64,000 bases of DNA. Origin: Endomicrobiia bacterium. GTDB lineage: Bacteria > Elusimicrobiota > Endomicrobiia > DTEH01. How positions within the stretch are numbered: position 1 is the stretch's first letter; each line of letters starts with the position of its first letter. A model generated the notes under the pieces. The model did not search any database. It had not been told where the DNA came from and saw nothing but the letters and a program-made list of their open reading frames with translations. The translations under genes were made by a program, and so were the position numbers. This document shows, one piece after another, positions 1 to 64,000 of this stretch. The DNA lies in the NCBI GenBank assembly GCA_025060535.1, contig JANXCA010000001.1, positions 7,730 to 71,729 of the forward strand. The letters run 5' to 3'.

Positions 1-1022
1 TCCATAGCACGAACTATAACTCCATGTTTTAGAAGTTTTTGAAATACATCCCTACCTAAATAAGGAAAAACATCTATTAAAATAAAGTTAGCAGCAGAAG
101 GAATATACTTTAAAGAAATTTTTTCAAGTTCATTATATAAAAATCTTTTTTCTTTTATTATTAAATTTAAAGAGTTTTCTATATGCTCATCATCTTCTAA
201 AGCTTTTGATGCTATATATTGAGCAACCACAGAAACATTAAAGGGAGGTCTCACTCTGTCAAGTTCAGATACTATTTCTCTTCTTGAAATTCCAAAACCT
301 ACCCTTAAACCTGCAAGTCCATAGATTTTAGAGAAAGTTCTTAAAATTAAGAAATTAGGATATTTACTTCTAAGTTTCAAAGTATCAGGATAATCATTAT
401 GCAGTTTTGCATATTCATAATATGCCTCATCTATCACGACTATTGGATACAGTTTTTTATTGTTGAGATAATTCAAAAAATTAACTAATTCTTCGGTAGT
501 ATTATATGTACCAGTAGGATTATTAGGATTAGCAATAAATACTACTTTGGTTTTTTTATTTACTTTTTGTACCATTTTTTCTAAATCATGGGTATAATTT
601 TTCATAGGGACCTCAATCACTTCACAACCCATCAATTCTCCAGCCATTTTATATCTAATAAAAGCATGTTTTGAAACCACAATATTGCTTTCTTTTGACA
701 CATAAGTTTTTACTACAAGTTCAATAAGCTCATCTGTCCCTGCTCCAACAATAACCTCATCCACTGAAACTCCAAACTTTTTTGCTATCTTTTGGCGTAG
801 TATTAAACTTGAACCTTCAGGATATCTATGAAATACATTAGATAAATTTTTTAAAATTGGTTTAACCTTTTTAGAACATCCTAAAGGATTTTCATTAGAT
901 GCTAATTTGACAACATATTTTAATTTAAACTTTTCTTTTATTTCTTCTATAGGTCTACCTGGTATATAAGGCTGAAAATTTTTTATTTCTTTTCTTGGTA
1001 TAGGTTTTGTATTTTCATTCAT
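1..1022 (-). CDS. hisC: Histidinol-phosphate/aromatic aminotransferase (class I/II), partial; C-terminus runs off window start
   Basis: Manual minus-strand translation from ATG at 1022-1020 gives MNENTKPIPRKEIKNF... with the aminotransferase fold. Adjacent to pheA. No stop within the window. Confidence 0.55.
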   Translation of the reverse strand, partial: MNENTKPIPRKEIKNFQPYIPGRPIEEIKEKFKLKYVVKLASNENPLGCSKKVKPILKNLSNVFHRYPEGSSLILRQKIAKKFGVSVDEVIVGAGTDELIELVVKTYVSKESNIVVSKHAFIRYKMAGELMGCEVIEVPMKNYTHDLEKMVQKVNKKTKVVFIANPNNPTGTYNTTEELVNFLNYLNNKKLYPIVVIDEAYYEYAKLHNDYPDTLKLRSKYPNFLILRTFSKIYGLAGLRVGFGISRREIVSELDRVRPPFNVSVVAQYIASKALEDDEHIENSLNLIIKEKRFLYNELEKISLKYIPSAANFILIDVFPYLGRDVFQKLLKHGVIVRAM

Positions 1023-1036
1023 AAAAGTTTATATAT

Positions 1037-2104
1037 TTAATCTGCTTTAGGATAAGAACCCAAAAATTTATAATAAACACATAGTTTTTCAAGTTCTTTA
1101 ATTGCTTTTTTTACTCTTTTATCCTCTATGTGACCTAAAAAGTCAACAAAAAATACATACTCCCAAGGTCTTTGTCTAGAAGGTCTCGATTCAATTTTTG
1201 TTAAATTAATGCCGTATTTTTTAAATGGAGCCAAAGCATCATGTAAAACTCCCACTCTATCTTTAAGAGAAAACATTATGGATGTTTTATCTTTACCAGA
1301 ATTTGGAATTTTATGTTTTCCTATTACAATAAACCTTGTATAGTTGTTTTCTAAATCTTGAATATTTTTGGCTAAAATTTTTAAATTATATAATCTTGCA
1401 GAAATTTCTGCAGAAATAGCTGCTGAATTTTTTTTATTAGATGCTATCTTTGCAGCTTCAGCTGTAGAGGATACCTCATAAATTTTAACTTCATGTAATT
1501 TTGTATTTATAAAATTTTTACATTGAGCTAATGCTTGTGGATGAGAATACAAGTATTTTATTTCTGCAAGGGATTTTTCTTTAGATACTAAACAATGTGA
1601 AATTTTCATATTAACTTCACCACATATATATAAATCACATTCTAAAAACATATCTAAAGTGTGAGATACTATTCCCTCAGTTGTATTTTCTACAGGCACT
1701 ACTCCAAATTCCGTTTCATTTTTTTCTACACTATAAAATACATCATTTATTGTTTCTTTAGAAATGTAATAATTTTTATTTCCAAAAACTTTAATAGCTG
1801 CAAGATGAGTAAAAGTTCCCTCTGGACCTAAATATGAAATATAAAACTTTTTCTGTTGATATCTACATACCTGAATTATTGCAGAAAAAACCTCCTTTAT
1901 ATCAGAACTATCCAATGGGCCTTTATTTAATCTAATTATTCTTTCTAATATTTCTTTTTCTCTTTCAGGAGAATATATACTATATCCCTTATTAATTTTA
2001 ATAAATCCAATTTTTTTGGCAATCTTTGCTCTTTCATTTAAAAGTTTTAGTAATTTATTATCAATCTGATTAATTTTTTCTCTTAATTTTTCTATCTTTT
2101 CCAT
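1037..2104 (-). CDS. pheA: Bifunctional chorismate mutase / prephenate dehydratase (P-protein) with C-terminal ACT domain
   Basis: N-terminal chorismate mutase-like helix (EKLREKINQIDNKLLKLLNERAKIAKKIG), PDT domain, ACT-like tail. 355 aa. Confidence 0.8.
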   Translation of the reverse strand: MEKIEKLREKINQIDNKLLKLLNERAKIAKKIGFIKINKGYSIYSPEREKEILERIIRLNKGPLDSSDIKEVFSAIIQVCRYQQKKFYISYLGPEGTFTHLAAIKVFGNKNYYISKETINDVFYSVEKNETEFGVVPVENTTEGIVSHTLDMFLECDLYICGEVNMKISHCLVSKEKSLAEIKYLYSHPQALAQCKNFINTKLHEVKIYEVSSTAEAAKIASNKKNSAAISAEISARLYNLKILAKNIQDLENNYTRFIVIGKHKIPNSGKDKTSIMFSLKDRVGVLHDALAPFKKYGINLTKIESRPSRQRPWEYVFFVDFLGHIEDKRVKKAIKELEKLCVYYKFLGSYPKAD

Positions 2105-2157
2105 AAATTTTTGTTTTATAAAAATTATAAAAATTTTACAATACTTAATAAATTATT

Positions 2158-3277
2158 TTAATTCTTTTTCATTTTTTTTATATTCTCCAAATAAGCTTCA
2201 ATAAAAACATCTATCTCTCCATCCATTACAGCTTCAACATTAGTAACTTCTACTCCAGTTACATGGTCTTTTACAAGTTGATATGGCATAAAAATATAAG
2301 ATCTTGTTTGTCTTCCCCATCCTATTTCTCCTTTTTGAATTCTTTCTTTCTTTTTTTCTAAATTTTGCTGTTGCTGTCTTAATTTATATAATTTAGACTT
2401 CAATATTTTTAAAGCTGTCATTTTATTTTTTAACTGCGATCTTTCTGTTTGACACTGAACAGTAATCCCTGTAGGTATGTGTGTTATTCTAACTGCTGAT
2501 TCTGTTTTTTGAAGATGCTGACCGCCATGACCAGAAGCACGAAAAGTTTCTATCTTTAAATCTTTTTCATCAATCTCTATCTCCTTTTCTTCAACTTCTG
2601 GAGAAACATCACAACTTGCAAAAGAGGTATGTCTTCTTTTGTTAGCATCAAATGGAGAAATACGTACCAACCGGTGCACTCCTTCTTCTGCTTTTAATAA
2701 TCCATATGCATATCTACCTTTTACTATAAATGTAACACTTCTTATACCTGCTTCTTCACCTTTAGACATATCAACTATTTCTACTTCAAATTTTTTTTTA
2801 ACCGCCCATCTAGAATACATTCTAAACAACATTTCTACCCAATCACAAGCTTCTGTTCCACCAGCTCCAGCGTGTAAAGTTAAAATAGCATTAGATTCAT
2901 CATGTGGCAAATTTAAAAAAATTTGTAATCTAAGATCAGTTATAATTTTTTCAAGTTCATTTAATCTTAAATAAAATTCATTATTAAGATAAGTATCTTC
3001 TGAATAGCTTTTTGACAATTCTAAAATTGTTTCTATTTCTGAAACTAATGAGTTGACTTTTGAAAAAATCTCAATATCATTTTTTATCTGTTGGAGGGTT
3101 TTTACTATATTTATTCTTTCCTGCTGAGAAGAAGAACTCCATAAATTATTATCTGAAAGTTTTGATTCTAACTCTATTAAGAGTTTCTGTTTATTTTTTA
3201 TGTCAAAGAAATTCTCCTATTTTATTTACTTCGGCAGATAATTTTTTATATTTCTCAACCAATTCAGAATTAAGCAT
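2158..3277 (-). CDS. prfB: Peptide chain release factor 2 with programmed +1 ribosomal frameshift. Short 24-codon N-terminal frame MLNSELVEKYKKLSAEVNKIGEFL ends at in-frame TGA; main frame follows.
   Basis: Main ORF 2158-3018 carries RF2 domains (GGQ: SGHGGQHLQKTESAVRITHIPTG) and stays open upstream to a TAG at 3217-3219. In a second frame, an ATG at 3277-3275 reads 24 codons into CTT TGA C (minus strand; plus 3202-3208), preceded by an internal AGGAGA SD-like element. This is the classical prfB autoregulatory frameshift cassette. Confidence 0.85.
3202..3208 (-). other. prfB +1 frameshift site CUU UGA C, with upstream AGGAGA Shine-Dalgarno-like stimulator
   Basis: Read directly: minus strand ...taGGAGAatttCTTTGAC... 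Confidence 0.8.
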
Positions 3278-3311
3278 ATTCTTACCTTTTAAAAAACTTC
3301 ATATATTTTCT

Positions 3312-3394
3312 TGCCCAGGGCGGGATTTGAACCCGCACGCCTCTACGGCATACGCCCCTCAAACGTACGTGTCTGCCAATTCCACCACCTGGGC
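3312..3394 (-). tRNA. leuU: tRNA-Leu (anticodon GAG), type II with long variable arm; CCA not encoded
   Basis: Minus strand GCCCAGGTGGTGGAATTGGCAGACACGTACGTTTGAGGGGCGTATGCCGTAGAGGCGTGCGGGTTCAAATCCCGCCCTGGGCA. 7-bp acceptor GCCCAGG/CCTGGGC. Anticodon stem TACGT/GCGTA with loop TTGAGGG. ~16-nt variable arm. T-loop GGTTCAAATCC. It is a GC-rich island in an AT-rich region. Confidence 0.85.
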
Positions 3395-3421
3395 AAAAAA
3401 CTAAGATAGTATAAAAGTTTC

Positions 3422-3673
3422 TTATCTTACAACTGATTCTAAACCAGTACGAGAAGACACTATTGTTAACAAAATAGTGGTACAAACAAAAATTATGGCA
3501 AGAACTATAGTGGTCTTTTTAAGAAACATAGAACCAGAAGATGTAGAAAAAATCTGATCTATACCACCACCAAATATTCCGCCTATTCCACCAGCTTGTC
3601 CAAGTTGAAGTAATATAGTAATGATAAGCAAAATACACACTAATATATGTAATATATATAAGATGGTATACAT
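3422..3673 (-). CDS. secG: Preprotein translocase subunit SecG
   Basis: 83 aa. Two TM segments flank the Gly-rich QLGQAGGIGGIFGGGIDQIFSTSSGS motif typical of SecG. The secG-tRNA-Leu(GAG) arrangement parallels E. coli secG-leuU. Confidence 0.7.
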   Translation of the reverse strand: MYTILYILHILVCILLIITILLQLGQAGGIGGIFGGGIDQIFSTSSGSMFLKKTTIVLAIIFVCTTILLTIVSSRTGLESVVR

Positions 3674-3693
3674 AAAAATACTCCCACAAAATA

Positions 3694-4899
3694 TTACTTA
3701 TTTTGTAAAACATCAATTCCAGGTAAAACTTTTCCCTCTAAAAGCTCTAAAGATGCTCCACCCCCTGTAGAAACATGAGAAAATTTATTTTCTAAATTAA
3801 ATTTTTTTATAGCAGCCACAGAATCACCACCACCTACCACACTTATACAACCTTTATCTGTAGCTTCAGCTATCAACTGAGCTACTTTTTTTGTTCCCGA
3901 TGAAAATTTTTCTATTTCAAATACTCCCATAGGTCCATTCCAAACTATAGTTTTAGCATTTGATATAATATTAGAAATTCTTTTAATTGTATTTTCACCA
4001 ATGTCTACTCCTAAATAACCTTCTGGGATATCTACGTTATCTATGTATTTTATTTCTGCATTTTCGTCTATCTTTGTTGCTACTATATGATCTATTGGCA
4101 ACAATATATCTACATTTTTTTGCTCTGCTTTTTTAAGAATGTCTCTTGCTAAGTCTAATTTATCACTTTCTACTAATGAGTTTCCTATAGAAATTCCTCT
4201 AGATAACAAAAATGTATAAGCCATAGCTCCACCTATAATAATCACATTTACCTTATCAAGGAGATTCTCAATTACTCCAATTTTATCTGAAACTTTTGCC
4301 CCTCCAAGTATAGCTACAAATGGTCTTTCTGGATTTGTAAGAATTTTATTAAAATAACTAATCTCTTTCTCAACCAAAAAACCACATACAGCAGGCAAAA
4401 ATTCAGCAACTGCATAGGTAGAAGTATGAGCCCTATGAACAGAACCAAATGCATCTTGCACAAACACAGCATCCTCTCCTACAAGTGAAACTAATTCTTT
4501 TGCAAATTCTCTGTCATTTTTTTCTTCCCTCGGATCAAATCTAATATTTTCCAACAACATAATTTCTCCATTTTTTAAATTTTTAGCTAACTCTTTTGTT
4601 TTTTCGTCGACAATACCTTCTGCCATTATCACAGGACGATTAATTAACTGTTGAAGTCTCTTTGCAACTGGTTTCAATGAGTATTTTGGATCTGGCTTAC
4701 CTTTTGGTCGACCTAGATGACTCATCATAACTATAGCACAATTCTGTTGAAGTAGGTAATTCAAAGTAGGAAGCGATTCTTTTATTCTTGTATCATCACT
4801 CACTTCACCATTTTCATCGATAGGAACATTATAATCAACTCTAATTAAAACTTTTTTATTCCTAATATCAATATCTTTTATTGATTTCTTATTCATCAT
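3694..4899 (-). CDS. pgk: Phosphoglycerate kinase
   Basis: 401 aa; PGK hallmark segments (VLIRVDYNVP, MSHLGRP, GGGASLELLEGK). Confidence 0.95.
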   Translation of the reverse strand: MMNKKSIKDIDIRNKKVLIRVDYNVPIDENGEVSDDTRIKESLPTLNYLLQQNCAIVMMSHLGRPKGKPDPKYSLKPVAKRLQQLINRPVIMAEGIVDEKTKELAKNLKNGEIMLLENIRFDPREEKNDREFAKELVSLVGEDAVFVQDAFGSVHRAHTSTYAVAEFLPAVCGFLVEKEISYFNKILTNPERPFVAILGGAKVSDKIGVIENLLDKVNVIIIGGAMAYTFLLSRGISIGNSLVESDKLDLARDILKKAEQKNVDILLPIDHIVATKIDENAEIKYIDNVDIPEGYLGVDIGENTIKRISNIISNAKTIVWNGPMGVFEIEKFSSGTKKVAQLIAEATDKGCISVVGGGDSVAAIKKFNLENKFSHVSTGGGASLELLEGKVLPGIDVLQNK

Positions 4900-4911
4900 A
4901 AAAACCTCCCA

Positions 4912-5979
<1,068 letters not shown>

Positions 5980-6236
5980 TTAGTTTATTTATGTGAGGTT
6001 AAAATTTTAGAAATTAAATATAAAAATATTTTTAAAAATACAAGATAAGAAAAAATTTTATTTCATTAATTATTATTCCTTAAAAAATCTCTATCCTATA
6101 ATGAGCACAAGCCATTTTAAAAAAATTCAATCATAAAGACATATAAATAATAAATAAACGAAAAATTTTTATTTTCAAACATCACCACATCAAATATACA
6201 TATAATACATCTATTATCTACTAGAGTACTAAGACC

Positions 6237-7226
6237 TTACAACCATTTATTTTCTTTATACCACATATATGTTTCGAATAACCCTTCTATAAGAGGAGTA
6301 TATTTGAAGTTTATATATTTTAAAATTTTATCACTACAACATCCCCAATAACTATAAGAAAGTTCTTTTAATTTGTCTCTATTGAAAACAGCTGGCTTTT
6401 TGGATAAAAGATAAGTTATTTTTTCATTCAAAAATGCATATAAATATGCTATACTGTAAGGAAGTTTTATAAGTAGAATTTTTTTATTATTAATCTTAGA
6501 AAGTATATCTCTAATTTCAAAAACATTATAACATTTTTCTTCAGCAATAAAAAATACATCGGAGTTTATTTTTTCAAAATTTTTTAAGATTTCTTTTACT
6601 ATTCTTATTATATCTTTTATATACGTAAACTGAATACTAAAATTTTTAGCGAAATAAGGAAAAAAACCCATGCTTGCCATTTTGAAATATAAAAACATAT
6701 CTTTGTCATATGGTCCATAAACTGCTGATGGTCTTAACACCACTGTTTTTATCACATCTTTACATTTTAAAATTTCTTTTTCTGCTAAAAATTTACTTTT
6801 TCCATAATAAGAAACAGGAGTTTCAAAACCCACTTGTTTTGGTAAACCATTTAAAGATGGACCTGCAGCTGCTAAAGAAGAAAAATAAATTATACCTTTT
6901 AGATTCTTTCCATGCTCAAAAATTACCTCCACAAGATTTTTTGTTCCTTGATAATTTACTTGAAAATAAGTCTTATTATCTACACATCTTAAAACAGCTG
7001 CAGTATGAATAATTATATCACAATTTTTTATCGGCTCTATAAGAGAATTTTTTTCTCTTATATCACCATAGAATACTTTTGTTTTATGAATAACCGAAGA
7101 TATCCTCTGAATGTTGCTTGTTTTTCTTATCAATAGATTTAATTCATAATCATCTATCAATTCTTTTACCAAACTACTGCCTATAAAACCATTTGCTCCT
7201 GTTATAAGAATTTTCATTTTTGACAT
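6237..7226 (-). CDS. NAD-dependent epimerase/dehydratase family (SDR) protein
   Basis: N-terminal ILITGANGFIGSSLV Rossmann motif; 329 aa. Confidence 0.7.
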   Translation of the reverse strand: MSKMKILITGANGFIGSSLVKELIDDYELNLLIRKTSNIQRISSVIHKTKVFYGDIREKNSLIEPIKNCDIIIHTAAVLRCVDNKTYFQVNYQGTKNLVEVIFEHGKNLKGIIYFSSLAAAGPSLNGLPKQVGFETPVSYYGKSKFLAEKEILKCKDVIKTVVLRPSAVYGPYDKDMFLYFKMASMGFFPYFAKNFSIQFTYIKDIIRIVKEILKNFEKINSDVFFIAEEKCYNVFEIRDILSKINNKKILLIKLPYSIAYLYAFLNEKITYLLSKKPAVFNRDKLKELSYSYWGCCSDKILKYINFKYTPLIEGLFETYMWYKENKWL

Positions 7227-7660
7227 TTCAACTCAAATAATATAGATTCTATTTCTGTTTCTTCAAATCCTCTTGTTAATAAAAATTTATATATTCTATA
7301 TTCTTCAAAATCTTTAAATTTTTTTTCAACAAATTTTTTAACAATTTCAAATTGAAGTTTTTTATAAAAAGAAAAATCTATATCTTCTAAATTTCTTTTG
7401 TCAATTTTAAAATTCTCTTTTAATTCTTTAAGTATTAATGACAAAGGTTTTAACTTTTTAATTTTTGATTCTATATAATTAGTAATAAATTTTTTCTCAT
7501 TCAAATATAGATTATTTTTCAGTTTATCTATAACTTTTAAAATGACATTTTGAGAAAAACCTTTCTGAATAAGTTTTTGTTTTAATTCGTATTCTGACCT
7601 ATCGCGTATTTTAAGTAACTTACAACTATACTCATAAGCTTCTTGGAAAACATTTTTCAT
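7214..7660 (-). CDS. recX: Regulatory protein RecX-like
   Basis: 148 aa helical-repeat protein. The ALKLLKIRDRSEYELKQKLIQKGF pattern resembles RecX. There is no adjacent recA. Confidence 0.5.
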   Translation of the reverse strand: MKNVFQEAYEYSCKLLKIRDRSEYELKQKLIQKGFSQNVILKVIDKLKNNLYLNEKKFITNYIESKIKKLKPLSLILKELKENFKIDKRNLEDIDFSFYKKLQFEIVKKFVEKKFKDFEEYRIYKFLLTRGFEETEIESILFELKCQK

Positions 7661-7666
7661 ACCACA

Positions 7667-8881
7667 TCATGTTTTATACATTGAGTTAATCTCAACATAT
7701 TTAGTAGAAAGATCTGTAGTATAAAAAACAAAAGGATCAGAATTTTTATTTTTACCTAAATCAATTATAACTTCATAATAATTTTTTTTCATTTCTTTAC
7801 TTACATCTTCATCAGAAATAAAATTACTGTTACCATTTTTTACTACTTGATATCTACCTATCCAAATGTTAACTTTATCTATTCTAAAATTAACTCCACT
7901 TCTACCACAAGCCGACAAAATCCTTCCCCAGTTAGGATCTCCTCCATAAAACGCTGTCTTCACAAGTAAAGAATTTGCTACTGTATTAGATATAATTTTT
8001 GCTTCTTTAACATTACAATTTTTTATAACAATTTTTATGACCTTTGTAACACCTTCCCCATCAAAGAGTAATTTGAGGATCATTTCTTTACATATATTTT
8101 CTATATATTCTTCTATCATATTTAATTCTTTCTTATTTAATTTGTCACCCAAACAATTATTAGAAACAAAAAAAATAGTATCATTTGGTGAAGTATCACC
8201 ATCTATTGAAAAAGAATTAAAATGAGGAATGATAATTTTATACATAATTTGTGACATTTGAGATCTAGAAAAAGCTATATCAGTAAGTAAAAAAACTAAC
8301 ATTGTAGCAGAAGGTTTGTACAGTTCTAACTGTGGAGCTATCATTCCAGAACCTTTTGCTATACACAAAAGAGTTTTCTTTTTATTTTTAACTTTCACTT
8401 CTTTGTAGACAACCTTATATCTTGTATCTGTTGTCATTATTGCAGTAGCAAAATTAATAATAGAGTTTTTATCCGAAGATAAACCTGAGATTAAATTACT
8501 TAAATTAAAAATTATTTTATTTTTTGGAAGAGGCTCCCCTATAACTCCAGTTGAAGCGATTAAAACTTCTTCAGAGTTAATTTTTAATTTCTTAGCTAAC
8601 TGATTACAAATTTCTTCAGTATCTTTTAAACCATTTTTTCCACAAGCTGTATTAGCACATCCAGAATTTACTATTATGCATCTTACCTTGTTACTACTTT
8701 CTTTAAGATGTTTCTGAGAAATAATAATAGAGTTTGATTTTAACAAATTTTTAGTAAACGCGGCAACACATAACATTGGCTTTTCAAAAAAAATTAATCC
8801 TAAATCTAATCCCTTCTTTTTAATCCCAGAACTGATACCACTAAATTTATAACCTTTGGGTGCTTTCATTTGGAATCTCAA
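7667..8881 (-). CDS. argJ: Bifunctional glutamate N-acetyltransferase / amino-acid acetyltransferase ArgJ
   Basis: 404 aa; contains the ATML autoprocessing motif (PSATMLVFLLTD). Confidence 0.85.
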   Translation of the reverse strand: MRFQMKAPKGYKFSGISSGIKKKGLDLGLIFFEKPMLCVAAFTKNLLKSNSIIISQKHLKESSNKVRCIIVNSGCANTACGKNGLKDTEEICNQLAKKLKINSEEVLIASTGVIGEPLPKNKIIFNLSNLISGLSSDKNSIINFATAIMTTDTRYKVVYKEVKVKNKKKTLLCIAKGSGMIAPQLELYKPSATMLVFLLTDIAFSRSQMSQIMYKIIIPHFNSFSIDGDTSPNDTIFFVSNNCLGDKLNKKELNMIEEYIENICKEMILKLLFDGEGVTKVIKIVIKNCNVKEAKIISNTVANSLLVKTAFYGGDPNWGRILSACGRSGVNFRIDKVNIWIGRYQVVKNGNSNFISDEDVSKEMKKNYYEVIIDLGKNKNSDPFVFYTTDLSTKYVEINSMYKT

Positions 8882-8885
8882 AAAT

Positions 8886-9944
8886 TCAATTAATTAATCC
8901 ATCTTTTTCATCAAAGCCAAACATTATATTCATATTTTGTACTGCTTGACCAACAGCTCCTTTTATTAAATTATCTATTGCTACAAAAATTTTAATCCAA
9001 TTCTTCTCTTGAGCAAAAGAAATATCACAAAAGTTTGTCTTTATAACACTTTTTGTTTGCGAAAGTGTACCTAACGGTAATACTCTTATAAACTGACATC
9101 CTTGATAATAACTTATATAATCTTGATAAACCTCTGAAAGTTTTAAGTTTTTATCCATAATTTTTAAATAAATAGTAGTAAGCATACCTTGATATTGAGG
9201 TACAACATATGGAGTAAACAAAAAATCTATATCTTTTTTGGTAATTTCATAAAGTTGTTCTTTTATCTCAGGAATATGTCTGTGTTTACCTTCTACATTA
9301 TAAGGATAGGTATTATTACCACCATAATTTTCATATTCCTCTACTAATTTTTTACCGCCTCCAGAATAACCACTCTTCGCATCAATTATAACTTCTCCAA
9401 CTTCATATTTTAAAATCAATGGTGTCAACCCTAAAATTATAGTTGTAGGATAACAACCGGGATTTGCCACAAAATCAGAAAGAGAAATTTTATGTTTCTT
9501 TTCTTGACTAATTTCAGGCAAGCCATAAATGAACTTATTAAGAATTTCTGGTATAATATGTTTAATACCATAAAATTTTTCATATAAAGATATATCCTTG
9601 ATTCTAAAATCAGCACTTAGATCTATTATTTTAGGTAAAGAATTTTCACCTAAAGTATATATCAAATCTTTTACAAACTCCATTGAAATTTTATGAGGTA
9701 AACATAAAAAAAGTAAATCTACATTAGTTCTTATAAGCTCCTTTAATGCTTTTTTATCAAATGTTGACAAAAAAATAACATCATTGTTAATGGAATACCT
9801 TTTTTTAAAAGTTTCATTTTCTTGTTCTGATTGAGAAGAACTTAGTAAATACTTAATTTCAACTTTGTTATGAGATAGTAGTATCTTTATCAACTCCGAT
9901 GCTGTAATTCCAGAATAACCAACTATACCTATTTTTTTCTTCAT
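8886..9944 (-). CDS. argC: N-acetyl-gamma-glutamyl-phosphate reductase
   Basis: 352 aa; GYSGITASELIKIL N-terminus and catalytic Cys region (ANPGCYPTT). Confidence 0.85.
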   Translation of the reverse strand: MKKKIGIVGYSGITASELIKILLSHNKVEIKYLLSSSQSEQENETFKKRYSINNDVIFLSTFDKKALKELIRTNVDLLFLCLPHKISMEFVKDLIYTLGENSLPKIIDLSADFRIKDISLYEKFYGIKHIIPEILNKFIYGLPEISQEKKHKISLSDFVANPGCYPTTIILGLTPLILKYEVGEVIIDAKSGYSGGGKKLVEEYENYGGNNTYPYNVEGKHRHIPEIKEQLYEITKKDIDFLFTPYVVPQYQGMLTTIYLKIMDKNLKLSEVYQDYISYYQGCQFIRVLPLGTLSQTKSVIKTNFCDISFAQEKNWIKIFVAIDNLIKGAVGQAVQNMNIMFGFDEKDGLIN

Positions 9945-9945
9945 A

Positions 9946-10632
9946 TTAGTTATTATAAAGAACTACAACTATTTCTCCCCTAATTTCACCACTACAAATT
10001 CTTTCATATACACTTTTAATACTACCACGAATAAATTCCTCAAAAACCTTTGTAATTTCCCGAGCTAATACACACTTAGTATCTTGAGGAAAAATTGTAA
10101 CTAAAATTTCTAATGTCCTTTTTATCCTATGCGGAGATTCATAAAAAACAATAGTAACACCTTTTAGATTTTTTATGCTCTCAAATAACTTTCTAATTTT
10201 ACCTATTTTTTTAGGTATGAATCCTAAGAATAAAATTTTTTCTAAAGGTAAACCAGAACCAACTACTGCTCCAATAAATGCAGTAGGTCCTAAAATAGGT
10301 ACGACTTTTATTCCTTCTTCTACACATTCTTTTATTATCAGAAAACCTGGATCAGAAATTCCAGGTGTGCCACTATCAGAAACCAAAGCAACATTATGTC
10401 CTTGTTTTATATACGGAATTATTTCTTTAACTCTTTTTTCTTCTATATAAGTATAATAACTTTTAAGAGGTGTTTTAATATCATAATGAGAACATAATAT
10501 CTTTGTTCTTCTTGTATCTTCACAAAGAACTAAATCTACTGAAGATAAAACTTTTACTGCTCTATAAGTTATATCCTCTAAGTTCCCTATAGGAGTAGAA
10601 ACAATATAAAGAGTACCTGAATATGTTGACAT
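9946..10632 (-). CDS. rsmI: 16S rRNA (cytidine1402-2'-O)-methyltransferase RsmI (tetrapyrrole methylase fold)
   Basis: LYIVSTPIGNLEDITYRAVKVL and DSGTPGISDPG motifs. Confidence 0.8.
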   Translation of the reverse strand: MSTYSGTLYIVSTPIGNLEDITYRAVKVLSSVDLVLCEDTRRTKILCSHYDIKTPLKSYYTYIEEKRVKEIIPYIKQGHNVALVSDSGTPGISDPGFLIIKECVEEGIKVVPILGPTAFIGAVVGSGLPLEKILFLGFIPKKIGKIRKLFESIKNLKGVTIVFYESPHRIKRTLEILVTIFPQDTKCVLAREITKVFEEFIRGSIKSVYERICSGEIRGEIVVVLYNN

Positions 10633-11498
10633 TACAATTTAGTAATTTCTAAAGAAAAATCTATATCTTTTGCAGAATGAGTTATACACCCTATTGAGAC
10701 AAAATCTATGTCTAAAGATAAAAATTTTTTTATTTTCTTTTCATTAATTTTACCTGACACTTCTATTTTTGTATTAGGTAGTTGATTTCTTATAATTTTT
10801 ATTACTTTTTTTAGTTGTTTATATTTCCAATTATCTAACATAATGATATCAGGTTTAATCTTTAAAGCAAGTTTTAATTCTCTAAAATTATTACACTCCA
10901 CCTCAATATCAGAAGTATAATCTAAGCGTTGTCTTACTCTATATAAGATCTCTTCTATGGGGAGTTTATTTAACTCACACACCTTAATATGATTATCCTT
11001 TATTAACACCATATCATCAAGTTGAAATCTATGGTTTTTCCCTTTACCACAAAGAACCGCATATTTTTCAAGATATCTTAAACCCGGATGTGTTTTTCTA
11101 GTGTCATATATATCAAACTTTCCTTTAGACATTCTTACAAATTTATAAGTATAAGTAGCTATCCCACTAAGATGTTGTAAAAAATTTAACGCTACTCGCT
11201 CTCCAGTAAGAATTGCTCTTGCTGAACCTATAACATATGCTACCTCTTTATTAGGTTTAACTAATTCTCCATCAGAAACATTAGCACGCCAACAACAATT
11301 TTTATCTAACATTTTAAACACCTCTTTTGCTACAGGTAGGCCACATATTATCGATTTTTCTTTCACTATAATTTTTGCTGCTGCTTTTAAAGTTGGAGGT
11401 ATAATATTTTCAGTAGTGATGTCACCATCACCTATATCTTCTTCTAATGCAAGCTTTACTATTGATAAAATTTTTTTTCTGTCAAGTTTTATTTTCAT
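10632..11498 (-). CDS. nadC: Nicotinate-nucleotide pyrophosphorylase (quinolinate phosphoribosyltransferase)
   Basis: 288 aa; QPRTase family architecture; 1-nt overlap with rsmI. Confidence 0.8.
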   Translation of the reverse strand: MKIKLDRKKILSIVKLALEEDIGDGDITTENIIPPTLKAAAKIIVKEKSIICGLPVAKEVFKMLDKNCCWRANVSDGELVKPNKEVAYVIGSARAILTGERVALNFLQHLSGIATYTYKFVRMSKGKFDIYDTRKTHPGLRYLEKYAVLCGKGKNHRFQLDDMVLIKDNHIKVCELNKLPIEEILYRVRQRLDYTSDIEVECNNFRELKLALKIKPDIIMLDNWKYKQLKKVIKIIRNQLPNTKIEVSGKINEKKIKKFLSLDIDFVSIGCITHSAKDIDFSLEITKL

Positions 11499-11501
11499 AA
11501 A

Positions 11502-13484
11502 TTAACTAATTTTCATTTCTTTTAATTGTTTTATTTTTTCTCTATACATAATTGCCGTTTCAAAATCAAGAACTTCTGCAGATTTTTTCATTTCTTCTCC
11601 TAAAAATTTTATTATTTTATCTATGTTGTCTTTATTTATATACTCAATTTTAATATCCCTTATCTCTGAAATATGTTTATTTTTAGCCATATATTGAAAT
11701 TCTTCTAATTCCTTCACAGATTTAACAATACTTTTAGGAGTAATGTTGTGCTTTTTATTGTATTCCATCTGAATTTTTCTTCTTCTTTCCATTTCTTCTA
11801 TAGCTTTTTTAATAGAATTTGTAATTTTATCTGCATAAAGAATTATTCTACTATTTATATTCCTAGCAGCCCGTCCTGCAAGCTGAATTAATGTTGTCTC
11901 GTTTCTTAAAAAACCCTCTCTGTCAGCATCAAGTATACAAACTAAAGAAACCTCAGGCAAATCTAAACCTTCTCTTAATAAATTTACTCCTACAAGTACA
12001 TCGAATTCTCCTTTTCTAAGATCTTTAATTATATTTATTCTTGTCAGTGCATCTAAATCAGAATGGATGTATCTTACCCTATATCCCTCAGAGGCAAGGT
12101 ATTCAGCTAAATCTTCTGCAGTACGTTTCGTCAATGTGTTAACTAACACTCTTTCTTTGTTTTTTACTACAATCTTAATTTCCTTCTTCACATCCTCTAC
12201 TTGAGAAGAACTTGAACGAATATACACTGGTGGATCTACTAAACCTGTAGGTCTTACTATTTGCTCAACAACTCTACCTTTAGAAATATTTATCTCCCAT
12301 TCACTTGGAGTTGCTGAAGAATATATCACATAGTTAAGCAGACTTAAAAATTCATCAAATTTTAAAGGTCGATTATCTAAAGCAGAAGGTAATCTAAATC
12401 CATAATCTACAAGAGTTTGTTTTCTAGATCGATCACCTTCATACATTCCATAAATCTGTGGGATTGTTACATGAGATTCATCTATTATACACAAAAAATC
12501 TTTAGGAAAATAATCAATCAAACATCCAGGACGTTCTCCAGGTTTTCTTCCTGAAAGATGCCTAGAGTAGTTTTCAATTCCATGACAAAACCCAGTTGTT
12601 TCTAAAAGTTCTAAATCGTTCATCGTACGACGATAAATTCTTTCTGCTTCAAGAAGTTTACCTTGTGATTTAAAAAATTCCACTCTCTCATCAAGTTCTT
12701 TTCTTATATTTTTTAATGCTTCTTCAAATTTTGGTGATGTAGTAACAAAGTGACTTGCTGGATAAATATAAAATTTTGTATGCTCTCTTATTACTTCGTT
12801 TGTTAATGGTTTCAATTCTTTTATATAAACTATTTCATCATCTTTTATTTTAACTCTTATGAAATTTTCAAGATAAGATGGCCATATATCAATAATATCT
12901 CCTTGATATCTAAATTTGTTACGAGTAAAATCAATATTATTTCTTTCATATCTTATTTTCACAAGTTCAGAAGTAAGAAAATCCATTGAAATTTTCTTGC
13001 CTACTTCAATATAAACACACAAATTTTTAAAATCCTCTGGTGATCCAATGTTATAAATACAGGAAACAGAAGCAACAACAATTACATCATCCCTAGATAG
13101 TAAGCTTGTAGTTGCCTTTAACCTTAATCTATCAATTTGTTCATTAATAGATGCATCCTTTTCTATATAAGTATCTGTCTCAGGAAGATATGCTTCTGGT
13201 TGATAATAATCATAATAAGAAATAAAATATTCAACAGCATTATTGGGAAAAAATTCTTTAAATTCAGAATAAAGTTGCGCTGCCAAGGTTTTATTGTGTG
13301 AAATAACTAATGTGGGTTTCTGAACTTTTGCAATTACATTTGCTAATGTGAATGTTTTACCAGAACCAGTTACACCTAATAAAACTTGATGTTTATAGTT
13401 TTTTTTAATACCTTCCACAAGTTGTTTAATAGCTTTAGGTTGATCTCCAGCTGGCTTAAATTTTGAGATGAGTTTAAATTTCAT
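11502..13484 (-). CDS. uvrB: Excinuclease ABC subunit B
   Basis: 660 aa; Walker A LLGVTGSGKT, helicase motifs, C-terminal UvrB/UvrC interaction domain. Confidence 0.95.
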   Translation of the reverse strand: MKFKLISKFKPAGDQPKAIKQLVEGIKKNYKHQVLLGVTGSGKTFTLANVIAKVQKPTLVISHNKTLAAQLYSEFKEFFPNNAVEYFISYYDYYQPEAYLPETDTYIEKDASINEQIDRLRLKATTSLLSRDDVIVVASVSCIYNIGSPEDFKNLCVYIEVGKKISMDFLTSELVKIRYERNNIDFTRNKFRYQGDIIDIWPSYLENFIRVKIKDDEIVYIKELKPLTNEVIREHTKFYIYPASHFVTTSPKFEEALKNIRKELDERVEFFKSQGKLLEAERIYRRTMNDLELLETTGFCHGIENYSRHLSGRKPGERPGCLIDYFPKDFLCIIDESHVTIPQIYGMYEGDRSRKQTLVDYGFRLPSALDNRPLKFDEFLSLLNYVIYSSATPSEWEINISKGRVVEQIVRPTGLVDPPVYIRSSSSQVEDVKKEIKIVVKNKERVLVNTLTKRTAEDLAEYLASEGYRVRYIHSDLDALTRINIIKDLRKGEFDVLVGVNLLREGLDLPEVSLVCILDADREGFLRNETTLIQLAGRAARNINSRIILYADKITNSIKKAIEEMERRRKIQMEYNKKHNITPKSIVKSVKELEEFQYMAKNKHISEIRDIKIEYINKDNIDKIIKFLGEEMKKSAEVLDFETAIMYREKIKQLKEMKIS

Positions 13485-13491
13485 ATATTGG

Positions 13492-14253
13492 TTATATTTT
13501 AAAATCTTTAAAAAAATCTCCTAACATTTTTATCTCAACATAATTAGTGATATCAAATGTCAAAGGAGTAATGGAAATATATCCATTCTCTACAGCAGAA
13601 ACATCGGAAGATGGTTTTTTTTTAGATGAATTTTTGACTAATTTACTTTTTAACCAATAATAAGGAAGACCTATAGGGTCCTTTTTTTTATGCACAACAT
13701 CTTCATATCTTCTTTCTCCTAATGATGTTATTTTTATACCTTTTGGTTTTCCTTTAGGAAAGTTTATATTTAGGAAGTATTTTCTATGTGGTGTGCTATT
13801 CTTCATAATATATTCTACTATCATTCTTACAAATTTTGAAACTAAATCATAATTATTCCCTAAAGCAGAAACTGCTATCCCTGTAGTATTTAGAAACACT
13901 GCTTCTCTTGCTGCAGCAACTGTGCCAGAGTAGTTTACATCTTGACCTAAATTCGGACCTTGATTTATCCCAGAAATCACTATATCTGTTTTAAATTTCT
14001 GAAATTCTATAATACCCAATCTAACACAATCCGCAGGTGTACCTGAAACTAGTTTTATATTATAACTATCCAATTTAACATCTCTTACTCTCACAGGCAC
14101 ATATAAACTCAATGAATGACTAATTGCAGACATTTCTTTTTCAGGGACAATCACACATATATTTCCGATCTTCTCCATCTCTTTTATTAATGGTATTAAA
14201 CCATAACTAAATAAACCATCGTCATTGGTGATAAGTATATTATATTTTTTCAT
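13492..14253 (-). CDS. surE: 5'/3'-nucleotidase SurE
   Basis: N-terminal ILITNDDG motif; 253 aa. Confidence 0.85.
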   Translation of the reverse strand: MKKYNILITNDDGLFSYGLIPLIKEMEKIGNICVIVPEKEMSAISHSLSLYVPVRVRDVKLDSYNIKLVSGTPADCVRLGIIEFQKFKTDIVISGINQGPNLGQDVNYSGTVAAAREAVFLNTTGIAVSALGNNYDLVSKFVRMIVEYIMKNSTPHRKYFLNINFPKGKPKGIKITSLGERRYEDVVHKKKDPIGLPYYWLKSKLVKNSSKKKPSSDVSAVENGYISITPLTFDITNYVEIKMLGDFFKDFKI

Positions 14254-14279
14254 TATTTCATAAATAATAATTAAAATAA

Positions 14280-15830
14280 TTATCTAGCATAATCCTCTAC
14301 TCTTACTTCCCTAATTACCACTACTTTTATCTGCCCAGGATAGTCTACTTCCTCTTCTATCTTTTTTGAAATATCTCTGGCTAAAATACTAATTTGGCTA
14401 TCATTTATTTTCTCTGCATCCACCAAAACTCTTAGCTCTCTACCTGCATAAATCGCATATGCGTTTTCTACACCTTTAAATGATTTTGCTATTTGTTCTA
14501 TTTTTTCTATGCGTTTTACATAATGTTCAACAGTATCTTGTCTTGCACCAGGTCTTGAAGCAGATATTGCATCAGCTGCTGCCAAAATAAATGCTTCTAA
14601 ACTTTTAGGTTCAACTATTCCTTCATGATGAGACAAAATTGCATTTATCATTTTTTCTGATTCACCATATTTTCTAGCAATATCTGCAGAAATCTGATGA
14701 TGCGCTCCTTCGACTTCATGACTTACTGCTTTTCCTATATCATGAAGCAAACCAGCCCTTTTACAAAAGTTGATATCTGCTCCTAACTCTCCAGCAATAG
14801 CACCCGCTATTAAAGCCACTTCTTTTGTATGTTGAAGTTGATTTTGACCATAAGAAGTTCTAAATTTAAGTTTTCCTAATAATTTTAAAATATAAGGATC
14901 TAATCCAAATACACCCACCTCCATTGCTAAATCTTCTCCTATTTTTTTAACATGTTCCTCAAATTCTGCTTTAGTTTTATTTACTATTTCTTCAACTCTA
15001 GCTGGATGAATTCTACTATCTTGAATAAGTCTTTCCATAGCAATCTTTGCTATCTCTCGCCTTACAGGATCAAAAGATGAAATAACCAATGTCTCTGGAG
15101 TATCATCTACTATAACATCTACACCTGTGAGTTGTTCAAATACTCTAATATTTCTTCCTTCTCGACCAATAATTCTTCCTTTTAGATCATCCGGAATAGA
15201 AATTATGGTGGTAGTATTATCAATAGCAACTTCTGAAGCTATTCTCTGCATAGCAGTAACAAGTATTTCTTTGGCCTTTTTGTCAACTGTTTCTTTGAAC
15301 TCTTCTTCATATTTTTTAAGTTTTACCGCAAATTCATTTTTTACATCTTCTTCTAAACTTTGAAGCAGTATTTTTTTAGCTTCTTCTTGAGATAAACCAG
15401 ATATTCTTTCAAGAATTTGCCTCTGTTTTTCTTGTTGTTGTAAAAGTAACTTTTTTTCTTCCTCTAATTTTAAATACTCTTGTTTGATTTTATTTTCTTT
15501 CTCATATAACTCTTTCGTCCTTTTGTCTATAATTTCATACTTTCTATCTATTGCTTCTTCTTTAGCTCTTATTTTTCTTTCCCAAGCAAGAAGTTCCTGT
15601 CTGTGTTCTCTATTTGACCGCTCTAATTCTGCTCTTTCTTTTTCAATTATATATCGTGCCTCTTGTTTTGCTTTTTTAATCTCTTCTTCTGATAATTTTT
15701 TAGCTTCCTCTAAAATTTTTTTTGCTTGCATCTCAATAGATGCAAAAGATCTTTTAGCATAAAGATATCTTAATAAATAACCTATAATGACTCCTATAAT
15801 TAGAAATATAACCATTACTAAGATATTCAT
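14280..15830 (-). CDS. rny: Ribonuclease Y (N-terminal TM, coiled coil, KH and HD domains)
   Basis: 516 aa. KH region ([12 protein letters not shown]). HD domain (HSxEV, HDIGK). Confidence 0.9.
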
Positions 15831-15853
15831 AATTCTAACTCCTTTCTTAGAAA

Positions 15854-16426
15854 TTAAACTTGAATAAAAAAGTTCTCAGAAAGCACACAACTAACTCGAA
15901 CATCATATTCTTCAACAGGTAAAAAATCTATTATTTGGAAATCATAACAAATTCCGCAACTAAAACTTTTTGCTTTCTTTAATAATCTATCGTAATACCC
16001 ACCTCCATAACCAATTCTAAAACATCTTTTATCAAAAACTATTCCTGGCACTAATATAAAATCTATTATTTCTAAACTATCTATATCTCCATCATTTTCT
16101 AATTTTGTGGGCTCATATATCCCAAATTTATTCTTTACAAATTTTCCATTATATTTTCTTATTAAAAGTTCTTTATGCTCAAAATCTATTACAGGAAAAT
16201 AAAAATTTTTATTCTTATATTTTAATAACTCTAAAGTATCTATTTCTTTCTTAAATGGATAATAAATTAAAATATTTTTTGATAATTTAAATTTTTCTAA
16301 TTCAACCAATCTTTCAATAACTTTGCTACTTTTTTCTTTTACCTCTATATCGGATAATTTTTCCCTTAATTCTAAAAATTTTTTTCTTAAAAACTGTTTT
16401 TTTTCTGTTTTATCATCTCTCTCCAT
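15854..16426 (-). CDS. 5-formyltetrahydrofolate cyclo-ligase family protein
   Basis: 190 aa; MTHFS-like C-terminal GYGGGYYDR motif. Its 5' end overlaps rarA by 40 nt, so the true start may be downstream. Confidence 0.65.
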
Positions 16427-17688
16427 CTCTCTAATCTCTGTTTTATTTCTTTCTCTTTGCCAATATCTTTAGGAAAATAAAAAAATTTTCTTGTATTCAT
16501 ATATTTTTGGACCACAAAACCATCCTCAAAGTCATGAGGATAAAGATAACCTTTACCATGTCCTAAAAATTTTTCATCTCTATGACCGTCCTTAAGATGT
16601 TGGGGAACTTCTTCAATTAAGCCTTTGTTTATTTCTTCTTTTACTCTATTTAAAGCTTCATAACATGCATTTGATTTTTCAGCACAAGATAGATAACACA
16701 CTACTTGTGCCAAAATTATTTCCATCTCAGGCATACCTACAAACTCAGCTGCCTCTAAAGCAGAAGTTGCTAAAACTAAGGCAAAAGGATCAGCATTACC
16801 TATATCTTCTGAGGCTAAAATTATAAGTCTTCTAATTATATATCTTGGATCTTCACCAGCCATAAGCATTTTCTGCATCCAATAAAGAGCGGCATCAGGA
16901 TCTGAACCACGAATTGATTTAATAAGTGCAGAAATATGGTCATAATGATAATCAGATTTTTTATCATACTTAAAAGAAACAGAAGGAATACATTGTTTTA
17001 TTATATCCAAACTTATATTATTACTTTTTATCCCAATTAAGTAAGAACAAACTATATCAATTACATTTAATGCTTTCCTTGCATCTCCATCTGAATATTT
17101 AACAATATATTCAATAGCATCTGGTTGTATTTCAAATTTATACCTACCTAAACCATTCTCCTCATCAGACAAAACTCTTTCTATAATAATTTTTATATTT
17201 TCTTCAGAAAGTTTTTTAAATTCAGCAACAAATGAACGCGAAATCAATGCTTGATTCACATAATAATATGGATTCTCAGTTGTCAAACCAATAAGAATTA
17301 TATTTCCACTCTCAATTTCAGGCAATAATATATCTTGTTGGTATCTGTTAAAATGATGAATCTCATCAAGTATCAAAATTATCCTGTTAGATGACTTATA
17401 TTTTAGATTTTTAATCATCTCTTTAAGCTCAGAAATACCCACTAATGTTGCATTTGTTTCTATAACTTCGGATTTTGTTTTTTTAGCTATAAGTTTAGCT
17501 AAAGCTGTCTTGCCTGTACCAGGAGGGCCAAATAAAATTAAAGAAAAAATTTTATCTTGTTCTATTAAATTCCTCAAAACAGAATTCTTACCCAAAAGAT
17601 GCTCTTGCCCAACAAACTCATCAAAATCTTTGGGTAAGAATTTACTAGCTAATGGAAGATTTTTTTGATGAATAGAAAATAAATTCAT
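16387..17688 (-). CDS. rarA: Replication-associated recombination protein A (AAA+ ATPase MgsA/RarA)
   Basis: Walker A GPPGTGKT; Walker B ILILDEIH; MgsA C-terminal helical domain. Confidence 0.85.
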   Translation of the reverse strand: MNLFSIHQKNLPLASKFLPKDFDEFVGQEHLLGKNSVLRNLIEQDKIFSLILFGPPGTGKTALAKLIAKKTKSEVIETNATLVGISELKEMIKNLKYKSSNRIILILDEIHHFNRYQQDILLPEIESGNIILIGLTTENPYYYVNQALISRSFVAEFKKLSEENIKIIIERVLSDEENGLGRYKFEIQPDAIEYIVKYSDGDARKALNVIDIVCSYLIGIKSNNISLDIIKQCIPSVSFKYDKKSDYHYDHISALIKSIRGSDPDAALYWMQKMLMAGEDPRYIIRRLIILASEDIGNADPFALVLATSALEAAEFVGMPEMEIILAQVVCYLSCAEKSNACYEALNRVKEEINKGLIEEVPQHLKDGHRDEKFLGHGKGYLYPHDFEDGFVVQKYMNTRKFFYFPKDIGKEKEIKQRLERWREMIKQKKNSF

Positions 17689-17744
17689 AATTTTAACAAA
17701 AATAATATAAAAAGGAGTAAATTAAGGAAGGAATTTATGGAATG

Positions 17745-18059
17745 TTAATTATTAGGATTTTCTTCTAAATATTTACTTATTTCTTCTATAAGAGAATTAA
17801 TTTTTAATTCCAAATTTATGACCTTCTCTTCTGCTTTTTTCTCCAAATTAAATTTTTCTTTTGCTATTTCTAATGAAGTATATGCGTAACTCCTCATAGT
17901 ATCAACTTGATACTGTTTAACTTCATTAAACTTTTTATTAACATGATCAGCTACAAGCTCAAAAAACATCTTTTCTATAGGAGAATCAATATCCAAAAAA
18001 ATTTCTTGTGTACCTATCTTTACTGAAAATCTTTCAGTAATTTCTTGCTTATTTACCAT
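17745..18059 (-). CDS. ZapA-like cell-division protein (tentative)
   Basis: 104 aa. N-terminal beta segment (FSVKIGTQEIFLDIDSP) followed by a helical/coiled-coil tail, matching the ZapA fold pattern. Weak call. Confidence 0.4.
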   Translation of the reverse strand: MVNKQEITERFSVKIGTQEIFLDIDSPIEKMFFELVADHVNKKFNEVKQYQVDTMRSYAYTSLEIAKEKFNLEKKAEEKVINLELKINSLIEEISKYLEENPNN

Positions 18060-18159
18060 AAAACCTTCCTTAATTTACTCCTTTTTAATATAAAAATAAT
18101 ATAAATTTAAAAAATAGAAGTCAATACTTAAAAAATCTTAAAAAATTTTAAAAAATTTA

Positions 18160-18435
18160 TTAAAACGCTTCAGAAATTTTATCTATCAACTTTTTGATTT
18201 TTTGTTTCACAATTTCTGTTTTAGATTGTAGATTTAGATAATCTTTATAGAAATTTTGAAGTTTTTTGTTTTCTTCTTTTAAAAGTTTTATATCACTATT
18301 CAAACGAGTATTCTCTGCTTTAAGAAATTCAATCTGTTTTATAAATTCCTTTAATTTTATCTCTAATAATGAAATTTGGTTTTCTAAATTTTCTAATCTA
18401 CTTAACAAATTGTGATAGCCTTTTATATCATTCAT
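18160..18435 (-). CDS. Small coiled-coil protein (ZapB/DUF904-like?), translationally coupled to the last hydrogenase-operon gene
   Basis: 91 aa, heptad-rich. Its ATG overlaps the upstream TAA stop by 1 nt (TAATG at 18437-18433). Confidence 0.3.
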   Translation of the reverse strand: MNDIKGYHNLLSRLENLENQISLLEIKLKEFIKQIEFLKAENTRLNSDIKLLKEENKKLQNFYKDYLNLQSKTEIVKQKIKKLIDKISEAF

Positions 18436-19106
18436 TATTTACTCTTTAATAAATATCCATATTCATCAAATAAAAATATTCTTCTTCTACATTTAGGACA
18501 TAAAATTTCATATAAATTTTCTCTTTGATAAAACTGAAAAAATTTTTTTTCTTTAAAAGGAAAATTCAATTTTTCATTTATTACCTGTAGTAAGTTTATA
18601 TTTCCAAAAGATTTATGACCAAGCTTTTGTATTATGTAAAGAAAGTGAGATTTTGTAGAAATAACACTTCTGCAATAAGAACATAAAATAAGTTCATGTT
18701 TTATCTCTTCTGATTTTAACGTTTCCCTATTAGTAGTAGCAAGTTCAAAATCTTTTGACATAACTACACCTGGTATTTTTTCATTTCTAGTAGTACAGTT
18801 TCTTGCACACTGAGCACAGAAAATACATTCATCATAAAACCATACTAAGTATCTTACACCAGAAACTATTTCAACAGAACCTTGAGATGTAAGTTCAGTT
18901 TTCAGTTCATCTTTAAGTTTAATCGCTCCCGTAGGGCATACCTCTACACAAGCTCCACAACCAATACACCCTTCCTGTGAGGGATCTGGCCTACCACGAA
19001 AACTCTCAGGTGGAATATGAGGTTCAAAGGGATATTTAGTAGTAGCAGGACCTTTAATCAAAGCTTTAATGGCTTCTTTTATTTCTCTTAATTTGGGATA
19101 TTTCAT
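18435..19106 (-). CDS. NuoI/MbhN-like 2x[4Fe-4S] ferredoxin subunit of the membrane-bound hydrogenase, with extra C-terminal CxxC...CxxC tail
   Basis: CIGCGACVEVCP and CIFCAQCARNC cluster motifs. C-terminal ~70 aa carries CSYCRSV...CPKCRRR (zinc-ribbon-like). Confidence 0.7.
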   Translation of the reverse strand: MKYPKLREIKEAIKALIKGPATTKYPFEPHIPPESFRGRPDPSQEGCIGCGACVEVCPTGAIKLKDELKTELTSQGSVEIVSGVRYLVWFYDECIFCAQCARNCTTRNEKIPGVVMSKDFELATTNRETLKSEEIKHELILCSYCRSVISTKSHFLYIIQKLGHKSFGNINLLQVINEKLNFPFKEKKFFQFYQRENLYEILCPKCRRRIFLFDEYGYLLKSK

Positions 19107-19441
19107 TTTATTCTTTCTTTATAATTTCTGTACTCATCACATACAGATTGCTGACACATTTTTACACCGGATTTATAAGCTGCTTTTGCTAAAGCATGAG
19201 ATGATACAGGTGACGTCAAAAATACAAAAATAATTATTAATAAGGCTTTTAAACCTATAATTGTAAAACCATAGTAGAAAAATACTCCAAAAAATATGCC
19301 ACAAGTTCCTAAGGTTACACATTTAGTAGATGCTTGTAACCTAGTATATACATCAGGAAATCTTACCAAACCCAAGCATCCTATTAAATCTGCTATTATT
19401 CCAATTGTTATAAAAAATAATCCTATAATTTCATTCATCAA
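19103..19441 (-). CDS. Mrp/Mnh antiporter subunit G-like (MbhC-like)
   Basis: 112 aa, 3 TM, MnhG/PhaG-like. Position and order within an mrpABCDEFG-type array. Confidence 0.65.
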   Translation of the reverse strand: MMNEIIGLFFITIGIIADLIGCLGLVRFPDVYTRLQASTKCVTLGTCGIFFGVFFYYGFTIIGLKALLIIIFVFLTSPVSSHALAKAAYKSGVKMCQQSVCDEYRNYKERIK

Positions 19442-19766
19442 ATTTTTTCCCCTCCAGGTATTTTGCTAAAGCTAAATTCCCTATAAATGATTGTAATGCC
19501 CAAGCTATTGCTACATCTATAAAAAATGCTGCTTTTGTAAAAACTGTAATAATTCCACATATACCTACTACTATAAGTCCCAAAATATCTGTAGCTACAG
19601 CTCGGTCTGCAGGTGAAGGTCCAAGAAATATCCTATAAAGACACAAAATTATACTCAAAATCATAGGATTTACAAATCTTATAATTAAATCCATTTTTAT
19701 AACTAAATTAGATATTATAAAAACAGCTATTAAAACTAAACAAATGATATAATTTATTTTTTTCAT
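19431..19766 (-). CDS. Mrp/Mnh antiporter subunit F-like (MbhB-like)
   Basis: 111 aa small membrane protein at the position between MrpE-like and MrpG-like. Confidence 0.6.
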   Translation of the reverse strand: MKKINYIICLVLIAVFIISNLVIKMDLIIRFVNPMILSIILCLYRIFLGPSPADRAVATDILGLIVVGICGIITVFTKAAFFIDVAIAWALQSFIGNLALAKYLEGKKFDE

Positions 19767-19780
19767 ATCATGAAAATAAA

Positions 19781-20287
19781 CTACTTACACGTAATTTTCA
19801 TTAGAATTTTTTCAAATTTATGAGCTATTTTTTTAGTAACAGCTTCCACGTCTACGTCTCTTACATATATCCAATGCACATAAATATATCCATTCTCTTT
19901 ATCTATATCAACACTCAAAGTACCTGGTGTCAATGTTATTGAATTTGCCAAAATTGTTAAAAATGCATCTGATTTTATACTAGTTTTAACTTTAACTATT
20001 CCGGGTTTTATTGGCATATTAGGTGATAAAATTCTATATGCTACATCTATATTGGCTTTTATTACTTCATAAAGGAAAATAATAATATAATATAAAAACC
20101 ATAAATACCTTTGTGGTTTTTTAAATGTCCACTCATTTTGAATATTAATATCTCCAAATAATAATATAAGTATAACACTACAAATAATACCGAATATTAC
20201 ATTATAAATTTCAAATCCAGACAAAATTATCCATACCAAAAAAACTAAACATATAAGAAAAATTTTCCTATACACTCTTATTTTCAT
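19781..20287 (-). CDS. Mrp/Mnh antiporter subunit E-like (MbhA-like)
   Basis: 168 aa with N-terminal TM pair; operon position. Confidence 0.55.
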   Translation of the reverse strand: MKIRVYRKIFLICLVFLVWIILSGFEIYNVIFGIICSVILILLFGDINIQNEWTFKKPQRYLWFLYYIIIFLYEVIKANIDVAYRILSPNMPIKPGIVKVKTSIKSDAFLTILANSITLTPGTLSVDIDKENGYIYVHWIYVRDVDVEAVTKKIAHKFEKILMKITCK

Positions 20288-21774
20288 TTTAAGATAAACT
20301 TAATATATAAATTTTCAGTGATAAATTTTATTACTCCATCAAATACTATATGTTTTATATTAGGATATAAAATTATTCCTGAAACAAAACACAAAATCGC
20401 TAATGTTAACATAGAAAACTGCATAAAAAAAGGAACTTCTTTTAAAAGTTTTGGACCTGTATTATATTTTTGTTCGGTATAAAAAGCATATTTTAGAACT
20501 TTTAAAAAACTAGCTAAAGTTAAAACACTTACTAAAGCCGCAATCAAAGCTAATAAGATATCTCTTTTTTCTAAACAAGCTATTATTATAATTAATTTTG
20601 ACCAAAAACCGTTAAAAGGAGGAATTCCTGCAATAGAAAAACTTCCTATTGTTGCAGAAAATGTAGTAATTGGCATTATTCTGTTTACATTATGATACTC
20701 CTTTAAGTTTCTAGTTCCAAAATTATACTCTAAAGCTCCACTTGTTAAAAATAGCAAAGATTTAAATAATGAATGATTAAATAAATGGAAAATACCACCC
20801 AAAATACCCATAGGAGTTGCAAGTCCAATTCCTAAAAAAATATATCCAACTTGACTAATAGAATGATATGCAAGAAGCCTTTTGTAATCCCACTGATATA
20901 AAGCAAGTATCACTCCAACAACCATAGATAAAGTTCCCAGATAACAAATCATCTTTAAGATTTTCTCATCTATAGGAAATACATTAAAGAATAACCTTAC
21001 TATCAAGTATACACCAAGTGTTTTAATAAGAACTCCAGAAAGCATTGCAGAAATTGGTGCCGGAGCTGAAGGATGTGCATCTGGTAACCACCAATGAAAA
21101 GGAACTATTGCTGCTTTAATAACAAAACCAATCATAAATATAAACATTATTACTCTAATAATAAGTTTGTCTTCAGATAATATCAAAATAGAAGCAATAT
21201 CTGCTAAGTTCAATGTAGATGTATAAGCATATATTAAAACTATACCTAATAAAATTAAACCTGTAGAGATAGACCCTAACACCATATATTTAAAGGATGC
21301 TTCTAATTCTTCCTTTTGAGTACCAAAAGCAACGAGTCCATATGAAGCAATAGTTGCTATTTCTAAAAACACAAATATATTGAATATATCTCCACTTATT
21401 ATAACACCATTCATGCCAGCAAGCATTAATTCAAACAAAGAGTAAAACCCCCACTTCTCTGTATATTTTTCAATATATGACACAGAATATATACCTACTA
21501 AAAATGCAACTAAGTTTACTGTAAACAACATAAAAACACTAACAGGATCGGCTACAAGAGCAACTCCATATGGAATTTTCCATCCCCCTACTTCATATAC
21601 AAAAATATTATTGTTTAATGTGTTAATTTTATAAATCCATATAATACATAAAATTAAAACTACAAAATTTATAAGATTTACAAAAACCTCAGAAAATAAC
21701 TTTAAAAATCTTCCAACCATAGTATTAATAAAAGCAGCAAATAACGGTAGAACAACAAAAAGTGGTAAAGTCAT
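20284..21774 (-). CDS. MrpD/NuoN-like proton/sodium-translocating antiporter subunit
   Basis: 496 aa, ~14 TM, NuoL/M/N family signatures (WLPDAH..AP). Confidence 0.85.
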   Translation of the reverse strand: MTLPLFVVLPLFAAFINTMVGRFLKLFSEVFVNLINFVVLILCIIWIYKINTLNNNIFVYEVGGWKIPYGVALVADPVSVFMLFTVNLVAFLVGIYSVSYIEKYTEKWGFYSLFELMLAGMNGVIISGDIFNIFVFLEIATIASYGLVAFGTQKEELEASFKYMVLGSISTGLILLGIVLIYAYTSTLNLADIASILILSEDKLIIRVIMFIFMIGFVIKAAIVPFHWWLPDAHPSAPAPISAMLSGVLIKTLGVYLIVRLFFNVFPIDEKILKMICYLGTLSMVVGVILALYQWDYKRLLAYHSISQVGYIFLGIGLATPMGILGGIFHLFNHSLFKSLLFLTSGALEYNFGTRNLKEYHNVNRIMPITTFSATIGSFSIAGIPPFNGFWSKLIIIIACLEKRDILLALIAALVSVLTLASFLKVLKYAFYTEQKYNTGPKLLKEVPFFMQFSMLTLAILCFVSGIILYPNIKHIVFDGVIKFITENLYIKFILK

Positions 21775-21782
21775 AAAATTAT

Positions 21783-22154
21783 TTAACCTCTTAACTCTTT
21801 TATTTTTGTAATATCAAATGTTTTATACCTATGATATAATCTTAACGCAACAGCAACCATCAAAATTGTTATAGAAAGTCCTATCACAATAGAGGTTAAC
21901 ACCAAAGCTTGCGGAAGAGGATCCACTATATTATCCGCAGGACGATTTTTTAAAAATACAGGGAAACTACCGCCTTTTTTATAGCCTACTATTATAAAAA
22001 ACAAGTTTAGAGCATTATCCATTATTATAAATGATATTATAATCTTTAGTAAGTTTTTTTTCATTACTAACCCATATAAACCTACAAAACATAAACATAA
22101 ACATAAAATATATACTAACACAAAATTCCACCCTCCTTTTTTATTTTTCTTCAT
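21783..22154 (-). CDS. MrpC/NuoK-like subunit
   Basis: 123 aa, 3 TM, NuoK-like. Confidence 0.65.
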   Translation of the reverse strand: MKKNKKGGWNFVLVYILCLCLCFVGLYGLVMKKNLLKIIISFIIMDNALNLFFIIVGYKKGGSFPVFLKNRPADNIVDPLPQALVLTSIVIGLSITILMVAVALRLYHRYKTFDITKIKELRG

Positions 22155-22605
22155 CTTGTGGTGAAAATAATATCAAGCATAAGAAAGCACTTAACATTCC
22201 AAAACCCACTTTTATCATAATTGCTATATTAGCTGGTAATATCATACCTCCGGATAACAAACTAAATGCTTTTCCCTGTCCCAAAAAATCCTTAAAAAAC
22301 ACTCCCACAGAAAACCCCATTATAGATATAGAAAGAAACATTAACGCTCCTGTAGTTTCCAAAGATTCCGATAAAATTTTATTAATTTTTTTAACTACAA
22401 AATCTTTACCGTACGCAAGTATTATATGAATAAAAGATAAAGCAACTATAACTCCACCAGCAAACCCTCCCCCCGGACTTAAATGACCAAAAAGAGTAAT
22501 ATACCAACCGTAAAGCATAATAAATAAAACTGTCCATCTGGTGACTGTTTTTACTATCAAACTCATCCCAGATGATGTAAAATTCTTATTATTGGTTTCT
22601 TTCAT
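22141..22605 (-). CDS. MrpB-like subunit
   Basis: 154 aa, 4 TM; MnhB domain position. Confidence 0.55.
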   Translation of the reverse strand: MKETNNKNFTSSGMSLIVKTVTRWTVLFIMLYGWYITLFGHLSPGGGFAGGVIVALSFIHIILAYGKDFVVKKINKILSESLETTGALMFLSISIMGFSVGVFFKDFLGQGKAFSLLSGGMILPANIAIMIKVGFGMLSAFLCLILFSPQDEEK

Positions 22606-23125
22606 TATTTAACTTTTTACCAACTTTTCTTAAAATTAAAATCACCGATAAAATTGCAGTAAATAAAACTGTTGCTTCTCCTAAAGTATCGTAAGCTCTA
22701 TAATTTAAAATTATAGCAGCAACTATATCCGTAGCACCTGTATCACTAATAGTATTTTTTATGTAATAATCTGAAACTCTATATTTAGGATTTCCAAAAT
22801 CAGGTAAAAATCTTAAAGAAAATCCTAATATAACCAAAAATATAAGGATACTCATCAGAATTGGTATTCGCAACAAAATTTTCTTTTTTTCATATACATC
22901 TTCATCTCTTACTATTGTAGCTCTTATTAGTATTACTAAGGATAATATTTCCACCACAAACTGAACAATAGCAACATCAGGAGCTTGAAGCAACAAAAAC
23001 AATAATGTTAAAATTAACCCTACCGCTCCTAAACTAATAACTGAAGACAATAAATCTCTTATTTCGATAGCAACTATAGCTGCTATAATCATTAATAATA
23101 TAAGTAAAGAAATAATTATTTCCAT
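22589..23125 (-). CDS. MrpA C-terminal-domain/MrpB-like small membrane subunit (MbhD/E-like)
   Basis: 178 aa, very hydrophobic, sits between MrpA-like and MrpB-like. Confidence 0.45.
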   Translation of the reverse strand: MEIIISLLILLMIIAAIVAIEIRDLLSSVISLGAVGLILTLLFLLLQAPDVAIVQFVVEILSLVILIRATIVRDEDVYEKKKILLRIPILMSILIFLVILGFSLRFLPDFGNPKYRVSDYYIKNTISDTGATDIVAAIILNYRAYDTLGEATVLFTAILSVILILRKVGKKLNNERNQ

Positions 23126-23137
23126 AAAGTTTTAAAA

Positions 23138-25021
23138 TCACAACAAAAATATAAAAAATAAAATTAAAATGCTTATAAATATCCAAGACAAATAACTATG
23201 TAAGTTACCATTATGTAAAAAAGATAATTTTTCAGCTACTTTAAATATATTTTTTTTGCTAAAGATATACAAATCCACTATATCTAACTTAAGGACCTTA
23301 CTAATACCATTTACTAAAAAAGATAAACTCCACAAAAACCAATTATAAATATCAAATAATTTATTTTCTGCTAAATAATAAAGTACTGAAAAAGGAAACA
23401 TTTGCTTTATTGTTAAATAAAAATCTGTAGATGGAAAATAAGATTCTCCTAACTTCTCTTCTTCTCCAAGAAGGTATACATTTACTTTTCTAGGTTTATC
23501 TACAAATAATATATATATAATCAAACCAATAAAAACTCCCAAAATTAATAAATATGTAGCTGCTTGAGCATTCCATTCTCCAATCAATAAAATTTTTTCA
23601 AAACCCAGCATTGGTTTAACAATTCTACTAATAGGTATCTCAAAAGAAAAAATTCCTAAAATTATACATAAAATAGCTAATATACCCATTGGTAATACAT
23701 TAAATATTTTTTCTTTCTCCTTTAATACTCTATTAGTATGTTCATCTTCGTTTTTTGAAAGAAATACTGAATATAACACCTTTACAAAAGAAGCGAATGT
23801 AAGTGCACTACCAAACATAATACTTATTAAAACTAATACACCTACAAAAAAGTATTTTTTTGAAACTTCTATAACTGACTGATATATAAGCCACTTAGAA
23901 AAAAAACCATTAAATGGAGGAATTCCTGAAATAGATAAAGCAGCAATTAAGGTAAAAACAAAACATAAAGGATAATATTTTGCTAAACCCTTAGCTTTAG
24001 TAAGTTCTACATCTTCAGTATATTTTTCAACAAAATCAGAAGACAAAAAAAGTAAAGTTTTATAGATAGTATTATTTATCATATGAAAAACCCCACCTAC
24101 AATACCTAAAACCGATCCTGTCGAAATCCCCACAACCATATATCCAATTTGTGAAATAGCATGATATGAAAGAAGTTTTTTTAAATTATGTTGTATCAAA
24201 GCCATAAATACTGCAATTAAAACAGTTAAACCCCCTAATATCATTAGAAAAGGATGATAACTTAATATAAATATATCTTTTGTAATCCTTACTAACAAAT
24301 ATATACCTAAAATTTTATCTAAAGCTCCAATTAAAAAACCTCCTAAAGCAGAGGGTATCTTCTCTGCAGTTTCAGGAATCCAAGTATGAAAAGGTATAGC
24401 TCCAATTTTACCTAAAGCACCGATTGTTAAAAGACTAAATATCAAAGGATATTTATTAACATCTAAATTATATGAAGTAAAATATAATCCATACATATTA
24501 GAAGCTTCCTTAATTAAAAGAATAATGCCTATTAGTAGGGAAAAATCACTTATACTTATTATAGTTATTGCTTTTGTCGCTGTATTAAACTCATCATTTG
24601 CAGTCACAAATCTTATTAATAAGTAAACAAGTATTCCCAAAATTTCCCAGGAAATTAAAAACAAAATTAAATTTTTGGATAAAAGTGATAAATGTGTGAA
24701 TGCTAAAATAAAAAAAATAAATGAAAAATATATATTTTCTTTTACTGTATCTAAAATTTTTTTTGAAAAAATTACTACAATTAATCCAAAGAAAGAAGCT
24801 AATACAGAACTTATTAAAGAAGTAAAATCACTTATTAGAACTATATCTATTTTTAAGAATTTTAACCAATCAATCATATATTCTTTTCTATTCACTAGCA
24901 AAAGGAGGTTTAACACAAAACAACAAAAAGAAAAAAATAAACTTATGAAATATAATTTTTTTCTAAAAATTAAACAAATCAATCCAGCTAATAAAGGAAT
25001 TAGTATTATTAAATAACCCAT
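23138..25021 (-). CDS. MrpA/NuoL-like antiporter subunit (long form)
   Basis: 627 aa, NuoL family core plus C-terminal extension TMs. Confidence 0.8.
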   Translation of the reverse strand: MGYLIILIPLLAGLICLIFRKKLYFISLFFSFCCFVLNLLLLVNRKEYMIDWLKFLKIDIVLISDFTSLISSVLASFFGLIVVIFSKKILDTVKENIYFSFIFFILAFTHLSLLSKNLILFLISWEILGILVYLLIRFVTANDEFNTATKAITIISISDFSLLIGIILLIKEASNMYGLYFTSYNLDVNKYPLIFSLLTIGALGKIGAIPFHTWIPETAEKIPSALGGFLIGALDKILGIYLLVRITKDIFILSYHPFLMILGGLTVLIAVFMALIQHNLKKLLSYHAISQIGYMVVGISTGSVLGIVGGVFHMINNTIYKTLLFLSSDFVEKYTEDVELTKAKGLAKYYPLCFVFTLIAALSISGIPPFNGFFSKWLIYQSVIEVSKKYFFVGVLVLISIMFGSALTFASFVKVLYSVFLSKNEDEHTNRVLKEKEKIFNVLPMGILAILCIILGIFSFEIPISRIVKPMLGFEKILLIGEWNAQAATYLLILGVFIGLIIYILFVDKPRKVNVYLLGEEEKLGESYFPSTDFYLTIKQMFPFSVLYYLAENKLFDIYNWFLWSLSFLVNGISKVLKLDIVDLYIFSKKNIFKVAEKLSFLHNGNLHSYLSWIFISILILFFIFLL

Positions 25022-25025
25022 ATGT

Positions 25026-26411
25026 TTAAATTTTTATTAATTTTAAAATTATATCTGGATAAACTCCTAAAATAACAGAAAAAAAGGTCAATAAAGCAAC
25101 TACAAAAACCATCCAAGAATAGTGTTGTTTAATATCATATTTTTTGGTTCCTAAAAATACACTATTATATACCCTCATAAAATATACCAAGCTTAAAAGA
25201 GCACCAATGATTAATAAAAATGCTAATGTAATTTTATTTGCTTGTAGCATACCCTTTAATATAAAAAATTTACTCCAAAAACCACTAAAAACTGGAAAAC
25301 CTATTATAGACAATCCACATAAGAAGAAACATGCAGAAACTATCGGCATATTTTTTGATAAACCTCCGAGTTTTAAAATATTCTTTTCTTTTAACTCATG
25401 TTCAATTATTCCTGCAGATAAAAACAACCCTGCTTTTGCAAAAGCATGAGAAATTATATAAAAAATTGCTCCAATTATACTTTCTTTCACATTGACTGCG
25501 AATCCTAAAAATATATAACCTAGTTGAGAAATTGTAGAATATGCTAAAATTCTTTTTATATCAAACTCTGCTAAGGCCATAAAACTTGATATAAAGATTG
25601 TAAAAAATGATAAATAAATAATTAATGACTGTAAATTATTTGAAATTTGAAAAGTAAAATTAAAAATCCTTCCAAAAGCATAGGTTCCTATTTTTACAAG
25701 AACTGCTGCATGTAAAAGTGCTGTAACAGGAGTAGGAGCTACACCTGCATCAGGTAGCCAACTTTGAAATGGTAACTGTGCAGATTTTGCTATCATACCA
25801 ATAATTAAAAATACACCTGCTAAATCAGAAATTTTTCTATCTTTTAAATATGTAAAATCAAAACTTCCAAATTCTATATAATTAATAACTATTCCACATA
25901 ACATCAAAACTGAGCCCAAAGAAGTAACAAGAAAAGCCTTGTTAGCTTTTGTAATATGATCATCTTTTTTGTAAAATTTAATCAATTTCCAAGAACATAA
26001 AGAAGTTAATTCCCAAAAGATATACATCAAAATTAAATTACAACTGAAAACTAAACCTATCATTGAAGCTATAAATAAGGTATTGTAAAAATAATAGTAT
26101 CTTTGATTTTCATCCTCTGATATATACTCAAACGAATAAAGAGTAATTAATAGACTAATAAATACTGAAGTTAAAATAATTAATAATGAATAAAAATCAA
26201 TTATGAAAATATTTATTCCTTTAAAATTTAATAAAAAATTTTTTTCTATATTTAAAAAAAATCTTAAAGACAACACAACCAAACATATTAAACTTAGACT
26301 TATAAAAAATAAAGATAAAAACTTATATAACTTTTTGTTTTTTAAACTTCCAATAAGAAAAACACTTATAAATAATAATATTAAGCTACTTAAAATTAAA
26401 ATATTATTCAT
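25026..26411 (-). CDS. Additional NuoL/M/N-like antiporter subunit of the hydrogenase module (MbhH-like)
   Basis: 461 aa; NuoL/M/N family signature (SWLPDA..P..VTALLHAA). Confidence 0.8.
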   Translation of the reverse strand: MNNILILSSLILLFISVFLIGSLKNKKLYKFLSLFFISLSLICLVVLSLRFFLNIEKNFLLNFKGINIFIIDFYSLLIILTSVFISLLITLYSFEYISEDENQRYYYFYNTLFIASMIGLVFSCNLILMYIFWELTSLCSWKLIKFYKKDDHITKANKAFLVTSLGSVLMLCGIVINYIEFGSFDFTYLKDRKISDLAGVFLIIGMIAKSAQLPFQSWLPDAGVAPTPVTALLHAAVLVKIGTYAFGRIFNFTFQISNNLQSLIIYLSFFTIFISSFMALAEFDIKRILAYSTISQLGYIFLGFAVNVKESIIGAIFYIISHAFAKAGLFLSAGIIEHELKEKNILKLGGLSKNMPIVSACFFLCGLSIIGFPVFSGFWSKFFILKGMLQANKITLAFLLIIGALLSLVYFMRVYNSVFLGTKKYDIKQHYSWMVFVVALLTFFSVILGVYPDIILKLIKI

Positions 26412-27591
26412 AGAGTTTCCTTATTTTCTCTGTTTTCTGTTGAGAAAGTTTAACTAAATCGTCCCAACATAAAATTTCTTGATTTGTTTTTAAATCTACT
26501 ACAGTAGCTCTTTCTGTACAACAATAACAAGGATCCACAGCTGCCAAAGTTATTGCTGCATCTGCAATTGTTTGGCCCACAGCTGCTACTTTATTTGAAG
26601 CAATGTTCATATAAGAAGGAGCACGAATTTTATGTCTTATAGGTCTGTTAGAACCATCTGACCGAATATAGTGAAAAACTTCACCACGAGGAGCTTCATG
26701 TCTTCCTATACCTTCACCAGGTGGTATAAAATCAATCTTAGTTTCTATATTCCCCTCAGGTTCCTTTTTCAATTTTTCTAAACATTGTTTTATTATTTTA
26801 ATTGACTCATACATTTCAAGAATTCTAACCACTGCTTTATCAAAAACATCTCCATTATATAAGACAGGAACATTAAATTCAACCTCTCCATAAGCAGCAT
26901 AAGGATCATCTCTTCTTACATCTATGTCTATACCACTTGCACGAGCTGTAGGTCCTACTACACAATACTTAATAGCATCTTCTTTTGTCAGAACACCAAC
27001 TCCTTTAAGTCGTGCATGAATTACTGGATCATCCATAATAGCACCTCTAAACATATCAATCACTGACAACAACCCATCACACATTTTTTCTATCTGGGGG
27101 ACTAAATCATTCGGAATATCTCTTCTTACTCCACCAACTTTAAACATAGCATAATGTTGACGATTACCAGAGATAACTTCTAATATATCACACACATTCT
27201 CCCTATGCTTCCAGGACCACATCCATATTGTATTATATCCTATAAAATGTCCAGCCAATCCTAACCATAAAAAATGAGAATGTAATCTTTCAAGTTCTCC
27301 TATTATACTTCTTATGTATTTAGCACGTACAGGTACATCTATCCCAGCTAAATCCTCCACTGCATTTACATAAGCAAAAGGATGACTTGTAGAACATATA
27401 CCACATATTCTCTCAACTACAAATGGGATTTGATCGTAATGCTTAAGGGTAGAAATTTGTTCAATACCACGATGATTATATCCTATTTCTATTTCTATAT
27501 CTACAACTTTTTCCTCTTCTACATATAATTTAAAAAATTCTGGCTCTTCTTGTAAAGGATGATATGGCCCTATTGGAATAATTTTTTTCAT
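26404..27591 (-). CDS. Group 4 [NiFe] hydrogenase large subunit (NuoD/MbhL-like) with intact Ni-Fe ligands
   Basis: N-terminal RICGICSTSH (RxCGxCxxxH) and C-terminal DPCYCCTER (DPCxxCxxR) read directly; 395 aa. Confidence 0.9.
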   Translation of the reverse strand: MKKIIPIGPYHPLQEEPEFFKLYVEEEKVVDIEIEIGYNHRGIEQISTLKHYDQIPFVVERICGICSTSHPFAYVNAVEDLAGIDVPVRAKYIRSIIGELERLHSHFLWLGLAGHFIGYNTIWMWSWKHRENVCDILEVISGNRQHYAMFKVGGVRRDIPNDLVPQIEKMCDGLLSVIDMFRGAIMDDPVIHARLKGVGVLTKEDAIKYCVVGPTARASGIDIDVRRDDPYAAYGEVEFNVPVLYNGDVFDKAVVRILEMYESIKIIKQCLEKLKKEPEGNIETKIDFIPPGEGIGRHEAPRGEVFHYIRSDGSNRPIRHKIRAPSYMNIASNKVAAVGQTIADAAITLAAVDPCYCCTERATVVDLKTNQEILCWDDLVKLSQQKTEKIRKLYE

Positions 27592-28017
27592 TTATTTTTC
27601 CCTTAATGGATAGCTATTATCTGGCCAATCGTCAGATAATAACAAATGTTTCAAATTAGGATGCCCTATAAAGTTTATACCTATCATCTCCCATATTTCC
27701 CTTTCTATCCATTCAGCTGCAGAAAAAATTGAACTTAAAGAATATATTTCTGGTTTTTCTTTACTAAGCTTTACCCTTAGTGAAACTATCTCTCCTGTTT
27801 TATCATAACTAAAATGATAAATAATCTCAAAATATTTTTCACAATCCATGCCAGTAGCAGTTATAAATCTAAATCCTAACTCATTAAATAAAAGACTTGC
27901 AACTTTTTTTATACTTTCCGGCTTAATTTCAATATAATATCTTCTGTCATTTTTTTTAAATAACTCAATCGTATCTTCACTTATTCTTTGGGTTATTTTA
28001 TTTATTATCTCACTCAT
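27592..28017 (-). CDS. NuoC-like hydrogenase subunit (MbhK-like)
   Basis: 141 aa; NuoC/HycE N-terminal-domain family; immediately precedes the large subunit. Confidence 0.7.
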   Translation of the reverse strand: MSEIINKITQRISEDTIELFKKNDRRYYIEIKPESIKKVASLLFNELGFRFITATGMDCEKYFEIIYHFSYDKTGEIVSLRVKLSKEKPEIYSLSSIFSAAEWIEREIWEMIGINFIGHPNLKHLLLSDDWPDNSYPLREK

Positions 28018-28025
28018 ATAATAAC

Positions 28026-28445
28026 TTATGTTTTTAGAGATTTTATCAATTTTACTATACCATCAATTATAGCTTCTGGCTTGGGAGGACAACCAGGTAC
28101 ATACGCAGAAACAGGAACAATTTTATCAACATCACAAGGACTATTAAAAGAATCCTTAAAAACTCCCCTTCCACAAGCACAAGTACCAATTGCTACTACA
28201 AAACATGGTTTAGGAGCTTGTTCATATAAATATTTCAATTTTGTATAATTTTTATAATTAGGCACACCTGTCACCAACAAAACATCTGCGTGTCTAATGG
28301 AACCTACTAGTTGAATACCAAATCTTTCTAAGTCATATCTTGGAGTCAAAGCATCTAAAATTTCAATATCACAGTTATTACATGGAGAAAGAGGTAAATG
28401 AAAAACCCACAATGATTTTAATAAAGATTTTTTTATTAATCCCAT
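28026..28445 (-). CDS. [NiFe] hydrogenase small subunit, NuoB/MbhJ-like
   Basis: Cys ligands SPCNNCDIE, GTCACGRG, PGCPPKPE. Confidence 0.85.
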   Translation of the reverse strand: MGLIKKSLLKSLWVFHLPLSPCNNCDIEILDALTPRYDLERFGIQLVGSIRHADVLLVTGVPNYKNYTKLKYLYEQAPKPCFVVAIGTCACGRGVFKDSFNSPCDVDKIVPVSAYVPGCPPKPEAIIDGIVKLIKSLKT

Positions 28446-28452
28446 ATTTATT

Positions 28453-29364
28453 TTATAAAATAAATAATAAAATAACTGATAATAAACTTAAAGGGAATAT
28501 TATAAACCAAAAAAATTTCATTACTTGAATTATTTTTAATCTCGGATTTATATTTTTAAAAATAATTATAAAAAATAAAATCATTAAGTACTTTATTACA
28601 AAAGAAACGACTCCTCCATCAAAAAAATATAATCCTACTAAAAAAGCTGGAAAAAGAGACATAAAAACTTGTTTTGTTAATTTTATTAATCCTAAAAGAA
28701 TTCCAGAAAATTCCATCAAAATGCCTCCAGCAATTTCAGTCTCAGCTTCAGGAGCATCAAATGGTACTATCCCACTTTTAGCATATAAACAAATAAATAA
28801 TACAAAAAATGACAAAATTGAAGGCAAAGAAAGAGTATTCTTTTGCATTATTTCTATCAACTTTAAGCTACCAGAGTTTAAAATTGGAACTAATGTTGCT
28901 GTTATGAGTGGTAATTCATAAGATAATAACATTTTTATTTCTCTAGAAACTCCCAATGATACAATTACATTGCCAGATGAAGCTCCCCCTAGTATTAACA
29001 TAACAGAGGGAATTAACAAAAGATAAACAAAAACAGTAATATCTCCGATAAATCCTTTTTTAAAAATTATAGCTGTCCATAAAATAGAAGATGCTAATAC
29101 AACTGATGCAAAACTTAAAAATGGAGATAAGAAAAACAGTAAGTTTGCATTTTTAGGAACGGTTACTTCTTTTAAAAGTAGTTTAAAAAAATCATATAAA
29201 GGTTGAAGCAAAGGTGGACCTTGACGATATTGTAGTCTTGCTGTTATCTTTCTATCTAAAAAACTCACAAAAATAGAAAGAATAAAACTAAACAAAAATC
29301 CAGGAAATAAAAGATAAATAAACAAAGAATTTATAACATTCATAATTACTTCTCTAAAATCCAC
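28453..29364 (-). CDS. NuoH-like membrane subunit (MbhM-like)
   Basis: 303 aa, 8 TM, GPPLLQPLYDFFKL motif. Confidence 0.8.
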   Translation of the reverse strand: MDFREVIMNVINSLFIYLLFPGFLFSFILSIFVSFLDRKITARLQYRQGPPLLQPLYDFFKLLLKEVTVPKNANLLFFLSPFLSFASVVLASSILWTAIIFKKGFIGDITVFVYLLLIPSVMLILGGASSGNVIVSLGVSREIKMLLSYELPLITATLVPILNSGSLKLIEIMQKNTLSLPSILSFFVLFICLYAKSGIVPFDAPEAETEIAGGILMEFSGILLGLIKLTKQVFMSLFPAFLVGLYFFDGGVVSFVIKYLMILFFIIIFKNINPRLKIIQVMKFFWFIIFPLSLLSVILLFIL

Positions 29365-29870
29365 TTCATTACACGAACAACTAAGTTCTTATTTATTTCA
29401 TATATATTTTCTTTTTCATTCGGTTGCACATCTCTATAAGAAATAGCTCCTTCCGGACAAGTCACACTGCATAAAGGAGGATTCTCATCACTTGCACGGT
29501 CTAAACAAAAATCACATTGTGAACTTTTATAATCTAAAACATCTTTGTATATAGTACCAAATGGACAAGCTACTAAACAACTTTTACAAGATGTGCATCT
29601 AAATAAACTTTTATGTAAAATACCATCTTTATCTTTAAATAAGGCCTCATTTGGACAACTATTTATACAAAACGCATCTTCACATCTTCTACAAATAAAA
29701 TACTGTAAGACCTTTGAAAAAAACTTCTCAAATCCTTTGTTTAAAGATTTTTCTTTTGGTTTATCTTTATAAACATGCGAATGTTGATAAAAATAAGAAC
29801 ATTCTGCTTTACATTCTTTACAACTATAACATTTTTCTATGTCTATAAATATTCTTTTCATTTTATTCAA
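29346..29870 (-). CDS. HycB/HyfA/CooF-like ferredoxin with four [4Fe-4S] motifs
   Basis: CysxxCysxxCysxxxCys(Pro) motifs x4 (CYSCKECKAEC, CRRCEDAFCINSCP, CTSCKSCLVACP, CDFC...CSVTCP). Confidence 0.75.
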   Translation of the reverse strand: MNKMKRIFIDIEKCYSCKECKAECSYFYQHSHVYKDKPKEKSLNKGFEKFFSKVLQYFICRRCEDAFCINSCPNEALFKDKDGILHKSLFRCTSCKSCLVACPFGTIYKDVLDYKSSQCDFCLDRASDENPPLCSVTCPEGAISYRDVQPNEKENIYEINKNLVVRVMKWILEK

Positions 29871-30684
29871 ATGGTTCTGGTATGTCTTTTAGTTGCTCCC
29901 AACTAAACACAGGCCCATCTTTACAGATAAAATAACTTCCAATCTGACAATGACCACATTTGCCTAAACCACAACTCATATTTCGTTCCATTGAAAGATA
30001 AATCTGATTAGGTTTAAATTTCATATCAATCAATTTTAATGTAGTAAATTTCATCATTATCGGTGGTCCACATACAACAGCAACCGAATTTTCTACATCA
30101 ATTTTTATCTTATCTAACAAACAAGTAACCACCCCTACAGTTTCATCCCACTCTCCCGGCTGACATCTATCTACAGATCTTAAAATTTCCAATCCTTTAA
30201 TTTTATACCATTCTGGAAACAGATATTTATATACTATATCAGATGGAGTTCTTGCTCCGTAACATAAAACTATTTTTTTAAAATCTGAAATTTTTTCAAT
30301 TAAAGTAAAAAGTAAAGATCTCAATGGCGCAAGTCCTACTCCTCCACCAACTATTAACACTTCCTTTCCCACAAAACTTTCAACAGGATAACCTTTCCCA
30401 TAAGGACCGCGAATGCCGACTATTTCTCCCTCTTTCATAGAATGCAAAAATTCCGTCATTCTCCCCACACGCATAATTGTCACATCCATTGTGTCTGTTT
30501 TATATGGAGAAGAAGAAGGTGTAAACGGCGCTTCTCCAACACCATATACTGTAAGTTCTATAAACTGCCCAGTTTTAAAAGAAAACTTATCGCTATCTAA
30601 TGGTTTAAGAGTAAATGTTTTAATATTTGGAGTTTCTTCTATAATCTTTATAATTTTAAAATTTTGAGGTTTATATATACTCAT
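29863..30684 (-). CDS. FAD/NAD(P)-binding oxidoreductase with C-terminal 2Fe-2S (PyrK/AsrB/sulfhydrogenase gamma HydG-like)
   Basis: FNR-like fold (GIRGPYGKGYP, LIVGGGVGLAPLRSL) and C-terminal CGLGKCGHCQ...C cluster. Confidence 0.8.
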   Translation of the reverse strand: MSIYKPQNFKIIKIIEETPNIKTFTLKPLDSDKFSFKTGQFIELTVYGVGEAPFTPSSSPYKTDTMDVTIMRVGRMTEFLHSMKEGEIVGIRGPYGKGYPVESFVGKEVLIVGGGVGLAPLRSLLFTLIEKISDFKKIVLCYGARTPSDIVYKYLFPEWYKIKGLEILRSVDRCQPGEWDETVGVVTCLLDKIKIDVENSVAVVCGPPIMMKFTTLKLIDMKFKPNQIYLSMERNMSCGLGKCGHCQIGSYFICKDGPVFSWEQLKDIPEPFE

Positions 30685-30694
30685 TTTTAAAAAA

Positions 30695-31732
30695 TTAAAC
30701 CAAAACTTCTTCTCCTTTTGCTAAAACTAAACTTCTTATAACTTTTCTCATATCTATTTTCCCTGGACAAACTTCTATACATCTACCACAACCACTACAG
30801 GCATACATATTAAAATTTTCATATCTATATACAAACTTACATTGATATCTGTTTCTAAAACGTTGATATTTATATTTTCTAGGATTTGCTCCACCCGCAA
30901 CTCTGGAATATCCAGTAAAATGGCACACATCCCATACTTTATCTCTGTGTTGATCTTTATAATCCTTTGAAGCTTCCCTAATTAAAAAGCAATAACAACT
31001 TGGACATATAAAATTACAACCTCCACATTGAACACATTTTTCTGATTCTTTTTCCCAAATGCTTTCTAATTCATATGTATTTTTTAATGTAAGATAATGC
31101 TTATTTTTTTTATCTTCTTTGATATATTCTTTATTAAACTCATATATTTTCCTTTCAGAAACTACCCTTACACTATTTCTTTTTAAATAATCATTTTTTG
31201 TTGGTTCTTCAAACTCATTAAAATTTTCTTTTAAAAATTCCTCACCCTTTTGAGTAAATGCCTCCAAAATCAAATTATTTTCATCTACAAAAGAAATATT
31301 TAAGTCACTTCCGTCCCCTTTTTCTACATAAGGTCTACCACCAACTATACTACAAAAACAAGACAACTGAGGATTTATACAATCAGAAGATATAATTAAA
31401 GTATTTTCTTTATAAATTTTATATTTCTCATCTACATATTCTTCTCCTATAAATATATTGTCTAAAATTCTTATTGCTTTGAGGTCACAAAATTTTACAT
31501 CTAACAATAAAATCTTTTCGACAGAAGTAAAACTGGTTAGTATGTCTTTTACTTTAAAGAAAAATAATTTAGGAGGGTGTATACAACGAATGTTTAATAA
31601 TGCTAAATTTTGTATTTCTTGTGGATTAATTATTTTTTTATAGATTTGATCAAAATTATGATATATTATAATAAAATTATTCAAATTTTTAAAAACCGAT
31701 AAAAGATCGGAATAATTTATTATTTTCTCCAT
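30695..31732 (-). CDS. AsrA / sulfhydrogenase beta (HydB)-like iron-sulfur protein; first gene of the hydrogenase operon
   Basis: 345 aa; CVQCGGCNFICPSCYC and CSGCGRCIEVCP motifs. Confidence 0.7.
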   Translation of the reverse strand: MEKIINYSDLLSVFKNLNNFIIIYHNFDQIYKKIINPQEIQNLALLNIRCIHPPKLFFFKVKDILTSFTSVEKILLLDVKFCDLKAIRILDNIFIGEEYVDEKYKIYKENTLIISSDCINPQLSCFCSIVGGRPYVEKGDGSDLNISFVDENNLILEAFTQKGEEFLKENFNEFEEPTKNDYLKRNSVRVVSERKIYEFNKEYIKEDKKNKHYLTLKNTYELESIWEKESEKCVQCGGCNFICPSCYCFLIREASKDYKDQHRDKVWDVCHFTGYSRVAGGANPRKYKYQRFRNRYQCKFVYRYENFNMYACSGCGRCIEVCPGKIDMRKVIRSLVLAKGEEVLV

Positions 31733-31741
31733 AATACTTAT

Positions 31742-31759
31742 TTGTGAAATTTTTCACAA
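31742..31759. promoter_or_regulatory. Putative Rex operator TTGTGAA-ATTT-TTCACAA, 10 nt upstream of the operon ATG and abutting a TATAAT -10 (31760-31765, minus strand)
   Basis: Perfect 7-4-7 inverted repeat read directly. Matches published Rex consensus TTGTGAAnnnnTTCACAA. It also contains a CRP-like TGTGA-N6-TCACA core. Confidence 0.6.
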
Positions 31760-31806
31760 ATTATAAAATTTTTAAAAAGATATATAATACAAAATATCTT
31801 GTCAAG
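31760..31806 (-). promoter_or_regulatory. Putative sigma70-type promoter of the hydrogenase operon (-10 TATAAT at 31765-31760; TTGACA at 31805-31800)
   Basis: Hexamers read on minus strand. TTGACA/TATAAT spacing is 34 nt, so either an alternative -35 or a second -10 (TATCTT region) is used. Ambiguous. Confidence 0.35.
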
Positions 31807-31808
31807 CA

Positions 31809-32234
31809 TTAATAAATCTTTTCCTCTTCAGTAAACTTTTGACATTTTATGCAGAGATCTGTCCAAGGTAATGTTTCTAATCTCTTTTTAGGAATTTTTT
31901 CTCCACATTTACTACAAATACCATATTCTTTTTTTTCTATTTTTTCTAATGCTGCGTTTATTAAATTTAAAAGATTTATTTGTGTATCAGAGAGTTCACG
32001 GCGAAGTTCCCTATCTAAATTATGTTCTGCCATATCTATCTCATCACCTATGTCTGTGGGAAGCTCTATATTATTAGTTTTGTGAAGTTTCATTAATTCA
32101 TTATATTTTTCTATTAACTTTTTTTTATAGTACTCCAATTCTTTTTCTGAGATTTCTGCTTTTTTACAAACTTTTTGTTTAACTTTATATTTTTTTTTAT
32201 TAAGATTTTTATTAAGACTTTTCTTTTTTTTCAT
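31809..32234 (-). CDS. DksA/TraR-family C4 zinc-finger protein with Lys-rich N-terminus
   Basis: C-terminal CSKCGEKIP...CIKCQ four-Cys finger and preceding coiled-coil; 141 aa. Confidence 0.6.
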   Translation of the reverse strand: MKKKKSLNKNLNKKKYKVKQKVCKKAEISEKELEYYKKKLIEKYNELMKLHKTNNIELPTDIGDEIDMAEHNLDRELRRELSDTQINLLNLINAALEKIEKKEYGICSKCGEKIPKKRLETLPWTDLCIKCQKFTEEEKIY

Positions 32235-32240
32235 AAAGGT

Positions 32241-33734
32241 TCACCTTATGACTTTAATGGTTTTTAAATTTTCACTTTCTTGTCCACTTATTCTTACTGC
32301 GTAGGAAGAAATTTCTTGAAGATAATCAACTGTGTCCTTAGTTATTCTTTCTCCTGGAGTTAAAATAGGTAATCCAGGAGGATAAGGTGTTAAAGTCTGT
32401 GCTGAAATGTATCCCACAGATTTTTTTAAAGAAACTCTCTTTGTATTAGTAGAAAAAAATGCATCTCGAGGAAGCATTACAACTTCAGTAGAAAGTGGAG
32501 GAATTTGAAGTTTCTGAATCTCATAATCTCCAGAGTATTTTTTGGAAATATCTGTTATAGCATACACCAACTTCTCTACATCCTCTTTTGATGTACCAAA
32601 TCCACTTATCGCTACTAAATTAAACATATCAGCACAGTCAACTTGGATTTTATATTCCTTAGCAAGGATTTCTTCTATTTTATACCCTGTAAGACCTGTC
32701 TTTGTAACATTTATTGTAAGTTTTGTAAGATCTAAATCATAATATTCTGATTTGATTTCTTTTCTTGTCAAAGCAAATATATTAGGAAGTTTGTTAATTT
32801 CTTCTCTTGCCTTTTCACAATAAGAAATAATTTTACTAAAAACTTTAGTTCCATTTTTTACTACTTGCATTCTCGCTGCATCAATAGATGCTAAAATAAA
32901 ATAATTTGGACTTGTGGTTTGAAGCATGGATACAACTCTTTTTACTCTGTTTATATCAATCTTTGAAGAATTAAAATGTAATACTGATGCTTGACTTAAT
33001 GCTGAAAGTACTTTATGAACTGAATGCACACACATATCAGCTCCCACCTCCACAGCTGAAACAGGTAAGTCAGGATGGAACTTCAAATGCGGACCATGTG
33101 CTTCGTCTACTAATAAAATTTTGTTATGTTTTTTACAAACTTCTTGTATTTTTATAAGATCAGGACATATACCATTGTAGTTAGGAGAGGTTATAAATAC
33201 TGCTTTTGCTTCTGGATAGTTATTAATATATTCTTCTACTTCTTTAGAAGAAATTTCATATATTATGTCCCTTTGTTGATCCACTACAGGTTTAGCCCAT
33301 ATGGGCCATACACCTGCAAGAATTATACCTGCTAAAACTGACTTATGACATGTTCTTGAAAGTATTACAGAATCTCCAGGATCACAAGCAGACAACAACA
33401 TAGCGATATTACCTACAGTGGAACCATTTACTAAGAAAAATGAATTTTTTACATTGTAAGCTTTAGCCATAAGCTCTTGAGCAAGTTTTATACAGCTTAC
33501 AGGATCATGTAAAGAATCTACTTCAGGAAAAACAGTTACATCTAAGTAATATACATTACGTTTTGTAAAATCCCTTAATTTAGGCAAGATACTAGCACCA
33601 TTTTTATGTCCCGGAGTATGAAAAGATGTTACTTTGTTCTTTGCATGATTAAGTAAAACATCCAAAAGTGGTGTTGAATTTTGTGTAATTTTCATTTTTT
33701 GTTTTAGTTTATATTTTTTTCTTTTTTTTGTCAA
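32241..33734 (-). CDS. Orn/Lys/Arg decarboxylase family 1 (PLP-dependent; SpeA-type arginine decarboxylase candidate)
   Basis: SFHTPGHKNG N-terminal motif of the OKR_DC_1 major domain; 497 aa. Confidence 0.75.
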   Translation of the reverse strand: MTKKRKKYKLKQKMKITQNSTPLLDVLLNHAKNKVTSFHTPGHKNGASILPKLRDFTKRNVYYLDVTVFPEVDSLHDPVSCIKLAQELMAKAYNVKNSFFLVNGSTVGNIAMLLSACDPGDSVILSRTCHKSVLAGIILAGVWPIWAKPVVDQQRDIIYEISSKEVEEYINNYPEAKAVFITSPNYNGICPDLIKIQEVCKKHNKILLVDEAHGPHLKFHPDLPVSAVEVGADMCVHSVHKVLSALSQASVLHFNSSKIDINRVKRVVSMLQTTSPNYFILASIDAARMQVVKNGTKVFSKIISYCEKAREEINKLPNIFALTRKEIKSEYYDLDLTKLTINVTKTGLTGYKIEEILAKEYKIQVDCADMFNLVAISGFGTSKEDVEKLVYAITDISKKYSGDYEIQKLQIPPLSTEVVMLPRDAFFSTNTKRVSLKKSVGYISAQTLTPYPPGLPILTPGERITKDTVDYLQEISSYAVRISGQESENLKTIKVIR

Positions 33735-33809
33735 TATTTAAAATAAAATTTTTAAATGATAATTGAATTTTATTTCATTATTTTATAATTAAAAAATTCA
33801 CAAAAACCT

Positions 33810-34925
33810 ATGAAACCAAACATAAATATAGAAACTCCTTATTATTTTATCGACGAAAAAAAGATATTTAAAAATTTAAAAAAAATATCCTGGCTTAAAG
33901 AAAAAACCGGTGTAAAGGTAGTGCTTGCTTTAAAATGTTTTTCAACATGGAGCGTCTTTGGTTTACTTCGTGAATATCTTGATGGTACTACAAGCAGCTC
34001 ATTATACGAAACACGCCTAGGATATGAAAAATTCGGTAAAGAAACTCATGCATATTGCGTTGGATACACATTAGAAGATATAAAAGAAATTAAAAAATAT
34101 TCTAACATAATTATATTTAACTCTATAAGTCAACTAAAAAGATTTTACAAAGAAGTAAAAGGATTAAGCATAGGAATAAGGATTAATCCTAAAGTAAGTT
34201 ATTCACAATATGATTTAGCTGATCCTGCAAGAAAATTTTCAAGGTTGGGTGTAATTGATAAAAATGAGATCAAAAAAATAATAAATCTTATTGATGGTGT
34301 CATGTTTCATTTTAATTGTGAAAACGACAATTTTGAAAATTTTTCTAATAACTTGGATTATATTTCAAAAGAATTTGAAGATATTTTACATAAAATGAAA
34401 TGGGTTAGTCTAGGAGGTGGTATTTATTTTACAAAAAAGGGCTATCCTCTAAATGAGTTCGCAAAGAAACTAAAATCTTTTATAAAGAAGTTCAAACTTC
34501 AAGTATATTTAGAACCAGGAGAATCTGTAGTTACAGAAGCTGCTGAGTTAGTAACAAAAGTAGTAGATATAGTACATAATGAAATTGATATTGCTATAGT
34601 AGATGCTTCTACAGAACCTCATATGTTAGATTTACTTATTTATGGTACTCCTGCAAAAATTAAATCATATCCTGACGGGAAATATAGATATATGATAGCT
34701 GGGAGATCATGTTTAGCTGGAGACATATTTGGTGTTTATAATTTTAGAAAAAAATTAAAAGTTGGAGATATAATAAGAATACAAGATGCTGCGGGATATA
34801 CAATGGTAAAGAAAAATTGGTTTAATGGTTTACAAATGCCTTCTATTGTAGTAAAAAGACTAAATGGTAATATAGAAGTAGTCAGAAAATTCACATATGA
34901 GGATTATTTATATAGTTTATCATAA
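33810..34925 (+). CDS. nspC: Carboxynorspermidine/carboxyspermidine decarboxylase
   Basis: 371 aa alanine-racemase-fold decarboxylase; adjacent to CASDH gene. Confidence 0.8.
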   Translation: MKPNINIETPYYFIDEKKIFKNLKKISWLKEKTGVKVVLALKCFSTWSVFGLLREYLDGTTSSSLYETRLGYEKFGKETHAYCVGYTLEDIKEIKKYSNIIIFNSISQLKRFYKEVKGLSIGIRINPKVSYSQYDLADPARKFSRLGVIDKNEIKKIINLIDGVMFHFNCENDNFENFSNNLDYISKEFEDILHKMKWVSLGGGIYFTKKGYPLNEFAKKLKSFIKKFKLQVYLEPGESVVTEAAELVTKVVDIVHNEIDIAIVDASTEPHMLDLLIYGTPAKIKSYPDGKYRYMIAGRSCLAGDIFGVYNFRKKLKVGDIIRIQDAAGYTMVKKNWFNGLQMPSIVVKRLNGNIEVVRKFTYEDYLYSLS

Positions 34926-34970
34926 AAGTTCATTAAAAAATCTAAAATTTAAAGCAGGAGGTTAAAAACT

Positions 34971-36212
34971 ATGGCAAGAAAAAATGTTTTACTTATAGGT
35001 GCAGGAGGTGTAGCACATGTAGCTGCACATAAAATAGCAATGAATAATGACATATTAGGTGATCTATGTATAGCTTCTAGAACACAAAGTAAATGTGACA
35101 AAATTATAGAAAGTATTAAAAGAAAAGGAAATATAAAAGATACCTCAAAGAAAATATATTCAAGACAAGTAAATGCATTGGATGTCAAGGCTGTAGTAGA
35201 ATTAATAAAAGAAACAAAATCAGAAATGGTAATAAATTTAGGACAATCCTATGTTAATATGTCAGTACTTGAAGCTTGTATAGAAACAGGAGCAGCATAT
35301 TTTGATACAGCAATACATGAAGAACCCGATAAAGTTTGTGAAAATCCTCCATGGTATGCAAACTATGAATGGAAAAGAAAAGAAATATGTGAAAAAAAAG
35401 GTATTACTGCGATTTTATCTGTTGGTGCAGATCCAGGTATTGTGAATGCATATACTGCATATGCAAAAAAACATTATTTTGATGAAATAACCACTGTAGA
35501 TATAGTAGATGTAAATGCAGGAAATCATGGAAAATTTTTCGCTACTAATTTTGACCCTGAAATAAACTTTAGAGAATTTGTAAAAGCATGGGTGTGGATT
35601 GATAAAAAATGGGTAGCTGAACCAGTACATACAATAAAAAGAGAATTTGATCTTCCTGGATTAGGAAGATATACTGTGTATTTAAACGGACATGATGAAA
35701 TACATTCTTTATCTCAAAATATGGATATAAATACAATAAGGTTCTGGATGTATTTTTCTGATCATTATCTTAATGTATTTAACACATTAAAAAACATAGG
35801 ATTAACTTCTCACCTCCCCATAAAAACACATGATGGAAAAGAAGTAATTCCCTTAAGAGTTTTAAAAGCTCTTCTTCCTGATCCCGCTTCGTTAGCTGGT
35901 CCTAACTATACTGGTGTAGAATGGATAGGTAATTTTATAGAAGGAAAAAAGAATAATAAGGAAAGAAAAATGGTAATATATCTAATATGCGATCATCAAG
36001 AAGTATGGAAAGAGGTTGAATCACACGCAATTTGTTATACAGCAGGTGTTCCCCCAGTAGTCGCAGCAATACTTGTAGCAAAAGGAATTTGGGATGTTAA
36101 AAAAATGGTGAATGTAGAAGAATTAGATCCTGATCCATTCCTTGAAATTCTTTCAAAAAATGGACTAAAGACACATATAATAGTAGAAGAAATTGAAAGG
36201 AAAGAGATTTAA
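34971..36212 (+). CDS. Carboxynorspermidine/carboxyspermidine dehydrogenase (saccharopine dehydrogenase-like)
   Basis: VLLIGAGGVAHVAAHKIA Rossmann N-terminus; 413 aa. Confidence 0.8.
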   Translation: MARKNVLLIGAGGVAHVAAHKIAMNNDILGDLCIASRTQSKCDKIIESIKRKGNIKDTSKKIYSRQVNALDVKAVVELIKETKSEMVINLGQSYVNMSVLEACIETGAAYFDTAIHEEPDKVCENPPWYANYEWKRKEICEKKGITAILSVGADPGIVNAYTAYAKKHYFDEITTVDIVDVNAGNHGKFFATNFDPEINFREFVKAWVWIDKKWVAEPVHTIKREFDLPGLGRYTVYLNGHDEIHSLSQNMDINTIRFWMYFSDHYLNVFNTLKNIGLTSHLPIKTHDGKEVIPLRVLKALLPDPASLAGPNYTGVEWIGNFIEGKKNNKERKMVIYLICDHQEVWKEVESHAICYTAGVPPVVAAILVAKGIWDVKKMVNVEELDPDPFLEILSKNGLKTHIIVEEIERKEI

Positions 36213-36748
36213 TTTAGTTTAAGTTTTAATTTTTTAAAGTAATTCAAAATATTTTTTCTTGGAATTACAAGTTTAATATATTGAGAGATGTCTTTTCTCA
36301 ATTGAAGTCGTAAAGTAAAAACTTTTTTATGCAAGGTTGGATGAATAAAATTTTTAGCTATTTCTTCCATCGGATAAATTACAAATTTTCTATTTTGAAT
36401 TTTAGGATGAGGTATTTTTAAATTTTTAGTATTGATTATTTTTCTTCCATAGAAAAGAATATCTATATCAATAATTCGTGGTTGATATCTTTCTTTTTCA
36501 TAAGTTCTACCCATAAGTTTTTCAATATCTTTAGCTAATTTAAGTAAACTAAATGGTGTCAAATTAGTATCAATTTTTACCACACAATTATAAAAATAGG
36601 GTTGTTTAGTATTTTCTAAAGGAGAAGTAAGATATATAGAAGAAATATCTAAAATTTTACAACTTTTTGCAATATAAGCAATTGCATTTTTTATATTTTC
36701 ATATTTTTTGTATAAATTTGTACCTAAAGAAATATAAGCTATAACCAT
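36209..36748 (-). CDS. folK: 2-amino-4-hydroxy-6-hydroxymethyldihydropteridine pyrophosphokinase
   Basis: 179 aa HPPK fold (MVIAYISLGTNL..). Confidence 0.8.
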   Translation of the reverse strand: MVIAYISLGTNLYKKYENIKNAIAYIAKSCKILDISSIYLTSPLENTKQPYFYNCVVKIDTNLTPFSLLKLAKDIEKLMGRTYEKERYQPRIIDIDILFYGRKIINTKNLKIPHPKIQNRKFVIYPMEEIAKNFIHPTLHKKVFTLRLQLRKDISQYIKLVIPRKNILNYFKKLKLKLN

Positions 36749-36761
36749 ATATTACAAATTT

Positions 36762-37940
36762 TCACAAAACTTTTTTTATTCTCTCTAAAGCCTCTTGAAT
36801 TCTTTCCTTCGGTACTGTCAAGGCAAATCTTACATATCCCTCTCCACTTTTGCCCATACCTACTCCTGGAGTAACTACAACTCCCACATTTAAAAGTTTC
36901 TCAGCAAAAGATAATGAAGTCTCTTTCTTAGGAACTTTACACCATAAATAAAATGTCGCTTTTGGCAAAAACACATCTAAACCTAATTTTCTTAAACCAT
37001 TAAACAAAATATCTCTTCTTTCTTTATATATTTGTCTTACATTTTCTATACAATCTTGTGGTCCTTCTAAAGCAGCTATTGCAGCATATTGTATTGCACT
37101 AAAAACTCCAGAGTCATAGTTATCTTTTACTTTCGATAAACCAAAAATTATATCTTTATTACCACAAACAAAACCTACTCTCCAACCAGTCATATTATAT
37201 GTCTTAGAAAGAGAATGAAACTCTATACCTACATCTTTTGCACCTTTTATTGAAAGAAAACTTATAGGAGGGATTGAGTCGTCTAATTTATCATCTTTAA
37301 AATATATCTCAGAGTAGGCACAATCATGAGCAACAATTATGTTATACTCTTTTGCAAACTCAACTACTCTTTCAAAAAATTTCTTTGTAGCAACTTGTGT
37401 TGTCGGATTGTTGGGATAATTTAAAAACATTAATTTTGTTCTTTTAAGGATATCTTTAGGTATATCTTCTAATATTGGTAAAAAATTGTTATCTTCTTTT
37501 AAAGACATATAATACACTTTACCACCAGCAAGAATAACAGAAGAAGAATACACAGGGTAGCCAGGTTCAGGGACTAATACATAGTCATCTTTATCTACAA
37601 ATGCCAATGGTAAATGAGCTATACCTTCTTTTGAACCTATTAAAGAGTGAACTTCATTATTAGGATCAAGTTCTACATTAAATCTTTTTTTGTACCAATT
37701 AGCCACAGCAACACAAAACTCTTCCAATCCCTTTCCAAAAGGATATTGATGAGTTTTAGGATTATCTATTGCTTTTTTCATAGCCTCTATAATATGAGAA
37801 TGAGTAGGTAAATCTGGATCACCCACACCTAAAGAAATTATATCTACTCCTTTCTGTTGAAGTTCTTTTTTCTTTCTATCAAGTTCAATAAACAAATAAG
37901 GAGGTAGACTCATTAATTTATCACTATATTTTATTTCCAT
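36762..37940 (-). CDS. dapL: LL-diaminopimelate aminotransferase (DapL-type) / class I aminotransferase
   Basis: LPPYLFIELDRKK, LGVGDPDLPT and SLSKTYNMTGWRVG PLP-Lys region match DapL pattern. Confidence 0.7.
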   Translation of the reverse strand: MEIKYSDKLMSLPPYLFIELDRKKKELQQKGVDIISLGVGDPDLPTHSHIIEAMKKAIDNPKTHQYPFGKGLEEFCVAVANWYKKRFNVELDPNNEVHSLIGSKEGIAHLPLAFVDKDDYVLVPEPGYPVYSSSVILAGGKVYYMSLKEDNNFLPILEDIPKDILKRTKLMFLNYPNNPTTQVATKKFFERVVEFAKEYNIIVAHDCAYSEIYFKDDKLDDSIPPISFLSIKGAKDVGIEFHSLSKTYNMTGWRVGFVCGNKDIIFGLSKVKDNYDSGVFSAIQYAAIAALEGPQDCIENVRQIYKERRDILFNGLRKLGLDVFLPKATFYLWCKVPKKETSLSFAEKLLNVGVVVTPGVGMGKSGEGYVRFALTVPKERIQEALERIKKVL

Positions 37941-38216
37941 ATTTTAAAAGCCTCCCTCTTTTATGAAATTATGATAGTTTTTAAATAATAAAAATTACAA
38001 ACTTTTTAAAAAATAAAATCAAAAACGTGTTTTTTATCATAAACATTACATCATCCATTTTTTTAAAAAAAATACACATTTTTACTTTCATCTGAATTAT
38101 TAAAAATTAAAAAATCATAAAAACTTATATCTCATATTATAAAAGTCTCTATGCTATAACTTTATAAAAAGAAAAAATTAAACGAACAATCTATTGTTTA
38201 ACTTAACGCAAAACTT

Positions 38217-38681
38217 TTATAGGTTTTTAATCATTAATAACGCATCTTCTCCATCAGGATAAAACTTTTTTTTAGTTTCTACTTCATTAAAACCAAATTT
38301 CTTATAAAAAGATATCGCTTTATAATTACTAACTCTAACTTCTAAAATCACAATTTTTATGTTAAGAGGAATTAATTCATTAAATAAGTATAAAAGAAGT
38401 CTGCTTCCTATACCTTTATTTTGATATTCTTTCTTAACGGAAATATTAAGAATATGAGCTGTATCATTTGATAACCAACATACAACATAACCTATTACAT
38501 TATTATAAATTTTGCATACATAAAATTTTTTTATTTTATCTGAAAGTCTAATATTAAATAAAATAAAATCTCTACTCCAATGAAATTTAAAATTTTCTTT
38601 TTCTATTAAATATATCTGTAATACATCTTCATCTTTAGCCTCTTTAATTACTACATTATCTAAAGTTGAAGTTAACTCCAT
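38217..38681 (-). CDS. rimI: GNAT N-acetyltransferase (RimI-like)
   Basis: 154 aa GNAT fold with Q/R-x-x-G-x-G/A (YQNKGIGSRLL). Confidence 0.6.
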   Translation of the reverse strand: MELTSTLDNVVIKEAKDEDVLQIYLIEKENFKFHWSRDFILFNIRLSDKIKKFYVCKIYNNVIGYVVCWLSNDTAHILNISVKKEYQNKGIGSRLLLYLFNELIPLNIKIVILEVRVSNYKAISFYKKFGFNEVETKKKFYPDGEDALLMIKNL

Positions 38682-38684
38682 AAT

Positions 38685-39728
38685 TTATAGTTTTTTACTG
38701 AATTCAAAAAGAGTTTCTAAACACAAAATAACTCCAGAAACATCTACCTTATTTTTTAAAGCAACATCAGACGCAGTCCCATGACCAGGTGAAACTCTTA
38801 TAAACGGTAACCCAACAGTTATATTCACTATATTATAACCACATAATAATTTTAGTGGCACCATTGCTTGATCATGATATGTAGCAACTATAAGAGAGTT
38901 CGTATTTCTTTTAGCATAATTAAATGCATCTGAAGCCTGCAGAGGAAAGATAATTTCTATACTTAAATGCTTTTTTAATAATCTAATCCCATCTAGAATA
39001 ATTGTTTTTTCTTCTTTCCCTATTTTTCCTTCTTCTCCTGAATGAGGATTTAAATTACAGAAAAAAATTTTTTTTACTTTTTTCTCTTCATATTTATTAA
39101 TAAAATTAACAACATTATTAACTTGAAAAAATATATCTTTGCTATTTAAGTTTTTTGAAACATCTACCAAAGGTACATGTCTTGTTAATAACAATACTCT
39201 ATATATATTACCTTCTTTATCTTTCCCTTTCATCAACATACTTATTTTATTTTTGCTTATATTAAACTTATCCGCAAAATATTCTGTATGACCTTTAAAA
39301 TTCTTATAAAATTTACAAATTTTACTTTTTGAAATAGGCATTGTAAGAACAAAAAACTCTAAATTATTTCTCAAAAAAAAATTAACTACTTCACACATTT
39401 TTTCTAAAGAAAAAAATGAAATTTTCCCTATAAATTTTTTAACTTCTGAATTTTTAATTTCGGGTAATATATCTATTACCAAACAATGATTTTTAGAGAG
39501 ATCTAAAAGTTGAAAAGATTGTAGAATCTCTGTGTTAACTTTAAAAGGAAAAAAAGTTAGATTATATTTATAAGCTATGTATTTTAACCAATTAAAATTA
39601 CCTATAATTATAGGATTAAAATAGCCTATGAAAGGATTATGCGAAGAAGACAAAATTTTTAACACCAACTCATAACCAACTCCATCTGCATCTCCACAAC
39701 TTATAATAAGCCATTTTTTTTGAAGCAT
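38685..39728 (-). CDS. pdxA: 4-hydroxythreonine-4-phosphate dehydrogenase
   Basis: ATYHDQAMVPLKL and PFIRVSPGHGTASDVA motifs; surA-pdxA synteny as in E. coli. Confidence 0.8.
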   Translation of the reverse strand: MLQKKWLIISCGDADGVGYELVLKILSSSHNPFIGYFNPIIIGNFNWLKYIAYKYNLTFFPFKVNTEILQSFQLLDLSKNHCLVIDILPEIKNSEVKKFIGKISFFSLEKMCEVVNFFLRNNLEFFVLTMPISKSKICKFYKNFKGHTEYFADKFNISKNKISMLMKGKDKEGNIYRVLLLTRHVPLVDVSKNLNSKDIFFQVNNVVNFINKYEEKKVKKIFFCNLNPHSGEEGKIGKEEKTIILDGIRLLKKHLSIEIIFPLQASDAFNYAKRNTNSLIVATYHDQAMVPLKLLCGYNIVNITVGLPFIRVSPGHGTASDVALKNKVDVSGVILCLETLFEFSKKL

Positions 39729-39731
39729 ATC

Positions 39732-40775
39732 TCATTTTATTATTTCAAAATATTGGATTTTGGCTTTACTTTTAAGTTGTTCTACAAACTGTTCATAATA
39801 CTTCTCAGCGTTTCTTCTTGCAACATACTGAAGTAAATCTTCTTTTATTTGTTCAAAATCTGGCTTTCTTTTTGCTCTGTATTCTATAACTTTCGCTATA
39901 TGATAACCAAATTTCGTCTCAAATACATCACTAACCTGACCTTCTTTCAAAGAAAAAACAACCTTTTCAAATTCTGCAACAGTATCTCCCCTTGCAATAA
40001 AACCTAAATCGCCACCTCTATCTTTACTCCCAGGATCTTCAGAGTATTTCTGCGCTAAAGTTGCAAAATCCTCTCCCTTATCTATTTTGGACTTTATTTC
40101 TCTTGCTCGTTTTAAAGCTTCCTCTTTTTTTTCTTTAGAAAAATCCGGTTCGACTCTTATTAATATATGTCTTACTCTTACCTGTTCACTAAAATATCTT
40201 TCTACTAACTGAGCCAAAAGTTTTAATTCATTTTTTTCTTCTTCTGGTAATTTAACATCTTCTTTTTTTTCTATTATTTTTATAACCTTATTAAAAATCT
40301 CTTTTGCTTCTGCTTCTGTTGGTTCTTTTAAATTTTTCTTAATCTCTTCATCAATTAATTTCAACACCATTATTTGTTCTTCTATTTTCTTTTCAAATTG
40401 TTTTTCTGTCAAGTTCTCTTTTTTTAACTCTTGATAAAACATTAAATCAGAAGGAAATCTTGACTTAACAGTCTTTATACCTTCTTCAATCTCTCTTTTG
40501 GTAACCTTAATGTTTCTTTTTTTAGCCTCTTGAAGTAATAATTTATCAGCTATCAGCTGATCTAACACCTTTTGTTTTATTTCTTTTATTTCTTTTTCAG
40601 ATAACTCTTTTGCTGAAAGTTGTTTTAGCTGTTCTAATGTAACATTAAGGAGTTTCTCATACTCTGACTTCATTATATTTTCATTATTTACTTTAACTAT
40701 CACTTTCTCAACTACAGAAGTATTAATTTTAGTTATTATTACCAAGAAAAAAAATATAAAGAGAAATTTTTTCAT
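39732..40775 (-). CDS. surA: SurA-like periplasmic chaperone / peptidyl-prolyl isomerase (signal peptide + PpiC domain)
   Basis: N-terminal signal peptide; parvulin domain VRHILI...FGYHI; position upstream of pdxA. Confidence 0.6.
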   Translation of the reverse strand: MKKFLFIFFFLVIITKINTSVVEKVIVKVNNENIMKSEYEKLLNVTLEQLKQLSAKELSEKEIKEIKQKVLDQLIADKLLLQEAKKRNIKVTKREIEEGIKTVKSRFPSDLMFYQELKKENLTEKQFEKKIEEQIMVLKLIDEEIKKNLKEPTEAEAKEIFNKVIKIIEKKEDVKLPEEEKNELKLLAQLVERYFSEQVRVRHILIRVEPDFSKEKKEEALKRAREIKSKIDKGEDFATLAQKYSEDPGSKDRGGDLGFIARGDTVAEFEKVVFSLKEGQVSDVFETKFGYHIAKVIEYRAKRKPDFEQIKEDLLQYVARRNAEKYYEQFVEQLKSKAKIQYFEIIK

Positions 40776-40858
40776 TTATTTTCTCCTTTACTATTATTTT
40801 AGATTTAATGGTTATTTATACAAAATTATATTATGATTGTAAATGGAAAGGAAAAAAA

Positions 40859-41599
40859 TTATTGTTTTTCTTTTGTAACTGTACTTATAAAAATTTCTTC
40901 TAAAGGTATCCTTTGCCATTCTTTATTTTCTACTATTTTTAAAATTTTACCCTTATGAATTATAGCTACACGATCACACACTTTTTCAAGCTCCGAGATA
41001 AGATGAGAAGAAAAAAATATTGTTTTGCCTTGTGACTTAAGTTGAAGTATAAAATCTCTTATCTCTTTTATGCCTAATGGATCAAGACCACTTGTGGGTT
41101 CATCAAATACTAATATAGCTGGATTGTGAATTATTGCTTGTGCTAATCCTAATCTTTGAATCATACCTTTTGAATATTCTGATATTTTTCTATCAATACT
41201 GTCAGAAAGTTTAACAAAATCAATTACTTCTTTAATTCTTTTATTATCTATAAAACCTAATGAAAGACTTGCATATAATTTGAGTAATTCTAAACCTGTA
41301 AAATTTTTATTGAAACTTACTAATTCTGGTAAATAACCAATGTGTTTATTTATCCTCCAATCCGGGATTTTGTTACCAAACACATATATCTCACCAAAAT
41401 CAGGAAACAAAAGCCCCAAAATTAACTTTATTGTAGTCGTTTTACCAGAACCATTAAGACCTAATAAACCAAAAATTTCATTTTTATAAACTTCAAAACT
41501 AACCTCTTCTATACCTATAACATACTTTGTTTTTAAAAATTTATGCTTTTTATATATCTTTTTGAGTCGTTTTACTTCTATTATTTTCTCGCTATTCAT
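40859..41599 (-). CDS. ABC transporter ATP-binding protein (ABC-2 type), orphan (no adjacent permease)
   Basis: Walker A GLNGSGKTT, signature YSKGMIQRLGLA, Walker B ILVFDEPTSGLD. Confidence 0.8.
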   Translation of the reverse strand: MNSEKIIEVKRLKKIYKKHKFLKTKYVIGIEEVSFEVYKNEIFGLLGLNGSGKTTTIKLILGLLFPDFGEIYVFGNKIPDWRINKHIGYLPELVSFNKNFTGLELLKLYASLSLGFIDNKRIKEVIDFVKLSDSIDRKISEYSKGMIQRLGLAQAIIHNPAILVFDEPTSGLDPLGIKEIRDFILQLKSQGKTIFFSSHLISELEKVCDRVAIIHKGKILKIVENKEWQRIPLEEIFISTVTKEKQ

Positions 41600-43188
41600 A
41601 ATTTTATAAACTTTACCATATTAATACCGGAAACTTGTTCAAGAGAAGAAATTAATTGCGAAGTAATTTCACTATCTACATTAATAAAAGTTAGTGCCTC
41701 ACCACCTGGTATTTTTCTTGCCACAAACATCTTTGCAATATTTATGTTATTGTCTCCCAAAATTGTGCCTATCTTTCCAATTATACCTGGCTTGTCTATA
41801 TTAGAAACTACAATAATATTTCCTTCAGGTTCTAAATCTGCATCCATACCATTGATTTCTATTATTCTACAATTATTATCTGAGATCAAAGTACCAGAAA
41901 TAGTATAAGTGCTTTTAGAAGTTTCAACTTTGGCAGTTATATATTCTTTATACTCTTTACCTTCTCTAAGTTTGGTTTCTTTAATAGATATTCCTCTTTC
42001 TTTAGCAATTATTTGAGAATTTATAAAATTAAGTTGGATATCTACAAATCTTGAAAGAAAGCTTTTAACATATGCTGAAGTTAAGATATATGTATTTATA
42101 TTATTAAAAATTTCTCCTACATACTGAATTTCTATTTGTTTTACAGCTTCAAGAGTAAGATGGCTTTGTAGTAAACCAATTTTCTCAACTAATTTAATAT
42201 AAGGTTTTAGTTTCTCATACATCTGAAAATCAATTGAAGGAATATTTACTGCATTTTTTATAACCCCTTTTGTAAAAAAATCAACTATCATTAAAGAAAC
42301 CTCTTGTGCAATCTTTACCTGTGCTTCTTCAGTAGAAGCTCCTAAATGTGGAGTAAACACAACGTTTTCCATTTTAAATAAAGATGAAGAAAAATCTGGA
42401 GGTTCTTTTTCAAATACATCTAAAGCAGCTGAGGATACTTTACCAGATTTTAATGCTTCATATAAATCATTTTCATTTATAATTCCTCCACGAGCACAAT
42501 TTACAATTTTTACTCCATCTTTCATTTTTGAAATTGTTTCTTTATTGATTAAATTTTTTGTAGAATCTGTTTTAGGAATATGTAGACTAATAATATCAGA
42601 TTCTTTTAACAAATCTTCAAAAGATTTAAGTTCTACTCCTAACTGATTAGCATATTCTTCAGAAACATATGGATCATAAGCTATAATCCGCATATCAAAT
42701 GCTTTCATCCTTTTAGCTACTTCAGAACCAATTCTACCTAACCCTATAAGTCCTAATGTTTTTCCTTGAAGTTCATTACCTACAAATTTTTCTCTTTCCC
42801 ATCTACCGGATTTTAAAGAGTTATGTGCTTGAGGTATATTTCTTACCATAGCCAGTATAAGACCAATTGTATGTTCACAAGCAGAAATAGTATTCCCTCC
42901 AGGAACATTCATCACTATAATTCCTTTTTTATTTGCAGCATTAATATCTACATTATCTACTCCAGTACCTGCTCTAACTATTAACTTTAACTTATCAGCA
43001 GATTCTATTATTTCCTTTGTAACTTTTACTTCAGAACGAATCAAAAGTCCTTCATAATCTCTTATTAAATTTTGAAGTTCTTCTTGAGTAGGTTTAGGTT
43101 TTATATCTACCTGAATTTCTGGGTGATTTAGTAGTAGTTCTAATCCCTCGGTATTTTTATATGTCATTAAAATTTTATATTTTTTCAT
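41596..43188 (-). CDS. serA: D-3-phosphoglycerate dehydrogenase (with ASB and ACT domains)
   Basis: 530 aa; NAD-binding GLIGLGRIGSEVA, 2-hydroxyacid dehydrogenase catalytic region, C-terminal ACT. Confidence 0.85.
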   Translation of the reverse strand: MKKYKILMTYKNTEGLELLLNHPEIQVDIKPKPTQEELQNLIRDYEGLLIRSEVKVTKEIIESADKLKLIVRAGTGVDNVDINAANKKGIIVMNVPGGNTISACEHTIGLILAMVRNIPQAHNSLKSGRWEREKFVGNELQGKTLGLIGLGRIGSEVAKRMKAFDMRIIAYDPYVSEEYANQLGVELKSFEDLLKESDIISLHIPKTDSTKNLINKETISKMKDGVKIVNCARGGIINENDLYEALKSGKVSSAALDVFEKEPPDFSSSLFKMENVVFTPHLGASTEEAQVKIAQEVSLMIVDFFTKGVIKNAVNIPSIDFQMYEKLKPYIKLVEKIGLLQSHLTLEAVKQIEIQYVGEIFNNINTYILTSAYVKSFLSRFVDIQLNFINSQIIAKERGISIKETKLREGKEYKEYITAKVETSKSTYTISGTLISDNNCRIIEINGMDADLEPEGNIIVVSNIDKPGIIGKIGTILGDNNINIAKMFVARKIPGGEALTFINVDSEITSQLISSLEQVSGINMVKFIKL

Positions 43189-43205
43189 CTATTTAAACTC
43201 CTTTT

Positions 43206-44348
43206 TTATAAATTATTTATTTTTTCTTCAAATGCTTTTACTCCACTACCTAATGGTATCTTTATTCCCAATTTATTTAAAACAACTTCTAAACCATAAA
43301 TTCCAACCACTAAATCAAATCTATCAATATAACCCATATGAGCAATTCTTACAATTTTACCTTTTAGTTTATCTTGTCCACCAGCAATTGAAATTCCAAA
43401 CTCTTCTCGCATTATTTTAACAACTTTCTGACCATCAACTCCTTCAGGCATCTCAATCGGGGTAACTATATTACTTATATGATTTTCATCACAAAAGATC
43501 TTTAAACCCATTGATTTTATAGCATATCTTGTAGCAATTGCTAGTTTTTCTGTATCTTCCCAAATTTTTTGCAATGTCTTTTCTTTTATCATTTCTATTG
43601 CTTTATGAATAGCCACAACTAAACTAACAGCAGGAGTAAAAGGAGTTTCTTTGTTCTCAATTGATTTTCTCATTCTTTTAAAATCAAAATAAAACTTTGG
43701 TAAGTTAGAATTCTCCACTAACTGCCAAGCTTTAGTACTCACACTAACAAAAGATAATCCGGGAGGACACATTAATCCCTTCTGTGAACCAGTTACTGCT
43801 ACATCTACATTCCATTCATCATTCAAAAATTTTTGGTTTACTAAGCCACTTATTGTATCTACTACTAACACTGCTTGTGTATCCTTAACAATTTTGCCTA
43901 TCTCTTCAATATTATTTACAACACCTGTTGAAGTTTCTGTGTGTGTTGTAAAAACAGCTTTTATATTTTTATTTTGTTGCAGAATTTTTTCTATATCTTT
44001 TGGATTTATAGCTTTACCCCACTCCACAGCTACTTTATGAACTTTTACTCCATACGCTTGACAAATTTTCTCCCATCTATCTCCAAAATTACCACATGAA
44101 GCTACTATAACTTCATCATCTTTTGATAACAAATTTACAACAGATGCTTCCATAGCAGCAGTACCTGAACCTGTTACCATCAAAACATCTCCCTTAGTCT
44201 GAAAAATATATTTCATGCCCTCTATTACTTCCACAAAAATTTTACCAAATTCAGAAGTTCTATGATGTAGGATAGGACGTGCTTCTGCCTGTGCTACCTC
44301 ATGGGGAACAGGTGTTGGTCCCGGTGTTAATAGAAAATATTTTTTCAT
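43206..44348 (-). CDS. Class V aminotransferase (AGXT/archaeal-type phosphoserine aminotransferase-like)
   Basis: LLTPGPTPVP N-terminus, PLP-fold; adjacent to serA; SD AGGAGG upstream. Confidence 0.75.
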   Translation of the reverse strand: MKKYFLLTPGPTPVPHEVAQAEARPILHHRTSEFGKIFVEVIEGMKYIFQTKGDVLMVTGSGTAAMEASVVNLLSKDDEVIVASCGNFGDRWEKICQAYGVKVHKVAVEWGKAINPKDIEKILQQNKNIKAVFTTHTETSTGVVNNIEEIGKIVKDTQAVLVVDTISGLVNQKFLNDEWNVDVAVTGSQKGLMCPPGLSFVSVSTKAWQLVENSNLPKFYFDFKRMRKSIENKETPFTPAVSLVVAIHKAIEMIKEKTLQKIWEDTEKLAIATRYAIKSMGLKIFCDENHISNIVTPIEMPEGVDGQKVVKIMREEFGISIAGGQDKLKGKIVRIAHMGYIDRFDLVVGIYGLEVVLNKLGIKIPLGSGVKAFEEKINNL

Positions 44349-44373
44349 TTTTTCCTCCTTTTAAATAAAAATA

Positions 44374-44391
44374 TTGTGAAATTTTTCACAA
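44374..44391. promoter_or_regulatory. Second putative Rex operator, identical 18-mer TTGTGAA-ATTT-TTCACAA, 25 nt upstream of the aminotransferase ATG
   Basis: Read directly. Same 18-mer as 31742-31759 and the same promoter architecture: minus strand TTGACT at 44419-44414, AT-rich -10 abutting the box, then AAGGAGG SD. Confidence 0.6.
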
Positions 44392-44432
44392 TATATAAAA
44401 TATTATTTAAAAAAGTCAATAGTTTTAAAAAA

Positions 44433-44972
44433 TTATTTTATTTTTATAATTTCAGGCGAAATAAAGAAATTATTACCTCCTATGTGATGGATGGTTTTCG
44501 CTTTATGAGAAATTAAATATTTATCATATACATTTTCATCTACTGCACAATATACCACTTCTCCTACGTATAACTTCACACCACTATACTCTTTCACATC
44601 AAAAAGCTTTGCTTCTATAAACCCGACACAATTTTTAAGATGAACTGTATTAACTTTGTAACCATCTTCATATAATATATTAAATTTTTTAAATTTGTCT
44701 TCTTCTTTACCAGATGTCTTCCCAGTCATAATTACTACATTTAATAAACTATAAGAGGGAACATTAATTACAAACTCTCCGTATTTTTCTATAAGTTCTG
44801 AAGTATAATGAGTTGAAGCTACACACACCACTACTAAAGGAGGATCATCATTTAAAGGAGTAATCCATGCAATTGGTGCAATATTTTTTATATTTTTATT
44901 TCCTGAAGTAATCAAACAACAAGGACCATGATTGATTAAATGATAGAATTTATGTATATCTAATTTTTTCAT
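44433..44972 (-). CDS. Flavin reductase-like (FMN-binding split-barrel) protein
   Basis: 179 aa, flavin_reduct domain pattern (INHGPCCLITSG...APIAW). Confidence 0.65.
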   Translation of the reverse strand: MKKLDIHKFYHLINHGPCCLITSGNKNIKNIAPIAWITPLNDDPPLVVVCVASTHYTSELIEKYGEFVINVPSYSLLNVVIMTGKTSGKEEDKFKKFNILYEDGYKVNTVHLKNCVGFIEAKLFDVKEYSGVKLYVGEVVYCAVDENVYDKYLISHKAKTIHHIGGNNFFISPEIIKIK

Positions 44973-44999
44973 AAAACTACCTTCTTTATATTACAAGGA

Positions 45000-46883
45000 T
45001 TATATTAAAGGATTATGTTGAATATACAATAAATTTCCTTTTTTATTATATTCGTTTATCTCAGACATTACTTTTTCAATTATTTTCTCATTTGGTTTTA
45101 ATAACTTTAAGATAAAAGTAATACTATATCCTTTATAATTTTTTTCTACTTCTCTTTCAATAAAAACTTCTATATTTTTATTTATATTTTTATTTCTTAA
45201 AATTTTATCTTTAAAATCTAAAATCGATTTCTCATCTTTACTTAAAACCTGAATTCTTACTAAATGAACAAAAGGTGGATACTTTAATTCTTCTCTAATT
45301 TTCAATTCGTTATTATAAAAATTTTCATAACCATTAAATAAATAAACAGCATCTTCTTTAGAAATATTTTCAATATAAAATTCTATCTGTCTATCCTGGG
45401 GCAAAGATGAAGCAAAAGTTTTTATTATTCTATAAAAATTTTCATAGTTCAGATAATTAGGCTTCTGCAAAAATTCAGATATTGAAAGAAAATACAAACT
45501 ACCTATATTTGAAAAATCAATTTTATAGATATAATTCAAAATCTCCAAATTCGAAAGTAACACATCAATACTTCTTCTGTTGAATTCTTCTATCTTTTGT
45601 AATTTTTTAATATTATTCATCTCGGAAGTTATCTCTTCTATAATAGCTCCTTTTATTTTACTTCTTAAAAAATCTATAATCTTTTTATCTTTAAATATAA
45701 TTTCTCTATAATAAGGACTACCACATTCTGAACATATAAAAACTTTCTTAGATTTAGTAAGTACTTTAAAATTTTTTTTAGAATAAAATTTCTTACAAAC
45801 TAAACAAACATAAAATCCTCTAGAACCTCTATAAGGGAAAATTACTAATGTTTGTTTAAATTTATATATATCTTTAGAAATAACTTCAGTTAAAGTTTTG
45901 TTTGCTGTAATTATTTTAACATTGTTACCTATTTCTAAACATTTTTTATTAGAAACTAAAGGATAGCTATAAATATATGACACCGAATGAAAAAAACTAC
46001 TGTATACTAACCTACAAGAATAATTTTTTATCCTTTTTTCTAAAATAAACAAACTATTATACATGGGCACCTCTGGATTTCTATATCCTAATGAATCACA
46101 CTCATCTACTACTATATAAGAAATATTTTCAAAAGGCAAAAATACCCCAATTTTTGTAGCAAAAACTACATTTATAAGCTTATTTCTTATAAGATACCAA
46201 ATTTTATATCTTTCTTCTAAAGAAACTTCACCAGTATAAAATGCAAAATTTTTGTTTAATTTCATATCTATGTTAGTCTTTTTATAAAAAAATTCATAAA
46301 AGTCATTTATGTAATTTGTATTAGGAAAAATAATTAATAATTGTAAATCTTTTTCAATAGAATAAAAAATTAATTCTTTATAAAATTCAAATTTTTCTTG
46401 TATGCTGGATGGTACAAATAAACTTATCTTTTTTAAGTTTATTTTTTCTAATGTTTTTAAATATTTATATTCTATTAAAAATTTAAATTTATTATTTTCT
46501 TCGTTTTTTAAAATAACAGCATCTTTTATCACAAATTTGTGTGATATTGGAAAAAACTGATTCAAGAAAAGTCCAAAAGAAATCAAATAAATCCTAGAAA
46601 ACCATTCTGCTGTCATAAGTTGTTCTTTATCAAAAAAGGGAAAAGGATCTATAACAGACTTTATAGGTTTTATAAAAGTCAACTCTTTTTTATCAAATCT
46701 TAAATCATCGTATACATCAACAATAACTCCTATCTTTCCAACCTCTCTTCCAAAATCTACTTCTACTCTGCTTCCTATTAGATTAAAAGAAGTATTTCTG
46801 TTTGATAAAAAATAAGTATATCTTTGATTTAAAGGTATAGGGAATATAACATCACAAAAGATTTTATCCATATTCTTATTCAT
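45000..46883 (-). CDS. priA: Primosomal protein N' (PriA) homolog with degenerate helicase motifs
   Basis: N-terminal 3' DNA-binding domain (VIFPIPLNQRYTYF...VEVDFGREVGKIGVIV). Cys-rich zinc-binding region (CLVCKK...CSECGS). C-terminal YPPF. Walker A position reads LFVPSSIQEKFEFY and the motif VI GRAGR is absent. Confidence 0.65.
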   Translation of the reverse strand: MNKNMDKIFCDVIFPIPLNQRYTYFLSNRNTSFNLIGSRVEVDFGREVGKIGVIVDVYDDLRFDKKELTFIKPIKSVIDPFPFFDKEQLMTAEWFSRIYLISFGLFLNQFFPISHKFVIKDAVILKNEENNKFKFLIEYKYLKTLEKINLKKISLFVPSSIQEKFEFYKELIFYSIEKDLQLLIIFPNTNYINDFYEFFYKKTNIDMKLNKNFAFYTGEVSLEERYKIWYLIRNKLINVVFATKIGVFLPFENISYIVVDECDSLGYRNPEVPMYNSLFILEKRIKNYSCRLVYSSFFHSVSYIYSYPLVSNKKCLEIGNNVKIITANKTLTEVISKDIYKFKQTLVIFPYRGSRGFYVCLVCKKFYSKKNFKVLTKSKKVFICSECGSPYYREIIFKDKKIIDFLRSKIKGAIIEEITSEMNNIKKLQKIEEFNRRSIDVLLSNLEILNYIYKIDFSNIGSLYFLSISEFLQKPNYLNYENFYRIIKTFASSLPQDRQIEFYIENISKEDAVYLFNGYENFYNNELKIREELKYPPFVHLVRIQVLSKDEKSILDFKDKILRNKNINKNIEVFIEREVEKNYKGYSITFILKLLKPNEKIIEKVMSEINEYNKKGNLLYIQHNPLI

Positions 46884-46885
46884 AA

Positions 46886-47584
46886 TTATTTTTTTTTAAT
46901 ATTTAGAATCTTCATAATTAGCTTCATATCTTGCCATACATATTTTTTTAATGATGGGTTTCTTAAAAGAGCTGCAGGATGATAAGTAGGTATTATCTTT
47001 ATATTTAATTCCTTCACTTCATACTCAAAAATTTTCCCCCTCAATTCTGAAATTGGAACTTCATTTTTAGTTAACGCCTTAGTAGCTGTAAAACCTAAAC
47101 AACAAATCACTTTTGGTTTAATAATACTTATTTGTTGTTTTAGATATTCAAAACAAGAATTTATTTCTTCAGAACTTGGAGGTCTATCATTATTTCTTAA
47201 ATTAGGATCAGGAACTACACCTGGATGACATTTTACTACATTGGTAATATAAACATCTTCTCTCTTTAATCCCATAGCTTGAATTATTTTTGTTAAAAGT
47301 TCTCCAGCTTTGCCTACAAATGGCCTTGCCTGTTTATCTTCTTCATATCCTGGAGCTTCTCCTACAAACATCAACTCAGCTTTTTCATTACCTTCGCCAA
47401 ATACCACATTAGTTCTACTTTTATAAAGTAAACATCTTTTACACTGAAGCACTTTAAGCTTTAATAACTCCAATTCATTATCTTTTTTTCTAAGTTGAAG
47501 GTTTTCTAAATATAAACCATCTAGAAAATATATATAAGAGGCAAGTTTAATTAAAAGTTTTAATTTTTCATTATTATTGTTCAT
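46886..47584 (-). CDS. Uracil-DNA glycosylase family 4
   Basis: [23 protein letters not shown] motif; Cys ligands. Confidence 0.8.
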
Positions 47585-48221
47585 TTTTATCTTTCATCAT
47601 CTTTTCTACTAAACTTAATAAAATCTTTGCAAAGATATATTTTTTGATCCTTTTATATCTTTTTATACTTCCATCCTTAAAAATAAAAGTTGGTGTTATA
47701 TAATTACTCTCAAAACTATCAGGATAATTAAGTATAATTAGATCAAGATTTTTATTTATCAACTTTTCTAAAGCAAAATCAAAAGATTTTTCTTTATTCG
47801 TTTCTAAAGCAAAACCTATGAGAATTTGATTTTCTTTTTTATTCTTACCGCAATATCCAAGAATATCTTTTGTGGGTTTCAATTTTAAAGTTTTATAATT
47901 TGTTTTTTTTATCTTTTCCTTAGAAAATTTATACGGTTTAAAATCACATACTGCAGCAGATGATATAAAAACATCCGAGATCTTAAAAAATTTTTTAACT
48001 AACTTGAACATTTCATCTGAAGTTTCTACGTAATAAGTTTTTACATTTTTAGGTGGCTTCAAATATGTCGGTCCACTGATAAGTATTACTTTATACTTTT
48101 TAGAAAAAACTTTAGCAATGTGATAACCAACTTTACCAGAAGAGAGATTAGATATAAATCTTACAGGATCTATATATTCTCTTGTGGGGCCTGCAGTAAT
48201 TAAAACGTATTTTTTTAACAT
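47574..48221 (-). CDS. coaB: Phosphopantothenate--cysteine ligase (CoaB), stand-alone
   Basis: VLITAGPTREYIDPVRFISNLSSGKVG motif; 215 aa. Confidence 0.8.
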   Translation of the reverse strand: MLKKYVLITAGPTREYIDPVRFISNLSSGKVGYHIAKVFSKKYKVILISGPTYLKPPKNVKTYYVETSDEMFKLVKKFFKISDVFISSAAVCDFKPYKFSKEKIKKTNYKTLKLKPTKDILGYCGKNKKENQILIGFALETNKEKSFDFALEKLINKNLDLIILNYPDSFESNYITPTFIFKDGSIKRYKRIKKYIFAKILLSLVEKMMKDKNEQ

Positions 48222-48237
48222 CCATTTTCACAGTATC

Positions 48238-48780
48238 TTACTTTAACATTTTTTTTATAAATTCCAAAATCTCATCTACTTTAGGAAGTTTTCCTTTTCC
48301 TTCCACACCACACAATAATTTCCCTTCGTTAGGTTCTAAAATTTCATAACCTATTTCTTTAAGCATACTTACATTTTTTTGAGTAATCGGGTGAGTCCAC
48401 ATATTCACATTCATAGAAGGGCAAAGCAGTACCTTAGTTTTTTTAATATCTGCAGCATAAATAGTTGAAACCAACAAATCCTCTGTTTTACCATATGCCA
48501 ATTTTGAAATAGTATTACAACTACATGGAACAACAACTATCAAATCTGCCCATTGAGATAAAGAAATATGTAACGGAGAAAATTCATACTCACAAAACAT
48601 ATCCACATATACTTTATCTCCTGAAAGTTCTTGAAATAATAAAGGTGAAATAAGTTTTGTAGCATTTTGAGTCATTATACATTTTACATTATAATTTTCT
48701 CTTTTCAGTTTCCTTATAAGATCACATACTTTATATAACGCTATTCCTGCCGTGATTCCTACAATAATGTTATTTTTCAT
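48238..48780 (-). CDS. coaC: Phosphopantothenoylcysteine decarboxylase flavoprotein (CoaC), stand-alone
   Basis: 180 aa flavoprotein fold (IIVGITAGIALYK, PCSCNTISKLAYG). Confidence 0.8.
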   Translation of the reverse strand: MKNNIIVGITAGIALYKVCDLIRKLKRENYNVKCIMTQNATKLISPLLFQELSGDKVYVDMFCEYEFSPLHISLSQWADLIVVVPCSCNTISKLAYGKTEDLLVSTIYAADIKKTKVLLCPSMNVNMWTHPITQKNVSMLKEIGYEILEPNEGKLLCGVEGKGKLPKVDEILEFIKKMLK

Positions 48781-49115
48781 TTTTTCTTCTTAGACTTCTT
48801 TTCAGAAGTTTTTTCACTATCTTCTTCTTTTTCTTCTGTTACACCAACAGATTGTAAAAGAAAACCTAACTTTTTCCTTGTTTCCAATGGCCCTAACTTC
48901 TTAATATCATCGATACTAACTCTCCCTGTTAATACATCATATATAGCAATATTTAACCTTTCACTATCTAACAAATCCTTATACTCCTCTTTATATTTCA
49001 GTTCTGCAGCCCAACGAGCTATATAAGGAACTACTTTGTATTTATCATACTTTGCTGAAAGTATTACTTTATGTATTTCTTTATGTATTTTTTCTATATC
49101 TTCTTTGATCCCCAT
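48777..49115 (-). CDS. Small acidic/basic-tailed protein, possibly RNA polymerase omega-like
   Basis: 112 aa; its position immediately upstream of coaC is where rpoZ often lies; weak motif resemblance (PYIARWAAELK). Tentative. Confidence 0.3.
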   Translation of the reverse strand: MGIKEDIEKIHKEIHKVILSAKYDKYKVVPYIARWAAELKYKEEYKDLLDSERLNIAIYDVLTGRVSIDDIKKLGPLETRKKLGFLLQSVGVTEEKEEDSEKTSEKKSKKKK

Positions 49116-49139
49116 ATTTTTACTCCTTTTATTTAAATT

Positions 49140-49967
49140 TTATTTTTTATTATTAATTAAATTATATATTTCAACACATTTTTCAAGAATTCCCTCTAAA
49201 TATTCTAATTTAAGCATACTAGAAGCATCACATAGCGCTTCTTCAGGACAAAGATGTGTTTCTATGAACAAACCATTTGCTCCAGCTGCTAAAGAAGCAT
49301 AACAGTATGTAGAAATATACTGTGGTTGTCCCCCAGAAGCATCTTTAGAAGTAGGACCAGGAATTCTTACTATATGAGTCACATCTACAATAACTGGAAA
49401 TCCTATTTCTTGCATAATAGGAATACTTCTTAAGTCAAAAATCATATTGTTATAACCAAATATAGTCCCTCTCTCTGTCAGCAAAATTCTATCATTATTT
49501 ACTGACAAAGCTTTTGATACAACCTTTTTCATATCCCAAGGTGCTAAAAATTGTCCTTTTTTAAGATTTAAAACCTTTTTAGTTTTTGCTGCTTCTACAA
49601 CAATATCTGTCTGCATACATAAATAAGCTGGAATTTGAATAACATCTAATACCTCCTTAACATACTCAACTTCTGTTTTACAATGAACATCAGACAAAAT
49701 AGGCACTCCTAATTCTTGTTTAACCTTTGATAGAATCCTTAAGCCCTCTTTCAAACCAGGACCACGATAATTCTCAACTGATGACCTATTTGACTTATCA
49801 TATGAAGCTTTAAAAATAAAAGATACATTGAGTTTATCTGTAATTTTTTTAATTTCTTCGGCTATTGTTAATGTAATTTTTTCTGTTTCTATTACACAAG
49901 GACCTGCTATAAGTAAAAGTGGTTGCCCTTTACCAATTTTTATATTGCCAACTTCGATAGTCTTCAT
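49140..49967 (-). CDS. kdsA: 2-dehydro-3-deoxyphosphooctonate aldolase (KDO-8-P synthase)
   Basis: 275 aa DAHP/KDO8P synthase fold; adjacent kdsB. Confidence 0.9.
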   Translation of the reverse strand: MKTIEVGNIKIGKGQPLLLIAGPCVIETEKITLTIAEEIKKITDKLNVSFIFKASYDKSNRSSVENYRGPGLKEGLRILSKVKQELGVPILSDVHCKTEVEYVKEVLDVIQIPAYLCMQTDIVVEAAKTKKVLNLKKGQFLAPWDMKKVVSKALSVNNDRILLTERGTIFGYNNMIFDLRSIPIMQEIGFPVIVDVTHIVRIPGPTSKDASGGQPQYISTYCYASLAAGANGLFIETHLCPEEALCDASSMLKLEYLEGILEKCVEIYNLINNKK

Positions 49968-50764
49968 ACAAATTTCTTCATTATTTCTCTTACTTTATCT
50001 AAATCTTCTTGTGTGTCCACAGAAATCGGACTTTTATCTACTAAAACTGTTTTAATTCTATAACCATTTTCTAATATTCTTAACTGCTCTAATTTCTCCA
50101 ATTTTTCTAAGGGACTCTGAGGTAATGATAAAAATTTAAACAAAAAATCTCTTTTATATCCATATACTCCAATATGTCTATAAAATCTATATTTATTTAA
50201 AATATCGTTATTAAAAGAAAAAGTAAAGTTTTCTATTTTAAACTCATCTCTTATAAAAGGAATTATAGATCTACTAAAATATAAAGCATAGTTTTTCTTA
50301 TCTACCACAACTTTAACAAAATTAATATTGAATAATTCACTAAAATAAGTAATTCTACAAATAGGTGTAACTATATGTAGGTGTTTATTTCTTTTAAGCT
50401 CTAATATTAATCGAGATAGAATATCCGAAGTAATCATTGGTTCATCTCCTTGAATATTCAAGACTATTGAACAAGGAATCTTTTTTGCAACCTCTGCTAC
50501 TCTGTCAGAACCACTTTTGTGATGTCTAGATGTCATCATTACATCCCCACCAAATTTTTTAACTATATCATAAATCCTTATATCATCCGTAGCTACTACC
50601 ACTTTATCTATCAACTTACACCTCTTTGTATTCTCATAAACCCACTGAATCATCGGTTTATCATTTATCAACGCCAAAGGTTTACCTGGTAATCTAACTG
50701 AATTATATCTAGCTGGAATAACAGCTAAAACTTTAATTTTTTTTCTATTTAAATTTTTAATCAT
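49964..50764 (-). CDS. kdsB: 3-deoxy-manno-octulosonate cytidylyltransferase
   Basis: VIPARYNSVRLPGKPL N-terminus; 266 aa. Confidence 0.85.
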   Translation of the reverse strand: MIKNLNRKKIKVLAVIPARYNSVRLPGKPLALINDKPMIQWVYENTKRCKLIDKVVVATDDIRIYDIVKKFGGDVMMTSRHHKSGSDRVAEVAKKIPCSIVLNIQGDEPMITSDILSRLILELKRNKHLHIVTPICRITYFSELFNINFVKVVVDKKNYALYFSRSIIPFIRDEFKIENFTFSFNNDILNKYRFYRHIGVYGYKRDFLFKFLSLPQSPLEKLEKLEQLRILENGYRIKTVLVDKSPISVDTQEDLDKVREIMKKFV

Positions 50765-50765
50765 C

Positions 50766-51797
50766 TTATCTTTTAATTATTCTTAAAATATCACTATAAG
50801 TAGCAAATAACAATAGTGAAAACAAAAATGTTAAACCAATTAAATTAGAAATCTCAAATAATTTCTTGGATGGCAATTTTTTAGTAATAGCCTCAAGAAA
50901 ACAAAACATTACATGTCCTCCATCTAATACAGGTATAGGAAATAAATTAAACAAAGCTAGCATTGAAGAAATTACTCCTACAGTATACAAAAAATTTTCT
51001 AATCCAGCTTTAGCTGCTTTAGATAAAACCTGAACTATACCTACTGGACCTGCTATTTCGGGTTTTTGAAATTTAATTATTTTGTCTATTAAATACTTAA
51101 CAGAAAAAATACTTAAAAATATAGGTTGATAAACTGCCATCTTAAGAGACTCTATAAAATTCACTTTCTCCACTTTATAACCAGGAGTAATACCTATTAT
51201 TCCTTTCTTTGTTGTGGGATCTTCCTCAGGAATTATTTCAAAATATAATATATTATTATTTCTCAATACTTTTAATAAAATCTTTTTTCCAGCTGAATTG
51301 TGAATTACTTCTGCTAATTTAGACCATGAGTTAATTTCTATATCATTAACTTTTAAGATTCTATCATTTTGTTTTAAACCTACAACAGCCGCTGGTTTGC
51401 CCTCAATTACTTCTCCTATTACCGGTTCATCTGAAATTACTGTTAAACCAAAAAAATACAACAACATAAAAAAAATTATTACTGCCAATACATAATTCAT
51501 AAATGGTCCCATAACAACTACTAACATTCTTTGATACCATTTTTTACCAAAAAAGCTATCACTTTCAGTATCAAGTTCTTCTATGTTTTCTCCTTTTAAT
51601 CTTACTGCTCCACCTAGAGGGAGTAAACATAAAGAGTATCTAGTCTCCCCTATTGTCTTTCCTATAATTTCTTTACCTAGACCAAAACAAAATTGTAAAA
51701 CTTTGATTTTTAATATCTTAGCTATTATAAAATGTCCAAACTCATGAAAAAAAATTAATAAACCAAAAGCAAAAATTATAAGTAGTACTGTTAACAT
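50766..51797 (-). CDS. rseP: RIP zinc metalloprotease RseP (site-2 protease with PDZ)
   Basis: HEFGH zinc motif in TM1, PDZ domain, LDGG motif. Confidence 0.85.
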   Translation of the reverse strand: MLTVLLIIFAFGLLIFFHEFGHFIIAKILKIKVLQFCFGLGKEIIGKTIGETRYSLCLLPLGGAVRLKGENIEELDTESDSFFGKKWYQRMLVVVMGPFMNYVLAVIIFFMLLYFFGLTVISDEPVIGEVIEGKPAAVVGLKQNDRILKVNDIEINSWSKLAEVIHNSAGKKILLKVLRNNNILYFEIIPEEDPTTKKGIIGITPGYKVEKVNFIESLKMAVYQPIFLSIFSVKYLIDKIIKFQKPEIAGPVGIVQVLSKAAKAGLENFLYTVGVISSMLALFNLFPIPVLDGGHVMFCFLEAITKKLPSKKLFEISNLIGLTFLFSLLLFATYSDILRIIKR

Positions 51798-51801
51798 CTT
51801 T

Positions 51802-52947
51802 TTACTTCCTTTCTTTCAAAAATTTTTTATTTAAATACTCTCTTGTAATTTTATCTAAATTAAGTATATCATTCAAAGATTGTATTTTAATAGGTTTATG
51901 TTCTTCTATTATCTTTGAAAGAATCTTATATATCTCATCAAATTCTATTTCTCTATTTAAAAACTTCTCAACCAAAACTTCATTTGCAGCGTTAAATACA
52001 ACCAAATAACTATGTTCTTGATTAATAGCTATATTTAAAATCAATTTCAATAGTGGAAATTTTTTATAATCAACATTATAAAACTCTAAACGGTTTAAAT
52101 CATAAAGTGATAAAGTATTAGAAAAATTTTCTATTCTTTTATTCAAACACATACCTAATGCATAAGATATAGGTATGCACATATCCGGGCAAAATAATAC
52201 AGCTTTTATATTACCATCTATAAACTCTACTAATGAATGAACAATTGATTGAGGATGTATAATTATGTCTATATTTCTGTAAGGAATATCAAACAAAAAA
52301 TGAGCTTCAATATACTCAAATCCTTTATTAACTAATGTGGCAGAATCAACAGAAATTTTTTTTCCCATTTTCCACACAGGATGTAATGTAATTTTTTCTG
52401 GGGTTTTATCTTTTATATTTTTTTTAAATAATGGACCTCCTGAAGCAGTTAAAATTACCCTTTTTATATCCTCTTTTCTTTCATTATTTATACATTGTAA
52501 AATTGCAATATGTTCACTATCTATAGGAATAAGAGAAATTTTATTTTTTCTTATTTTTTTTATTAATAGATTACCACCTACCACTATCGTTTCTTTATTG
52601 GCTATGGCTATATTTTTTATTTTTTTATCAATAGCATAAAAAGTAGGTTTTAAACCGCCTATACCCACTATTGCATTTACTAATATGTCTGGCTTTGTTT
52701 TATCTATTAATTCTAAAATACCCTCCTCTCCCCAAAAAACTTTTTTATTTTTACAAGAAAAAACTTTAGCATTTCTTTCTACTACACAAACATATGGAAC
52801 TTTAAAATCTTTCGCTTGTTGTTCTAATAATTCTAAGTTACTTTTAGAAGATAAACCTACAACTTCAAAGTACTTTTTATTTTTAGAAATTACATTCAAA
52901 ACATTTTTGCCAATAGATCCAGTCGAACCTAAAATTAAAACTTTCAT
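51802..52947 (-). CDS. dxr: 1-deoxy-D-xylulose 5-phosphate reductoisomerase
   Basis: LGSTGSIGKN N-terminus; 381 aa. Confidence 0.9.
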   Translation of the reverse strand: MKVLILGSTGSIGKNVLNVISKNKKYFEVVGLSSKSNLELLEQQAKDFKVPYVCVVERNAKVFSCKNKKVFWGEEGILELIDKTKPDILVNAIVGIGGLKPTFYAIDKKIKNIAIANKETIVVGGNLLIKKIRKNKISLIPIDSEHIAILQCINNERKEDIKRVILTASGGPLFKKNIKDKTPEKITLHPVWKMGKKISVDSATLVNKGFEYIEAHFLFDIPYRNIDIIIHPQSIVHSLVEFIDGNIKAVLFCPDMCIPISYALGMCLNKRIENFSNTLSLYDLNRLEFYNVDYKKFPLLKLILNIAINQEHSYLVVFNAANEVLVEKFLNREIEFDEIYKILSKIIEEHKPIKIQSLNDILNLDKITREYLNKKFLKERK

Positions 52948-53778
52948 TTATTTTGATTTCAAAAAAAACAATATCAAATAATAAAAAATTGGCGATGTAA
53001 ATAAAAAACTATCAAACCTATCCATCATACCTCCATGACCAAATAACAAATCATCAGAATCTTTAAAACCACAGTCTCTCTTTATAAGTGATTCAGTTAA
53101 ATCTGATATAGTAATAAGAGGAGTTATTATAATAGCAACTAACATTAATTCTTTAAACGAAATAACCATATCCATCTGAAATACTCTACAAAAGAACAAA
53201 AATCCAAGTATCCCAAAAATAATACTGCTTACAAAACCCACTATAGTTTTTTTAGGACTTACAACTGAAGCAAGTTTTTTTTTACCGAAAATAGAACCAA
53301 AAAAATATGAAGAATTATCTGCTATCCATATGGTAAAAAACAAAATATATGTGAGTTTCATCCCATAATTTTTAATATCTCTTATAAGATAAAGATGTGA
53401 TAAACACCAAGCAAAAAAAAATGGAAAAAGAAAACTAACACTTATTTTTCCTACAGCACCTAACGGTTTTTGTCTTATAATCTCTAATAGACTTATAAAA
53501 AGCAAAATTAAAGTAATGTTTGTAGAAGTAAAATAAATCGATAATTTACTAAATTGAATATGTTCAAGTATTATAGAAAAAAACACAACCACACCTACCA
53601 AAAATGCAATGAATCCAGAAATTTCATAACCTACTTTATTTACCATATATACAAATTCTTTTAAAATATAAATTAAAATTATTAATAAAAATAATAAAAA
53701 TAAAAAATTTCCATAATATATACTTATTATTGCTATTGGTATACCAAAAACACCAACTAATATTCTTGGTAACAACAT
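52948..53778 (-). CDS. cdsA: Phosphatidate cytidylyltransferase
   Basis: Polytopic membrane protein with C-terminal CTP-transferase signature (GHGGMMDRFDS). Confidence 0.8.
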   Translation of the reverse strand: MLLPRILVGVFGIPIAIISIYYGNFLFLLFLLIILIYILKEFVYMVNKVGYEISGFIAFLVGVVVFFSIILEHIQFSKLSIYFTSTNITLILLFISLLEIIRQKPLGAVGKISVSFLFPFFFAWCLSHLYLIRDIKNYGMKLTYILFFTIWIADNSSYFFGSIFGKKKLASVVSPKKTIVGFVSSIIFGILGFLFFCRVFQMDMVISFKELMLVAIIITPLITISDLTESLIKRDCGFKDSDDLLFGHGGMMDRFDSFLFTSPIFYYLILFFLKSK

Positions 53779-53812
53779 TATATTACTTATACCTCACATG
53801 CTAAAACTATTT

Positions 53813-54529
53813 TTATTCTGGTATTCTTCCAAATCTTCTTTCTCTATTTTGAAAATCCTTTATAGCTAAAACAAATTCTTCAGGTGTAAAATCAGGCCAA
53901 AGTGTTTTTGTAAAGTAAAGCTCAGTATAAGCTAACTGCCACAACATAAAATTTGAAATTCTTAACTCACCAGAAGTGCGTATTAAAAAATCTAGTTCTG
54001 GAAGATCTTTGGTATATAAAAATTTTTCAAACTTTTCTTCATCTATTTTCTTAATTCCAGAATTTAAAATTTTATTAACAGCATTAATAATTTCAGAACG
54101 GCCACTATAGTTAATACATAAATTTAAAATTAATCCTGTATTATTTTTAAGCTTCTCCTCTAACTTCTTTAACATATTCCTTGTAACTTCATCTAATTTA
54201 GAAATATCACCACTAATTAAAACTTTTATATTATTCTTCAATAAATTATTTTCTTCTTTTTTTATATAATTTCTTAGTAATTTAAACAAATTTTTAATCT
54301 CATCTTTGGGCCGTTGCCAGTTTTCAGTAGAAAAAGCAAAAAGAGAAAGACACTTTATGCCTAATTTAACAGAAGTCTCTGTTATTAATTTAACTGTCTT
54401 TGCACCTGCCTTATGTCCAAAAATCCTAGGCAACCCCCTCTTTTGTGCCCATCGACCATTTCCATCCATTATTATCCCAACATGTCTTGGAATTTTATCT
54501 TCATCTAATTCAATACCTAAAAATTTCAT
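53813..54529 (-). CDS. uppS: Undecaprenyl pyrophosphate synthase
   Basis: HVGIIMDGNGRWA and ERRFG motifs. Confidence 0.9.
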   Translation of the reverse strand: MKFLGIELDEDKIPRHVGIIMDGNGRWAQKRGLPRIFGHKAGAKTVKLITETSVKLGIKCLSLFAFSTENWQRPKDEIKNLFKLLRNYIKKEENNLLKNNIKVLISGDISKLDEVTRNMLKKLEEKLKNNTGLILNLCINYSGRSEIINAVNKILNSGIKKIDEEKFEKFLYTKDLPELDFLIRTSGELRISNFMLWQLAYTELYFTKTLWPDFTPEEFVLAIKDFQNRERRFGRIPE

Positions 54530-54538
54530 TACTTAAAA

Positions 54539-55096
54539 TTAACTCTCCATTATTTCCTTAACTTTCTGTTTTAACAATTCATCAATTTTACCTATATAAG
54601 TCTCTGTAATTTTTTGAATTTGTTGTTCTGCATGTCTCTCTTCATCTTCAGAAATCTTTTTGTCTTTTTTTAATTGACGAAGTTGTTCTATCGCAGACCT
54701 TCTTTCGTTCCTGATAGCTATACGAAAATCTTCAGCTAATTTATTTACTTGCCTAACCAACTCTTGCCGTCTTTCATCAGTAAGAGCAGGAACCGTAATT
54801 TTTATCACTTTACCATCATTAATAGGTGTAAGACCTAACGGAGAATTCAAAATAGCTTTTTCTATATTCACTAAATTATTACTATCCCAAGGTTTTATTT
54901 CTATAATCTTACCATCTATTATATTAATGTTACTTATCTGATTTAACTTCATTTTAGAATTATAACACTCTACTTCTATGTTCTCAACCAAACTTATAGA
55001 TGCTCTACCAGTCCTTATGCTTAAAAACTCAGTTTTACACTTTTCTGTTGTCTTCTTCATTAACTCTTCTGTTTTAACAAAAAGTTCTTTAATCAT
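54539..55096 (-). CDS. frr: Ribosome recycling factor
   Basis: 185 aa; RRF fold; conserved pyrH-frr-uppS-cdsA-dxr-rseP order. Confidence 0.9.
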   Translation of the reverse strand: MIKELFVKTEELMKKTTEKCKTEFLSIRTGRASISLVENIEVECYNSKMKLNQISNINIIDGKIIEIKPWDSNNLVNIEKAILNSPLGLTPINDGKVIKITVPALTDERRQELVRQVNKLAEDFRIAIRNERRSAIEQLRQLKKDKKISEDEERHAEQQIQKITETYIGKIDELLKQKVKEIMES

Positions 55097-55118
55097 AAAA
55101 CTTTACCTCCATCAAAAA

Positions 55119-55820
55119 TTAAATAATAGAGGTACCTACATCTTCGCCTCTTATAACTTTTATGAGATTTCCCTCCTTATAGAGATTAAAAACCTTAACA
55201 GGAAGATTGTTTTCCATACATAAAGAAAAAGCAGTCGTATCCATTATCTTTAAACCCTTGTTAATTGCTTCTATAAAAGTAAGTTTTTTATATTTTTTAG
55301 CTTTTGGATTCTTTTTGGGATCATCATCATATACTCCATCCACTTGTGTAGCTTTAAGTAAAACTTCTGCACCTATCTCTACAGCTCTCAAAGCTGCTGT
55401 AGTATCTGTAGTAAAATAAGGATTTCCCGTACCTGCTGCAAATATCACAATTCTTCCTTTTTCTAAATGCCTTATAGCCCTTCTTCTTATGTAAGGCTCT
55501 GCTATTTTAGGCATCTCAATCGCTGACATAACCCTCGTGTGAAGCCCAACTGACTCCAATACAGACTGAAGTGCTAACGCATTTATCACAGTAGCCAACA
55601 TTCCCATATAATCTGCTGTTGTACGTTCTATAAAGTCAATATTTTTACCTCTAAGAATATTACCAGCACCTACTACTATACCAAGCTGTACTTTATATTT
55701 AGTTACAACTTCTTTTATTTCTTTTGCTACTTCATTCAAAGATTCTTTAGAAATACCTATATTTAAAGGCTTCTCTCCAATACTTTCTCCTGATATTTTA
55801 AGAATTACTCTTTTATACAT
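55119..55820 (-). CDS. pyrH: UMP kinase
   Basis: [11 protein letters not shown]-terminus; amino-acid-kinase fold. Confidence 0.9.
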
Positions 55821-55920
55821 AAGTTTTTTTATTACTCCTATTTTTAAAATATAATGACAAGAAAATTATAAGGAAAGAATAGTTAGGATTTTCCTCTTCC
55901 ATTATAGCATAATTAAATAT

Positions 55921-56556
55921 TTAATTTAATTCTTCACCTAATACATATCTTACAAATCTACGAATAGTAATATTTTCTTGAAGCTTTGAAATTGCTTGAA
56001 GTATTAAGTCCTTAACTTTTTGTTTACCTTGCGTATCCCTAATGTATGGCTGTTCTAAAAGACATGTTTCTTCATAAAATTTCGTTAATCTTCCTTCAAT
56101 TATCTTGTCTAAAACATCTTCAGGTTTATCCTTATATTTATCTTCTAAAAGCAATTGTTTTTTATATATCTCTTTCTCTTTTTCTAATACTTCTTTAGGA
56201 ACATCTTCTTTTTTTATCCATTTAGGATTACAAGCTGCAATCTGCATGCACAACTCTTTAGCTAAATTCCTAAACTCTTCAGTTCTAGCTACAAAGTCAG
56301 TTTCGCAGTTGAGTTCTAGTAAGACACCTATTCTGTCTCCTGGATGAATATATGAAGTAATGATCCCGTTACTTCCATGTTTCTCTGAAACTTTTGATAA
56401 AGCCTTTACTACACCTCGTTCTCTTAATAAAACTATCGCTTTTTCCATATCATAATTTGCCTCTTCTAATGCTTTCTTGCATTCTAAAAAACCAGCACCT
56501 GTAACGTTTCTAAGTCTCTGGATAAGTTTCACTTGATTTACATTATCACTAACCAT
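55921..56556 (-). CDS. tsf: Elongation factor Ts (short form); start set at internal Met
   Basis: MVSDNVNQVKLIQRLRNVTGAGFLECKKALEE UBA-like N-terminus. The longer ORF to 56628 would overlap rpsB, so the internal start is preferred. Confidence 0.8.
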   Translation of the reverse strand: MVSDNVNQVKLIQRLRNVTGAGFLECKKALEEANYDMEKAIVLLRERGVVKALSKVSEKHGSNGIITSYIHPGDRIGVLLELNCETDFVARTEEFRNLAKELCMQIAACNPKWIKKEDVPKEVLEKEKEIYKKQLLLEDKYKDKPEDVLDKIIEGRLTKFYEETCLLEQPYIRDTQGKQKVKDLILQAISKLQENITIRRFVRYVLGEELN

Positions 56557-56575
56557 TTCTGATAACCTCCTAAAA

Positions 56576-57349
56576 TCATTTTGATAAATCAATATTTTTA
56601 GATAACTCTTCTTCAGAAATTGGTTCAAAAACAGGAACTTCTTCTGATGTAGCTCCCTGTTGAGATGATTTTTGTCTTCCTTCTATCACTGCATCTGCAA
56701 TAGTAGAACAAATAAACTTAATAGACCTTATAGCATCATCATTGGCAGGAATTGGATAGTCAACTAAATCAGGATCAGAATCTGTATCACATATAGCTAC
56801 AATAGGTATTCCCATTCTTTTTGCTTCTTTTACTGCAATATATTCATATGTAATATCAACAATAAAAACCACATCTGGCAAACTTTCCATATTTCTTATT
56901 CCCTCTAACATCTTTTGCAATTTCATCATCTTTTTTATCTTTATTTTTGCTTCTTTCTTTTTTAATTTCTCGAATAATCCTTGCTGTTGCATTTCTTCAA
57001 GTTCTTGCAATTTTTTAATAGACTTTCTAATTGTCTCAAAATTAGTTAATGTACCAGGAAGCCATTTATAACTTACAAAATATGCACCACAACGTTCAGC
57101 TTCCTGTTTTAGAGCTTGTTGTGCTTGAGGTTTAGTACCCACAAAAAGAATTTTCTTATTTTCAGCAGCAGCATCTCTCACAAAACTGTATGCTCTTTTT
57201 AATTCTCTTATTGTTTTTTGCAAATCCAGAATATGAATTTTATTCCTTGCACCAAAAATATAACGTTTCATTTTGGGGTTCCATTTTCTTGTCTGATGAC
57301 CAAAATGGACCCCTGCTTCTAATAATGTTTTTAAAGTAACATTTATCAT
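56576..57349 (-). CDS. rpsB: 30S ribosomal protein S2
   Basis: LEAGVHFGHQTRKWNPKM N-terminus. Confidence 0.95.
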   Translation of the reverse strand: MINVTLKTLLEAGVHFGHQTRKWNPKMKRYIFGARNKIHILDLQKTIRELKRAYSFVRDAAAENKKILFVGTKPQAQQALKQEAERCGAYFVSYKWLPGTLTNFETIRKSIKKLQELEEMQQQGLFEKLKKKEAKIKIKKMMKLQKMLEGIRNMESLPDVVFIVDITYEYIAVKEAKRMGIPIVAICDTDSDPDLVDYPIPANDDAIRSIKFICSTIADAVIEGRQKSSQQGATSEEVPVFEPISEEELSKNIDLSK

Positions 57350-57421
57350 CTCTTTCTCCTTCTTTTATTCTAAATTTAAATTAAATTTTAAATTATAAAA
57401 TTAAAATTTATTTTTCAAGAT

Positions 57422-58249
57422 TTAATTAAAAATTTTTAACTCCTCTTTAATAATAATCTTGGCATCTATACTTTTGGTAGGACATTTTGCCTTACAAATT
57501 CCACAATTATTACATTTATTATATTTCATAATTGCCAAATTATTCTCTAAGTATATATCCGAAACAGGACAAGCTTTAACACATATTCCACAACCTATAC
57601 AACCCACAGAACAAATCTGTTTAACTTTTACTCCTTTATCCCTTGAATTACAAAGAATATGCACTTTATAATTACAAGGTACCAACCTAATCAGTTTTTT
57701 TGGACAAACTTTGACACAAAGACCACAACCTGTGCATTTTAAAACATCTACTTCAGCAACATTATATTCATTAATAAAAATAGCTCCAAAAGGACATACT
57801 TCTACACAATCGCCAAATCCTAAACATCCATATTTGCAAGCTTTTTCCCCTTCAAAAAATTTATTAGAAATATCACATTTTTTAATCCCAGTATAAACAA
57901 ATTCATTCTTTGCTCTGTTACCTCCAGCACATAATACTACTGCTACTAATCTCTGAAGATCTTTAACTTCTTTTCCTAAAATACTTGCTATTTTTTTACT
58001 TACTTCATCACCACCAGGTCTGCACAAATTAATCTCAACATTATCTTTAACAATTGCTTCAGCATACTGTTCACAACCTGCATAACCACAAGCTCCACAG
58101 TTTGCTCCAGGAAGAACCGAAAGAATGTATTCTTTTTTGGGATCTTCTTCTACTTTAAACTTTTTTGCAGCAAAACCAAGAAGTATTGCTATAATAACAC
58201 TACAACTACCCATAACTACTAAAGATTGTAATACTATATTTTCACTCAT
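57422..58249 (-). CDS. rnfB: Rnf complex subunit B (N-terminal TM, multiple 4Fe-4S domains)
   Basis: CGACGYAGCEQYA and several CxxCxxCxxxCP motifs. Confidence 0.85.
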   Translation of the reverse strand: MSENIVLQSLVVMGSCSVIIAILLGFAAKKFKVEEDPKKEYILSVLPGANCGACGYAGCEQYAEAIVKDNVEINLCRPGGDEVSKKIASILGKEVKDLQRLVAVVLCAGGNRAKNEFVYTGIKKCDISNKFFEGEKACKYGCLGFGDCVEVCPFGAIFINEYNVAEVDVLKCTGCGLCVKVCPKKLIRLVPCNYKVHILCNSRDKGVKVKQICSVGCIGCGICVKACPVSDIYLENNLAIMKYNKCNNCGICKAKCPTKSIDAKIIIKEELKIFN

Positions 58250-58258
58250 AGCAACCTC

Positions 58259-58846
58259 TTAAAATCCAAATAAGCCAATAAACCCCATAAATGATAAAGA
58301 CATTAGTGCTGAAGTCACAAAAACAATTCCATAACCTTTAACTGCGTTAGGTAATGGAGCTAACTCTAATTTTTCTCTTATGGAAGAAAAAAGAATTATT
58401 GCTAAAGTATATCCTATTGCTGTGCCAGAAGAAAAAACAACTGTTTGAAGAAGGTTATATTGATAATCTACAATAAGAAAAGCAACCGCTAATATAGCAC
58501 AGTTAGTGGTAATCAAAGGTAAATATATCCCTAATGCTTTAAATAGTGCAGGAAGCACTTTCTTCATAAATAATTCTACAAGTTGAACTAAAGAGGAAAT
58601 TATTAATATAAAAACAATTATTTTTAAAAACTCTAAATTTAAAGGCAACAATACATAGTTATATAATAACCAAGATACTACAGCTGCTAAATTCATTACA
58701 AAAAACACTGCTGCAGACATTCCTAAAGCAGATGAAAATTTATTTGAAACGCCAAAAAAAGAACATAGGCCTAAAAACCTCATTAAAATTATGTTGTTTA
58801 CAAAAATAGAAGAAATAAAAATTCCTAATAAAGAAATTTTTTCCAT
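58259..58846 (-). CDS. rnfA: Rnf complex subunit A
   Basis: 195 aa, 6 TM, RnfA/NqrE family. Confidence 0.9.
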   Translation of the reverse strand: MEKISLLGIFISSIFVNNIILMRFLGLCSFFGVSNKFSSALGMSAAVFFVMNLAAVVSWLLYNYVLLPLNLEFLKIIVFILIISSLVQLVELFMKKVLPALFKALGIYLPLITTNCAILAVAFLIVDYQYNLLQTVVFSSGTAIGYTLAIILFSSIREKLELAPLPNAVKGYGIVFVTSALMSLSFMGFIGLFGF

Positions 58847-58850
58847 AAAT

Positions 58851-59522
58851 TTATAACTTCTCTTCTATACATTTTGATTTTAAAATGCATTTCTCACAAG
58901 CTGAAGGTAAATTACTTATTATTTTTGAAGTCTTTTTCAGTTTATTTTCTATATACTTAGTTATAGTTATCACAACACCTGCTACTAAAAACCCTCCAGG
59001 AGGAAGAATCATTATGACAGCTGGAGTTGAAAAAAATTCCTTTGAACCAAAAATACTACCCGAACCTAAAAATTCTCTAATTATTCCTAAGATTACTATT
59101 GCTAAAAAAAATCCACCACCCATACCTATTCCATCTACAAAAGAATAAAAAACATTATTCTTCGAAGCAAAAGCTTCGGCTCGTGCTAAAATTATACAAT
59201 TTACTACTATCAAAGGAATAAACACGCCTAAACTTTCAGATAATAAGGGAAAATATGCTTTTATAAGGTAATCTACAATTGTAGTAAATGTTGCTATAAC
59301 TACTATAAATATCGGTATTCTTATATTGTGAGGAATAATTTTTCTTATAAGTGAAATCAAAACATTTGAACAAGTAAGCACAAATGTAGCTGCAATTCCC
59401 ATACCAACAGCATCTCTTGCTGTAGTAGAACACGCCAAAAAAGGACACAGTCCTATCATCATTATAAGCACAGGGTTTTCTTTCAAAATCCCTCTTACTA
59501 ATATATCAAGTATTTTTTTCAT
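58851..59522 (-). CDS. rnfE: Rnf complex subunit E
   Basis: 223 aa, RnfE/NqrD family. Confidence 0.85.
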   Translation of the reverse strand: MKKILDILVRGILKENPVLIMMIGLCPFLACSTTARDAVGMGIAATFVLTCSNVLISLIRKIIPHNIRIPIFIVVIATFTTIVDYLIKAYFPLLSESLGVFIPLIVVNCIILARAEAFASKNNVFYSFVDGIGMGGGFFLAIVILGIIREFLGSGSIFGSKEFFSTPAVIMILPPGGFLVAGVVITITKYIENKLKKTSKIISNLPSACEKCILKSKCIEEKL

Positions 59523-60208
59523 TGTGATGTTTGTATGTCTTGAGTTATAGTAGAAGTAGATTGCTCAACATTTACTGTTCTTTTTATCTCGGTAGATAAA
59601 GTTGGTTTTTGAGATTTTAATTTTTGTCTTTGTTCTTCTTTTTGAATATTTGATAAACGAAATTTAATATAATTTTCCAAATTTATATCGGATAATAATT
59701 TATTTAAAGAATCTGTTAAAGCTCTTGAAGTAATAGTTGCACCTGTAATAGCATCTATTTTACCATCTGGATTATCTTTTTTTAACACTATCTCATAAGG
59801 TGCTTTATCAATAAACTGTGACAAAAATTTATCTTTCGTAATATTAGCTCCTAAACCTGGAGTTTCCTTATGAGACAAAATTTTAATTCCAACTATCTTT
59901 GGTGGTATTTCTAATTTAACACCTACTAAGTACTCTATAGTTCCTCCGTATCCTTTAGTTGTATTTTTTATTAATATACCAACAAGATTTTTGTTTACAT
60001 CATAACATTCTTCTATATCAAATCCATTTTCTAAGTTTTTCCCAATAAAGCTTTCTGCCTGAGGAATTATTAGTTTTTTAAGTTTTATTTCCTTATTAAT
60101 TTTATTTAACTGAATCTGTGGTTGCGTTTTAACATATAAAAATGATAAACTCAAAGCAGAAAAACAACAAACAATAAATAAAACTAATACCATCTTGAAA
60201 ATATTCAT
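59519..60208 (-). CDS. rnfG: Rnf complex subunit G (covalent FMN site)
   Basis: DAITGATITSRA FMN-attachment motif. Confidence 0.8.
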   Translation of the reverse strand: MNIFKMVLVLFIVCCFSALSLSFLYVKTQPQIQLNKINKEIKLKKLIIPQAESFIGKNLENGFDIEECYDVNKNLVGILIKNTTKGYGGTIEYLVGVKLEIPPKIVGIKILSHKETPGLGANITKDKFLSQFIDKAPYEIVLKKDNPDGKIDAITGATITSRALTDSLNKLLSDINLENYIKFRLSNIQKEEQRQKLKSQKPTLSTEIKRTVNVEQSTSTITQDIQTSQ

Positions 60209-61137
60209 ATTTTTCTATGACCAAATTTTTTACAAATTGTATACTCGTCTATCAAAGGAGTAAGAAGATTCATAAATAAAATTGAAAAACACACACCCTC
60301 TGGATAACTACCCCAGAAACGAATAGTGCAAGTAAGTAAACCACACATAATAGCAAATATAATTTTTCCTTTAGGAGTAATAGGAGTTGTAACTGGATCA
60401 GTAATCATAAAAATTCCACCTAAAAAAATTCCTCCACAAAACAAATAAATCAAAACATTTTTAATGTCTATTATCGCAGAAAATATACCAACTGTTAAGA
60501 TATATAAAATTGGGACAAATGGGTTTATGTGTTTTCTAATTACTAAATATAAATATCCTAATAAAAGTAAAACTACTGAGGTCTCACCAATACAACCTGG
60601 ATAGTTACCCCAAATAAGAGTTTGAATTGAAGGTATATCACTAACTTGTTGTGGAAAATGTTTTAAAATTGTAAGCGGAGTTGCTGAGGAAATACCATTT
60701 ATACTAAAATCTCCCATATTTTGTGGAAAAGCTATATGAATAAAGGCTCTACCCACCAAAGCAGGATTAAAAGGATTATGTCCTAATCCACCATAAAAGT
60801 GTTTCCCAAAAACAATAGCTACAAAACATCCAACAGCTACAATCCAAATCGGAATTTTTGGTGGTAAAGTATAAGCAAAAAGAATACCAGTAATAATACA
60901 ACTTAAATCGAACACTGTAGGTTTTTGTTTTCTTAAAAAGTTAACCAAAATTTCAAATAATATACAAAAAATTACTGAAGATATTATTATAATCAAAGCA
61001 TACATCCCAAAAAACATCACCGCACCCACTCCAGCAGGTACTAAAGCAAAAATTGTATCTCTCATCATTGTAGAAATGCTATGAGTTGCTCTTATATGAG
61101 GTGCTGGTGATATAAGATATATCTTTTCTTCTTGCAT
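60205..61137 (-). CDS. rnfD: Rnf complex subunit D
   Basis: 310 aa polytopic, RnfD/NqrB family. Confidence 0.85.
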   Translation of the reverse strand: MQEEKIYLISPAPHIRATHSISTMMRDTIFALVPAGVGAVMFFGMYALIIIISSVIFCILFEILVNFLRKQKPTVFDLSCIITGILFAYTLPPKIPIWIVAVGCFVAIVFGKHFYGGLGHNPFNPALVGRAFIHIAFPQNMGDFSINGISSATPLTILKHFPQQVSDIPSIQTLIWGNYPGCIGETSVVLLLLGYLYLVIRKHINPFVPILYILTVGIFSAIIDIKNVLIYLFCGGIFLGGIFMITDPVTTPITPKGKIIFAIMCGLLTCTIRFWGSYPEGVCFSILFMNLLTPLIDEYTICKKFGHRKI

Positions 61138-61141
61138 ATTA

Positions 61142-62437
61142 TTAATTCTGAGACCTTAAAAATTCTTTAGCATATTTTATCTGTGCTACAATTGGCCGTT
61201 TGGCAATACATATATAGGAACAACAACCACATTCAATACAATCATATAAAGAGTATTTTTTCACTTTTTCCCATTTTTTGTGTTCTATATAGATACTCAA
61301 AAAATTCGGCATAAGTCTCATAGGACATACAGAAACACACTTACCACATCTTACGCATTGAAAATAATTGCTATCGTAATTTGTTTTTAAAAAGAGTATA
61401 CCAGATGTCCCTTTAATTACAGAAACATCCAAACTTTCTTGAGCAACACCCATCATAGGGCCTCCCATAATTACTTTGTTGATTCCTTTTATATCTATAT
61501 TTAGAAAACGAACTATATCTTTAATAGAAGTACCTATAGGAACTATAAAGTTTCCTATTCTGCTTATGTCTCCCGATAATGTAATAACTCTTTCCATTAA
61601 AGGAATACCTTTAATAACACAATTATATATAGCAAATAATGTAGAAACATTATGAACTAAAACACCTACATCCATTGGTAAACCACCTGACGGTACTTCT
61701 TTATTTAAAACCGATTTTATTAATTGTTTCTCTGCACCCTGTGGATATTTGGTTTTTACAACTTTAAGTTCTACATTCGGAACTTTTTCTATTTTTTGTT
61801 TAATCTTATAAATTGCTTCTTTCTTATTGTCTTCAATTACAACTATACCTTTCATCGCATCTACAATATACATCACTATTTTTAAACCTTCAATTACTTC
61901 ATCATAATACTCTTGCATTACCCTATCATCAACAGTGAGATATGGCTCACACTCACAACCATTTGCTATCACATAATCTATTATTTTATCTTTAGGAGGA
62001 TTAAGTTTGACATGTGTAGGAAACATAGCTCCACCTAAACCTACAATACCACTTTCTTTTATATATGTGATAATCTCATCCTTCGGAAATCTATGATAGT
62101 CTTTATACTTAGGTATAAATTCAACAGAAGTATTTTTTCCATCGTTTTCTATTATTATAGCAGGCGATTTTTTGCACAAAGTTGGATGCATTATTTCTTT
62201 TATTTCTTTAACTTTTCCAGAAACCGGTGAATGCAAAGTTGAAGATATCAAACCATCTGCTTCAGCTATTTTTTGTCCTCTTAATACATAATCACCTACA
62301 TTTACTAGGGGAACGGAAATTTTACCTGTATGTTGTTGCAAATAAAGATATAAAAATTGAGGAGCTGCAATATTTTCAATTCTATAATACTTAGATTTTT
62401 TGTTATCTTTAGGATGTATTCCACCGTAAAAACTCAT
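61142..62437 (-). CDS. rnfC: Rnf complex subunit C (NADH-binding, two 4Fe-4S)
   Basis: CVRCGKCVSVCP and CIECGCCSYIC motifs; 431 aa. Confidence 0.9.
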   Translation of the reverse strand: MSFYGGIHPKDNKKSKYYRIENIAAPQFLYLYLQQHTGKISVPLVNVGDYVLRGQKIAEADGLISSTLHSPVSGKVKEIKEIMHPTLCKKSPAIIIENDGKNTSVEFIPKYKDYHRFPKDEIITYIKESGIVGLGGAMFPTHVKLNPPKDKIIDYVIANGCECEPYLTVDDRVMQEYYDEVIEGLKIVMYIVDAMKGIVVIEDNKKEAIYKIKQKIEKVPNVELKVVKTKYPQGAEKQLIKSVLNKEVPSGGLPMDVGVLVHNVSTLFAIYNCVIKGIPLMERVITLSGDISRIGNFIVPIGTSIKDIVRFLNIDIKGINKVIMGGPMMGVAQESLDVSVIKGTSGILFLKTNYDSNYFQCVRCGKCVSVCPMRLMPNFLSIYIEHKKWEKVKKYSLYDCIECGCCSYICIAKRPIVAQIKYAKEFLRSQN

Positions 62438-62459
62438 TAAACTTACCCAACCTCTACAT

Positions 62460-63347
62460 TTAGGATGTTTCTAATAGTTGATATTTTTCTATATTTCTTT
62501 TAATAAAATCCTTCCAAATCTCTAACACATGTCTATTTTCTTCTAATAACAAATGTTGTGTCCTTTTCTGTAACGAAAGATATTCTTCTATAGGTTTTAT
62601 ATTTTTAATCTTTCTAACTTTTTTTAATTCACCATTCTCATATTCTACTAAAGGCCATAAACCAGTTTCTACTGCCAATTCTGCTATTTTAACGGATAAA
62701 TAAGGCTCATACCCCCAACCTAAAGGACAAGGAACAAGTATATGAATAAATTTAGCTCCTTTTATTTTTAAAGCCTTCTTTACTTTATTTTGTAAATCTA
62801 CAGGGTAAGAAATAGAAGCAGTTGCAACATAACTACATCTATGAGCAAGTGCAATTTCTAAAAGATTTTTCTTCCAAGTGGGATTGCCATAAGACAGTTT
62901 TCCAACCGGAGAGGTTCCAGTATTTGCTCCAGTAGGTGAAGTTCCACTTCTTTGTATACCTGTATTCATGTAAGCTTCATTATCATAACAAATGCTCAAC
63001 ACATTGTGCCCTCTTTCCCATAAACCAGAAAATGCTTGCAACCCAATATCTCCAAAGCCACCATCTCCTGCTTGAGCTATGATATTTATATCTGTTTTAC
63101 CTAAATAATTCAAAGCACTTTCTATACCAGAAGCTACAGCTGCTGCATTTTCAAATAGAGAATGTATAAAGGGGACCCTCCAAGAACTATAAGGGTAAGT
63201 AGAAGAAAAAACTTCCAAACATCCTGTATTTGTAACTACAATTGTATTTGGCCCAGCAGCATCTATTACCAACCTTGCTGCTAAAGCTTCACCACACCCT
63301 GCACAGGCTGTGTGACCAGGTGTTAATAAAATTTTTTCATCTATCAT
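62460..63347 (-). CDS. 2-oxoacid:ferredoxin oxidoreductase beta subunit (TPP-binding; PorB/VorB/KorB family)
   Basis: LTPGHTACAGCG and GDGG TPP motifs. TAA stop sits 22 nt upstream of the rnfC ATG. Confidence 0.85.
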   Translation of the reverse strand: MIDEKILLTPGHTACAGCGEALAARLVIDAAGPNTIVVTNTGCLEVFSSTYPYSSWRVPFIHSLFENAAAVASGIESALNYLGKTDINIIAQAGDGGFGDIGLQAFSGLWERGHNVLSICYDNEAYMNTGIQRSGTSPTGANTGTSPVGKLSYGNPTWKKNLLEIALAHRCSYVATASISYPVDLQNKVKKALKIKGAKFIHILVPCPLGWGYEPYLSVKIAELAVETGLWPLVEYENGELKKVRKIKNIKPIEEYLSLQKRTQHLLLEENRHVLEIWKDFIKRNIEKYQLLETS

Positions 63348-63384
63348 AAGAAAATTTACGAAAAACTATATTTTAAACTATACT

Positions 63385-64000
63385 CTAAATAAAACTACCT
63401 AAATTTTCTTTTTTTAGTCCTACAAACTCACTTTCAACAAGATCCTCTTTCCTATAGAGATCTTCTATCTCTTCTAAAGATATATCTCTTCCACCTAAAC
63501 CACAGACATATCCTAAAATCTTAGGTAAGCAGGAGACTTTATTTCTATGCGCAGATATATATAAAGATGTTATTACATCACTATATAAGGCTCCTGTAGC
63601 TCCCAAAGAAATATCTTTTTCTAAAACTATTATTTTTTTAGCTTTAAGCAAAATATCTCCTATTTCTTGTGGAAAAGGTCTGTAAGTGATTATTCTTAAC
63701 AAACCAACTTTCTCATTTCTTTCTCTTAAACTATCAACTACATCTTTAATAGGACCAGCAACTGATCCAAAACTTACAAAAATATTTTCTGCATCATCTA
63801 ATTTATATTTTTCATAAAGTCCATATGAAGTTCTTCCAAACATTTTAGTGAATTCTTCAGCAATCTGTTTAATTTTGTTAGGTACCTCATCTAGCATAGT
63901 TTTATGTATAGCGTATCTTGTTTCTAAATACCACTCAGGACCAACTAACGCACCAAAAGTGAGTGGATTTTGAGGATCTAATTTAAAAGGAGGATTATAG
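63385..64000 (-). CDS. 2-oxoacid:ferredoxin oxidoreductase alpha subunit, partial (N-terminus beyond window end)
   Basis: ORF remains open past 63897 on manual translation (...DPQNPLTFGALVGPEWYLETRYAIHKTMLDEVPNK...). PorA-like domain III. Confidence 0.7.
   Translation of the reverse strand, partial: YNPPFKLDPQNPLTFGALVGPEWYLETRYAIHKTMLDEVPNKIKQIAEEFTKMFGRTSYGLYEKYKLDDAENIFVSFGSVAGPIKDVVDSLRERNEKVGLLRIITYRPFPQEIGDILLKAKKIIVLEKDISLGATGALYSDVITSLYISAHRNKVSCLPKILGYVCGLGGRDISLEEIEDLYRKEDLVESEFVGLKKENLGSFI

What the first reader, a model, noticed from the sequence alone, without database searches (positions are those of the whole stretch)
18435..31732. 17-gene operon: Mbh-type group-4 [NiFe] hydrogenase + complete Mrp-like antiporter set + extra pump subunit + soluble AsrAB/HydBG-like NAD(P)H module
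Uninterrupted co-directional genes, mostly with 1-20 nt overlaps, in this order: AsrA/HydB-like, AsrB/HydG-like, HycB-like 4x[4Fe-4S] Fd, NuoH-like, NuoB-like small subunit, NuoC-like, large subunit, NuoL/M/N-like (461 aa), then MrpA-, MrpB-, MrpB-, MrpC-, MrpD-, MrpE-, MrpF-, MrpG-like in canonical mrp order, then a NuoI-like Fd. The large subunit has intact RICGICSTSH and DPCYCCTER Ni-Fe ligand motifs, which argues for a genuine H2-converting enzyme. There are three antiporter-like subunits, as in complex I. The order differs from archaeal mbhA-N. The combination with a sulfhydrogenase-like beta/gamma (FAD/NAD(P)-binding) pair suggests an NAD(P)H- or Fd-linked, ion-translocating hydrogenase or electron-confurcating arrangement. 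I cannot tell from sequence whether this exact architecture has been characterised.
Basis: partly seen in the sequence, partly recalled or inferred. Interest (0 to 1): 0.75.

Follow-up and report, generated by a model that had tools for sequence, protein, structure and literature searches.

The report
Hun-type membrane hydrogenase operon, 17-gene variant
This is a real 17-gene operon for a membrane-bound, ion-pumping nickel-iron hydrogenase of the already described but never biochemically tested "Hun" type, here with one extra pump subunit and a redox-sensing (Rex) control site in front of it.

Summary

The architecture is not new. It matches the 16-gene hun operon ("Hun supercomplex") of Glass et al. 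(bioRxiv 10.1101/536078), down to the diagnostic large-subunit motifs CGIC and CYCC. HydDB-based papers call family members "group 4g, Mrp-linked"; Méheust et al. call it "Mbh-Mrp-oxidoreductase type" in Elusimicrobia. No biochemical study turned up in the paper library.

In 80 related loci from many nominal phyla the gene order is nearly invariant.

Three results go beyond those papers' text:
1. The 17th gene is a HyfD/NuoL-type antiporter-like subunit, present in about 12 loci. It always co-occurs with a 26-residue insertion in the lateral-helix region of HunH.
2. HunA and HunB are close homologues of the NADPH-oxidising beta and gamma subunits of Pyrococcus sulfhydrogenase I, with invariant FAD, NAD(P) and [2Fe-2S] motifs.
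3. A perfect Rex operator precedes hunA. Such sites occur in 27 of 62 loci (0.3 expected), and a rex gene sits next to hunA in nine.

The most likely function is reversible, ion-coupled NAD(P)H:H+ oxidoreduction. The electron donor and the direction remain untested.

The parts
31742..31759 (.). Rex operator: perfect 18-bp palindrome TTGTGAA-AAAT-TTCACAA, 10 nt upstream of the hunA ATG
   Evidence: TGTGA-N6-TCACA occurs twice in 64 kb (0.06 expected). Equivalent sites lie upstream of hunA in 27/62 loci (0.3 expected). The consensus is quoted in PMC2883068, PMC5317091 and PMC6391272.
31777..31805 (-). Promoter-like site TTGACA-17-TATCTT in the 76-nt gap upstream of hunA
   Evidence: On its own this is not significant in such AT-rich DNA (109 sites found, 94 expected).
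30695..31732 (-). hunA: multi-cluster Fe-S protein, homologue of sulfhydrogenase I beta / AsrA (345 aa)
   Evidence: Fer4_22. ShyB, HydB and AsrA models all score below their cutoffs. PDB 9nez_B 5.7e-39. 15 invariant Cys in 63/63 homologues.
29863..30684 (-). hunB: FAD / NAD(P) / [2Fe-2S] protein, homologue of sulfhydrogenase I gamma / AsrB (273 aa)
   Evidence: FAD_binding_6, NAD_binding_1 and DHODB_Fe-S_bind. PDB 9nez_C 1.3e-50. In 66 homologues the key residues of EAPFTPSS and GGGVGxAPLRS are invariant or nearly so, and Cys238/243/246/254 are invariant.
29346..29870 (-). hunC: HycB/HydN/CooF-type ferredoxin with 4 x [4Fe-4S] (174 aa)
   Evidence: Fer4_11. HydN and related models. Blastp to E. 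coli HycB 1e-11. 16 Cys.
28453..29364 (-). hunD: NuoH/MbhM/HycD-like membrane subunit (303 aa)
   Evidence: PF00146 at 1.9e-57.
28026..28445 (-). hunE: NuoB/MbhJ/HycG-like small subunit with the proximal [4Fe-4S] (139 aa)
   Evidence: PF01058. Cys22/25/89/119 invariant in 78/78.
27592..28017 (-). hunF: NuoC/MbhK-like subunit (141 aa)
   Evidence: PF00329.
26404..27591 (-). hunG: [NiFe] large subunit (395 aa). L1 is RICGICSTSH, L2 is DPCYCCTER, followed by a 34-aa C-terminal extension
   Evidence: PF00346 and PF00374. 6cfw_L 3e-91, HycE 5.5e-74. Cys63/66/355/357/358 invariant in 81/81. 62-88% identical homologues in 80 loci.
25026..26411 (-). Extra antiporter-like subunit of HyfD/NuoL type (461 aa, no lateral helix). 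This is the 17th gene, absent from the canonical 16-gene hun operon
   Evidence: PF00361. NuoL and HyfD models. E. coli NuoL 5e-71 and HyfD 8e-68, with a residue pattern identical to HyfD at 9/9 functional positions checked. Present in 12 of about 72 loci.
23138..25021 (-). hunH: MrpA N-terminal / MbsH'-like antiporter-like subunit with a lateral-helix region (627 aa). Carries a 26-aa insertion at residues 564-589
   Evidence: PF00361. 6u8y_X aligned over residues 5-544. TM15 at 484-511, TM16 at 606-627. The insertion is found only where the extra subunit is present.
22589..23125 (-). hunI: MrpA C-terminal domain = MbhD+MbhE (178 aa)
   Evidence: PF13244 and PF20501. 6z16_A residues 655-811.
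22141..22605 (-). hunJ: MrpB/MbhF (154 aa)
   Evidence: PF04039. 6cfw_F 8.6e-20.
21783..22154 (-). hunK: MrpC/NuoK-like (123 aa)
   Evidence: PF00420.
20284..21774 (-). hunL: MrpD/MbhH/MbsH-like antiporter-like subunit (496 aa)
   Evidence: PF00361. 7qru_D 5.5e-78 and 6cfw_H 1.7e-76.
19781..20287 (-). hunM: MrpE (168 aa)
   Evidence: PF01899 at 3e-47.
19431..19766 (-). hunN: MrpF (111 aa)
   Evidence: PF04066.
19103..19441 (-). hunO: MrpG (112 aa)
   Evidence: PF03334.
18435..19106 (-). hunP: HycF/HyfH/NuoI-type 2 x [4Fe-4S] subunit with an extra invariant Cys4 site in its C-terminal extension (223 aa)
   Evidence: Formate hydrogenlyase Fe-S subunit model. 12 Cys invariant in 56/56. The extra CxxC...CxxC aligns with E. 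coli HycF and HyfH.

Best explanation
Identity (near certain): a 17-gene variant of the hun operon. [quoted passage not shown]

Mechanism (inferred):
- HunB (FAD, [2Fe-2S]) exchanges a hydride with NAD(P)H.
- Electrons then pass through the clusters of HunA, the four clusters of HunC, the two of HunP and the proximal cluster of HunE to the [NiFe] site of HunG, where 2H+ and H2 interconvert.
- The redox step at the HunG/HunE/HunD interface is coupled to H+/Na+ movement through a full Mrp-like arm with three antiporter-like pumps (the HyfD-like subunit, HunH and HunL). The lengthened lateral helix of HunH clamps these together.

In effect this is an 'NAD(P)H hydrogenlyase': a formate-hydrogenlyase/MBH chassis in which a sulfhydrogenase beta-gamma module replaces formate dehydrogenase or free ferredoxin as the entry point.

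Regulation: transcription is held off by Rex when NADH/NAD+ is low and released when NADH accumulates. The physiological job is therefore most likely to dispose of excess reducing equivalents as H2. In this organism those equivalents are fed by glycolysis, 2-oxoacid:ferredoxin oxidoreductase and Rnf.

Energetics: at low H2 pressure the reaction would conserve a little energy. At higher H2 pressure it would be driven by the ion gradient.
For: Shown:
- Gene content, order and cofactor motifs.
- Identity with Hun: same order and the same CGIC/CYCC motifs as described in 10.1101/536078. HunG is 72% identical to L012, an ODP Site 1244 bin, and 67% identical to L041 (Ca. Saelkia), which PMC8542988 calls group 4g Mrp-linked.
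- HunA and HunB match 9nez_B and 9nez_C, the beta and gamma subunits of sulfhydrogenase I, at 6e-39 and 1e-50. PMC13582414 describes these subunits as involved in NADPH oxidation.
- The NAD(P) and FAD motifs of HunB are invariant or nearly so in 66 homologues from many nominal phyla. Such conservation is unexpected if the nucleotide site were unused.
- hunAB is syntenic with the rest of the cluster in more than 60 loci.
- HunC and HunP are of HycB and HycF type, the connector used in formate hydrogenlyase.
- All three antiporter-like subunits keep the key Glu and Lys residues.
- The HunH lateral-helix region is 26 residues longer exactly where the extra subunit exists. This fits the rule in PMC8165549 that helix length tracks the number of pumps.
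- Rex operator: perfect in the window, at least 12/14 matches in 27/62 loci against 0.3 expected. A rex gene lies adjacent to hunA in nine loci. The second operator in the window sits before a class V aminotransferase plus phosphoglycerate dehydrogenase pair, the same Rex target validated in C. bescii.
- rnfCDGEAB, 2-oxoacid:ferredoxin oxidoreductase subunits, GAPDH and PGK are in the same window.

Inferred from standard potentials (NAD(P)H -320 mV, H+/H2 -414 mV): NAD(P)H to H2 costs +18 kJ/mol at 1 atm H2. It becomes about -5 to -14 kJ/mol near 10 Pa H2.
Against: - No enzyme of this family has been assayed. The donor, the direction, the coupling ion and the stoichiometry are all inference.
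- Glass et al. proposed ferredoxin, not NAD(P)H, as the donor to HunABC.
- Rex also controls the ferredoxin-dependent Ech hydrogenase in C. bescii, so Rex control does not discriminate between donors.
- If HunB prefers NADPH (a conserved R/K145-T146, as in NADPH enzymes; this is a weak inference), the link to an NADH sensor is indirect.
- Three pumps seem too many for the small free energy of NAD(P)H to H2.
- No hyp genes, hycI-type protease or rex gene lie in the 64-kb window, although HunG has a C-terminal extension that needs cleavage.
- Co-transcription was not measured.
Confidence: 0.5

Rival explanations
1. Ferredoxin-driven MBH-like proton respiration (the model of Glass et al.). Reduced ferredoxin donates to HunABC or HunP, H2 is evolved and the Mrp arm exports Na+/H+. 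HunAB would be only an Fe-S/flavin relay, and NAD(P)H would not be a substrate.
For: - This is the published proposal for Hun. HydDB also predicts group 4g to be ferredoxin-coupled.
- The large subunit is closest to ferredoxin-dependent P. furiosus MbhL.
- The organism makes reduced ferredoxin, since 2-oxoacid:ferredoxin oxidoreductase subunits are in the window.
- Ferredoxin to H2 gives more free energy for a multi-pump arm.
- Rex-controlled, ferredoxin-dependent Ech is a precedent.
Against: - The FNR-type NAD(P)-binding motif of HunB and its homology to the NADPH-binding SHI gamma subunit are invariant across the family.
- MBH, Ech and Coo need no such module to accept ferredoxin.
- From my own knowledge, Asr in Salmonella is NADH-linked, so the analogy used for the ferredoxin proposal is itself weak.
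- Rnf in the same genome already oxidises ferredoxin.
Confidence: 0.25
2. A branched, dual-substrate enzyme. Either ferredoxin and NAD(P)H are confurcated onto protons, or the complex acts as an ion-coupled ferredoxin:NAD(P)+ oxidoreductase with H2 as an overflow valve (Mbx/Rnf-like).
For: - The long Fe-S wiring (roughly 11-12 predicted clusters) offers several possible entry points.
- PMC13582414 proposes bifurcation or confurcation for group-4b clusters that carry SHI beta/gamma homologues plus an Fdh-like protein.
Against: - No bifurcating-type flavoprotein (NuoF/HydB-like, HdrA, NfnB/GltD-like or EtfAB) is encoded in the operon.
- By established knowledge of NfnAB, HunB belongs to the PyrK/NfnA/FNR class, which is the non-bifurcating flavin.
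- None of these 80 loci has room for an Fdh-like third branch between hunB and hunC; the largest gap is 873 nt.
Confidence: 0.13
3. The physiological direction is H2 uptake. H2 reduces NAD(P)+, and with input from the ion gradient possibly ferredoxin as well, to supply reductant for CO2 fixation or biosynthesis. This would parallel SHI in Pyrococcus or Ech in methanogens.
For: - Méheust et al. find this hydrogenase type in Elusimicrobia lineages predicted to be Rnf-dependent acetogens.
- From my own knowledge, SHI is thought to make NADPH from H2.
- The enzyme is likely reversible.
Against: - A Rex repressor releases its targets when NADH is high, which fits NADH-consuming rather than NADH-producing enzymes.
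- Neighbouring genes in the window indicate a fermentative metabolism; no Wood-Ljungdahl genes were seen.
- H2 to NAD(P)+ is endergonic at environmental H2 levels.
Confidence: 0.1
4. Not a working hydrogenase: either a decaying cluster or an Mbs/Ehr-type non-hydrogenase paralogue.
For: No maturation genes (hyp, hycI) are in the window.
Against: - All 17 ORFs are intact.
- All metal ligands are invariant.
- Flanking synteny is shared, and encoded proteins are 55-89% identical, in the closest Endomicrobiia MAG loci.
- The MbsL match is much weaker than the MbhL match.
Confidence: 0.02

Closest known systems
Hun supercomplex (hunA-P), Glass et al., bioRxiv 10.1101/536078; HydDB group 4g
   Same: - Same gene order: AsrA-like, AsrB-like, Fd, NuoH, NuoB, NuoC, large subunit, MrpA-G-like, NuoI-like.
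- Same CGIC/CYCC large-subunit motifs.
- Same kind of hosts; Elusimicrobia are listed among them.
   Different: - The window has a 17th gene, a HyfD/NuoL-type antiporter-like subunit between hunG and hunH, together with a matching 26-aa lengthening of the HunH lateral-helix region.
- The paper's text does not mention that variant, a Rex operator or NAD(P)H.
'Mbh-Mrp-oxidoreductase type' group-4 hydrogenases of Elusimicrobia (Méheust et al., 10.1101/765248) and the Saganbacteria RX5A cluster with asrA, asrB and cooF (PMC6349859)
   Same: A membrane hydrogenase, Mrp-like subunits and an AsrAB/CooF-like oxidoreductase module. Both papers state that the function is unknown.
   Different: The Saganbacteria cluster also has a molybdopterin oxidoreductase. 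None is present in the window or in the 80 loci examined.
Pyrococcus furiosus MBH (group 4d; PDB 6CFW)
   Same: - Best structural homologue for the large subunit (3e-91).
- MbhH, MbhD/E and MbhF all have counterparts here.
- Couples H2 evolution to an Mrp-derived arm.
   Different: - MBH has one antiporter-like subunit; this complex has three.
- The gene order is reversed (the Mrp-like genes come first in mbhA-N).
- MBH has no HunABC module.
- MBH takes electrons directly from ferredoxin.
Pyrococcus furiosus MBS (PDB 6U8Y)
   Same: HunH resembles MbsH' (618 aa, with a lateral helix) and HunL resembles MbsH. The canonical 16-gene Hun therefore has the same two-pump arm as MBS.
   Different: MBS has lost its [NiFe] ligands and reduces polysulfide. 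HunG keeps all four Cys.
E. coli formate hydrogenlyases: Hyc (FHL-1; PDB 7Z0S) and Hyf (FHL-2)
   Same: - HycB/HyfA-type connector ferredoxin.
- HycF/HyfH-type subunit with the extra CxxC...CPxC.
- HycE-like L2 motif with an Arg cleavage site and a C-terminal extension.
- Hyf also has three antiporter-like subunits, and the extra subunit here is HyfD-like.
   Different: - The electron-input module is a formate dehydrogenase in FHL, but an SHI beta-gamma-like NAD(P)H module here.
- FHL lacks MrpE/F/G and MrpB.
Pyrococcus furiosus soluble sulfhydrogenase I (group 3b; PDB 9NEZ)
   Same: HunA and HunB are homologues of its beta and gamma subunits (Fe-S clusters; FAD, [2Fe-2S] and the NADPH site).
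   Different: The catalytic partners are group-3 alpha and delta subunits in a soluble enzyme. Here the partner is a membrane-bound group-4 module.
Group-4b clusters with SHI-beta/gamma homologues plus a non-catalytic Fdh-like protein (PMC13582414)
   Same: A membrane-bound group-4 hydrogenase is genetically linked to SHI beta-gamma homologues, and an NADP(H) link is proposed in silico.
   Different: A different large-subunit clade (4b rather than 4g). A third, Fdh-like branch underlies their bifurcation proposal and is absent here.
Respiratory complex I (Nuo)
   Same: - NuoB/C/D/H/I/K/L-type core.
- Three antiporter-like pumps tied together by a lateral helix.
- A nicotinamide-nucleotide input module, if the model is right.
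   Different: - The input module is not NuoEFG.
- The acceptor is H+ at a [NiFe] site rather than quinone.
- MrpE/F/G/B subunits are present.

Membership tests
Hun supercomplex (Glass et al.) | Gene order hunA-P: AsrA-like, AsrB-like, Fd, NuoH, NuoB, NuoC, large subunit, MrpA-G-like, NuoI-like | tested here: met
   against the description. One extra gene is inserted after hunG.
Hun supercomplex (Glass et al.) | HunG L1 motif CGIC and the unusual L2 motif CYCC | tested here: met
   RICGICSTSH and DPCYCCTER are present. DPCYCCTER occurs in 79/81 family members.
Hun supercomplex (Glass et al.) | Sequence relatedness of HunG to described members | tested here: met
   72% identity to L012 (ODP Site 1244 bin) and 67% to L041 (Ca. 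Saelkia, 'group 4g Mrp-linked' in PMC8542988).
HydDB [NiFe] group 4g | Assignment by the HydDB classifier or by phylogeny of the large subunit | not testable with these tools
   HydDB is not available here. Published HydDB calls for family members are 4g. PMC13582414 notes that 4g is polyphyletic.
Group 4 energy-converting [NiFe] hydrogenases | Four Cys ligands of the NiFe site in the L1 and L2 motifs | tested here: met
   Cys63, 66, 355 and 358 are invariant in 81/81.
Group 4 energy-converting [NiFe] hydrogenases | NuoB-type small subunit with a single proximal [4Fe-4S]; NuoH-type and antiporter-like membrane subunits | tested here: met
   Cys22/25/89/119 are invariant. PF00146 and three copies of PF00361.
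Group 4 energy-converting [NiFe] hydrogenases | Maturation system: Hyp proteins and a HycI-type endopeptidase acting on the C-terminal extension | tested here: inconclusive
   The 34-aa extension after Arg361 is present. No hycI, hypA or hypB is detectable in the 64-kb window, although hycI follows hunP in about 40 related loci. The rest of the genome was not seen.
Group 4 energy-converting [NiFe] hydrogenases | H2 evolution or uptake activity coupled to ion translocation | not testable with these tools
   Needs biochemistry.
MBH / group 4d (Mrp-Mbh of Thermococcales) | 14-subunit mbhA-N organisation with the Mrp-like genes first, a single antiporter-like subunit (MbhH) and direct ferredoxin input | tested here: not met
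   The order is hydrogenase genes first, then Mrp genes. There are three PF00361 subunits and an added HunABC module.
Formate hydrogenlyase (group 4a, Hyc/Hyf) | Formate dehydrogenase H partner and a fused NuoC-NuoD large subunit | tested here: not met
   No molybdopterin protein is in the operon or the window. NuoC and the large subunit are separate genes.
Sulfhydrogenase / group 3b (SHI, SHII) | Alpha and delta subunits of group-3 type together with beta and gamma | tested here: not met
   Only beta and gamma homologues are present, and they score below the NCBIfam equivalog cutoffs (146 against 690; 216 against 600). The catalytic subunit is group-4 type.
Anaerobic sulfite reductase AsrABC | AsrC sirohaem subunit; AsrA and AsrB above the TIGR02910 and TIGR02911 cutoffs | tested here: not met
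   AsrA model 112.5 bits against a cutoff of 323; AsrB model 211.7 against 288.6. No AsrC-like ORF was found among the ORFs of at least 120 aa scanned.
Mrp (CPA3) antiporter module | MrpA (N- and C-terminal domains), B, C, D, E, F and G, in that order | tested here: met
   MrpA is split into HunH (N-terminal domain) and HunI (C-terminal domain).
Respiratory complex I | NuoEFG N-module; a quinone site in place of NiFe (ligand Cys lost) | tested here: not met
   No NuoE, NuoF or NuoG is in the operon, and the NiFe Cys are retained.
Rex regulon | Operator TTGTGAA-N4-TTCACAA in the promoter region | tested here: met
   A 14/14 match at 31742-31759, with enrichment across loci. Actual binding by Rex was not tested, and no rex gene is in the window.

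The most novel reading that the evidence does not exclude
Hun is a true NAD(P)H:proton oxidoreductase, a functional analogue of complex I. In it an unrelated NAD(P)H-dehydrogenase module (sulfhydrogenase beta-gamma type, not NuoEFG) was recruited independently onto a group-4 hydrogenase/Mrp chassis, with H+ as the terminal acceptor. In the 17-gene variant seen here it has grown to three pump modules held by an extended lateral helix. Under Rex control it lets fermenters in low-H2 habitats reoxidise NAD(P)H as H2 while exchanging energy with the ion gradient.
Probability: 0.4. Interest if true: 0.75.

Novelty: new member of a known kind. Interest (0 to 1): 0.4.

Why it matters
Hun-type clusters occur in MAGs labelled as many different phyla of anoxic sediments, groundwater and guts. 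These include Elusimicrobiota, Omnitrophota, Clostridia, Planctomycetota, Verrucomicrobiota, Desantisbacteria and Aerophobetes, and published work adds Atribacteria. Yet no member has been assayed.

If the input really is NAD(P)H, this would be a widespread route for making H2 from nicotinamide cofactors with energy coupling. That would be relevant to H2 budgets and syntrophy in the subsurface. It would also be an independent evolutionary experiment in building a complex-I-like NAD(P)H-driven pump.

For this window specifically the value is modest. It adds an Endomicrobiia example. It documents a 17-subunit variant in which the extra pump and the lateral-helix length co-vary. It also supplies a testable regulatory link to Rex.

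Tried and rejected
- Exact look-up of the window's large subunit in the assembly collection found nothing, so the source genome stays unidentified. Synteny places it in Endomicrobiia.
- The promoter and terminator scan is uninformative in 27% GC DNA: 109 promoter-like sites against 94 expected, and 3 terminators against 3.6 expected.
- A tblastn search for hycI, hycH, hypA, hypB and rex in the window found nothing credible.
- The Rfam scan found only a tRNA-Leu.
- The SHI structure paper and Ravcheev et al. 2012 are not held. NADPH-contact residues could therefore not be mapped, and the Rex consensus is cited second-hand.
- A literature search for later work on Hun returned only the original preprint.
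- I did not build a reference phylogeny of groups 4a-4i.

Considered and rejected:
- An AsrABC sulfite reductase (no AsrC; scores below cutoffs).
- An Mbs, Ehr or Nuo paralogue (NiFe Cys intact).
- A separate soluble partner for hunAB (synteny in more than 60 loci; 10-nt gap and 8-nt overlap at the junctions).
- Flavin-based confurcation (no bifurcating flavoprotein).
- Recent horizontal insertion (GC content is uniform; the flanks are syntenic in related MAGs).

Full report

Yes. Searches list 17 ORFs on the minus strand from 31732 down to 18435. Their junctions run from a 19-nt overlap to a 14-nt gap. The only plus-strand ORFs inside the region are short ones embedded in membrane-protein genes. 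GC content is uniform at 0.25-0.30, as in the rest of the window.

Domain searches confirm the list:
- an AsrA/HydB-like Fe-S protein (Fer4_22);
- an AsrB/HydG-like FAD/NAD/[2Fe-2S] protein;
- a HycB/HydN-type ferredoxin with 16 Cys;
- NuoH-, NuoB- and NuoC-like subunits;
- a large subunit with both Complex1_49kDa and NiFeSe_Hases domains;
- three proteins with the antiporter-like PF00361 domain (461, 627 and 496 aa);
- MbhD+MbhE, MnhB, NuoK/MrpC, MrpE, MrpF and MrpG;
- a HycF/NuoI-like 2x[4Fe-4S] protein.

One label needs correcting. The 178-aa protein is the C-terminal domain of MrpA (6z16_A residues 655-811, = MbhD+MbhE), not MrpB. The 154-aa protein is MrpB/MbhF.

**2. Is it a hydrogenase?**

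The large subunit's best solved relative is P. furiosus MbhL (6cfw_L, 3e-91). E. coli HycE follows at 5.5e-74, T. thermophilus Nqo4 at 1.7e-66, and the non-hydrogenase MbsL is far behind at 7.6e-49.

RICGICSTSH lies at residues 61-70 and DPCYCCTER at 353-361. I extracted 81 family members from related loci. In all of them Cys63, 66, 355, 357 and 358 are invariant, and every sequence has a 32-47-residue extension after the motif's Arg. That is the arrangement processed by a HycI-type protease in E. coli HycE.

The small subunit keeps four invariant Cys for the proximal cluster. The NuoI-like subunit keeps eight Cys for two clusters, plus four further invariant Cys. These four align with the CxxC...CPxC of E. 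coli HycF and HyfH.

**3. What it is called**

The closest homologues of the large subunit are 85-88% identical and come from Endomicrobia/Endomicrobiia MAGs. Homologues at 62-76% identity come from MAGs labelled Elusimicrobiota, Omnitrophota, Clostridia, Planctomycetota, Verrucomicrobiota, Kiritimatiellae, Desantisbacteria, Aerophobetes, Eisenbacteria, Chlamydiota, Fibrobacterota, Lentisphaerae and Alphaproteobacteria.

I mapped all 17 window proteins onto the 80 loci. The order AsrA-AsrB-Fd-NuoH-NuoB-NuoC-large subunit-MrpA...MrpG-NuoI holds in essentially every locus long enough to show it.

Four published descriptions cover this architecture:
- Glass et al. (bioRxiv 10.1101/536078) describe exactly this as a putative 16-subunit respiratory complex, 'Hun'. 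HunAB are AsrAB-like, and HunG carries CGIC and the unusual CYCC motif. HydDB classifies HunG as group 4g, although it is distant from other 4g sequences. They report it in Atribacteria, Firmicutes, Omnitrophica, Elusimicrobia and Bacteroidetes MAGs and in cultured Kosmotoga.
- Locus L041 is Ca. Saelkia tenebricola, whose hydrogenase PMC8542988 calls 'group 4g, Mrp-linked'.
- Méheust et al. (10.1101/765248) report 'Mbh-Mrp-oxidoreductase type' hydrogenases of unknown function in several Elusimicrobia lineages, including some of lineage I.
- Matheus Carnevali et al. (PMC6349859) describe a Saganbacteria cluster with cooF, asrA and asrB whose closest relatives are in Omnitrophica.

The architecture is therefore known at the genomic level. 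I found no biochemical study of it in the held library.

**4. The 17th gene**

Canonical hun has hunG directly followed by hunH; the tblastn-hit spacing is under about 330 nt in most loci, with a few exceptions such as L017 and L021. Twelve of about 72 loci, including the five nearest Endomicrobiia loci, have an extra gene of about 1.4 kb there.

The window's copy (461 aa) is a NuoL/HyfD-type 14-TM core without a lateral helix. It matches E. coli NuoL at 5e-71 and HyfD at 8e-68. It has the same residue as HyfD at all nine functional positions I checked, including GluTM5, LysTM7, HisTM8 and LysTM12. HunH and HunL also keep the Glu and Lys set.
- HunL is an MrpD/MbhH/MbsH orthologue.
- HunH resembles MbsH' and the N-terminal domain of MrpA.

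So canonical Hun has a two-pump arm like MBS and Mrp, and the window's variant has three pumps like Hyf and complex I.

HunH is 624-654 aa (median 630) wherever the extra subunit is present, against a median of 604 aa elsewhere. The difference is a single 26-residue insertion at window residues 564-589. It lies in the roughly 94-residue segment between predicted TM15 (484-511) and TM16 (606-627), which aligns with the lateral helix HL of NuoL. Twenty-six helical residues span about 39 Å.

PMC8165549 states that HL length tracks the number of antiporter-like subunits it spans. I take this co-variation as good evidence that the extra subunit is a structural part of the complex.

L006 shows the same downstream flanking genes and has an 83%-identical HunG. 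It lacks the extra gene, so the subunit has been gained or lost within the lineage.

**5. The input module**

HunB matches the gamma subunit of P. furiosus sulfhydrogenase I (9nez_C, 1.3e-50), and HunA matches the beta subunit (9nez_B, 5.7e-39). PMC13582414 describes those subunits as involved in NADPH oxidation.

Both proteins score below the NCBIfam cutoffs for ShyB/C, HydB/G and AsrA/B, so they form their own subfamily. There is no AsrC gene and no group-3 hydrogenase gene in the window.

In 66 HunB homologues, the key residues of the FAD motif EAPFTPSS and the nucleotide motif GGGVGxAPLRS are invariant or nearly so, and the four [2Fe-2S] Cys are invariant. An (R/K)-T pair follows the second beta-strand of the NAD domain.

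Such conservation argues that a nicotinamide nucleotide is really bound. That is why I prefer NAD(P)H to the ferredoxin donor proposed by Glass et al. By analogy with formate hydrogenlyase, the HycB-like HunC would wire HunA to the HycF-like HunP.

No bifurcating-type flavoprotein is present, so I consider confurcation unlikely.

**6. Regulation (new here)**

Ten nucleotides upstream of the hunA ATG lies TTGTGAAAAATTTCACAA (31742-31759). This is a perfect match to the Rex operator, quoted as TTGTGAAW4TTCACAA in PMC2883068 and as TTGTGAANNNNTTCACAA (after Ravcheev 2012) in PMC5317091 and PMC6391272.

The core TGTGA-N6-TCACA occurs only twice in the 64-kb window, against 0.06 expected.

Within 150 nt upstream of hunA, 27 of 62 loci have a site with at least 12 of 14 matches, against 0.3 expected. 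Fourteen of these are perfect.

A gene with the Rex domain pair (Put_DNA-bind_N plus CoA_binding) sits immediately upstream of hunA in L012-L016, L019, L025, L047 and L057.

The window's second site (44375-44390) precedes a class V aminotransferase plus phosphoglycerate dehydrogenase pair. That is the same operon shown by EMSA to be a Rex target in C. bescii.

Rex releases its targets when NADH/NAD+ is high. This points to a role in disposing of reducing equivalents. There is a caveat: Rex also controls the ferredoxin-dependent Ech of C. bescii.

**7. Context**

The flanks are housekeeping genes:
- downstream of hunP: ZapB-like and ZapA-like genes, RarA, RNase Y and UvrB;
- upstream of hunA: DksA, an Orn/Lys/Arg decarboxylase and a saccharopine-dehydrogenase-like gene.

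These flanks are syntenic in Endomicrobiia MAGs.

The window also holds rnfCDGEAB (57422-62437), two 2-oxoacid:ferredoxin oxidoreductase subunits, GAPDH and PGK. A coherent picture follows. Sugars yield NADH and reduced ferredoxin. Rnf moves ferredoxin electrons to NAD+ while pumping ions. Hun reoxidises NAD(P)H to H2.

From standard potentials, NAD(P)H to H2 costs +18 kJ/mol at 1 atm H2 but becomes about -5 to -14 kJ/mol near 10 Pa. The enzyme may therefore conserve a little energy at low H2 and draw on the ion gradient at high H2. This is inference.

**8. Weak points**

- No hyp, hycI or rex gene is in the window, although hycI follows hunP in about 40 other loci.
- Transcription, donor, direction and coupling ion are all untested.
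- HydDB classification and a reference phylogeny could not be run here.

**9. Verdict**

The operon is a genuine and well-conserved member of a known but uncharacterised family. What is modestly new is the three-pump variant with its matching lateral-helix extension, and the conserved Rex control.

Noticed in passing
window 31742-31759: A perfect Rex operator palindrome lies 10 nt upstream of hunA. It is conserved upstream of hunA in 27/62 related loci, and a rex gene is adjacent to hunA in nine loci. The Hun paper's text does not mention it.
   Followed up: yes
window 44375-44390 (targets 43206-44348 and 41596-43188, minus strand): A second, identical Rex-type palindrome sits upstream of a class V aminotransferase plus D-3-phosphoglycerate dehydrogenase pair. 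This is the same gene pair that is a validated Rex target in Caldicellulosiruptor bescii.
   Followed up: partly
window 57422-63897, minus strand: A complete rnfCDGEAB operon (rnfB 57422-58249, A 58259-58846, E 58851-59522, G 59519-60208, D 60205-61137, C 61142-62437) lies directly downstream of two 2-oxoacid:ferredoxin oxidoreductase subunit genes (62460-63347 and 63385-63897).
   Followed up: partly
window 18160-18435 and 17745-18059, minus strand: The ATG of a ZapB-like coiled-coil gene overlaps the hunP stop codon by 1 nt (TAATG), so it may be co-transcribed with hun. A 104-aa gene with no Pfam match follows; its ZapA-like label is my reading of the sequence. Both are conserved downstream of hun in Endomicrobiia MAGs L001, L002, L004 and L006, but there with a gap of about 20 nt.
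   Followed up: partly
loci L010, L013, L019, L025-L028, L032-L034, L036-L039 and others (about 40 in all), just after hunP: A HycI-type maturation endopeptidase gene follows hunP in most non-Endomicrobiia loci, and hypA/hypB follow in some (L033, L038, L059, L080). In L070 my ORF extraction read hunP and the protease as one frame; this may be a fusion or an artefact. None of these genes is in the window or in L001-L006.
   Followed up: partly
L028 (about 1119-6590) and L077 (5613-12607): A short variant: hunA-G is followed directly by hunP and hycI, with no Mrp-like or antiporter-like genes. L028 has an additional 293-aa ORF between hunG and hunP. NuoH would be the only membrane subunit encoded there.
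   Followed up: no
L006 (contig CAZLOB010000065.1): An Elusimicrobia MAG with the same downstream flanking genes and an 83%-identical HunG. It lacks the HyfD-like gene and has a much more divergent HunH (39% identity). This suggests gain, loss or module exchange of the membrane arm within the lineage.
   Followed up: partly
L012 567-5714 (similar in L013, L019, L025): In Clostridia-type loci the genes upstream of rex-hun are FdhD, a MobA-like gene, a second AsrA-like ORF (349 aa) and a 689-aa ORF. The 689-aa ORF may be a molybdopterin or Fdh-like protein; I did not check it.
   Followed up: no
L017 11193-11810 and L021 3664-4281: A 205-aa ORF is inserted between hunG and hunH in two Omnitrophota loci. 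Its identity was not examined.
   Followed up: no
L031 and L038, upstream of hunA: L031 has a second AsrA/AsrB-like pair upstream. L038 has a distant [NiFe] large-subunit hit (21% identity) and a second HycI-like hit upstream, possibly a group-3b hydrogenase next to hun.
   Followed up: no
window 32241-36212: A likely polyamine cluster: an Orn/Lys/Arg decarboxylase (32241-33734), a 371-aa ORF with no Pfam hit at 1e-8 (33810-34925, 80-89% conserved in Endomicrobiia MAGs) and a saccharopine/carboxynorspermidine-dehydrogenase-like gene (34971-36212).
   Followed up: no
window 3311-3395, minus strand: tRNA-Leu(GAG), the only RNA gene that Rfam and ARAGORN detect in the window.
   Followed up: yes

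Follow-up and report, generated by a model that had tools for sequence, protein, structure and literature searches.

HunABC, a candidate NAD(P)H input module at the head of an Mrp-linked membrane-bound [NiFe] hydrogenase operon

Which electron carrier serves a membrane-bound [NiFe] hydrogenase whose operon opens with three genes for Fe-S and flavin proteins? The question is raised by the minus strand of the 64-kb stretch of DNA analysed here (hereafter, the window), where three genes running from 31732 to 29346 head a 17-gene hydrogenase operon that ends at 18435. We found their open reading frames exactly where a preliminary description of the sequence had placed them, at 30695–31732 (345 aa), 29863–30684 (273 aa) and 29346–29870 (174 aa), followed by a NuoH-like gene at 28453–29364. 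Domain HMM searches (Pfam and NCBIfam) also bore out the identities proposed there. The first product is a sulfhydrogenase-β/AsrA-like Fe-S protein, the second a γ/AsrB/HydG/PyrK-like flavoprotein with an FAD domain, an NAD(P) domain and a C-terminal [2Fe-2S] site, and the third a HycB/CooF/HydN-like polyferredoxin. We refer to them as HunA, HunB and HunC, for reasons given below.

The three genes are separated from one another, and from the NuoH-like gene (hunD) of the Mbh/Mrp-type operon, by at most 10 nt. Overlaps of 8 nt and 19 nt had been described for this region. They exist only for the longest open reading frames, which start with TTG at 29870 and GTG at 29364, and they disappear when the likely true starts, the ATG codons at 29861 (a HunC of 171 aa) and 29343, are used, leaving gaps of 1 nt and 2 nt. 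A 97%-identical relative is annotated with the equivalent ATG starts (products of 171 and 296 aa), and in the alignment of HunC orthologues conservation begins at residue 5. The tight packing of the genes holds whichever starts are used. Upstream, a 76-nt gap between hunA and a dksA-like gene contains the promoter-like sequence TTGACA-17-TATCTT (31777–31805, minus strand), a consensus match of a kind that is no commoner here than in shuffled sequence. An internal terminator, which would have split the operon, was not found between any of its genes in a scan for terminator-like sites. The sole minus-strand sites were two weak stems of 5 bp, both within coding regions, at 31710–31696 (in hunA) and 24354–24339, and the scan returned 3 sites where 4.3 were expected by chance.

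The remaining genes, all on the minus strand, encode the hydrogenase with its membrane arm. HunD (28453–29364; Pfam NADHdh, 2e-57) is a NuoH/HycD/MbhM-like membrane anchor of the peripheral arm. It is followed by HunE (28026–28445; Oxidored_q6, 6e-28), a NuoB-like small subunit with the proximal [4Fe-4S] cluster, the NuoC-like HunF (27592–28017; Complex1_30kDa, 2e-29) and the [NiFe] large subunit HunG (26404–27591; Complex1_49kDa and NiFeSe_Hases). The membrane module (19103–26411; Proton_antipo_M, MNHE, MrpF_PhaF and PhaG_MnhG_YufB) comprises three NuoL/M/N-MrpA/D-like antiporter subunits (25026–26411, 23138–25021 and 20284–21774), MrpE (19781–20287), MrpF (19431–19766) and MrpG (19103–19441). 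It also holds MbhD/E-like (22589–23125), MnhB-like (22141–22605) and NuoK/MrpC-like (21783–22154) proteins, for which the MbhD/MbhE, MnhB and Oxidored_q2 matches were obtained on the 97%-identical relative. The last gene encodes HunP (18435–19106), a NuoI/HycF-like protein with two [4Fe-4S] motifs and, in its C-terminal part, a quartet of Cys.

We then asked how far this arrangement extends beyond the window. Among the 80 best species-level relatives of HunA, the order HunA-HunB-HunC-NuoH and onwards was observed in 70 loci from more than 20 phyla, including the cultured Desulfosarcina variabilis, while nine loci were truncated at the end of a contig. The NiFe large subunit was present in all 51 relative loci with at least 6 kb of downstream sequence. 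The association of the three genes with the hydrogenase operon is thus far beyond chance. The layout is widespread among anaerobic bacteria and has already been reported: Méheust et al. 2020 (10.1101/765248) describe it as the 'Mbh-Mrp-oxidoreductase type' of Elusimicrobia and Saganbacteria, a study of Saganbacteria (PMC6349859) as an 'oxidoreductase module' of asrA/asrB/cooF, and Glass et al. 2021 (10.1101/536078) as the hun operon of a 16-subunit 'Hun' complex. The gene order of the published Hun complex (AsrA-like, AsrB-like, ferredoxin, NuoH, NuoB, NuoC, NiFe large subunit, antiporter/Mrp subunits and a NuoI-like subunit last) is also that of the window, and the published taxa include Elusimicrobia. 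Therefore, we concluded that the three genes are hunA, hunB and hunC, and that the locus is a new member of the already described Hun type, for which our literature search found no biochemistry. The attachment of such a module to a membrane-bound, Mrp-coupled hydrogenase had been called unusual; this is correct when biochemically characterised enzymes are the reference, but not in view of a layout conserved across so many phyla and already in the literature.

HunG carries the motifs RICGICSTSH (L1) and DPCYCCTER (L2), the latter followed by a C-terminal extension of about 33 residues. CGIC and CYCC are the signature motifs reported for HunG (10.1101/536078). Across 62 orthologues, C63, C66, C355 and C358 are 100% conserved and C357 97%. 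With its NiFe ligands intact, HunG is predicted to be of the true [NiFe] hydrogenase type, as opposed to the Ehr, Mbx or complex I-like non-hydrogenases. We take the class, HydDB group 4g, from the literature on the Hun complex (10.1101/536078). No hydrogenase maturation gene was recognised in the 64-kb window. The best solved relative of HunG is MbhL of the Pyrococcus furiosus Mbh (group 4d; 6cfw_L, 3e-91), followed by HycE (7z0s_E). Mbh shares with the Hun complex the Mrp-derived membrane module and the NuoH/B/C/I-like core; however, it lacks both the βγ pair and the HycB-like protein and takes ferredoxin directly.

The properties of HunA and HunB indicate what kind of enzyme has been added to this core. 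HunA has a Fer4_22 domain (7e-27), and its best NCBIfam models are ShyB (1e-42), HydB (6e-42) and AsrA (2e-32), with bit scores far below the cut-offs (146 versus 690, 144 versus 750 and 112 versus 323, respectively). All of its 15 Cys (N-terminal C82, C118, C125 and C127, two CxxCxxCxxxC motifs, and C246, C248 and C270) are 100% conserved among 79 orthologues. The nearest solved sequence is the β subunit of P. furiosus soluble [NiFe] hydrogenase I (SHI, a group 3b sulfhydrogenase; 9nez_B, 5.7e-39), and the AF2 model (pLDDT 91.6) gave as its top Foldseek match 9nf0_B, the β subunit of the 'NADPH-bound SHI complex' (TM 0.81–0.83). HunB contains FAD_binding_6, NAD_binding_1 and DHODB_Fe-S_bind domains; it best matches the hydrogenase gamma model PRK08345 (6e-72), ShyC (8e-64) and AsrB (9e-63), again below the equivalog cut-offs (ShyC 216 versus 600, HydG 178 versus 650, AsrB 212 versus 289 bits), and its nearest solved sequence is the SHI γ subunit (9nez_C, 1.3e-50). 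HunA and HunB are thus full-length homologues of SHI β and γ with all Cys ligands, the FAD, NAD(P) and 2Fe-2S motifs and the β fold, whereas HunA is only about 27–28% identical and both proteins fall short of the sulfhydrogenase equivalogs. The partner also differs, being a membrane-bound group 4 NuoD/NuoB-type pair reached through an extra polyferredoxin instead of a cytosolic αδ dimer. From these comparisons, HunAB is predicted to work like a βγ pair, yet not to be a member of group 3b.

A sulfite- or polysulfide-related function had been raised as an alternative, AsrAB being subunits of anaerobic sulfite reductase. HunAB would then act with an AsrC encoded elsewhere or would reduce sulfur independently or downstream of H2. 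The AsrA and AsrB matches count for this reading, and HunAB have folds and cofactor motifs in common with AsrABC of Salmonella and Clostridia. Sulfhydrogenase β/γ subunits have historically been credited with S0 reductase activity, which also counts for it, and the activity is cited in PMC9686372. However, beyond the sub-cut-off scores, the hydrogenase β models outscore AsrA on HunA, and no gene for an AsrC-like siroheme subunit was recognised either in the ORF map of the 64-kb window, for part of which a Pfam scan was made, or among the ordered operon genes of the 70 syntenic loci, to which annotation of those loci extended. The partner conserved in every locus is instead a NiFe hydrogenase with intact ligands. 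The suggestion found no support, and we consider a sulfur reductase extremely improbable. The observation behind the preliminary description is confirmed, and its interpretation as a whole partly supported.

Does HunB still bind a pyridine nucleotide? In 77 orthologues every FAD, NAD(P) and [2Fe-2S] signature of the FNR family is retained, and the motifs GEAPFTPSS, GGGxGxAPxR and CGPPxMMKF and the residues C238, C243, C246 and C254 are 95–100% conserved. Because the FAD, NAD(P) P-loop, CGPPxMMKF and 2Fe-2S motifs are conserved to this extent, the pyridine-nucleotide site is under purifying selection. To our knowledge, all characterised members of the PyrK/HydG/AsrB/NfnA family have their NAD(P)(H) site in this subunit. 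An invariant R/K145 aligns with an Arg of the NADPH-dependent HydG, which may be taken as a hint, but only a hint, on the choice between NADH and NADPH. Since HunB keeps its signatures and the closest solved relatives are the NADPH-dependent SHI β/γ subunits, a link between NAD(P)H and an ion-translocating hydrogenase is the most economical reading. We therefore favour, with somewhat better than even confidence, HunABC as the module through which electrons enter, on the cytoplasmic side, an Mrp-linked membrane-bound [NiFe] hydrogenase of the Hun type that has NAD(P)H as its partner and is coupled to ion flow.

The published model of the Hun complex differs on this point. In it, the complex is an Mbh of the ordinary kind, which depends on ferredoxin, pumps ions and evolves H2, but whose Fe-S antenna is extended. 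Reduced ferredoxin (for example from pyruvate:ferredoxin oxidoreductase, PFOR) donates to HunA, HunB or HunC, and the HunB flavin merely mediates one-electron/two-electron traffic or is vestigial. Ferredoxin as the donor is the only published functional prediction for HunABC (Glass et al., 10.1101/536078), and group 4g is entered in HydDB as putatively ferredoxin-coupled (PMC5037454). Among solved large subunits, the nearest is that of the ferredoxin-dependent Mbh, the window holds PFOR-like genes, and the reaction would be exergonic, as fits an ion-exporting complex. In canonical Mbh, ferredoxin donates directly to the NuoI-like subunit, and it could therefore also enter Hun. On the other hand, the characterised Mbh needs no such module, and the GGGxGxAPxR and CGPPxMMKF motifs, kept in HunB across many phyla, are hard to explain without nucleotide binding. 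AsrB, HydG and PyrK are the subunits at which their enzymes bind NAD(P)H, which conflicts with the premise that AsrAB is fed from ferredoxin, as does the NADPH-bound SHI structure 9nf0. The motif evidence thus points to NAD(P)H, and we regard a pure ferredoxin wire as possible but unlikely.

How, then, could electrons from HunAB reach a membrane-bound hydrogenase? The 16 Cys of HunC form four cluster motifs and could hold up to four [4Fe-4S] clusters; like the cofactor motifs of HunA and HunB, these motifs are conserved. The protein resembles HydN, HycB, DmsB and CooF (Pfam Fer4_11, 7e-15; NCBIfam DmsB and HydN, about 1e-17 to 1e-18; PDB 8c0z_C, 7z0s_B, which is HycB, at 1.4e-10, and 7qv7_A). 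HunP matches the iron-sulfur subunit of formate hydrogenlyase (FHL; NCBIfam, 3e-25) and HycF (7z0s_F, 4e-16), and its quartet C142/C145/C203/C206 aligns on C117/C120/C155/C158 of HycF. In E. coli FHL, the HycF extension with this quartet binds a metal and contacts HycB (PMC9474812). Both elements of a putative FHL-type connector, a HycB-like four-cluster ferredoxin and a HycF-like quartet, are therefore encoded at the locus. MbhN (139 aa) aligns to HunP over the N-terminal ~60 residues only (HunP 10–68), and thus has no C-terminal extension bearing the quartet.

This connector also bears on whether HunABC might be a soluble oxidoreductase in its own right, which shares a transcript with an Mbh-type hydrogenase but does not assemble with it. 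Its position at the 5′ end would in principle allow the module to form a unit of its own. However, the order is invariant, the genes are closely packed, the last gene encodes a HycF-type subunit with a HycB-docking quartet that MbhN lacks, and no other catalytic partner is encoded, so that we judge a separate enzyme very improbable. Gene order and the FHL analogy instead suggest that HunABC assembles onto the membrane complex. The E. coli FHL (group 4a, 7z0s), with its path FdhF-HycB-HycF-HycG-HycE, likewise combines a soluble dehydrogenase, a connector ferredoxin and a hydrogenase module. It differs in that its input is a molybdenum formate dehydrogenase and not a flavin/NAD(P) βγ pair, in that Hun has an Mrp-type membrane arm containing two to three antiporter-like subunits, and in that HunG is closer to MbhL than to HycE. 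No molybdopterin gene, as for a formate dehydrogenase input, was recognised in the 64-kb window. An optional molybdopterin-like gene between hunB and hunC, published for some Hun genomes, is absent from the window; among the related loci, a divergent MopB-like gene occupies this place in only 6.

Following the NAD(P)H reading, NAD(P)H would bind at the FNR-type site of HunB, and electrons would pass via FAD and [2Fe-2S], as they do in sulfhydrogenase I, to the [4Fe-4S] clusters in HunA and then to the four-cluster polyferredoxin HunC. HunC would dock on the C-terminal metal-binding extension of HunP, like HycB in FHL, and from HunP the NuoB-like HunE would carry the electrons on to the NiFe site in HunG. 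Such a complex would follow the plan of FHL or of the CO-dependent hydrogenases, except that an NAD(P)H dehydrogenase would replace FdhF or CODH. Its overall reaction, coupled to ion flow, may be a reversible NAD(P)H:H+ oxidoreduction. The step from NAD(P)H to H2 is uphill by ~18 kJ/mol under standard conditions and endergonic at 1 bar H2. In fermenters, NAD(P)H-dependent H2 release would therefore be powered by ions flowing in through the Mrp/antiporter module, and the Rnf complex, whose operon lies in the same window, could supply the gradient. In the reverse direction, electron transfer from H2 to NAD(P)+ would export ions.

The two donors might also be combined, with ferredoxin and NAD(P)H both feeding, or being fed from, one Fe-S chain. 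The complex would then join ferredoxin:NAD(P)+ oxidoreductase and hydrogenase in one membrane-bound hub and be the chemiosmotic equivalent of the electron-confurcating [FeFe] hydrogenases, with the ion module balancing the energetics. The long chain through HunA, the four HunC clusters and HunP offers several possible entry points, the membrane arm includes two to three antiporter-like subunits, Rnf is encoded in the organism as well, and Mbx was once proposed to be a ferredoxin:NADP+ oxidoreductase (quoted in PMC6349859). But the operon provides neither a second flavin nor a bifurcating subunit of the GltD/NuoF kind, and a dual donor is the more complicated reading; we consider it quite unlikely.

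The antiporter-like subunits also vary in number. Mbh has a single one. Compared with the 16 genes of the published Hun operon, the 17 genes of the window include an extra antiporter-like subunit (25026–26411) directly after the large subunit. This variant is common to the related loci L001, L002, L009 and L038, and the extra subunit is also found in L019, L060 and L076, but there together with the MopB insert.

The window (G+C ∼28%) carries nearly all of its genes on the minus strand, and the hydrogenase operon consists of 17 closely packed minus-strand genes, from 31732 down to 18435. HunA (30695–31732, minus strand; 345 aa) matched Pfam Fer4_22 and, among the NCBIfam models, the sulfhydrogenase β families ShyB (1e-42) and HydB (6e-42), followed by AsrA (2e-32). 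HunB (29863–30684, minus strand; 273 aa) has FAD_binding_6, NAD_binding_1 and DHODB_Fe-S_bind domains, and its top NCBIfam models were hydrogenase γ PRK08345 (6e-72), ShyC (8e-64) and AsrB (9e-63). HunC (29346–29870, minus strand; 174 aa) is a HydN/HycB/DmsB-like Fer4_11 protein with 16 cysteines and four cluster motifs. After HunC come, in order, NuoH-, NuoB- and NuoC-like genes and the NuoD-like [NiFe] large subunit (26404–27591), in which both nickel-site motifs, RICGICSTSH and DPCYCCTER, are present. The membrane genes of the operon encode three antiporter-like subunits and MbhD/E-, MnhB-, NuoK-, MrpE-, MrpF- and MrpG-like proteins, and the last gene encodes HunP (18435–19106), a NuoI/HycF-like two-cluster protein. 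The preliminary description was correct in the coordinates, the protein identities and the position of the three Hun genes at the operon head; its finding of this gene content is real and was correctly read.

The overlaps of 8 and 19 nt said to link these genes exist for the longest ORFs, which begin at TTG and GTG, but become spacers of 1 and 2 nt with the ATG codons at 29861 and 29343. The latter are the starts used in the 97%-identical relative, and they agree with the onset of conservation. We observed no terminator-like site between the operon genes: the scan yielded three weak matches, all within coding sequence, against 4.3 expected, and none at 29364–29346, where an internal terminator had been considered. 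A promoter-like TTGACA-17-TATCTT at 31805–31777, in the 76-nt upstream gap, is a consensus match only, shuffled sequences being at least as rich in such matches. tRNA and Rfam scans revealed neither a riboswitch nor a leader near the operon, their sole match being one tRNA-Leu. Behind the operon lies a coiled-coil-looking ORF of 91 aa (18160–18435, minus strand), the first base of which coincides with the final base of the stop codon of HunP (an overlap of 1 nt, at 18435), and then an ORF of 104 aa (17745–18059, minus strand) that is ZapA-like by eye; neither had a Pfam match at 1e-5.

The scores of HunA, HunB and HunC all fall far under the curated equivalog cut-offs, and therefore we regard these proteins as a distinct subfamily. 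Their likeness to AsrA and AsrB had raised the alternative that HunAB act in sulfite or sulfur reduction. We recognised no AsrC in the ORF map of the window (partly Pfam-scanned) or within the operon order of the 70 syntenic loci described below, and because the AsrA and AsrB scores are also under the cut-off, such a role is very unlikely.

A 49-homologue alignment of HunA, used as query against one genome per GTDB species, retrieved 516 relatives. We compared the loci of the best 80 of these 516 with the window by searching their ORFs with its 17 proteins. The HunA–HunB–HunC–NuoH order was found in 70 of the 80; a contig end interrupts nine of the other 10, and one is ambiguous. The NiFe large subunit was present in every locus having at least 6 kb downstream (51/51). 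This conserved synteny rules out a chance adjacency of HunABC and the hydrogenase. That HunABC work as an independent soluble enzyme is likewise very unlikely in our view. Group 3b and Asr proteins are presumably to be found among the HunA relatives ranked below these best 80 of 516. The hosts of the best 80 belong to Elusimicrobiota, Omnitrophota, WOR-3, Aerophobetes, Cloacimonadota, Latescibacterota, Caldisericota, Marinimicrobia, Planctomycetota, Spirochaetota, Calditrichota, Atribacterota, Thermotogota, Bacillota and Actinomycetota, among others, and include the cultured Desulfosarcina variabilis. The nearest relatives of the window are Endomicrobiia MAGs with 97%, 76% and 75% identity, the first reached via the search with HunA (the β-like protein).

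Attachment of these genes to a membrane-bound hydrogenase had been described as unusual, a status overtaken by three genome-mining papers on the same arrangement. For Saganbacteria, Matheus Carnevali et al. (PMC6349859) described a group 4 hydrogenase in which Mrp subunits are accompanied by a molybdopterin protein, cooF, asrA and asrB, a possible 'oxidoreductase module'. An 'Mbh-Mrp-oxidoreductase type' of unknown function was reported in several Elusimicrobia lineages, a few lineage I genomes among them (Méheust et al., 10.1101/765248). Glass et al. (10.1101/536078) gave the operon, which has 16 genes, the name 'hun' and reported it from Atribacteria, Omnitrophica, Elusimicrobia, Bacteroidetes, Firmicutes and Kosmotoga isolates. 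They placed HunG, the large subunit with its CGIC/CYCC motifs, in group 4g as a divergent enzyme, recorded a molybdopterin-domain gene that is optional and lies between hunB and hunC, and proposed that HunABC take electrons from ferredoxin. The window shares its gene order and the CYCC motif with the published hun. Its operon is therefore a further member, a 17-gene Endomicrobiia variant, of a kind already known but biochemically uncharacterised; beyond Glass et al., our literature search returned no biochemistry or transcriptomics of Hun or of the Kosmotoga cluster.

The commonest form of the operon has 16 genes. The seventeenth, an extra antiporter-like gene right behind the large subunit (25026–26411 in the window), is shared with loci L001, L002, L009 and L038, and also with L019, L060 and L076, which have in addition a molybdopterin-oxidoreductase-like (MopB) insert. 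In a third form (L012, L024, L055, L044 and L053), the NuoI-like gene is relocated to just behind the large subunit. The MopB-like insert, very divergent and 480–600 aa long, lies between hunB and hunC in six loci, a minority of Hun operons, from WOR-3, Stahlbacteria, Latescibacterota and Calditrichaceae: L019 (6066–7721), L043 (1980–3725), L051 (4850–6301), L060 (11814–13415), L078 (12094–13893) and L076, where it was seen as a gap of similar size. It has an N-terminal Molybdop_Fe4S4 domain and weak Molybdopterin or Molydop_binding matches. Its product might serve in catalysis or, as the C-terminal part of NuoG does, be a scaffold that lacks cofactors. As the window operon has no such insert, a formate-dependent role is ruled out for it; the insert-bearing variants may have that role. 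In the Calditrichaceae locus L078, a second β/γ pair with lower scores, behind which comes a distant NiFe large subunit (4671–8678), presumably a group 3b hydrogenase, lies 5 kb upstream of the Hun operon, and thus βγ pairs of the Hun type and of the 3b type exist side by side as distinct paralogues.

HunC is akin to HycB and other connector ferredoxins, and HunP is closer to HycF than to MbhN. HunP residues C142/C145/C203/C206 align residue for residue with HycF C117/C120/C155/C158, and this C-terminal quartet is 71–86% conserved in the seven orthologues within reach of the fetched loci. In E. coli formate hydrogenlyase (FHL), the HycF quartet binds a single metal ion in a C-terminal extension touching HycB (PMC9474812). 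The nearest solved relatives of the large subunit are MbhL (3e-91) and then HycE, and all four of its Ni–Fe cysteines are kept. Hun has the architecture of FHL and the CO-dependent hydrogenases, with a predicted path from a soluble dehydrogenase through a HycB/CooF-type connector and a HycF-type subunit to the small and large subunits. It differs from them in its dehydrogenase, a group 3b-type βγ pair predicted to oxidise NAD(P)H, and in its Mrp-type membrane arm.

The closest solved relatives of HunA and HunB are the β (9nez_B, 5.7e-39) and γ (9nez_C, 1.3e-50) chains of Pyrococcus furiosus sulfhydrogenase I (SHI). HunA, modelled with AlphaFold at a pLDDT of 91.6, can be superposed with a TM-score of 0.81–0.83 on the β chain of the 'NADPH-bound SHI complex', and 15 of its cysteines are invariant across 79 orthologues. 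In HunB, the flavin motif GEAPFTPSS, the nucleotide loop GGGxGxAPxR, CGPPxMMKF and the four [2Fe–2S] cysteines are 95–100% conserved across 77 orthologues. Position 145, aligned with an Arg of the NADPH-dependent HydG, is R or K in all of them, at most a hint toward a nucleotide preference. A pyridine-nucleotide site kept so strictly across phyla argues that HunB binds the nucleotide. The NAD(P)H hypothesis of the preliminary description is thus better grounded in sequence than the published ferredoxin proposal. We consider it unlikely that HunABC draw their electrons from ferredoxin, and distinctly less likely still that they form a hub accepting both ferredoxin and NAD(P)H. Flavin-based bifurcation is ruled out because a second flavoprotein is absent from the operon.

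The best-supported function predicted for Hun is a reversible NAD(P)H:H+ oxidoreduction coupled to ion movement. The standard potentials (−320 versus −414 mV) give ∼+18 kJ/mol for NAD(P)H to H2 at 1 bar H2. Ion influx could drive NAD(P)H-dependent H2 release; alternatively, H2 oxidation with NAD(P)+ could export ions, the direction being one that we infer. The window also has a complete Rnf operon (57422–62437, minus strand), comprising RnfB-like (57422–58249), two Rnf–Nqr membrane (58259–58846 and 58851–59522), FMN_bind (59519–60208), RnfD (60205–61137) and RnfC (61142–62437) genes. Ahead of it are 2-oxoacid:ferredoxin oxidoreductase-like genes on the same strand (TPP_enzyme_C, 62460–63347; PFOR_II, 63385–63897). 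An ion pump of the ferredoxin:NAD+ type is therefore encoded by the organism at a distance of ∼26 kb from its Hun genes. Reduced ferredoxin could, through Rnf, supply the ion gradient for Hun, and we speculate that the two together form a chemiosmotic version of electron confurcation.

Tentatively, and somewhat short of even confidence, we propose that Hun translocates ions in the manner of complex I, as an NAD(P)H:H+ oxidoreductase. On this reading its NAD(P)H module, a sulfhydrogenase-type βγ pair and a connector like HycB, has no relationship to NuoEFG and would be a second, independent pyridine-nucleotide module on the Mbh/Mrp scaffold. In fermenters such as this Endomicrobiia bacterium, the gradient made by Rnf (ferredoxin to NAD+) would pay for NAD(P)H to H2, and Hun would be the first membrane-bound NAD(P)H-dependent hydrogenase.

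Many of the uncultured anaerobic phyla that are dominant in sediments, groundwater, digesters and guts have Hun-type operons, among them Atribacterota, Omnitrophota, Elusimicrobiota, Cloacimonadota, Marinimicrobia and Aerophobetes. Should Hun couple H2 and an ion gradient to NAD(P)H and not to ferredoxin, the metabolism reconstructed for these hosts would change, the disposal of their glycolytic reducing equivalents or their H2 uptake would be accounted for, and complex I evolution would gain a living case in which an Mbh/Mrp core bears an NAD(P)H module other than NuoEFG. The result from the window is modest, one more Hun operon, and its main use is a sharper testable hypothesis, for which the cultured hosts Kosmotoga and Desulfosarcina variabilis are suited to biochemistry.

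A polyamine gene set, annotated from the 97%-identical relative L081, adjoins the operon at 32241–36212. It consists of an Orn/Lys/Arg decarboxylase (OKR_DC_1; 32241–33734, minus strand), an Orn_Arg_deC_N decarboxylase (33810–34925, plus strand) and a saccharopine-dehydrogenase-like protein (34971–36212, plus strand); the last two resemble the carboxynorspermidine pathway. Transcription is almost all from the minus strand, and the GC skew is strongly negative (−0.06 to −0.34) nearly window-wide, turning positive (+0.22) solely at 34–36 kb, the site of the two plus-strand genes.

Follow-up and report, generated by a model that had tools for sequence, protein, structure and literature searches.

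Rex homodimers bind TTGTGAA-N4-TTCACAA when the NADH/NAD+ ratio is low, and are released from DNA when NADH fills their Rossmann domains. The published consensus for Rex operators (ROPs) is TTGTGAANNNNTTCACAA (PMC6391272), and that for Rex of S. aureus is TTGTGAAW4TTCACAA (PMC2883068). In Gram-positives and Thermotogales, including S. aureus, C. bescii and C. saccharolyticus, operators with this 18-bp consensus occupy a promoter-proximal repressor position, and their targets are redox enzymes that include a membrane-bound [NiFe] hydrogenase and an operon encoding a class V aminotransferase together with phosphoglycerate dehydrogenase (PGDH) (PMC6391272, PMC2883068). Binding of C. bescii Rex has been demonstrated by EMSA both upstream of the NiFe Ech operon and upstream of an operon for a class V aminotransferase and an NADH-dependent phosphoglycerate dehydrogenase (PMC6391272). 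The same paper additionally places a serine-pyruvate aminotransferase in the Rex regulon of the Thermotogales (PMC6391272).

We analysed a stretch of 64,000 nucleotides (hereafter the window) from a member of the Endomicrobia, phylum Elusimicrobiota. The window contains two copies of the 18-mer TTGTGAAATTTTTCACAA, at positions 31742-31759 (putative Rex operator 1) and 44374-44391 (putative Rex operator 2). Each has 0 mismatches to TTGTGAA-N4-TTCACAA and matches the published TTGTGAANNNNTTCACAA exactly; neither is assigned to a strand. A preliminary description of this DNA had identified the first copy as a perfect 7-4-7 inverted repeat matching the Rex consensus of Firmicutes and Thermotogae, and had counted a second site. 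The sequence, the coordinates and the second copy were all borne out, and the consensus is indeed the same, but the host lies outside both of the groups named. We consider that the 18-bp palindrome is a Rex operator, with a probability of about 0.85 based on sequence analysis. The switch is of an ordinary and well-understood type, a textbook Rex operator, in a little-studied phylum. Four observations support this reading: orthologous loci carry the box at an equivalent position, rex lies adjacent to it in several of these, Rex is encoded in Endomicrobia metagenome-assembled genomes (MAGs), and the content of the regulon matches that of known systems. With respect to described ROPs, the present sites differ in their host phylum and in being known from sequence alone.

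Operator 1 precedes a 17-gene group 4 [NiFe] hydrogenase operon on the minus strand (18435..31732; Pfam, NCBIfam and NiFe motifs). The genes encode, in order, HydB-like and HydG-like proteins, a Fer4_11 protein, a NuoH-like subunit, a NuoB-like small subunit, a NuoC-like subunit, the NuoD/[NiFe] large subunit, nine Mrp/Mbh-type membrane subunits and finally a ferredoxin, whose gene ends at 18435. According to Pfam and NCBIfam, the first product is a sulfhydrogenase-beta-like Fe-S protein (Fer4_22; 30695..31732, minus strand) and the second a sulfhydrogenase-gamma-like FAD/NAD(P)-binding subunit (29863..30684, minus strand). The large subunit (26404..27591, minus strand) retains both CxxC motifs that provide the Ni-Fe ligands, RICGICSTSH and DPCYCC, and the designation of the operon downstream of the box as a [NiFe] hydrogenase is therefore correct. 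A CxxC-containing large subunit, NuoB-like and NuoH-like proteins, Mrp subunits and a HydB/HydG-like module together fit the group 4 Mbh-Mrp-oxidoreductase type, and in this the hydrogenase differs from the Ech enzyme of C. bescii. This type has been described for Elusimicrobia, with an oxidoreductase module of unknown function (bioRxiv 10.1101/765248), and group 4g is the class given to a membrane-bound [NiFe] hydrogenase reported for the genus Endomicrobium (PMC11257099). Endomicrobia/Endomicrobiia MAGs supply the best homologues of the first gene. Judged by this gene, the closest species-representative genome (locus L001) is 75% identical, and a Logan assembly (L101) represents a strain-level relative at 97%.

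The start codon of the first gene was assigned to the ATG at 31732 (ORF 30695-31732, minus strand), which is the true start because the N-terminal methionine is conserved in an alignment of 21 homologues. Nine nucleotides (31733-31741) separate this ATG from the box, in agreement with the spacing first reported. Within the window, two sites with at most one mismatch to TTGTGAANNNNTTCACAA were found where 0.04 were expected from 100 shuffles, placing exact and one-mismatch sites about 50-fold above expectation. A position weight matrix (PWM) built from related sites gave a consistent picture: both perfect sites scored 26.9 bits, the runner-up scored 10.1 bits and lay inside a coding region, and the coding DNA of the window thus held no matches of similar quality.

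These figures bear on two other readings, namely that the palindrome arose by chance in AT-rich DNA between genes, or that a different regulator recognises it. The GC content of the window is 27%, a composition in which A/T-rich near-palindromes are common, and when three mismatches were allowed the window gave 11 matches against 10.3 expected, which is background and means that only the two perfect sites are meaningful. The excess of exact and one-mismatch sites argues against such an origin, as do the occurrence of the box at the same position in genomes of up to 60% GC and the identity of the two target operons, both of which match known Rex regulons. We regard chance, or another regulator, as very unlikely.

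The arrangement of promoter elements at site 1 was assessed with a promoter scan. The sole good sigma-70-like pair was TTGACA-N17-TATCTT (10/12 matches), comprising a -35 hexamer at 31800..31805 and, 17 nt downstream of it, a -10 hexamer at 31777..31782, both on the minus strand; this is the likeliest hydrogenase promoter. Among six relatives the -35 hexamer is TTGACA in five (L002, L004, L005, L007 and L008) and TTGAAA in L001, which has TATATT at the position equivalent to the -10 TATCTT. The preliminary description had instead assigned the -10 role to a TATAAT fused to the box. This hexamer is present, abutting the box at 31760..31765 on the minus strand, but no passing promoter pair contains it and it is without an acceptable -35. 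Its position, moreover, reads AATAAA in L001, the nearest species-level relative, while the strain-level relative L101 keeps it. The TATAAT is probably not the conserved -10; in DNA this rich in A and T the hexamer may be fortuitous, or it may serve as an alternative -10, possibly of a second promoter at site 1. Since TATAAT is not conserved in L001 and has no acceptable -35, and TTGACA-N17-TATCTT is the best match, the box is likelier to lie at approximately +11 to +28 relative to the predicted promoter. The claim that the box holds a repressor position thus stands, whereas the proposed overlap with the transcription start is less likely. Both boxes are located at, or just downstream of, a predicted sigma-70-like promoter, which is a repressor position.

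No Shine-Dalgarno sequence was found before the first hydrogenase ATG, either in 31733-31741 or in the equivalent regions of L001-L008, where there is only an A/T-rich leader. Separately, a hairpin resembling a terminator (CCGATCTTTTATCGG and then a run of T) occurs at 31696-31710 on the minus strand, less than 40 nt into the hydB-like ORF. Its place just after a start codon is odd, and it is probably a product of chance.

Operator 2 is associated with an operon on the minus strand (41596..44348; Pfam, NCBIfam) that encodes a class V aminotransferase (43206-44348, minus strand; Pfam) and the phosphoglycerate dehydrogenase SerA (41596-43188, minus strand), the latter assigned by a score of 654 bits against a cut-off of 454 for TIGR01327 (NCBIfam). 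The 3' end of the operon shares 4 nt with an ABC ATPase gene, which may also belong to it. The predicted promoter consists of a -35 hexamer TTGACT at 44414..44419, an 18-nt spacer and a -10 hexamer TATATT at 44390..44395, all on the minus strand, and the last two bases of the -10 fall inside operator 2. Such an overlap of -10 and box is the classic geometry for occlusion. The aminotransferase gene also possesses a strong Shine-Dalgarno sequence, AAAGGAGG.

The two targets are NAD(H)-linked, as in known Rex regulons: one is a [NiFe] hydrogenase with an FAD/NAD-binding subunit, the other a class V aminotransferase with PGDH. Because operator 1 had been defined without reference to operator 2, this match in regulon content constitutes independent evidence for Rex. 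The preliminary description had cited hydrogenases and Rnf as canonical Rex targets. The hydrogenase operon of the window is indeed preceded by a box, but neither the mismatch scan nor the PWM scan detected a Rex-like site before its complete Rnf operon (RnfC, D, G, E, A and B; 57422-63347).

Scanning the alignment of the first hydrogenase gene against species-representative genomes yielded 80 loci, for 78 of which start codons could be set. The first nine genes, from HydB-like to MrpA-like, are in the same order in every locus long enough to contain them. A box with at most one mismatch was present no more than 150 nt upstream of the first gene in 32 of the 78, the upstream stretches searched amounting to 11.6 kb of 1.136 Mb (1%). 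Across the loci in their entirety there are 36 sites with at most one mismatch, and all but one of these (35/36) are upstream of hydB or rex. Four sites fall outside the 150-nt stretches; these include one upstream of hydB in L043, where the start was mis-set, and sites upstream of rex in L063 and L067. Genomes bearing the box belong to Endomicrobia, other Elusimicrobiota, 'Clostridia' MAGs, Planctomycetes and Omnitrophota, and a single Thermotogaceae locus has a box with two mismatches. The GC content of the genomes spans 0.26-0.60, so that neither base composition nor AT-richness explains the box. An Omnitrophota MAG contig of 56% GC, for instance, has a hydB homologue preceded at a distance of 22 nt by the same TTGTGAAATTTTTCACAA (L077:141-158).

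Within Endomicrobia the site is not uniformly maintained. Taking the window together with eight Endomicrobia loci, a site with at most two mismatches is present in 6 of 9, and the orthologous loci L003, L004 and L006 have none. The boxes of L002 and L005 are degenerate, with 2 mismatches each; the site in L005 (ATGTGAATTTTTTCACGA) is 10 nt before the ATG of the operon. Site 2 was kept in only one of ten related metagenome loci (L090), which has the same layout, with TTGACA-N17-TATACT abutting the box. The retention of site 2 in one of ten relatives, and the absence or degeneration of the site 1 box in some Endomicrobia, indicate that the regulon is evidently plastic.

The gene directly upstream of the operon in the window encodes a DksA/TraR-type zinc-finger protein (31809..32234, minus strand; Pfam, NCBIfam). 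This protein does not read the box, and its gene is included as genomic context only. A gene of this type is directly upstream of hydB in L001-L006 (for example L003:3305-3621, L006:8589-8927 and L004:9616-10001). In L003 and L006 the spacer has nearly gone and the box has been lost, which suggests that hydB and the dksA-like gene are transcribed together; L004 retains the TTGACA promoter, with the box replaced. Further upstream in the window is a polyamine-type cluster (32241-36212), in which an Orn/Lys/Arg decarboxylase gene is divergent from Orn/DAP-decarboxylase-like and saccharopine-dehydrogenase-like genes. The divergent promoter region of this cluster contains a lone TTCACAA half-site (33786-33803) that, with 3 mismatches, is not significant.

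The 80 loci were also searched for rex by tblastn, using Rex sequences as queries. Fourteen of the 80 yielded a Rex homologue, in each case on the same strand as the operon and upstream of it. In 11 of these 14 loci rex is directly adjacent to the operon; the distance is about 1.4 kb in L057 and L065, and 7.5 kb in L012. All seven of the rex ORFs checked exceed the NCBIfam cut-offs for Rex. The box usually lies between rex and hydB, although it precedes rex in L039 and L068 and occurs once at each place in L063 and L067. This cassette of rex, box and hydB is a feature of 'Clostridia', Omnitrophota and other MAGs (L009-L017, L039, L057, L063, L065, L067 and L068), and these loci resemble the window both in operon order and in the position of the box before the first gene. 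They differ from it in that rex stands beside the operon, whereas in the window and L001-L008 the upstream neighbour is the DksA/TraR-type gene and rex would lie elsewhere.

No rex was detected within the 64-kb window, either among ORFs of 190-260 aa examined with Pfam or by tblastn, and none was found near the operon in L001-L008. A search with the Rex of L012, an Elusimicrobiota locus, returned no matches named as Endomicrobia. Use of the AT-rich Rex P0137 as query, however, identified a clade at 55-69% identity to this query that includes Rex proteins named by NCBI as Endomicrobia/Endomicrobiia. One of these, P0248, is encoded on CAZDUB010000001.1, in the same MAG as L005 (CAZDUB010000005.1), which carries the operon and the box. 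Another, P0245, comes from the same sequencing run (SRR28200759) as the HydB of the L001 MAG. P0245 and P0248 score 221.6 and 203.9 bits, respectively, on NCBIfam NF003995 (cut-off 126), and both combine a winged-helix domain (PF06971) with a Rossmann/CoA-binding domain (PF02629) and a GCGNLGSAL motif; P0248 aligns with solved PDB structures of Rex at E = 1e-38. A Rex protein from run SRR15826900, the source of L101, was not found, P0243 and P0249 belonging to other runs.

The rex genes of Endomicrobia (L084-L089 and L102-L104; positions ~4001-4640 in L084-L089) reside in a conserved rex-PAC2-parA-parB block that adjoins chromosome-partitioning genes; in most cases PAC2 is followed by a GDT1 gene and rex is preceded by a DUF6588 gene. 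No box with three or fewer mismatches was found upstream of rex in L084-L087. Compared with known ROP systems, rex in Endomicrobia stands apart: it is unlinked to its putative targets, has PAC2-GDT1-parAB as neighbours and lacks a preceding box. A box before rex does occur in L063, L067, L081, L082, L039 and L068, unlike in Endomicrobia.

The linkage of rex to the box is relevant to an alternative already raised in the preliminary description, namely that a regulator of the CRP/FNR family reads the box through a TGTGA-N6-TCACA core. CRP-family proteins recognise cores of this type, and the 5-6-5 core shared with CRP sites is perfect at both positions and found nowhere else in the window. The presence of the core was thus confirmed, but a CRP/FNR reader gained no support. 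The box is repeatedly linked to rex rather than to crp or fnr, and conservation extends beyond the core, with T at positions 1-2, A at 17-18 and T at 13 being invariant as in the 18-20 bp Rex pattern, in a set of sites that is biased by having been selected on pattern. Activation sites for CRP/FNR are typically centred at -41.5 or -61.5; with respect to the predicted promoters, the box is instead centred at about +1 in site 2 and, in site 1, at about +3 to +20. Furthermore, tblastn with E. coli CRP and FNR gave no match in the window or in the ~1.2 Mb of loci, which is weak evidence as distant homologues could escape. Flanking conservation, promoter position and the linked gene all point to Rex, and we consider it very unlikely that a CRP/FNR-family protein is the reader.

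Across the compiled sites the stem bases never vary, except for the pair at positions 7 and 12, which changes to T/T or C/T without compensation. This argues for sequence-specific recognition by a protein over RNA structure. Most Omnitrophota sites are of an asymmetric form, TTGTGA(T/C)-N4-TTCACAA, in which position 7 is T or C and its symmetric partner remains T; this form is found approximately 30-55 nt upstream of hydB in L033-L067 (Omnitrophota, Planctomycetes). It is very unlikely that the palindrome, instead of being a DNA site for a protein, works at the RNA level by forming a hairpin in the 5' leader that influences translation or transcript stability: it does fold as RNA into a 9-bp hairpin (-8 kcal/mol, z = -2.5) that would lie 9 nt before an ATG devoid of a Shine-Dalgarno, but the stem sequence is otherwise the same in genomes of different phyla and GC content and shows no compensatory changes, the site 2 palindrome overlaps -10/+1 so that much of it would be untranscribed, and the linkage to rex would be left unexplained.

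If the palindrome is a Rex operator, as we favour, Rex bound at site 1 would either occlude -10/+1 (where the promoter uses TATAAT) or act as a roadblock to the polymerase at about +11 to +28 (where the promoter uses TATCTT). At site 2 the operator would overlap -10/+1 of the aminotransferase/PGDH operon. Both operons would be repressed when NADH is scarce and de-repressed as reducing equivalents build up. The first two subunits of the hydrogenase resemble the NAD(P)H-binding beta/gamma pair of sulfhydrogenase, and for this reason the de-repressed enzyme could vent electrons as H2, with NAD(P)H as the presumed electron donor. For the second operon the logic is less apparent: PGDH produces NADH in serine synthesis, and the reason for its de-repression at high NADH is consequently not obvious. 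The same puzzle has been remarked upon for C. bescii (PMC6391272).

A Rex box, often with rex, accompanies the HydB/HydG-Mbh-Mrp operon in at least five phylum-level groups, and this cross-phylum association suggests that the hydrogenase handles electrons derived from NAD(P)H. A more speculative proposal, which we put forward tentatively and regard as rather doubtful, is that the hydrogenase is an NAD(P)H-linked, ion-translocating and H2-evolving redox valve that has spread horizontally as a self-regulated cassette, with the oxidoreductase module as the point of entry for NAD(P)H and with control by Rex being ancestral. Were this to be true, the enzyme would resemble complex I and would run on NAD(P)H and protons. 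What goes beyond the ordinary here is only the association, across phyla, of rex and its operator with a hydrogenase whose extra module lacks a known function. To our knowledge, almost nothing is known of gene regulation in Endomicrobia and related uncultured lineages. For these organisms the putative operator would provide a concrete regulatory link between the NADH/NAD+ ratio and H2 metabolism.

Follow-up and report, generated by a model that had tools for sequence, protein, structure and literature searches.

A putative Rex-type operator at an aminotransferase-serA operon and a hydrogenase-like operon in Endomicrobiia

Introduction

Why should one and the same 18-nt palindrome stand at the head of two operons, one opening with genes for an aminotransferase and a phosphoglycerate dehydrogenase and the other encoding a NiFe hydrogenase-like complex, and which regulator would read it? 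We address this question for a 64-kb stretch of Endomicrobiia DNA (64,000 nt, hereafter the window), which has a GC content of 28% and carries nearly all of its genes on the minus strand. The earlier note on this DNA had read the palindrome as a Rex operator and the two promoters as a small redox regulon. That reading is strengthened by the match to the Rex consensus, by a placement typical of a repressor and by conservation at both operons, but no rex gene was found to go with it. We consider it likely that a redox-sensing repressor of the Rex family uses the 18-mer as its operator and would repress the operon when NADH/NAD+ is low. That this regulator is Rex is something we infer, since searches of the window and of the Endomicrobiia loci L001-L021 brought up no rex gene.

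Results and discussion

Two identical palindromes in the window

The exact 18-mer TTGTGAAATTTTTCACAA is present in two copies in the window, separated by 12,632 nt:

31742-31759, no strand: box 1, the same 18-mer as box 2, 10 nt before the ATG of the first hydrogenase-operon gene
44374-44391, no strand: box 2, putative Rex operator of the aminotransferase-serA operon, an 18-bp inverted repeat TTGTGAA-ATTT-TTCACAA

The palindrome is of the type TTGTGAATTTTTTCACAA, the actual letters of both copies being TTGTGAAATTTTTCACAA, and both match the Rex operator consensus TTGTGAA-N4-TTCACAA (quoted in PMC6391272 and PMC2883068) at 14 of the 14 specified positions. The consensus given for Staphylococcus aureus Rex is TTGTGAA-W4-TTCACAA (PMC2883068).

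AT-rich palindromes are common in DNA of 28% GC, and the second copy could in principle be a functionless product of chance or duplication. The numbers leave this explanation with a negligible probability. Base composition predicts 0.0008 matches to TTGTGAA-N4-TTCACAA per 64 kb, and none appeared in 200 simulated windows (order-2 Markov). Both copies are intergenic, in a window of which only about 5.6% is intergenic, and the box has been kept at the same promoter position where the flanks of different lineages have diverged. Even the looser pattern TGTGA-N6-TCACA was found at a mean of 0.06 per simulated window (order-2 Markov, 200 simulations), and in the real window it occurs at the two boxes only. 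The sequence thus bears out what had been noticed before, namely that the same 18-mer occurs twice with its second copy 25 nt upstream of the aminotransferase ATG, and the expectation and simulations above agree with the earlier judgement that an 18/18 identity is unlikely by chance.

The window was also scanned with a position weight matrix. Each box scored 27.9 bits, a top rank that is partly circular because the matrix was made from Endomicrobiia sites with both window boxes included. The next-best match scored 13.0 bits and lies within coding sequence, while all others reached 7 bits or less.

Two kinds of weaker match were set aside. The near-match at 26669-26686 (2 mismatches, 13 bits) lies inside the NiFe large-subunit gene, where it encodes the conserved motif RGEVFHY; it drifts synonymously among relatives and was therefore not counted as a site. 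The weak matches, which score no higher than 7 bits, amount to half-sites at the level of background, among them those at 33786 and 36750, which are intergenic.

Box 2 lies on the predicted promoter of the serine operon

Box 2 is located in an 84-nt spacer 3' of a flavin-reductase-like gene (44433-44972). Read on the minus strand, this spacer presents in order TTGACT, 18 nt, TATATT, box 2, AAGGAGG and the ATG at 44348, with 25 nt between the end of box 2 and the ATG. Its elements are as follows:

44414-44419, minus strand: predicted -35 TTGACT, from a consensus scan (10/12 matches)
44390-44395, minus strand: predicted -10 TATATT, overlapping box 2 by 2 nt
44354-44360, minus strand: Shine-Dalgarno AAGGAGG, 5 nt before the ATG, read directly

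An alternative predicted -10, TATATA at 44392-44397, abuts the box. Promoter-like sites are not enriched in the window (102 found against 100 expected, scan versus shuffles), and the same scan returned 2 terminator-like sites against 4.5 in shuffles. Hexamer calls by themselves are therefore weightless, and the predicted -35 rests on its position and its conservation: the equivalent position aligns as TTGAC or TTGAT in four related loci (L003, L020, L021 and L057). In the window, as in L020, L021 and L057, the box and the predicted -10 overlap or adjoin each other, and a transcription start about 7 nt past the predicted -10 would fall within the box 2 palindrome. On this predicted promoter, the position of box 2 is that of a repressor.

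The minus-strand -35 at 44419-44414, the AT-rich -10 at the box and the AAGGAGG Shine-Dalgarno sequence, all reported in the earlier note, were all seen at the serine promoter. The same note had described the architecture of the two promoters as paralogous, which applies to a shared ATTTTATA directly 5' of both boxes, but does not extend to the spacing or the ribosome-binding site. The -35 stands 22 nt from box 2 compared to 40 nt from box 1 (where it reads TTGACA), and a Shine-Dalgarno sequence is present in the first gene of the serine operon, whereas the first gene of the hydrogenase operon is without one.

The palindrome might instead act as RNA, through a hairpin in the 5'-UTR that affects mRNA stability or translation. 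If transcribed, it would form 9-10 bp with a free energy of -8 to -9 kcal/mol (z of -2.6 to -3.2 versus shuffles), and at the hydrogenase operon the box is probably downstream of the transcription start. At the serine operon, however, the predicted start lies inside the box, so that the hairpin would not be transcribed whole. The 10 tabulated sites show no compensatory changes; their core is invariant and their outer changes break pairs, which argues for sequence-specific recognition rather than structure. There is also no Rfam match in 30000-46000, and we regard a role as RNA as very improbable.

The operons downstream of the two boxes

The genes that follow box 2, and the operon that follows box 1, are listed here:

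43206-44348, minus strand: class V (AGXT / serine-pyruvate family) aminotransferase (Pfam Aminotran_5)
41596-43188, minus strand: D-3-phosphoglycerate dehydrogenase SerA, type I (Pfam 2-Hacid_dh, 2-Hacid_dh_C, PGDH_inter, ACT)
40859-41599, minus strand: ABC transporter ATPase, its start overlapping the serA stop by 4 nt
39732-40775, minus strand: SurA-like periplasmic chaperone / PPIase, after an 83-nt gap
38685-39728, minus strand: PdxA, NAD-dependent 4-hydroxythreonine-4-phosphate dehydrogenase family (Pfam)
38217-38681, minus strand: GNAT acetyltransferase (RimI-like), last gene of the string (Pfam)
18435-31732, minus strand: group-4 'Mbh-Mrp-oxidoreductase' type NiFe hydrogenase-like operon (Pfam and NCBIfam)

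The string after box 2 is compact, with successive spacings of 17 nt, a 4-nt overlap, 83 nt, 3 nt and 3 nt, and a gap of 276 nt lies past the GNAT gene. L011, L014, L016, L018, L020 and L021 share this gene order, and the Pfam and NCBIfam assignments confirm the string as first described from the letters (class V aminotransferase, serA, ABC, surA, pdxA and a rimI-like GNAT).

Within class V, the aminotransferase falls in the AGXT / serine-pyruvate branch, outside canonical SerC. Its NCBIfam matches are AGXT-like and all below the equivalog cut-offs, the solved structures closest to it are those of serine, serine-glyoxylate and serine-pyruvate aminotransferases, and the protein is identical to P0121 (NCBI name: alanine--glyoxylate aminotransferase family protein). 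It is a likely candidate for the phosphoserine aminotransferase of the operon. The SerA protein, of 530 aa and with both the intervening and the ACT domains, scores 654 bits against a cut-off of 454 for TIGR01327. Judged by this profile, the operon contains a bona fide D-3-phosphoglycerate dehydrogenase, as the phosphorylated serine pathway calls for.

The hydrogenase operon begins with a sulfhydrogenase-beta-like Fer4_22 protein (30695-31732), followed by an FAD/NAD-binding subunit, NuoH/B/C/D-like subunits and Mrp antiporter subunits, down to about 18.4 kb. The 'Mbh-Mrp-oxidoreductase' type has been described for some Elusimicrobia (10.1101/765248). Box 1 is placed between the predicted promoter of this operon and its start codon, and we take the operon to be the putative second member of the regulon. 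The targets of the boxes are linked to NAD(H) on both sides, SerA and PdxA being NAD-dependent dehydrogenases and the hydrogenase-like complex including an FAD/NAD-binding subunit.

Both boxes are conserved in several Endomicrobiia lineages

The genome loci closest to the window aminotransferase are from Endomicrobiia MAGs, at 80-85% amino-acid identity. Box 2 was found, exact or with one mismatch, at the equivalent promoter position in four other Endomicrobiia lineages. The loci compared before the orthologous gene are these:

L003 (GCA_039630545.1): box 2 identical; 82% amino-acid identity; promoter there not resolved
L021 (GCA_017880035.1): box 2 identical; 84% amino-acid identity; a perfect TTGACA-17-TATAAT overlaps the box
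L057 (JGI metagenome): box 2 identical; about 66% amino-acid identity; TTGACA-17-TATACT abuts the box
L020 (GCA_026416325.1): box 2 with one mismatch
L004 (CALJEJ010000057.1, a MAG contig): a one-mismatch copy, displaced about 490 bp further upstream by a repeat insertion of about 480 bp
L001, L002, L005 and L007 (Endomicrobiia/Elusimicrobia MAG contigs): box 2 absent

Box 1 is likewise kept in four other lineages, lying 9-17 nt before the ATG in L010, L011/L012, L013, L018 and L019 while protein identity falls from 97% down to 49%. L019 keeps it despite different upstream genes, and it is cleanly missing in L014-L017.

Across the ten tabulated sites, positions 3-7 (GTGAA) and 13-16 (TCAC) are invariant, and L057 is also identical there. 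Variation is limited to the outer positions and the central tetrad, and the flanks of the sites are about 55% identical; position 7 is A in 10/10 sites and position 12 is T in 9/10. In several lineages the two boxes also agree in presence or absence, both being missing in the L007/L015-L017 lineage and both present in the lineages of the window, L003/L011 and L018/L020, which is the pattern that a shared regulator would produce. This comparison between lineages is the strongest of the lines of evidence, and it marks box 2 as a phylogenetic footprint. Its absence in L001, L002, L005 and L007 indicates that the link between operon and box is evolutionarily labile.

Which regulator reads the 18-mer

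Several sites of the CRP/FNR family, for example those of the HcpR type in anaerobes, look almost identical to Rex operators. The box might accordingly bind a dimer of this family, or another winged-helix protein, whose signal could be, for instance, oxygen, CO, NO or a cyclic nucleotide. Within the box, the inner 16 bp form a perfect TGTGA-N6-TCACA, as CRP/FNR sites do, and at 28% GC the A/T letters at positions 7 and 12, which separate the two consensus types, carry little information. Searches for the Rex gene itself also leave room for such a protein. Approximate Thermus and Bacillus Rex sequences, used as tblastn queries, revealed no rex gene in the 64-kb window or loci L001-L021, and no Endomicrobiia protein was among the best 120 matches to an Omnitrophota Rex, which were Omnitrophota and Methylomirabilales proteins instead.

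The same searches offer no CRP/FNR candidate, however. An approximate E. coli CRP query, which is insensitive to divergent members, detected no CRP-like gene in the window or in L001-L021 by tblastn. Among the window ORFs that reach 100 aa and are free of overlap with a longer one, a Pfam scan identified a DksA/TraR zinc-finger protein as the sole transcription factor. The geometry of the site also differs from that of class I/II activators, since it lies on or after the predicted -10 and not near -41 or -61 (-41.5/-61.5), and the near-constant A7 (10/10) and T12 (9/10) lengthen the conserved half-sites to TTGTGAA in Rex fashion.

The distribution of the 18-mer in metagenomes also bears on this choice. 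An unbiased exact scan of metagenome contigs returned at least 120 contigs with a match, and a rex homologue is present on 3 contigs among the 120 matches listed (L102, L108 and L121). In L102 and L108 the 18-mer is directly upstream of rex, while in L121 the gene that follows it is nuoA, and rex lies at a distance of 1.4 kb. The most telling of the three is L102, where the layout is TTGACA-17-TATCCT, the 18-mer, the rex ATG 2 nt on, a Fer4_22 protein and an FAD/NAD subunit, the latter two being 33% and 51% identical, respectively, to the first two proteins of the box 1 operon. Among its best 120 matches, the closest named homologues of the L102 Rex are from Omnitrophota MAGs (66-81% identity). 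Omnitrophota is a sister phylum of Elusimicrobia.

The wider set of matches gives a similar picture. The 18-mer is intergenic in 89 contigs among the matches listed, and the 100 ORFs flanking these intergenic copies are most commonly multihaem cytochromes c (10), with NuoB (5), NuoG-like (5), NuoD (4), NuoF (4), NuoA (3) and ATP synthase subunit a (3) also represented. This is a respiratory and redox spectrum of Rex type, not a catabolite spectrum. Thus, elsewhere the 18-mer adjoins rex and respiratory operons, whereas no CRP homologue was detected near it among the 120 contigs listed, again with the insensitive E. coli CRP query. Within the phylum, rex genes beside hydrogenases have been reported in lineage V Elusimicrobia (10.1101/765248). 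A further argument against a CRP/FNR-type reader is that the same two target operons occur together in an experimentally defined Rex regulon, that of Caldicellulosiruptor bescii. Weighing the repressor-type position, the longer half-sites, the redox-enzyme targets and the occurrence of the 18-mer with rex elsewhere, all of which set the box apart from CRP/FNR sites, we think a CRP/FNR-family or other winged-helix regulator unlikely and a Rex-family repressor the better candidate.

Comparison with known Rex regulons

The C. bescii system provides the closest parallel. There, recombinant Rex binds (by EMSA) an operator 88 bp upstream of Athe_2126, the first gene of an operon for a class V aminotransferase, a phosphoglycerate dehydrogenase and a hypothetical protein. 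This operon is up by 0.57-0.63 log2 in the rex deletion strain, and an Ech/MBH NiFe hydrogenase operon is listed in the same regulon (Sander et al. 2019, PMC6391272). In a comparison of 14 Caldicellulosiruptor genomes, SerC/SerA belong to the best-conserved part of the predicted Rex regulon (Rodionov et al. 2021, PMC8579813). In both C. bescii and the window, a palindrome of 18-20 bp and of the TTGTGAA-N4-TTCACAA type precedes an AGXT-type class V aminotransferase (a likeness at family level) and then serA, and a membrane-bound NiFe hydrogenase operon also has a Rex-type site. The derepression seen in the C. bescii rex deletion strain agrees with the repressor position of the box in the window.

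There are also clear differences. C. bescii belongs to the Firmicutes, whereas the window is from the class Endomicrobiia of the Elusimicrobiota. The window operon is longer, adding an ABC ATPase, surA, pdxA and GNAT genes; its box, which overlaps the predicted -10, stands 25 nt before the ATG, as opposed to 88 bp in C. bescii; and, unlike in C. bescii, rex was not found in the window or in loci L001-L021.

A second parallel comes from the Thermotogales. As cited in PMC6391272, Ravcheev et al. 2012 predicted that Rex controls a serine-pyruvate aminotransferase in five Thermotogales, and took the pair to form a route for serine utilisation that includes an NADH-dependent step. Going by that citation, the Thermotogales and the window share the consensus operator and the family of the aminotransferase. 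Unlike in the serine utilisation route cited there, the dehydrogenase in the window is a 530-aa ACT-domain PGDH, which points to biosynthesis.

The classical Rex operators of Streptomyces coelicolor, Bacillus subtilis and Staphylococcus aureus share with the box an identical 18-bp consensus and a central tetrad of A/T only, and they too overlap promoters of targets that use NAD(H). Their targets are respiratory or fermentative (cydABCD, nuo, ldh, adhE, pfl) and their hosts Gram-positive, whereas the target in the window is amino-acid biosynthesis. The view that an aminotransferase-PGDH pair is not a textbook target of Rex is correct in that textbooks do not mention it, but the link had already been published for C. 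bescii, Caldicellulosiruptor more widely and the Thermotogales. We conclude that the Rex-type operator and its link to a serine operon are a known pattern, here extended to a phylum in which it had not been described before, and that no new kind of element or mechanism is revealed.

The window nevertheless repeats, in a third phylum, the C. bescii pair of putative Rex target operons, and it offers an initial, testable element of transcriptional wiring for uncultured, free-living Endomicrobiia. The C. bescii authors call the link between Rex and serine 'not well understood' (PMC6391272). Its recurrence in a distant third phylum makes a physiological meaning more likely and an enzymological explanation worthwhile.

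A model for redox control of the two operons

Because one operator is shared by both operons, the hydrogenase-like operon and the serine/PLP string are probably switched together by NADH/NAD+. At low NADH/NAD+, a Rex dimer would sit on the box and block RNA polymerase, occluding the -10 and the start at the serine operon and blocking the early transcript region at the hydrogenase operon. As NADH rises, Rex would leave the DNA and both operons would be derepressed together. Derepression of the hydrogenase complex would provide an outlet for reducing equivalents.

For the serine operon, it is counter-intuitive that an NADH-producing enzyme should be derepressed at high NADH. The most likely rationale is compensation, in which more enzyme would be made as NADH/NAD+ rises. 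PGDH depends on NAD+, has an unfavourable equilibrium and is inhibited by NADH through mass action (PdxA likewise), and more of it would be made for this reason. Compensation would keep the supply of serine going, together with that of PLP via SerC-type transamination and PdxA.

The earlier note had suggested that the enzymes might run in the NADH-consuming direction. Such a reverse role, in the reduction of hydroxypyruvate or another 2-oxoacid, is possible but less likely. It matches the proposal made for the Thermotogales, whereas the dehydrogenase here, a full-length PGDH with an ACT domain and a TIGR01327 score above the equivalog cut-off, favours biosynthesis. A broader alternative is that the aminotransferase-PGDH pair serves redox balancing beyond the supply of serine, for example as an NADH-consuming shunt that reduces hydroxypyruvate or a 2-oxoacid or as a serine-based overflow turned on by accumulating NADH, or that the box is read by a lineage-specific regulator other than Rex. 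We give this a low probability. Rex-type coupling of the pair alongside H2-evolving membrane complexes recurs in three fermenter phyla that are unrelated to one another, Firmicutes, Thermotogae and Elusimicrobiota, which is why the pair could be concerned with redox balancing.

An Rex operon in a sister phylum and the leaders of box-carrying promoters

The metagenome contig L102, whose Rex protein is closest to those of Omnitrophota, places the identical 18-mer box in front of its own rex gene:

L102 541-3040: operon with the box, rex, a sulfhydrogenase-beta-like Fer4_22 protein and a FAD/NAD subunit

The last two products are homologues of those encoded in the window at 30695-31732 and 29863-30684, respectively, so in the sister phylum this NAD(P)H-oxidoreductase module is associated with rex.

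The rex ATG of this contig lies just 2 nt 3' of the box (3020-3045). At the hydrogenase operon, no Shine-Dalgarno sequence was found upstream of the first gene, Fer4_22, in any lineage (window 31730-31760; Endomicrobiia loci L011, L013 and L014-L019), and the ATG of this gene falls approximately 9-17 nt 3' of the box in the lineages which carry one and approximately 20 nt 3' of the -10 element in those which do not. The serine operon, by contrast, has a strong AAGGAGG. The mRNAs of the hydrogenase operon and of the L102 rex gene probably have a very short leader, or none at all.

A probably displaced box, a coding near-match and further candidate targets

In the Endomicrobiia contig L004, approximately 480 bp (30-524) separates a one-mismatch copy of the box from the aminotransferase gene. 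Within this stretch a direct repeat of approximately 60 nt (GTTGATAGTCAATAGTYCACAGTCCACAGAAAATGTAGCGGCAAARCGT.AGCTTTGC) occurs twice. It looks as though a small repetitive element was inserted here, uncoupling the gene from its operator.

Within the NiFe large-subunit gene (window 26669-26686), we found a sequence, TAGTGAAAAACTTCACCA, that resembles the box but has two mismatches. We rejected this as an operator and regard it as a coding by-product, because it encodes a conserved RGEVFHY motif while the DNA itself is not conserved in relatives.

The gap-pgk (3694-5961) and nadC (10632-11498) genes belong to classes which are under Rex control in some other bacteria. No Rex-like site was found at either locus in the window, the best nearby match to the matrix from Endomicrobiia box sites scoring 6.3 bits and lying inside nadC. 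Another candidate string runs to the window end:

57422-64000: 2-oxoacid:ferredoxin oxidoreductase (POR) genes, followed by RnfCDGEAB genes

Here the oxidoreductase comprises a TPP-binding subunit and an ORF with a PFOR_II domain, the latter probably being the truncated C-terminal part of an alpha subunit. The promoter of the string lies past the window end and, because Rex controls both POR and Rnf in other anaerobes, a third box may be situated there, just outside the window.

Surroundings of the hydrogenase operon

A gene for a DksA/TraR-type zinc-finger protein of 141 aa (window 31809-32234) sits directly upstream of the hydrogenase operon. All syntenic Endomicrobiia relatives (L010-L018), both those with the box and those without it, have the gene at this position, but L019 does not. 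The gene product is not a classical DNA-binding factor.

On the minus strand, a terminator-like hairpin with a 5-bp stem, CCGATCTTTTATCGG, followed by a T-run (31696-31710), lies within the first gene of the operon, 22-36 nt from its start. The region shows no excess of such matches (2 observed versus 4.5 expected), so the hairpin is probably a chance occurrence.

In L014, a relative without the box, a gene with 23S_rRNA_IVP / bAvd domains (14377-14748) interrupts the operon, separating the genes for the 30-kDa and 49-kDa subunits. The domain is a four-helix bundle of the kind associated with diversity-generating retroelements.

Between the two box-carrying operons of the window lies a polyamine-type cluster, syntenic in relatives, which includes a carboxynorspermidine-synthase-like pair:

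32241-36212: genes for an Orn/Lys/Arg decarboxylase, an Orn/DAP/Arg-decarboxylase-fold protein and a saccharopine-dehydrogenase-like protein
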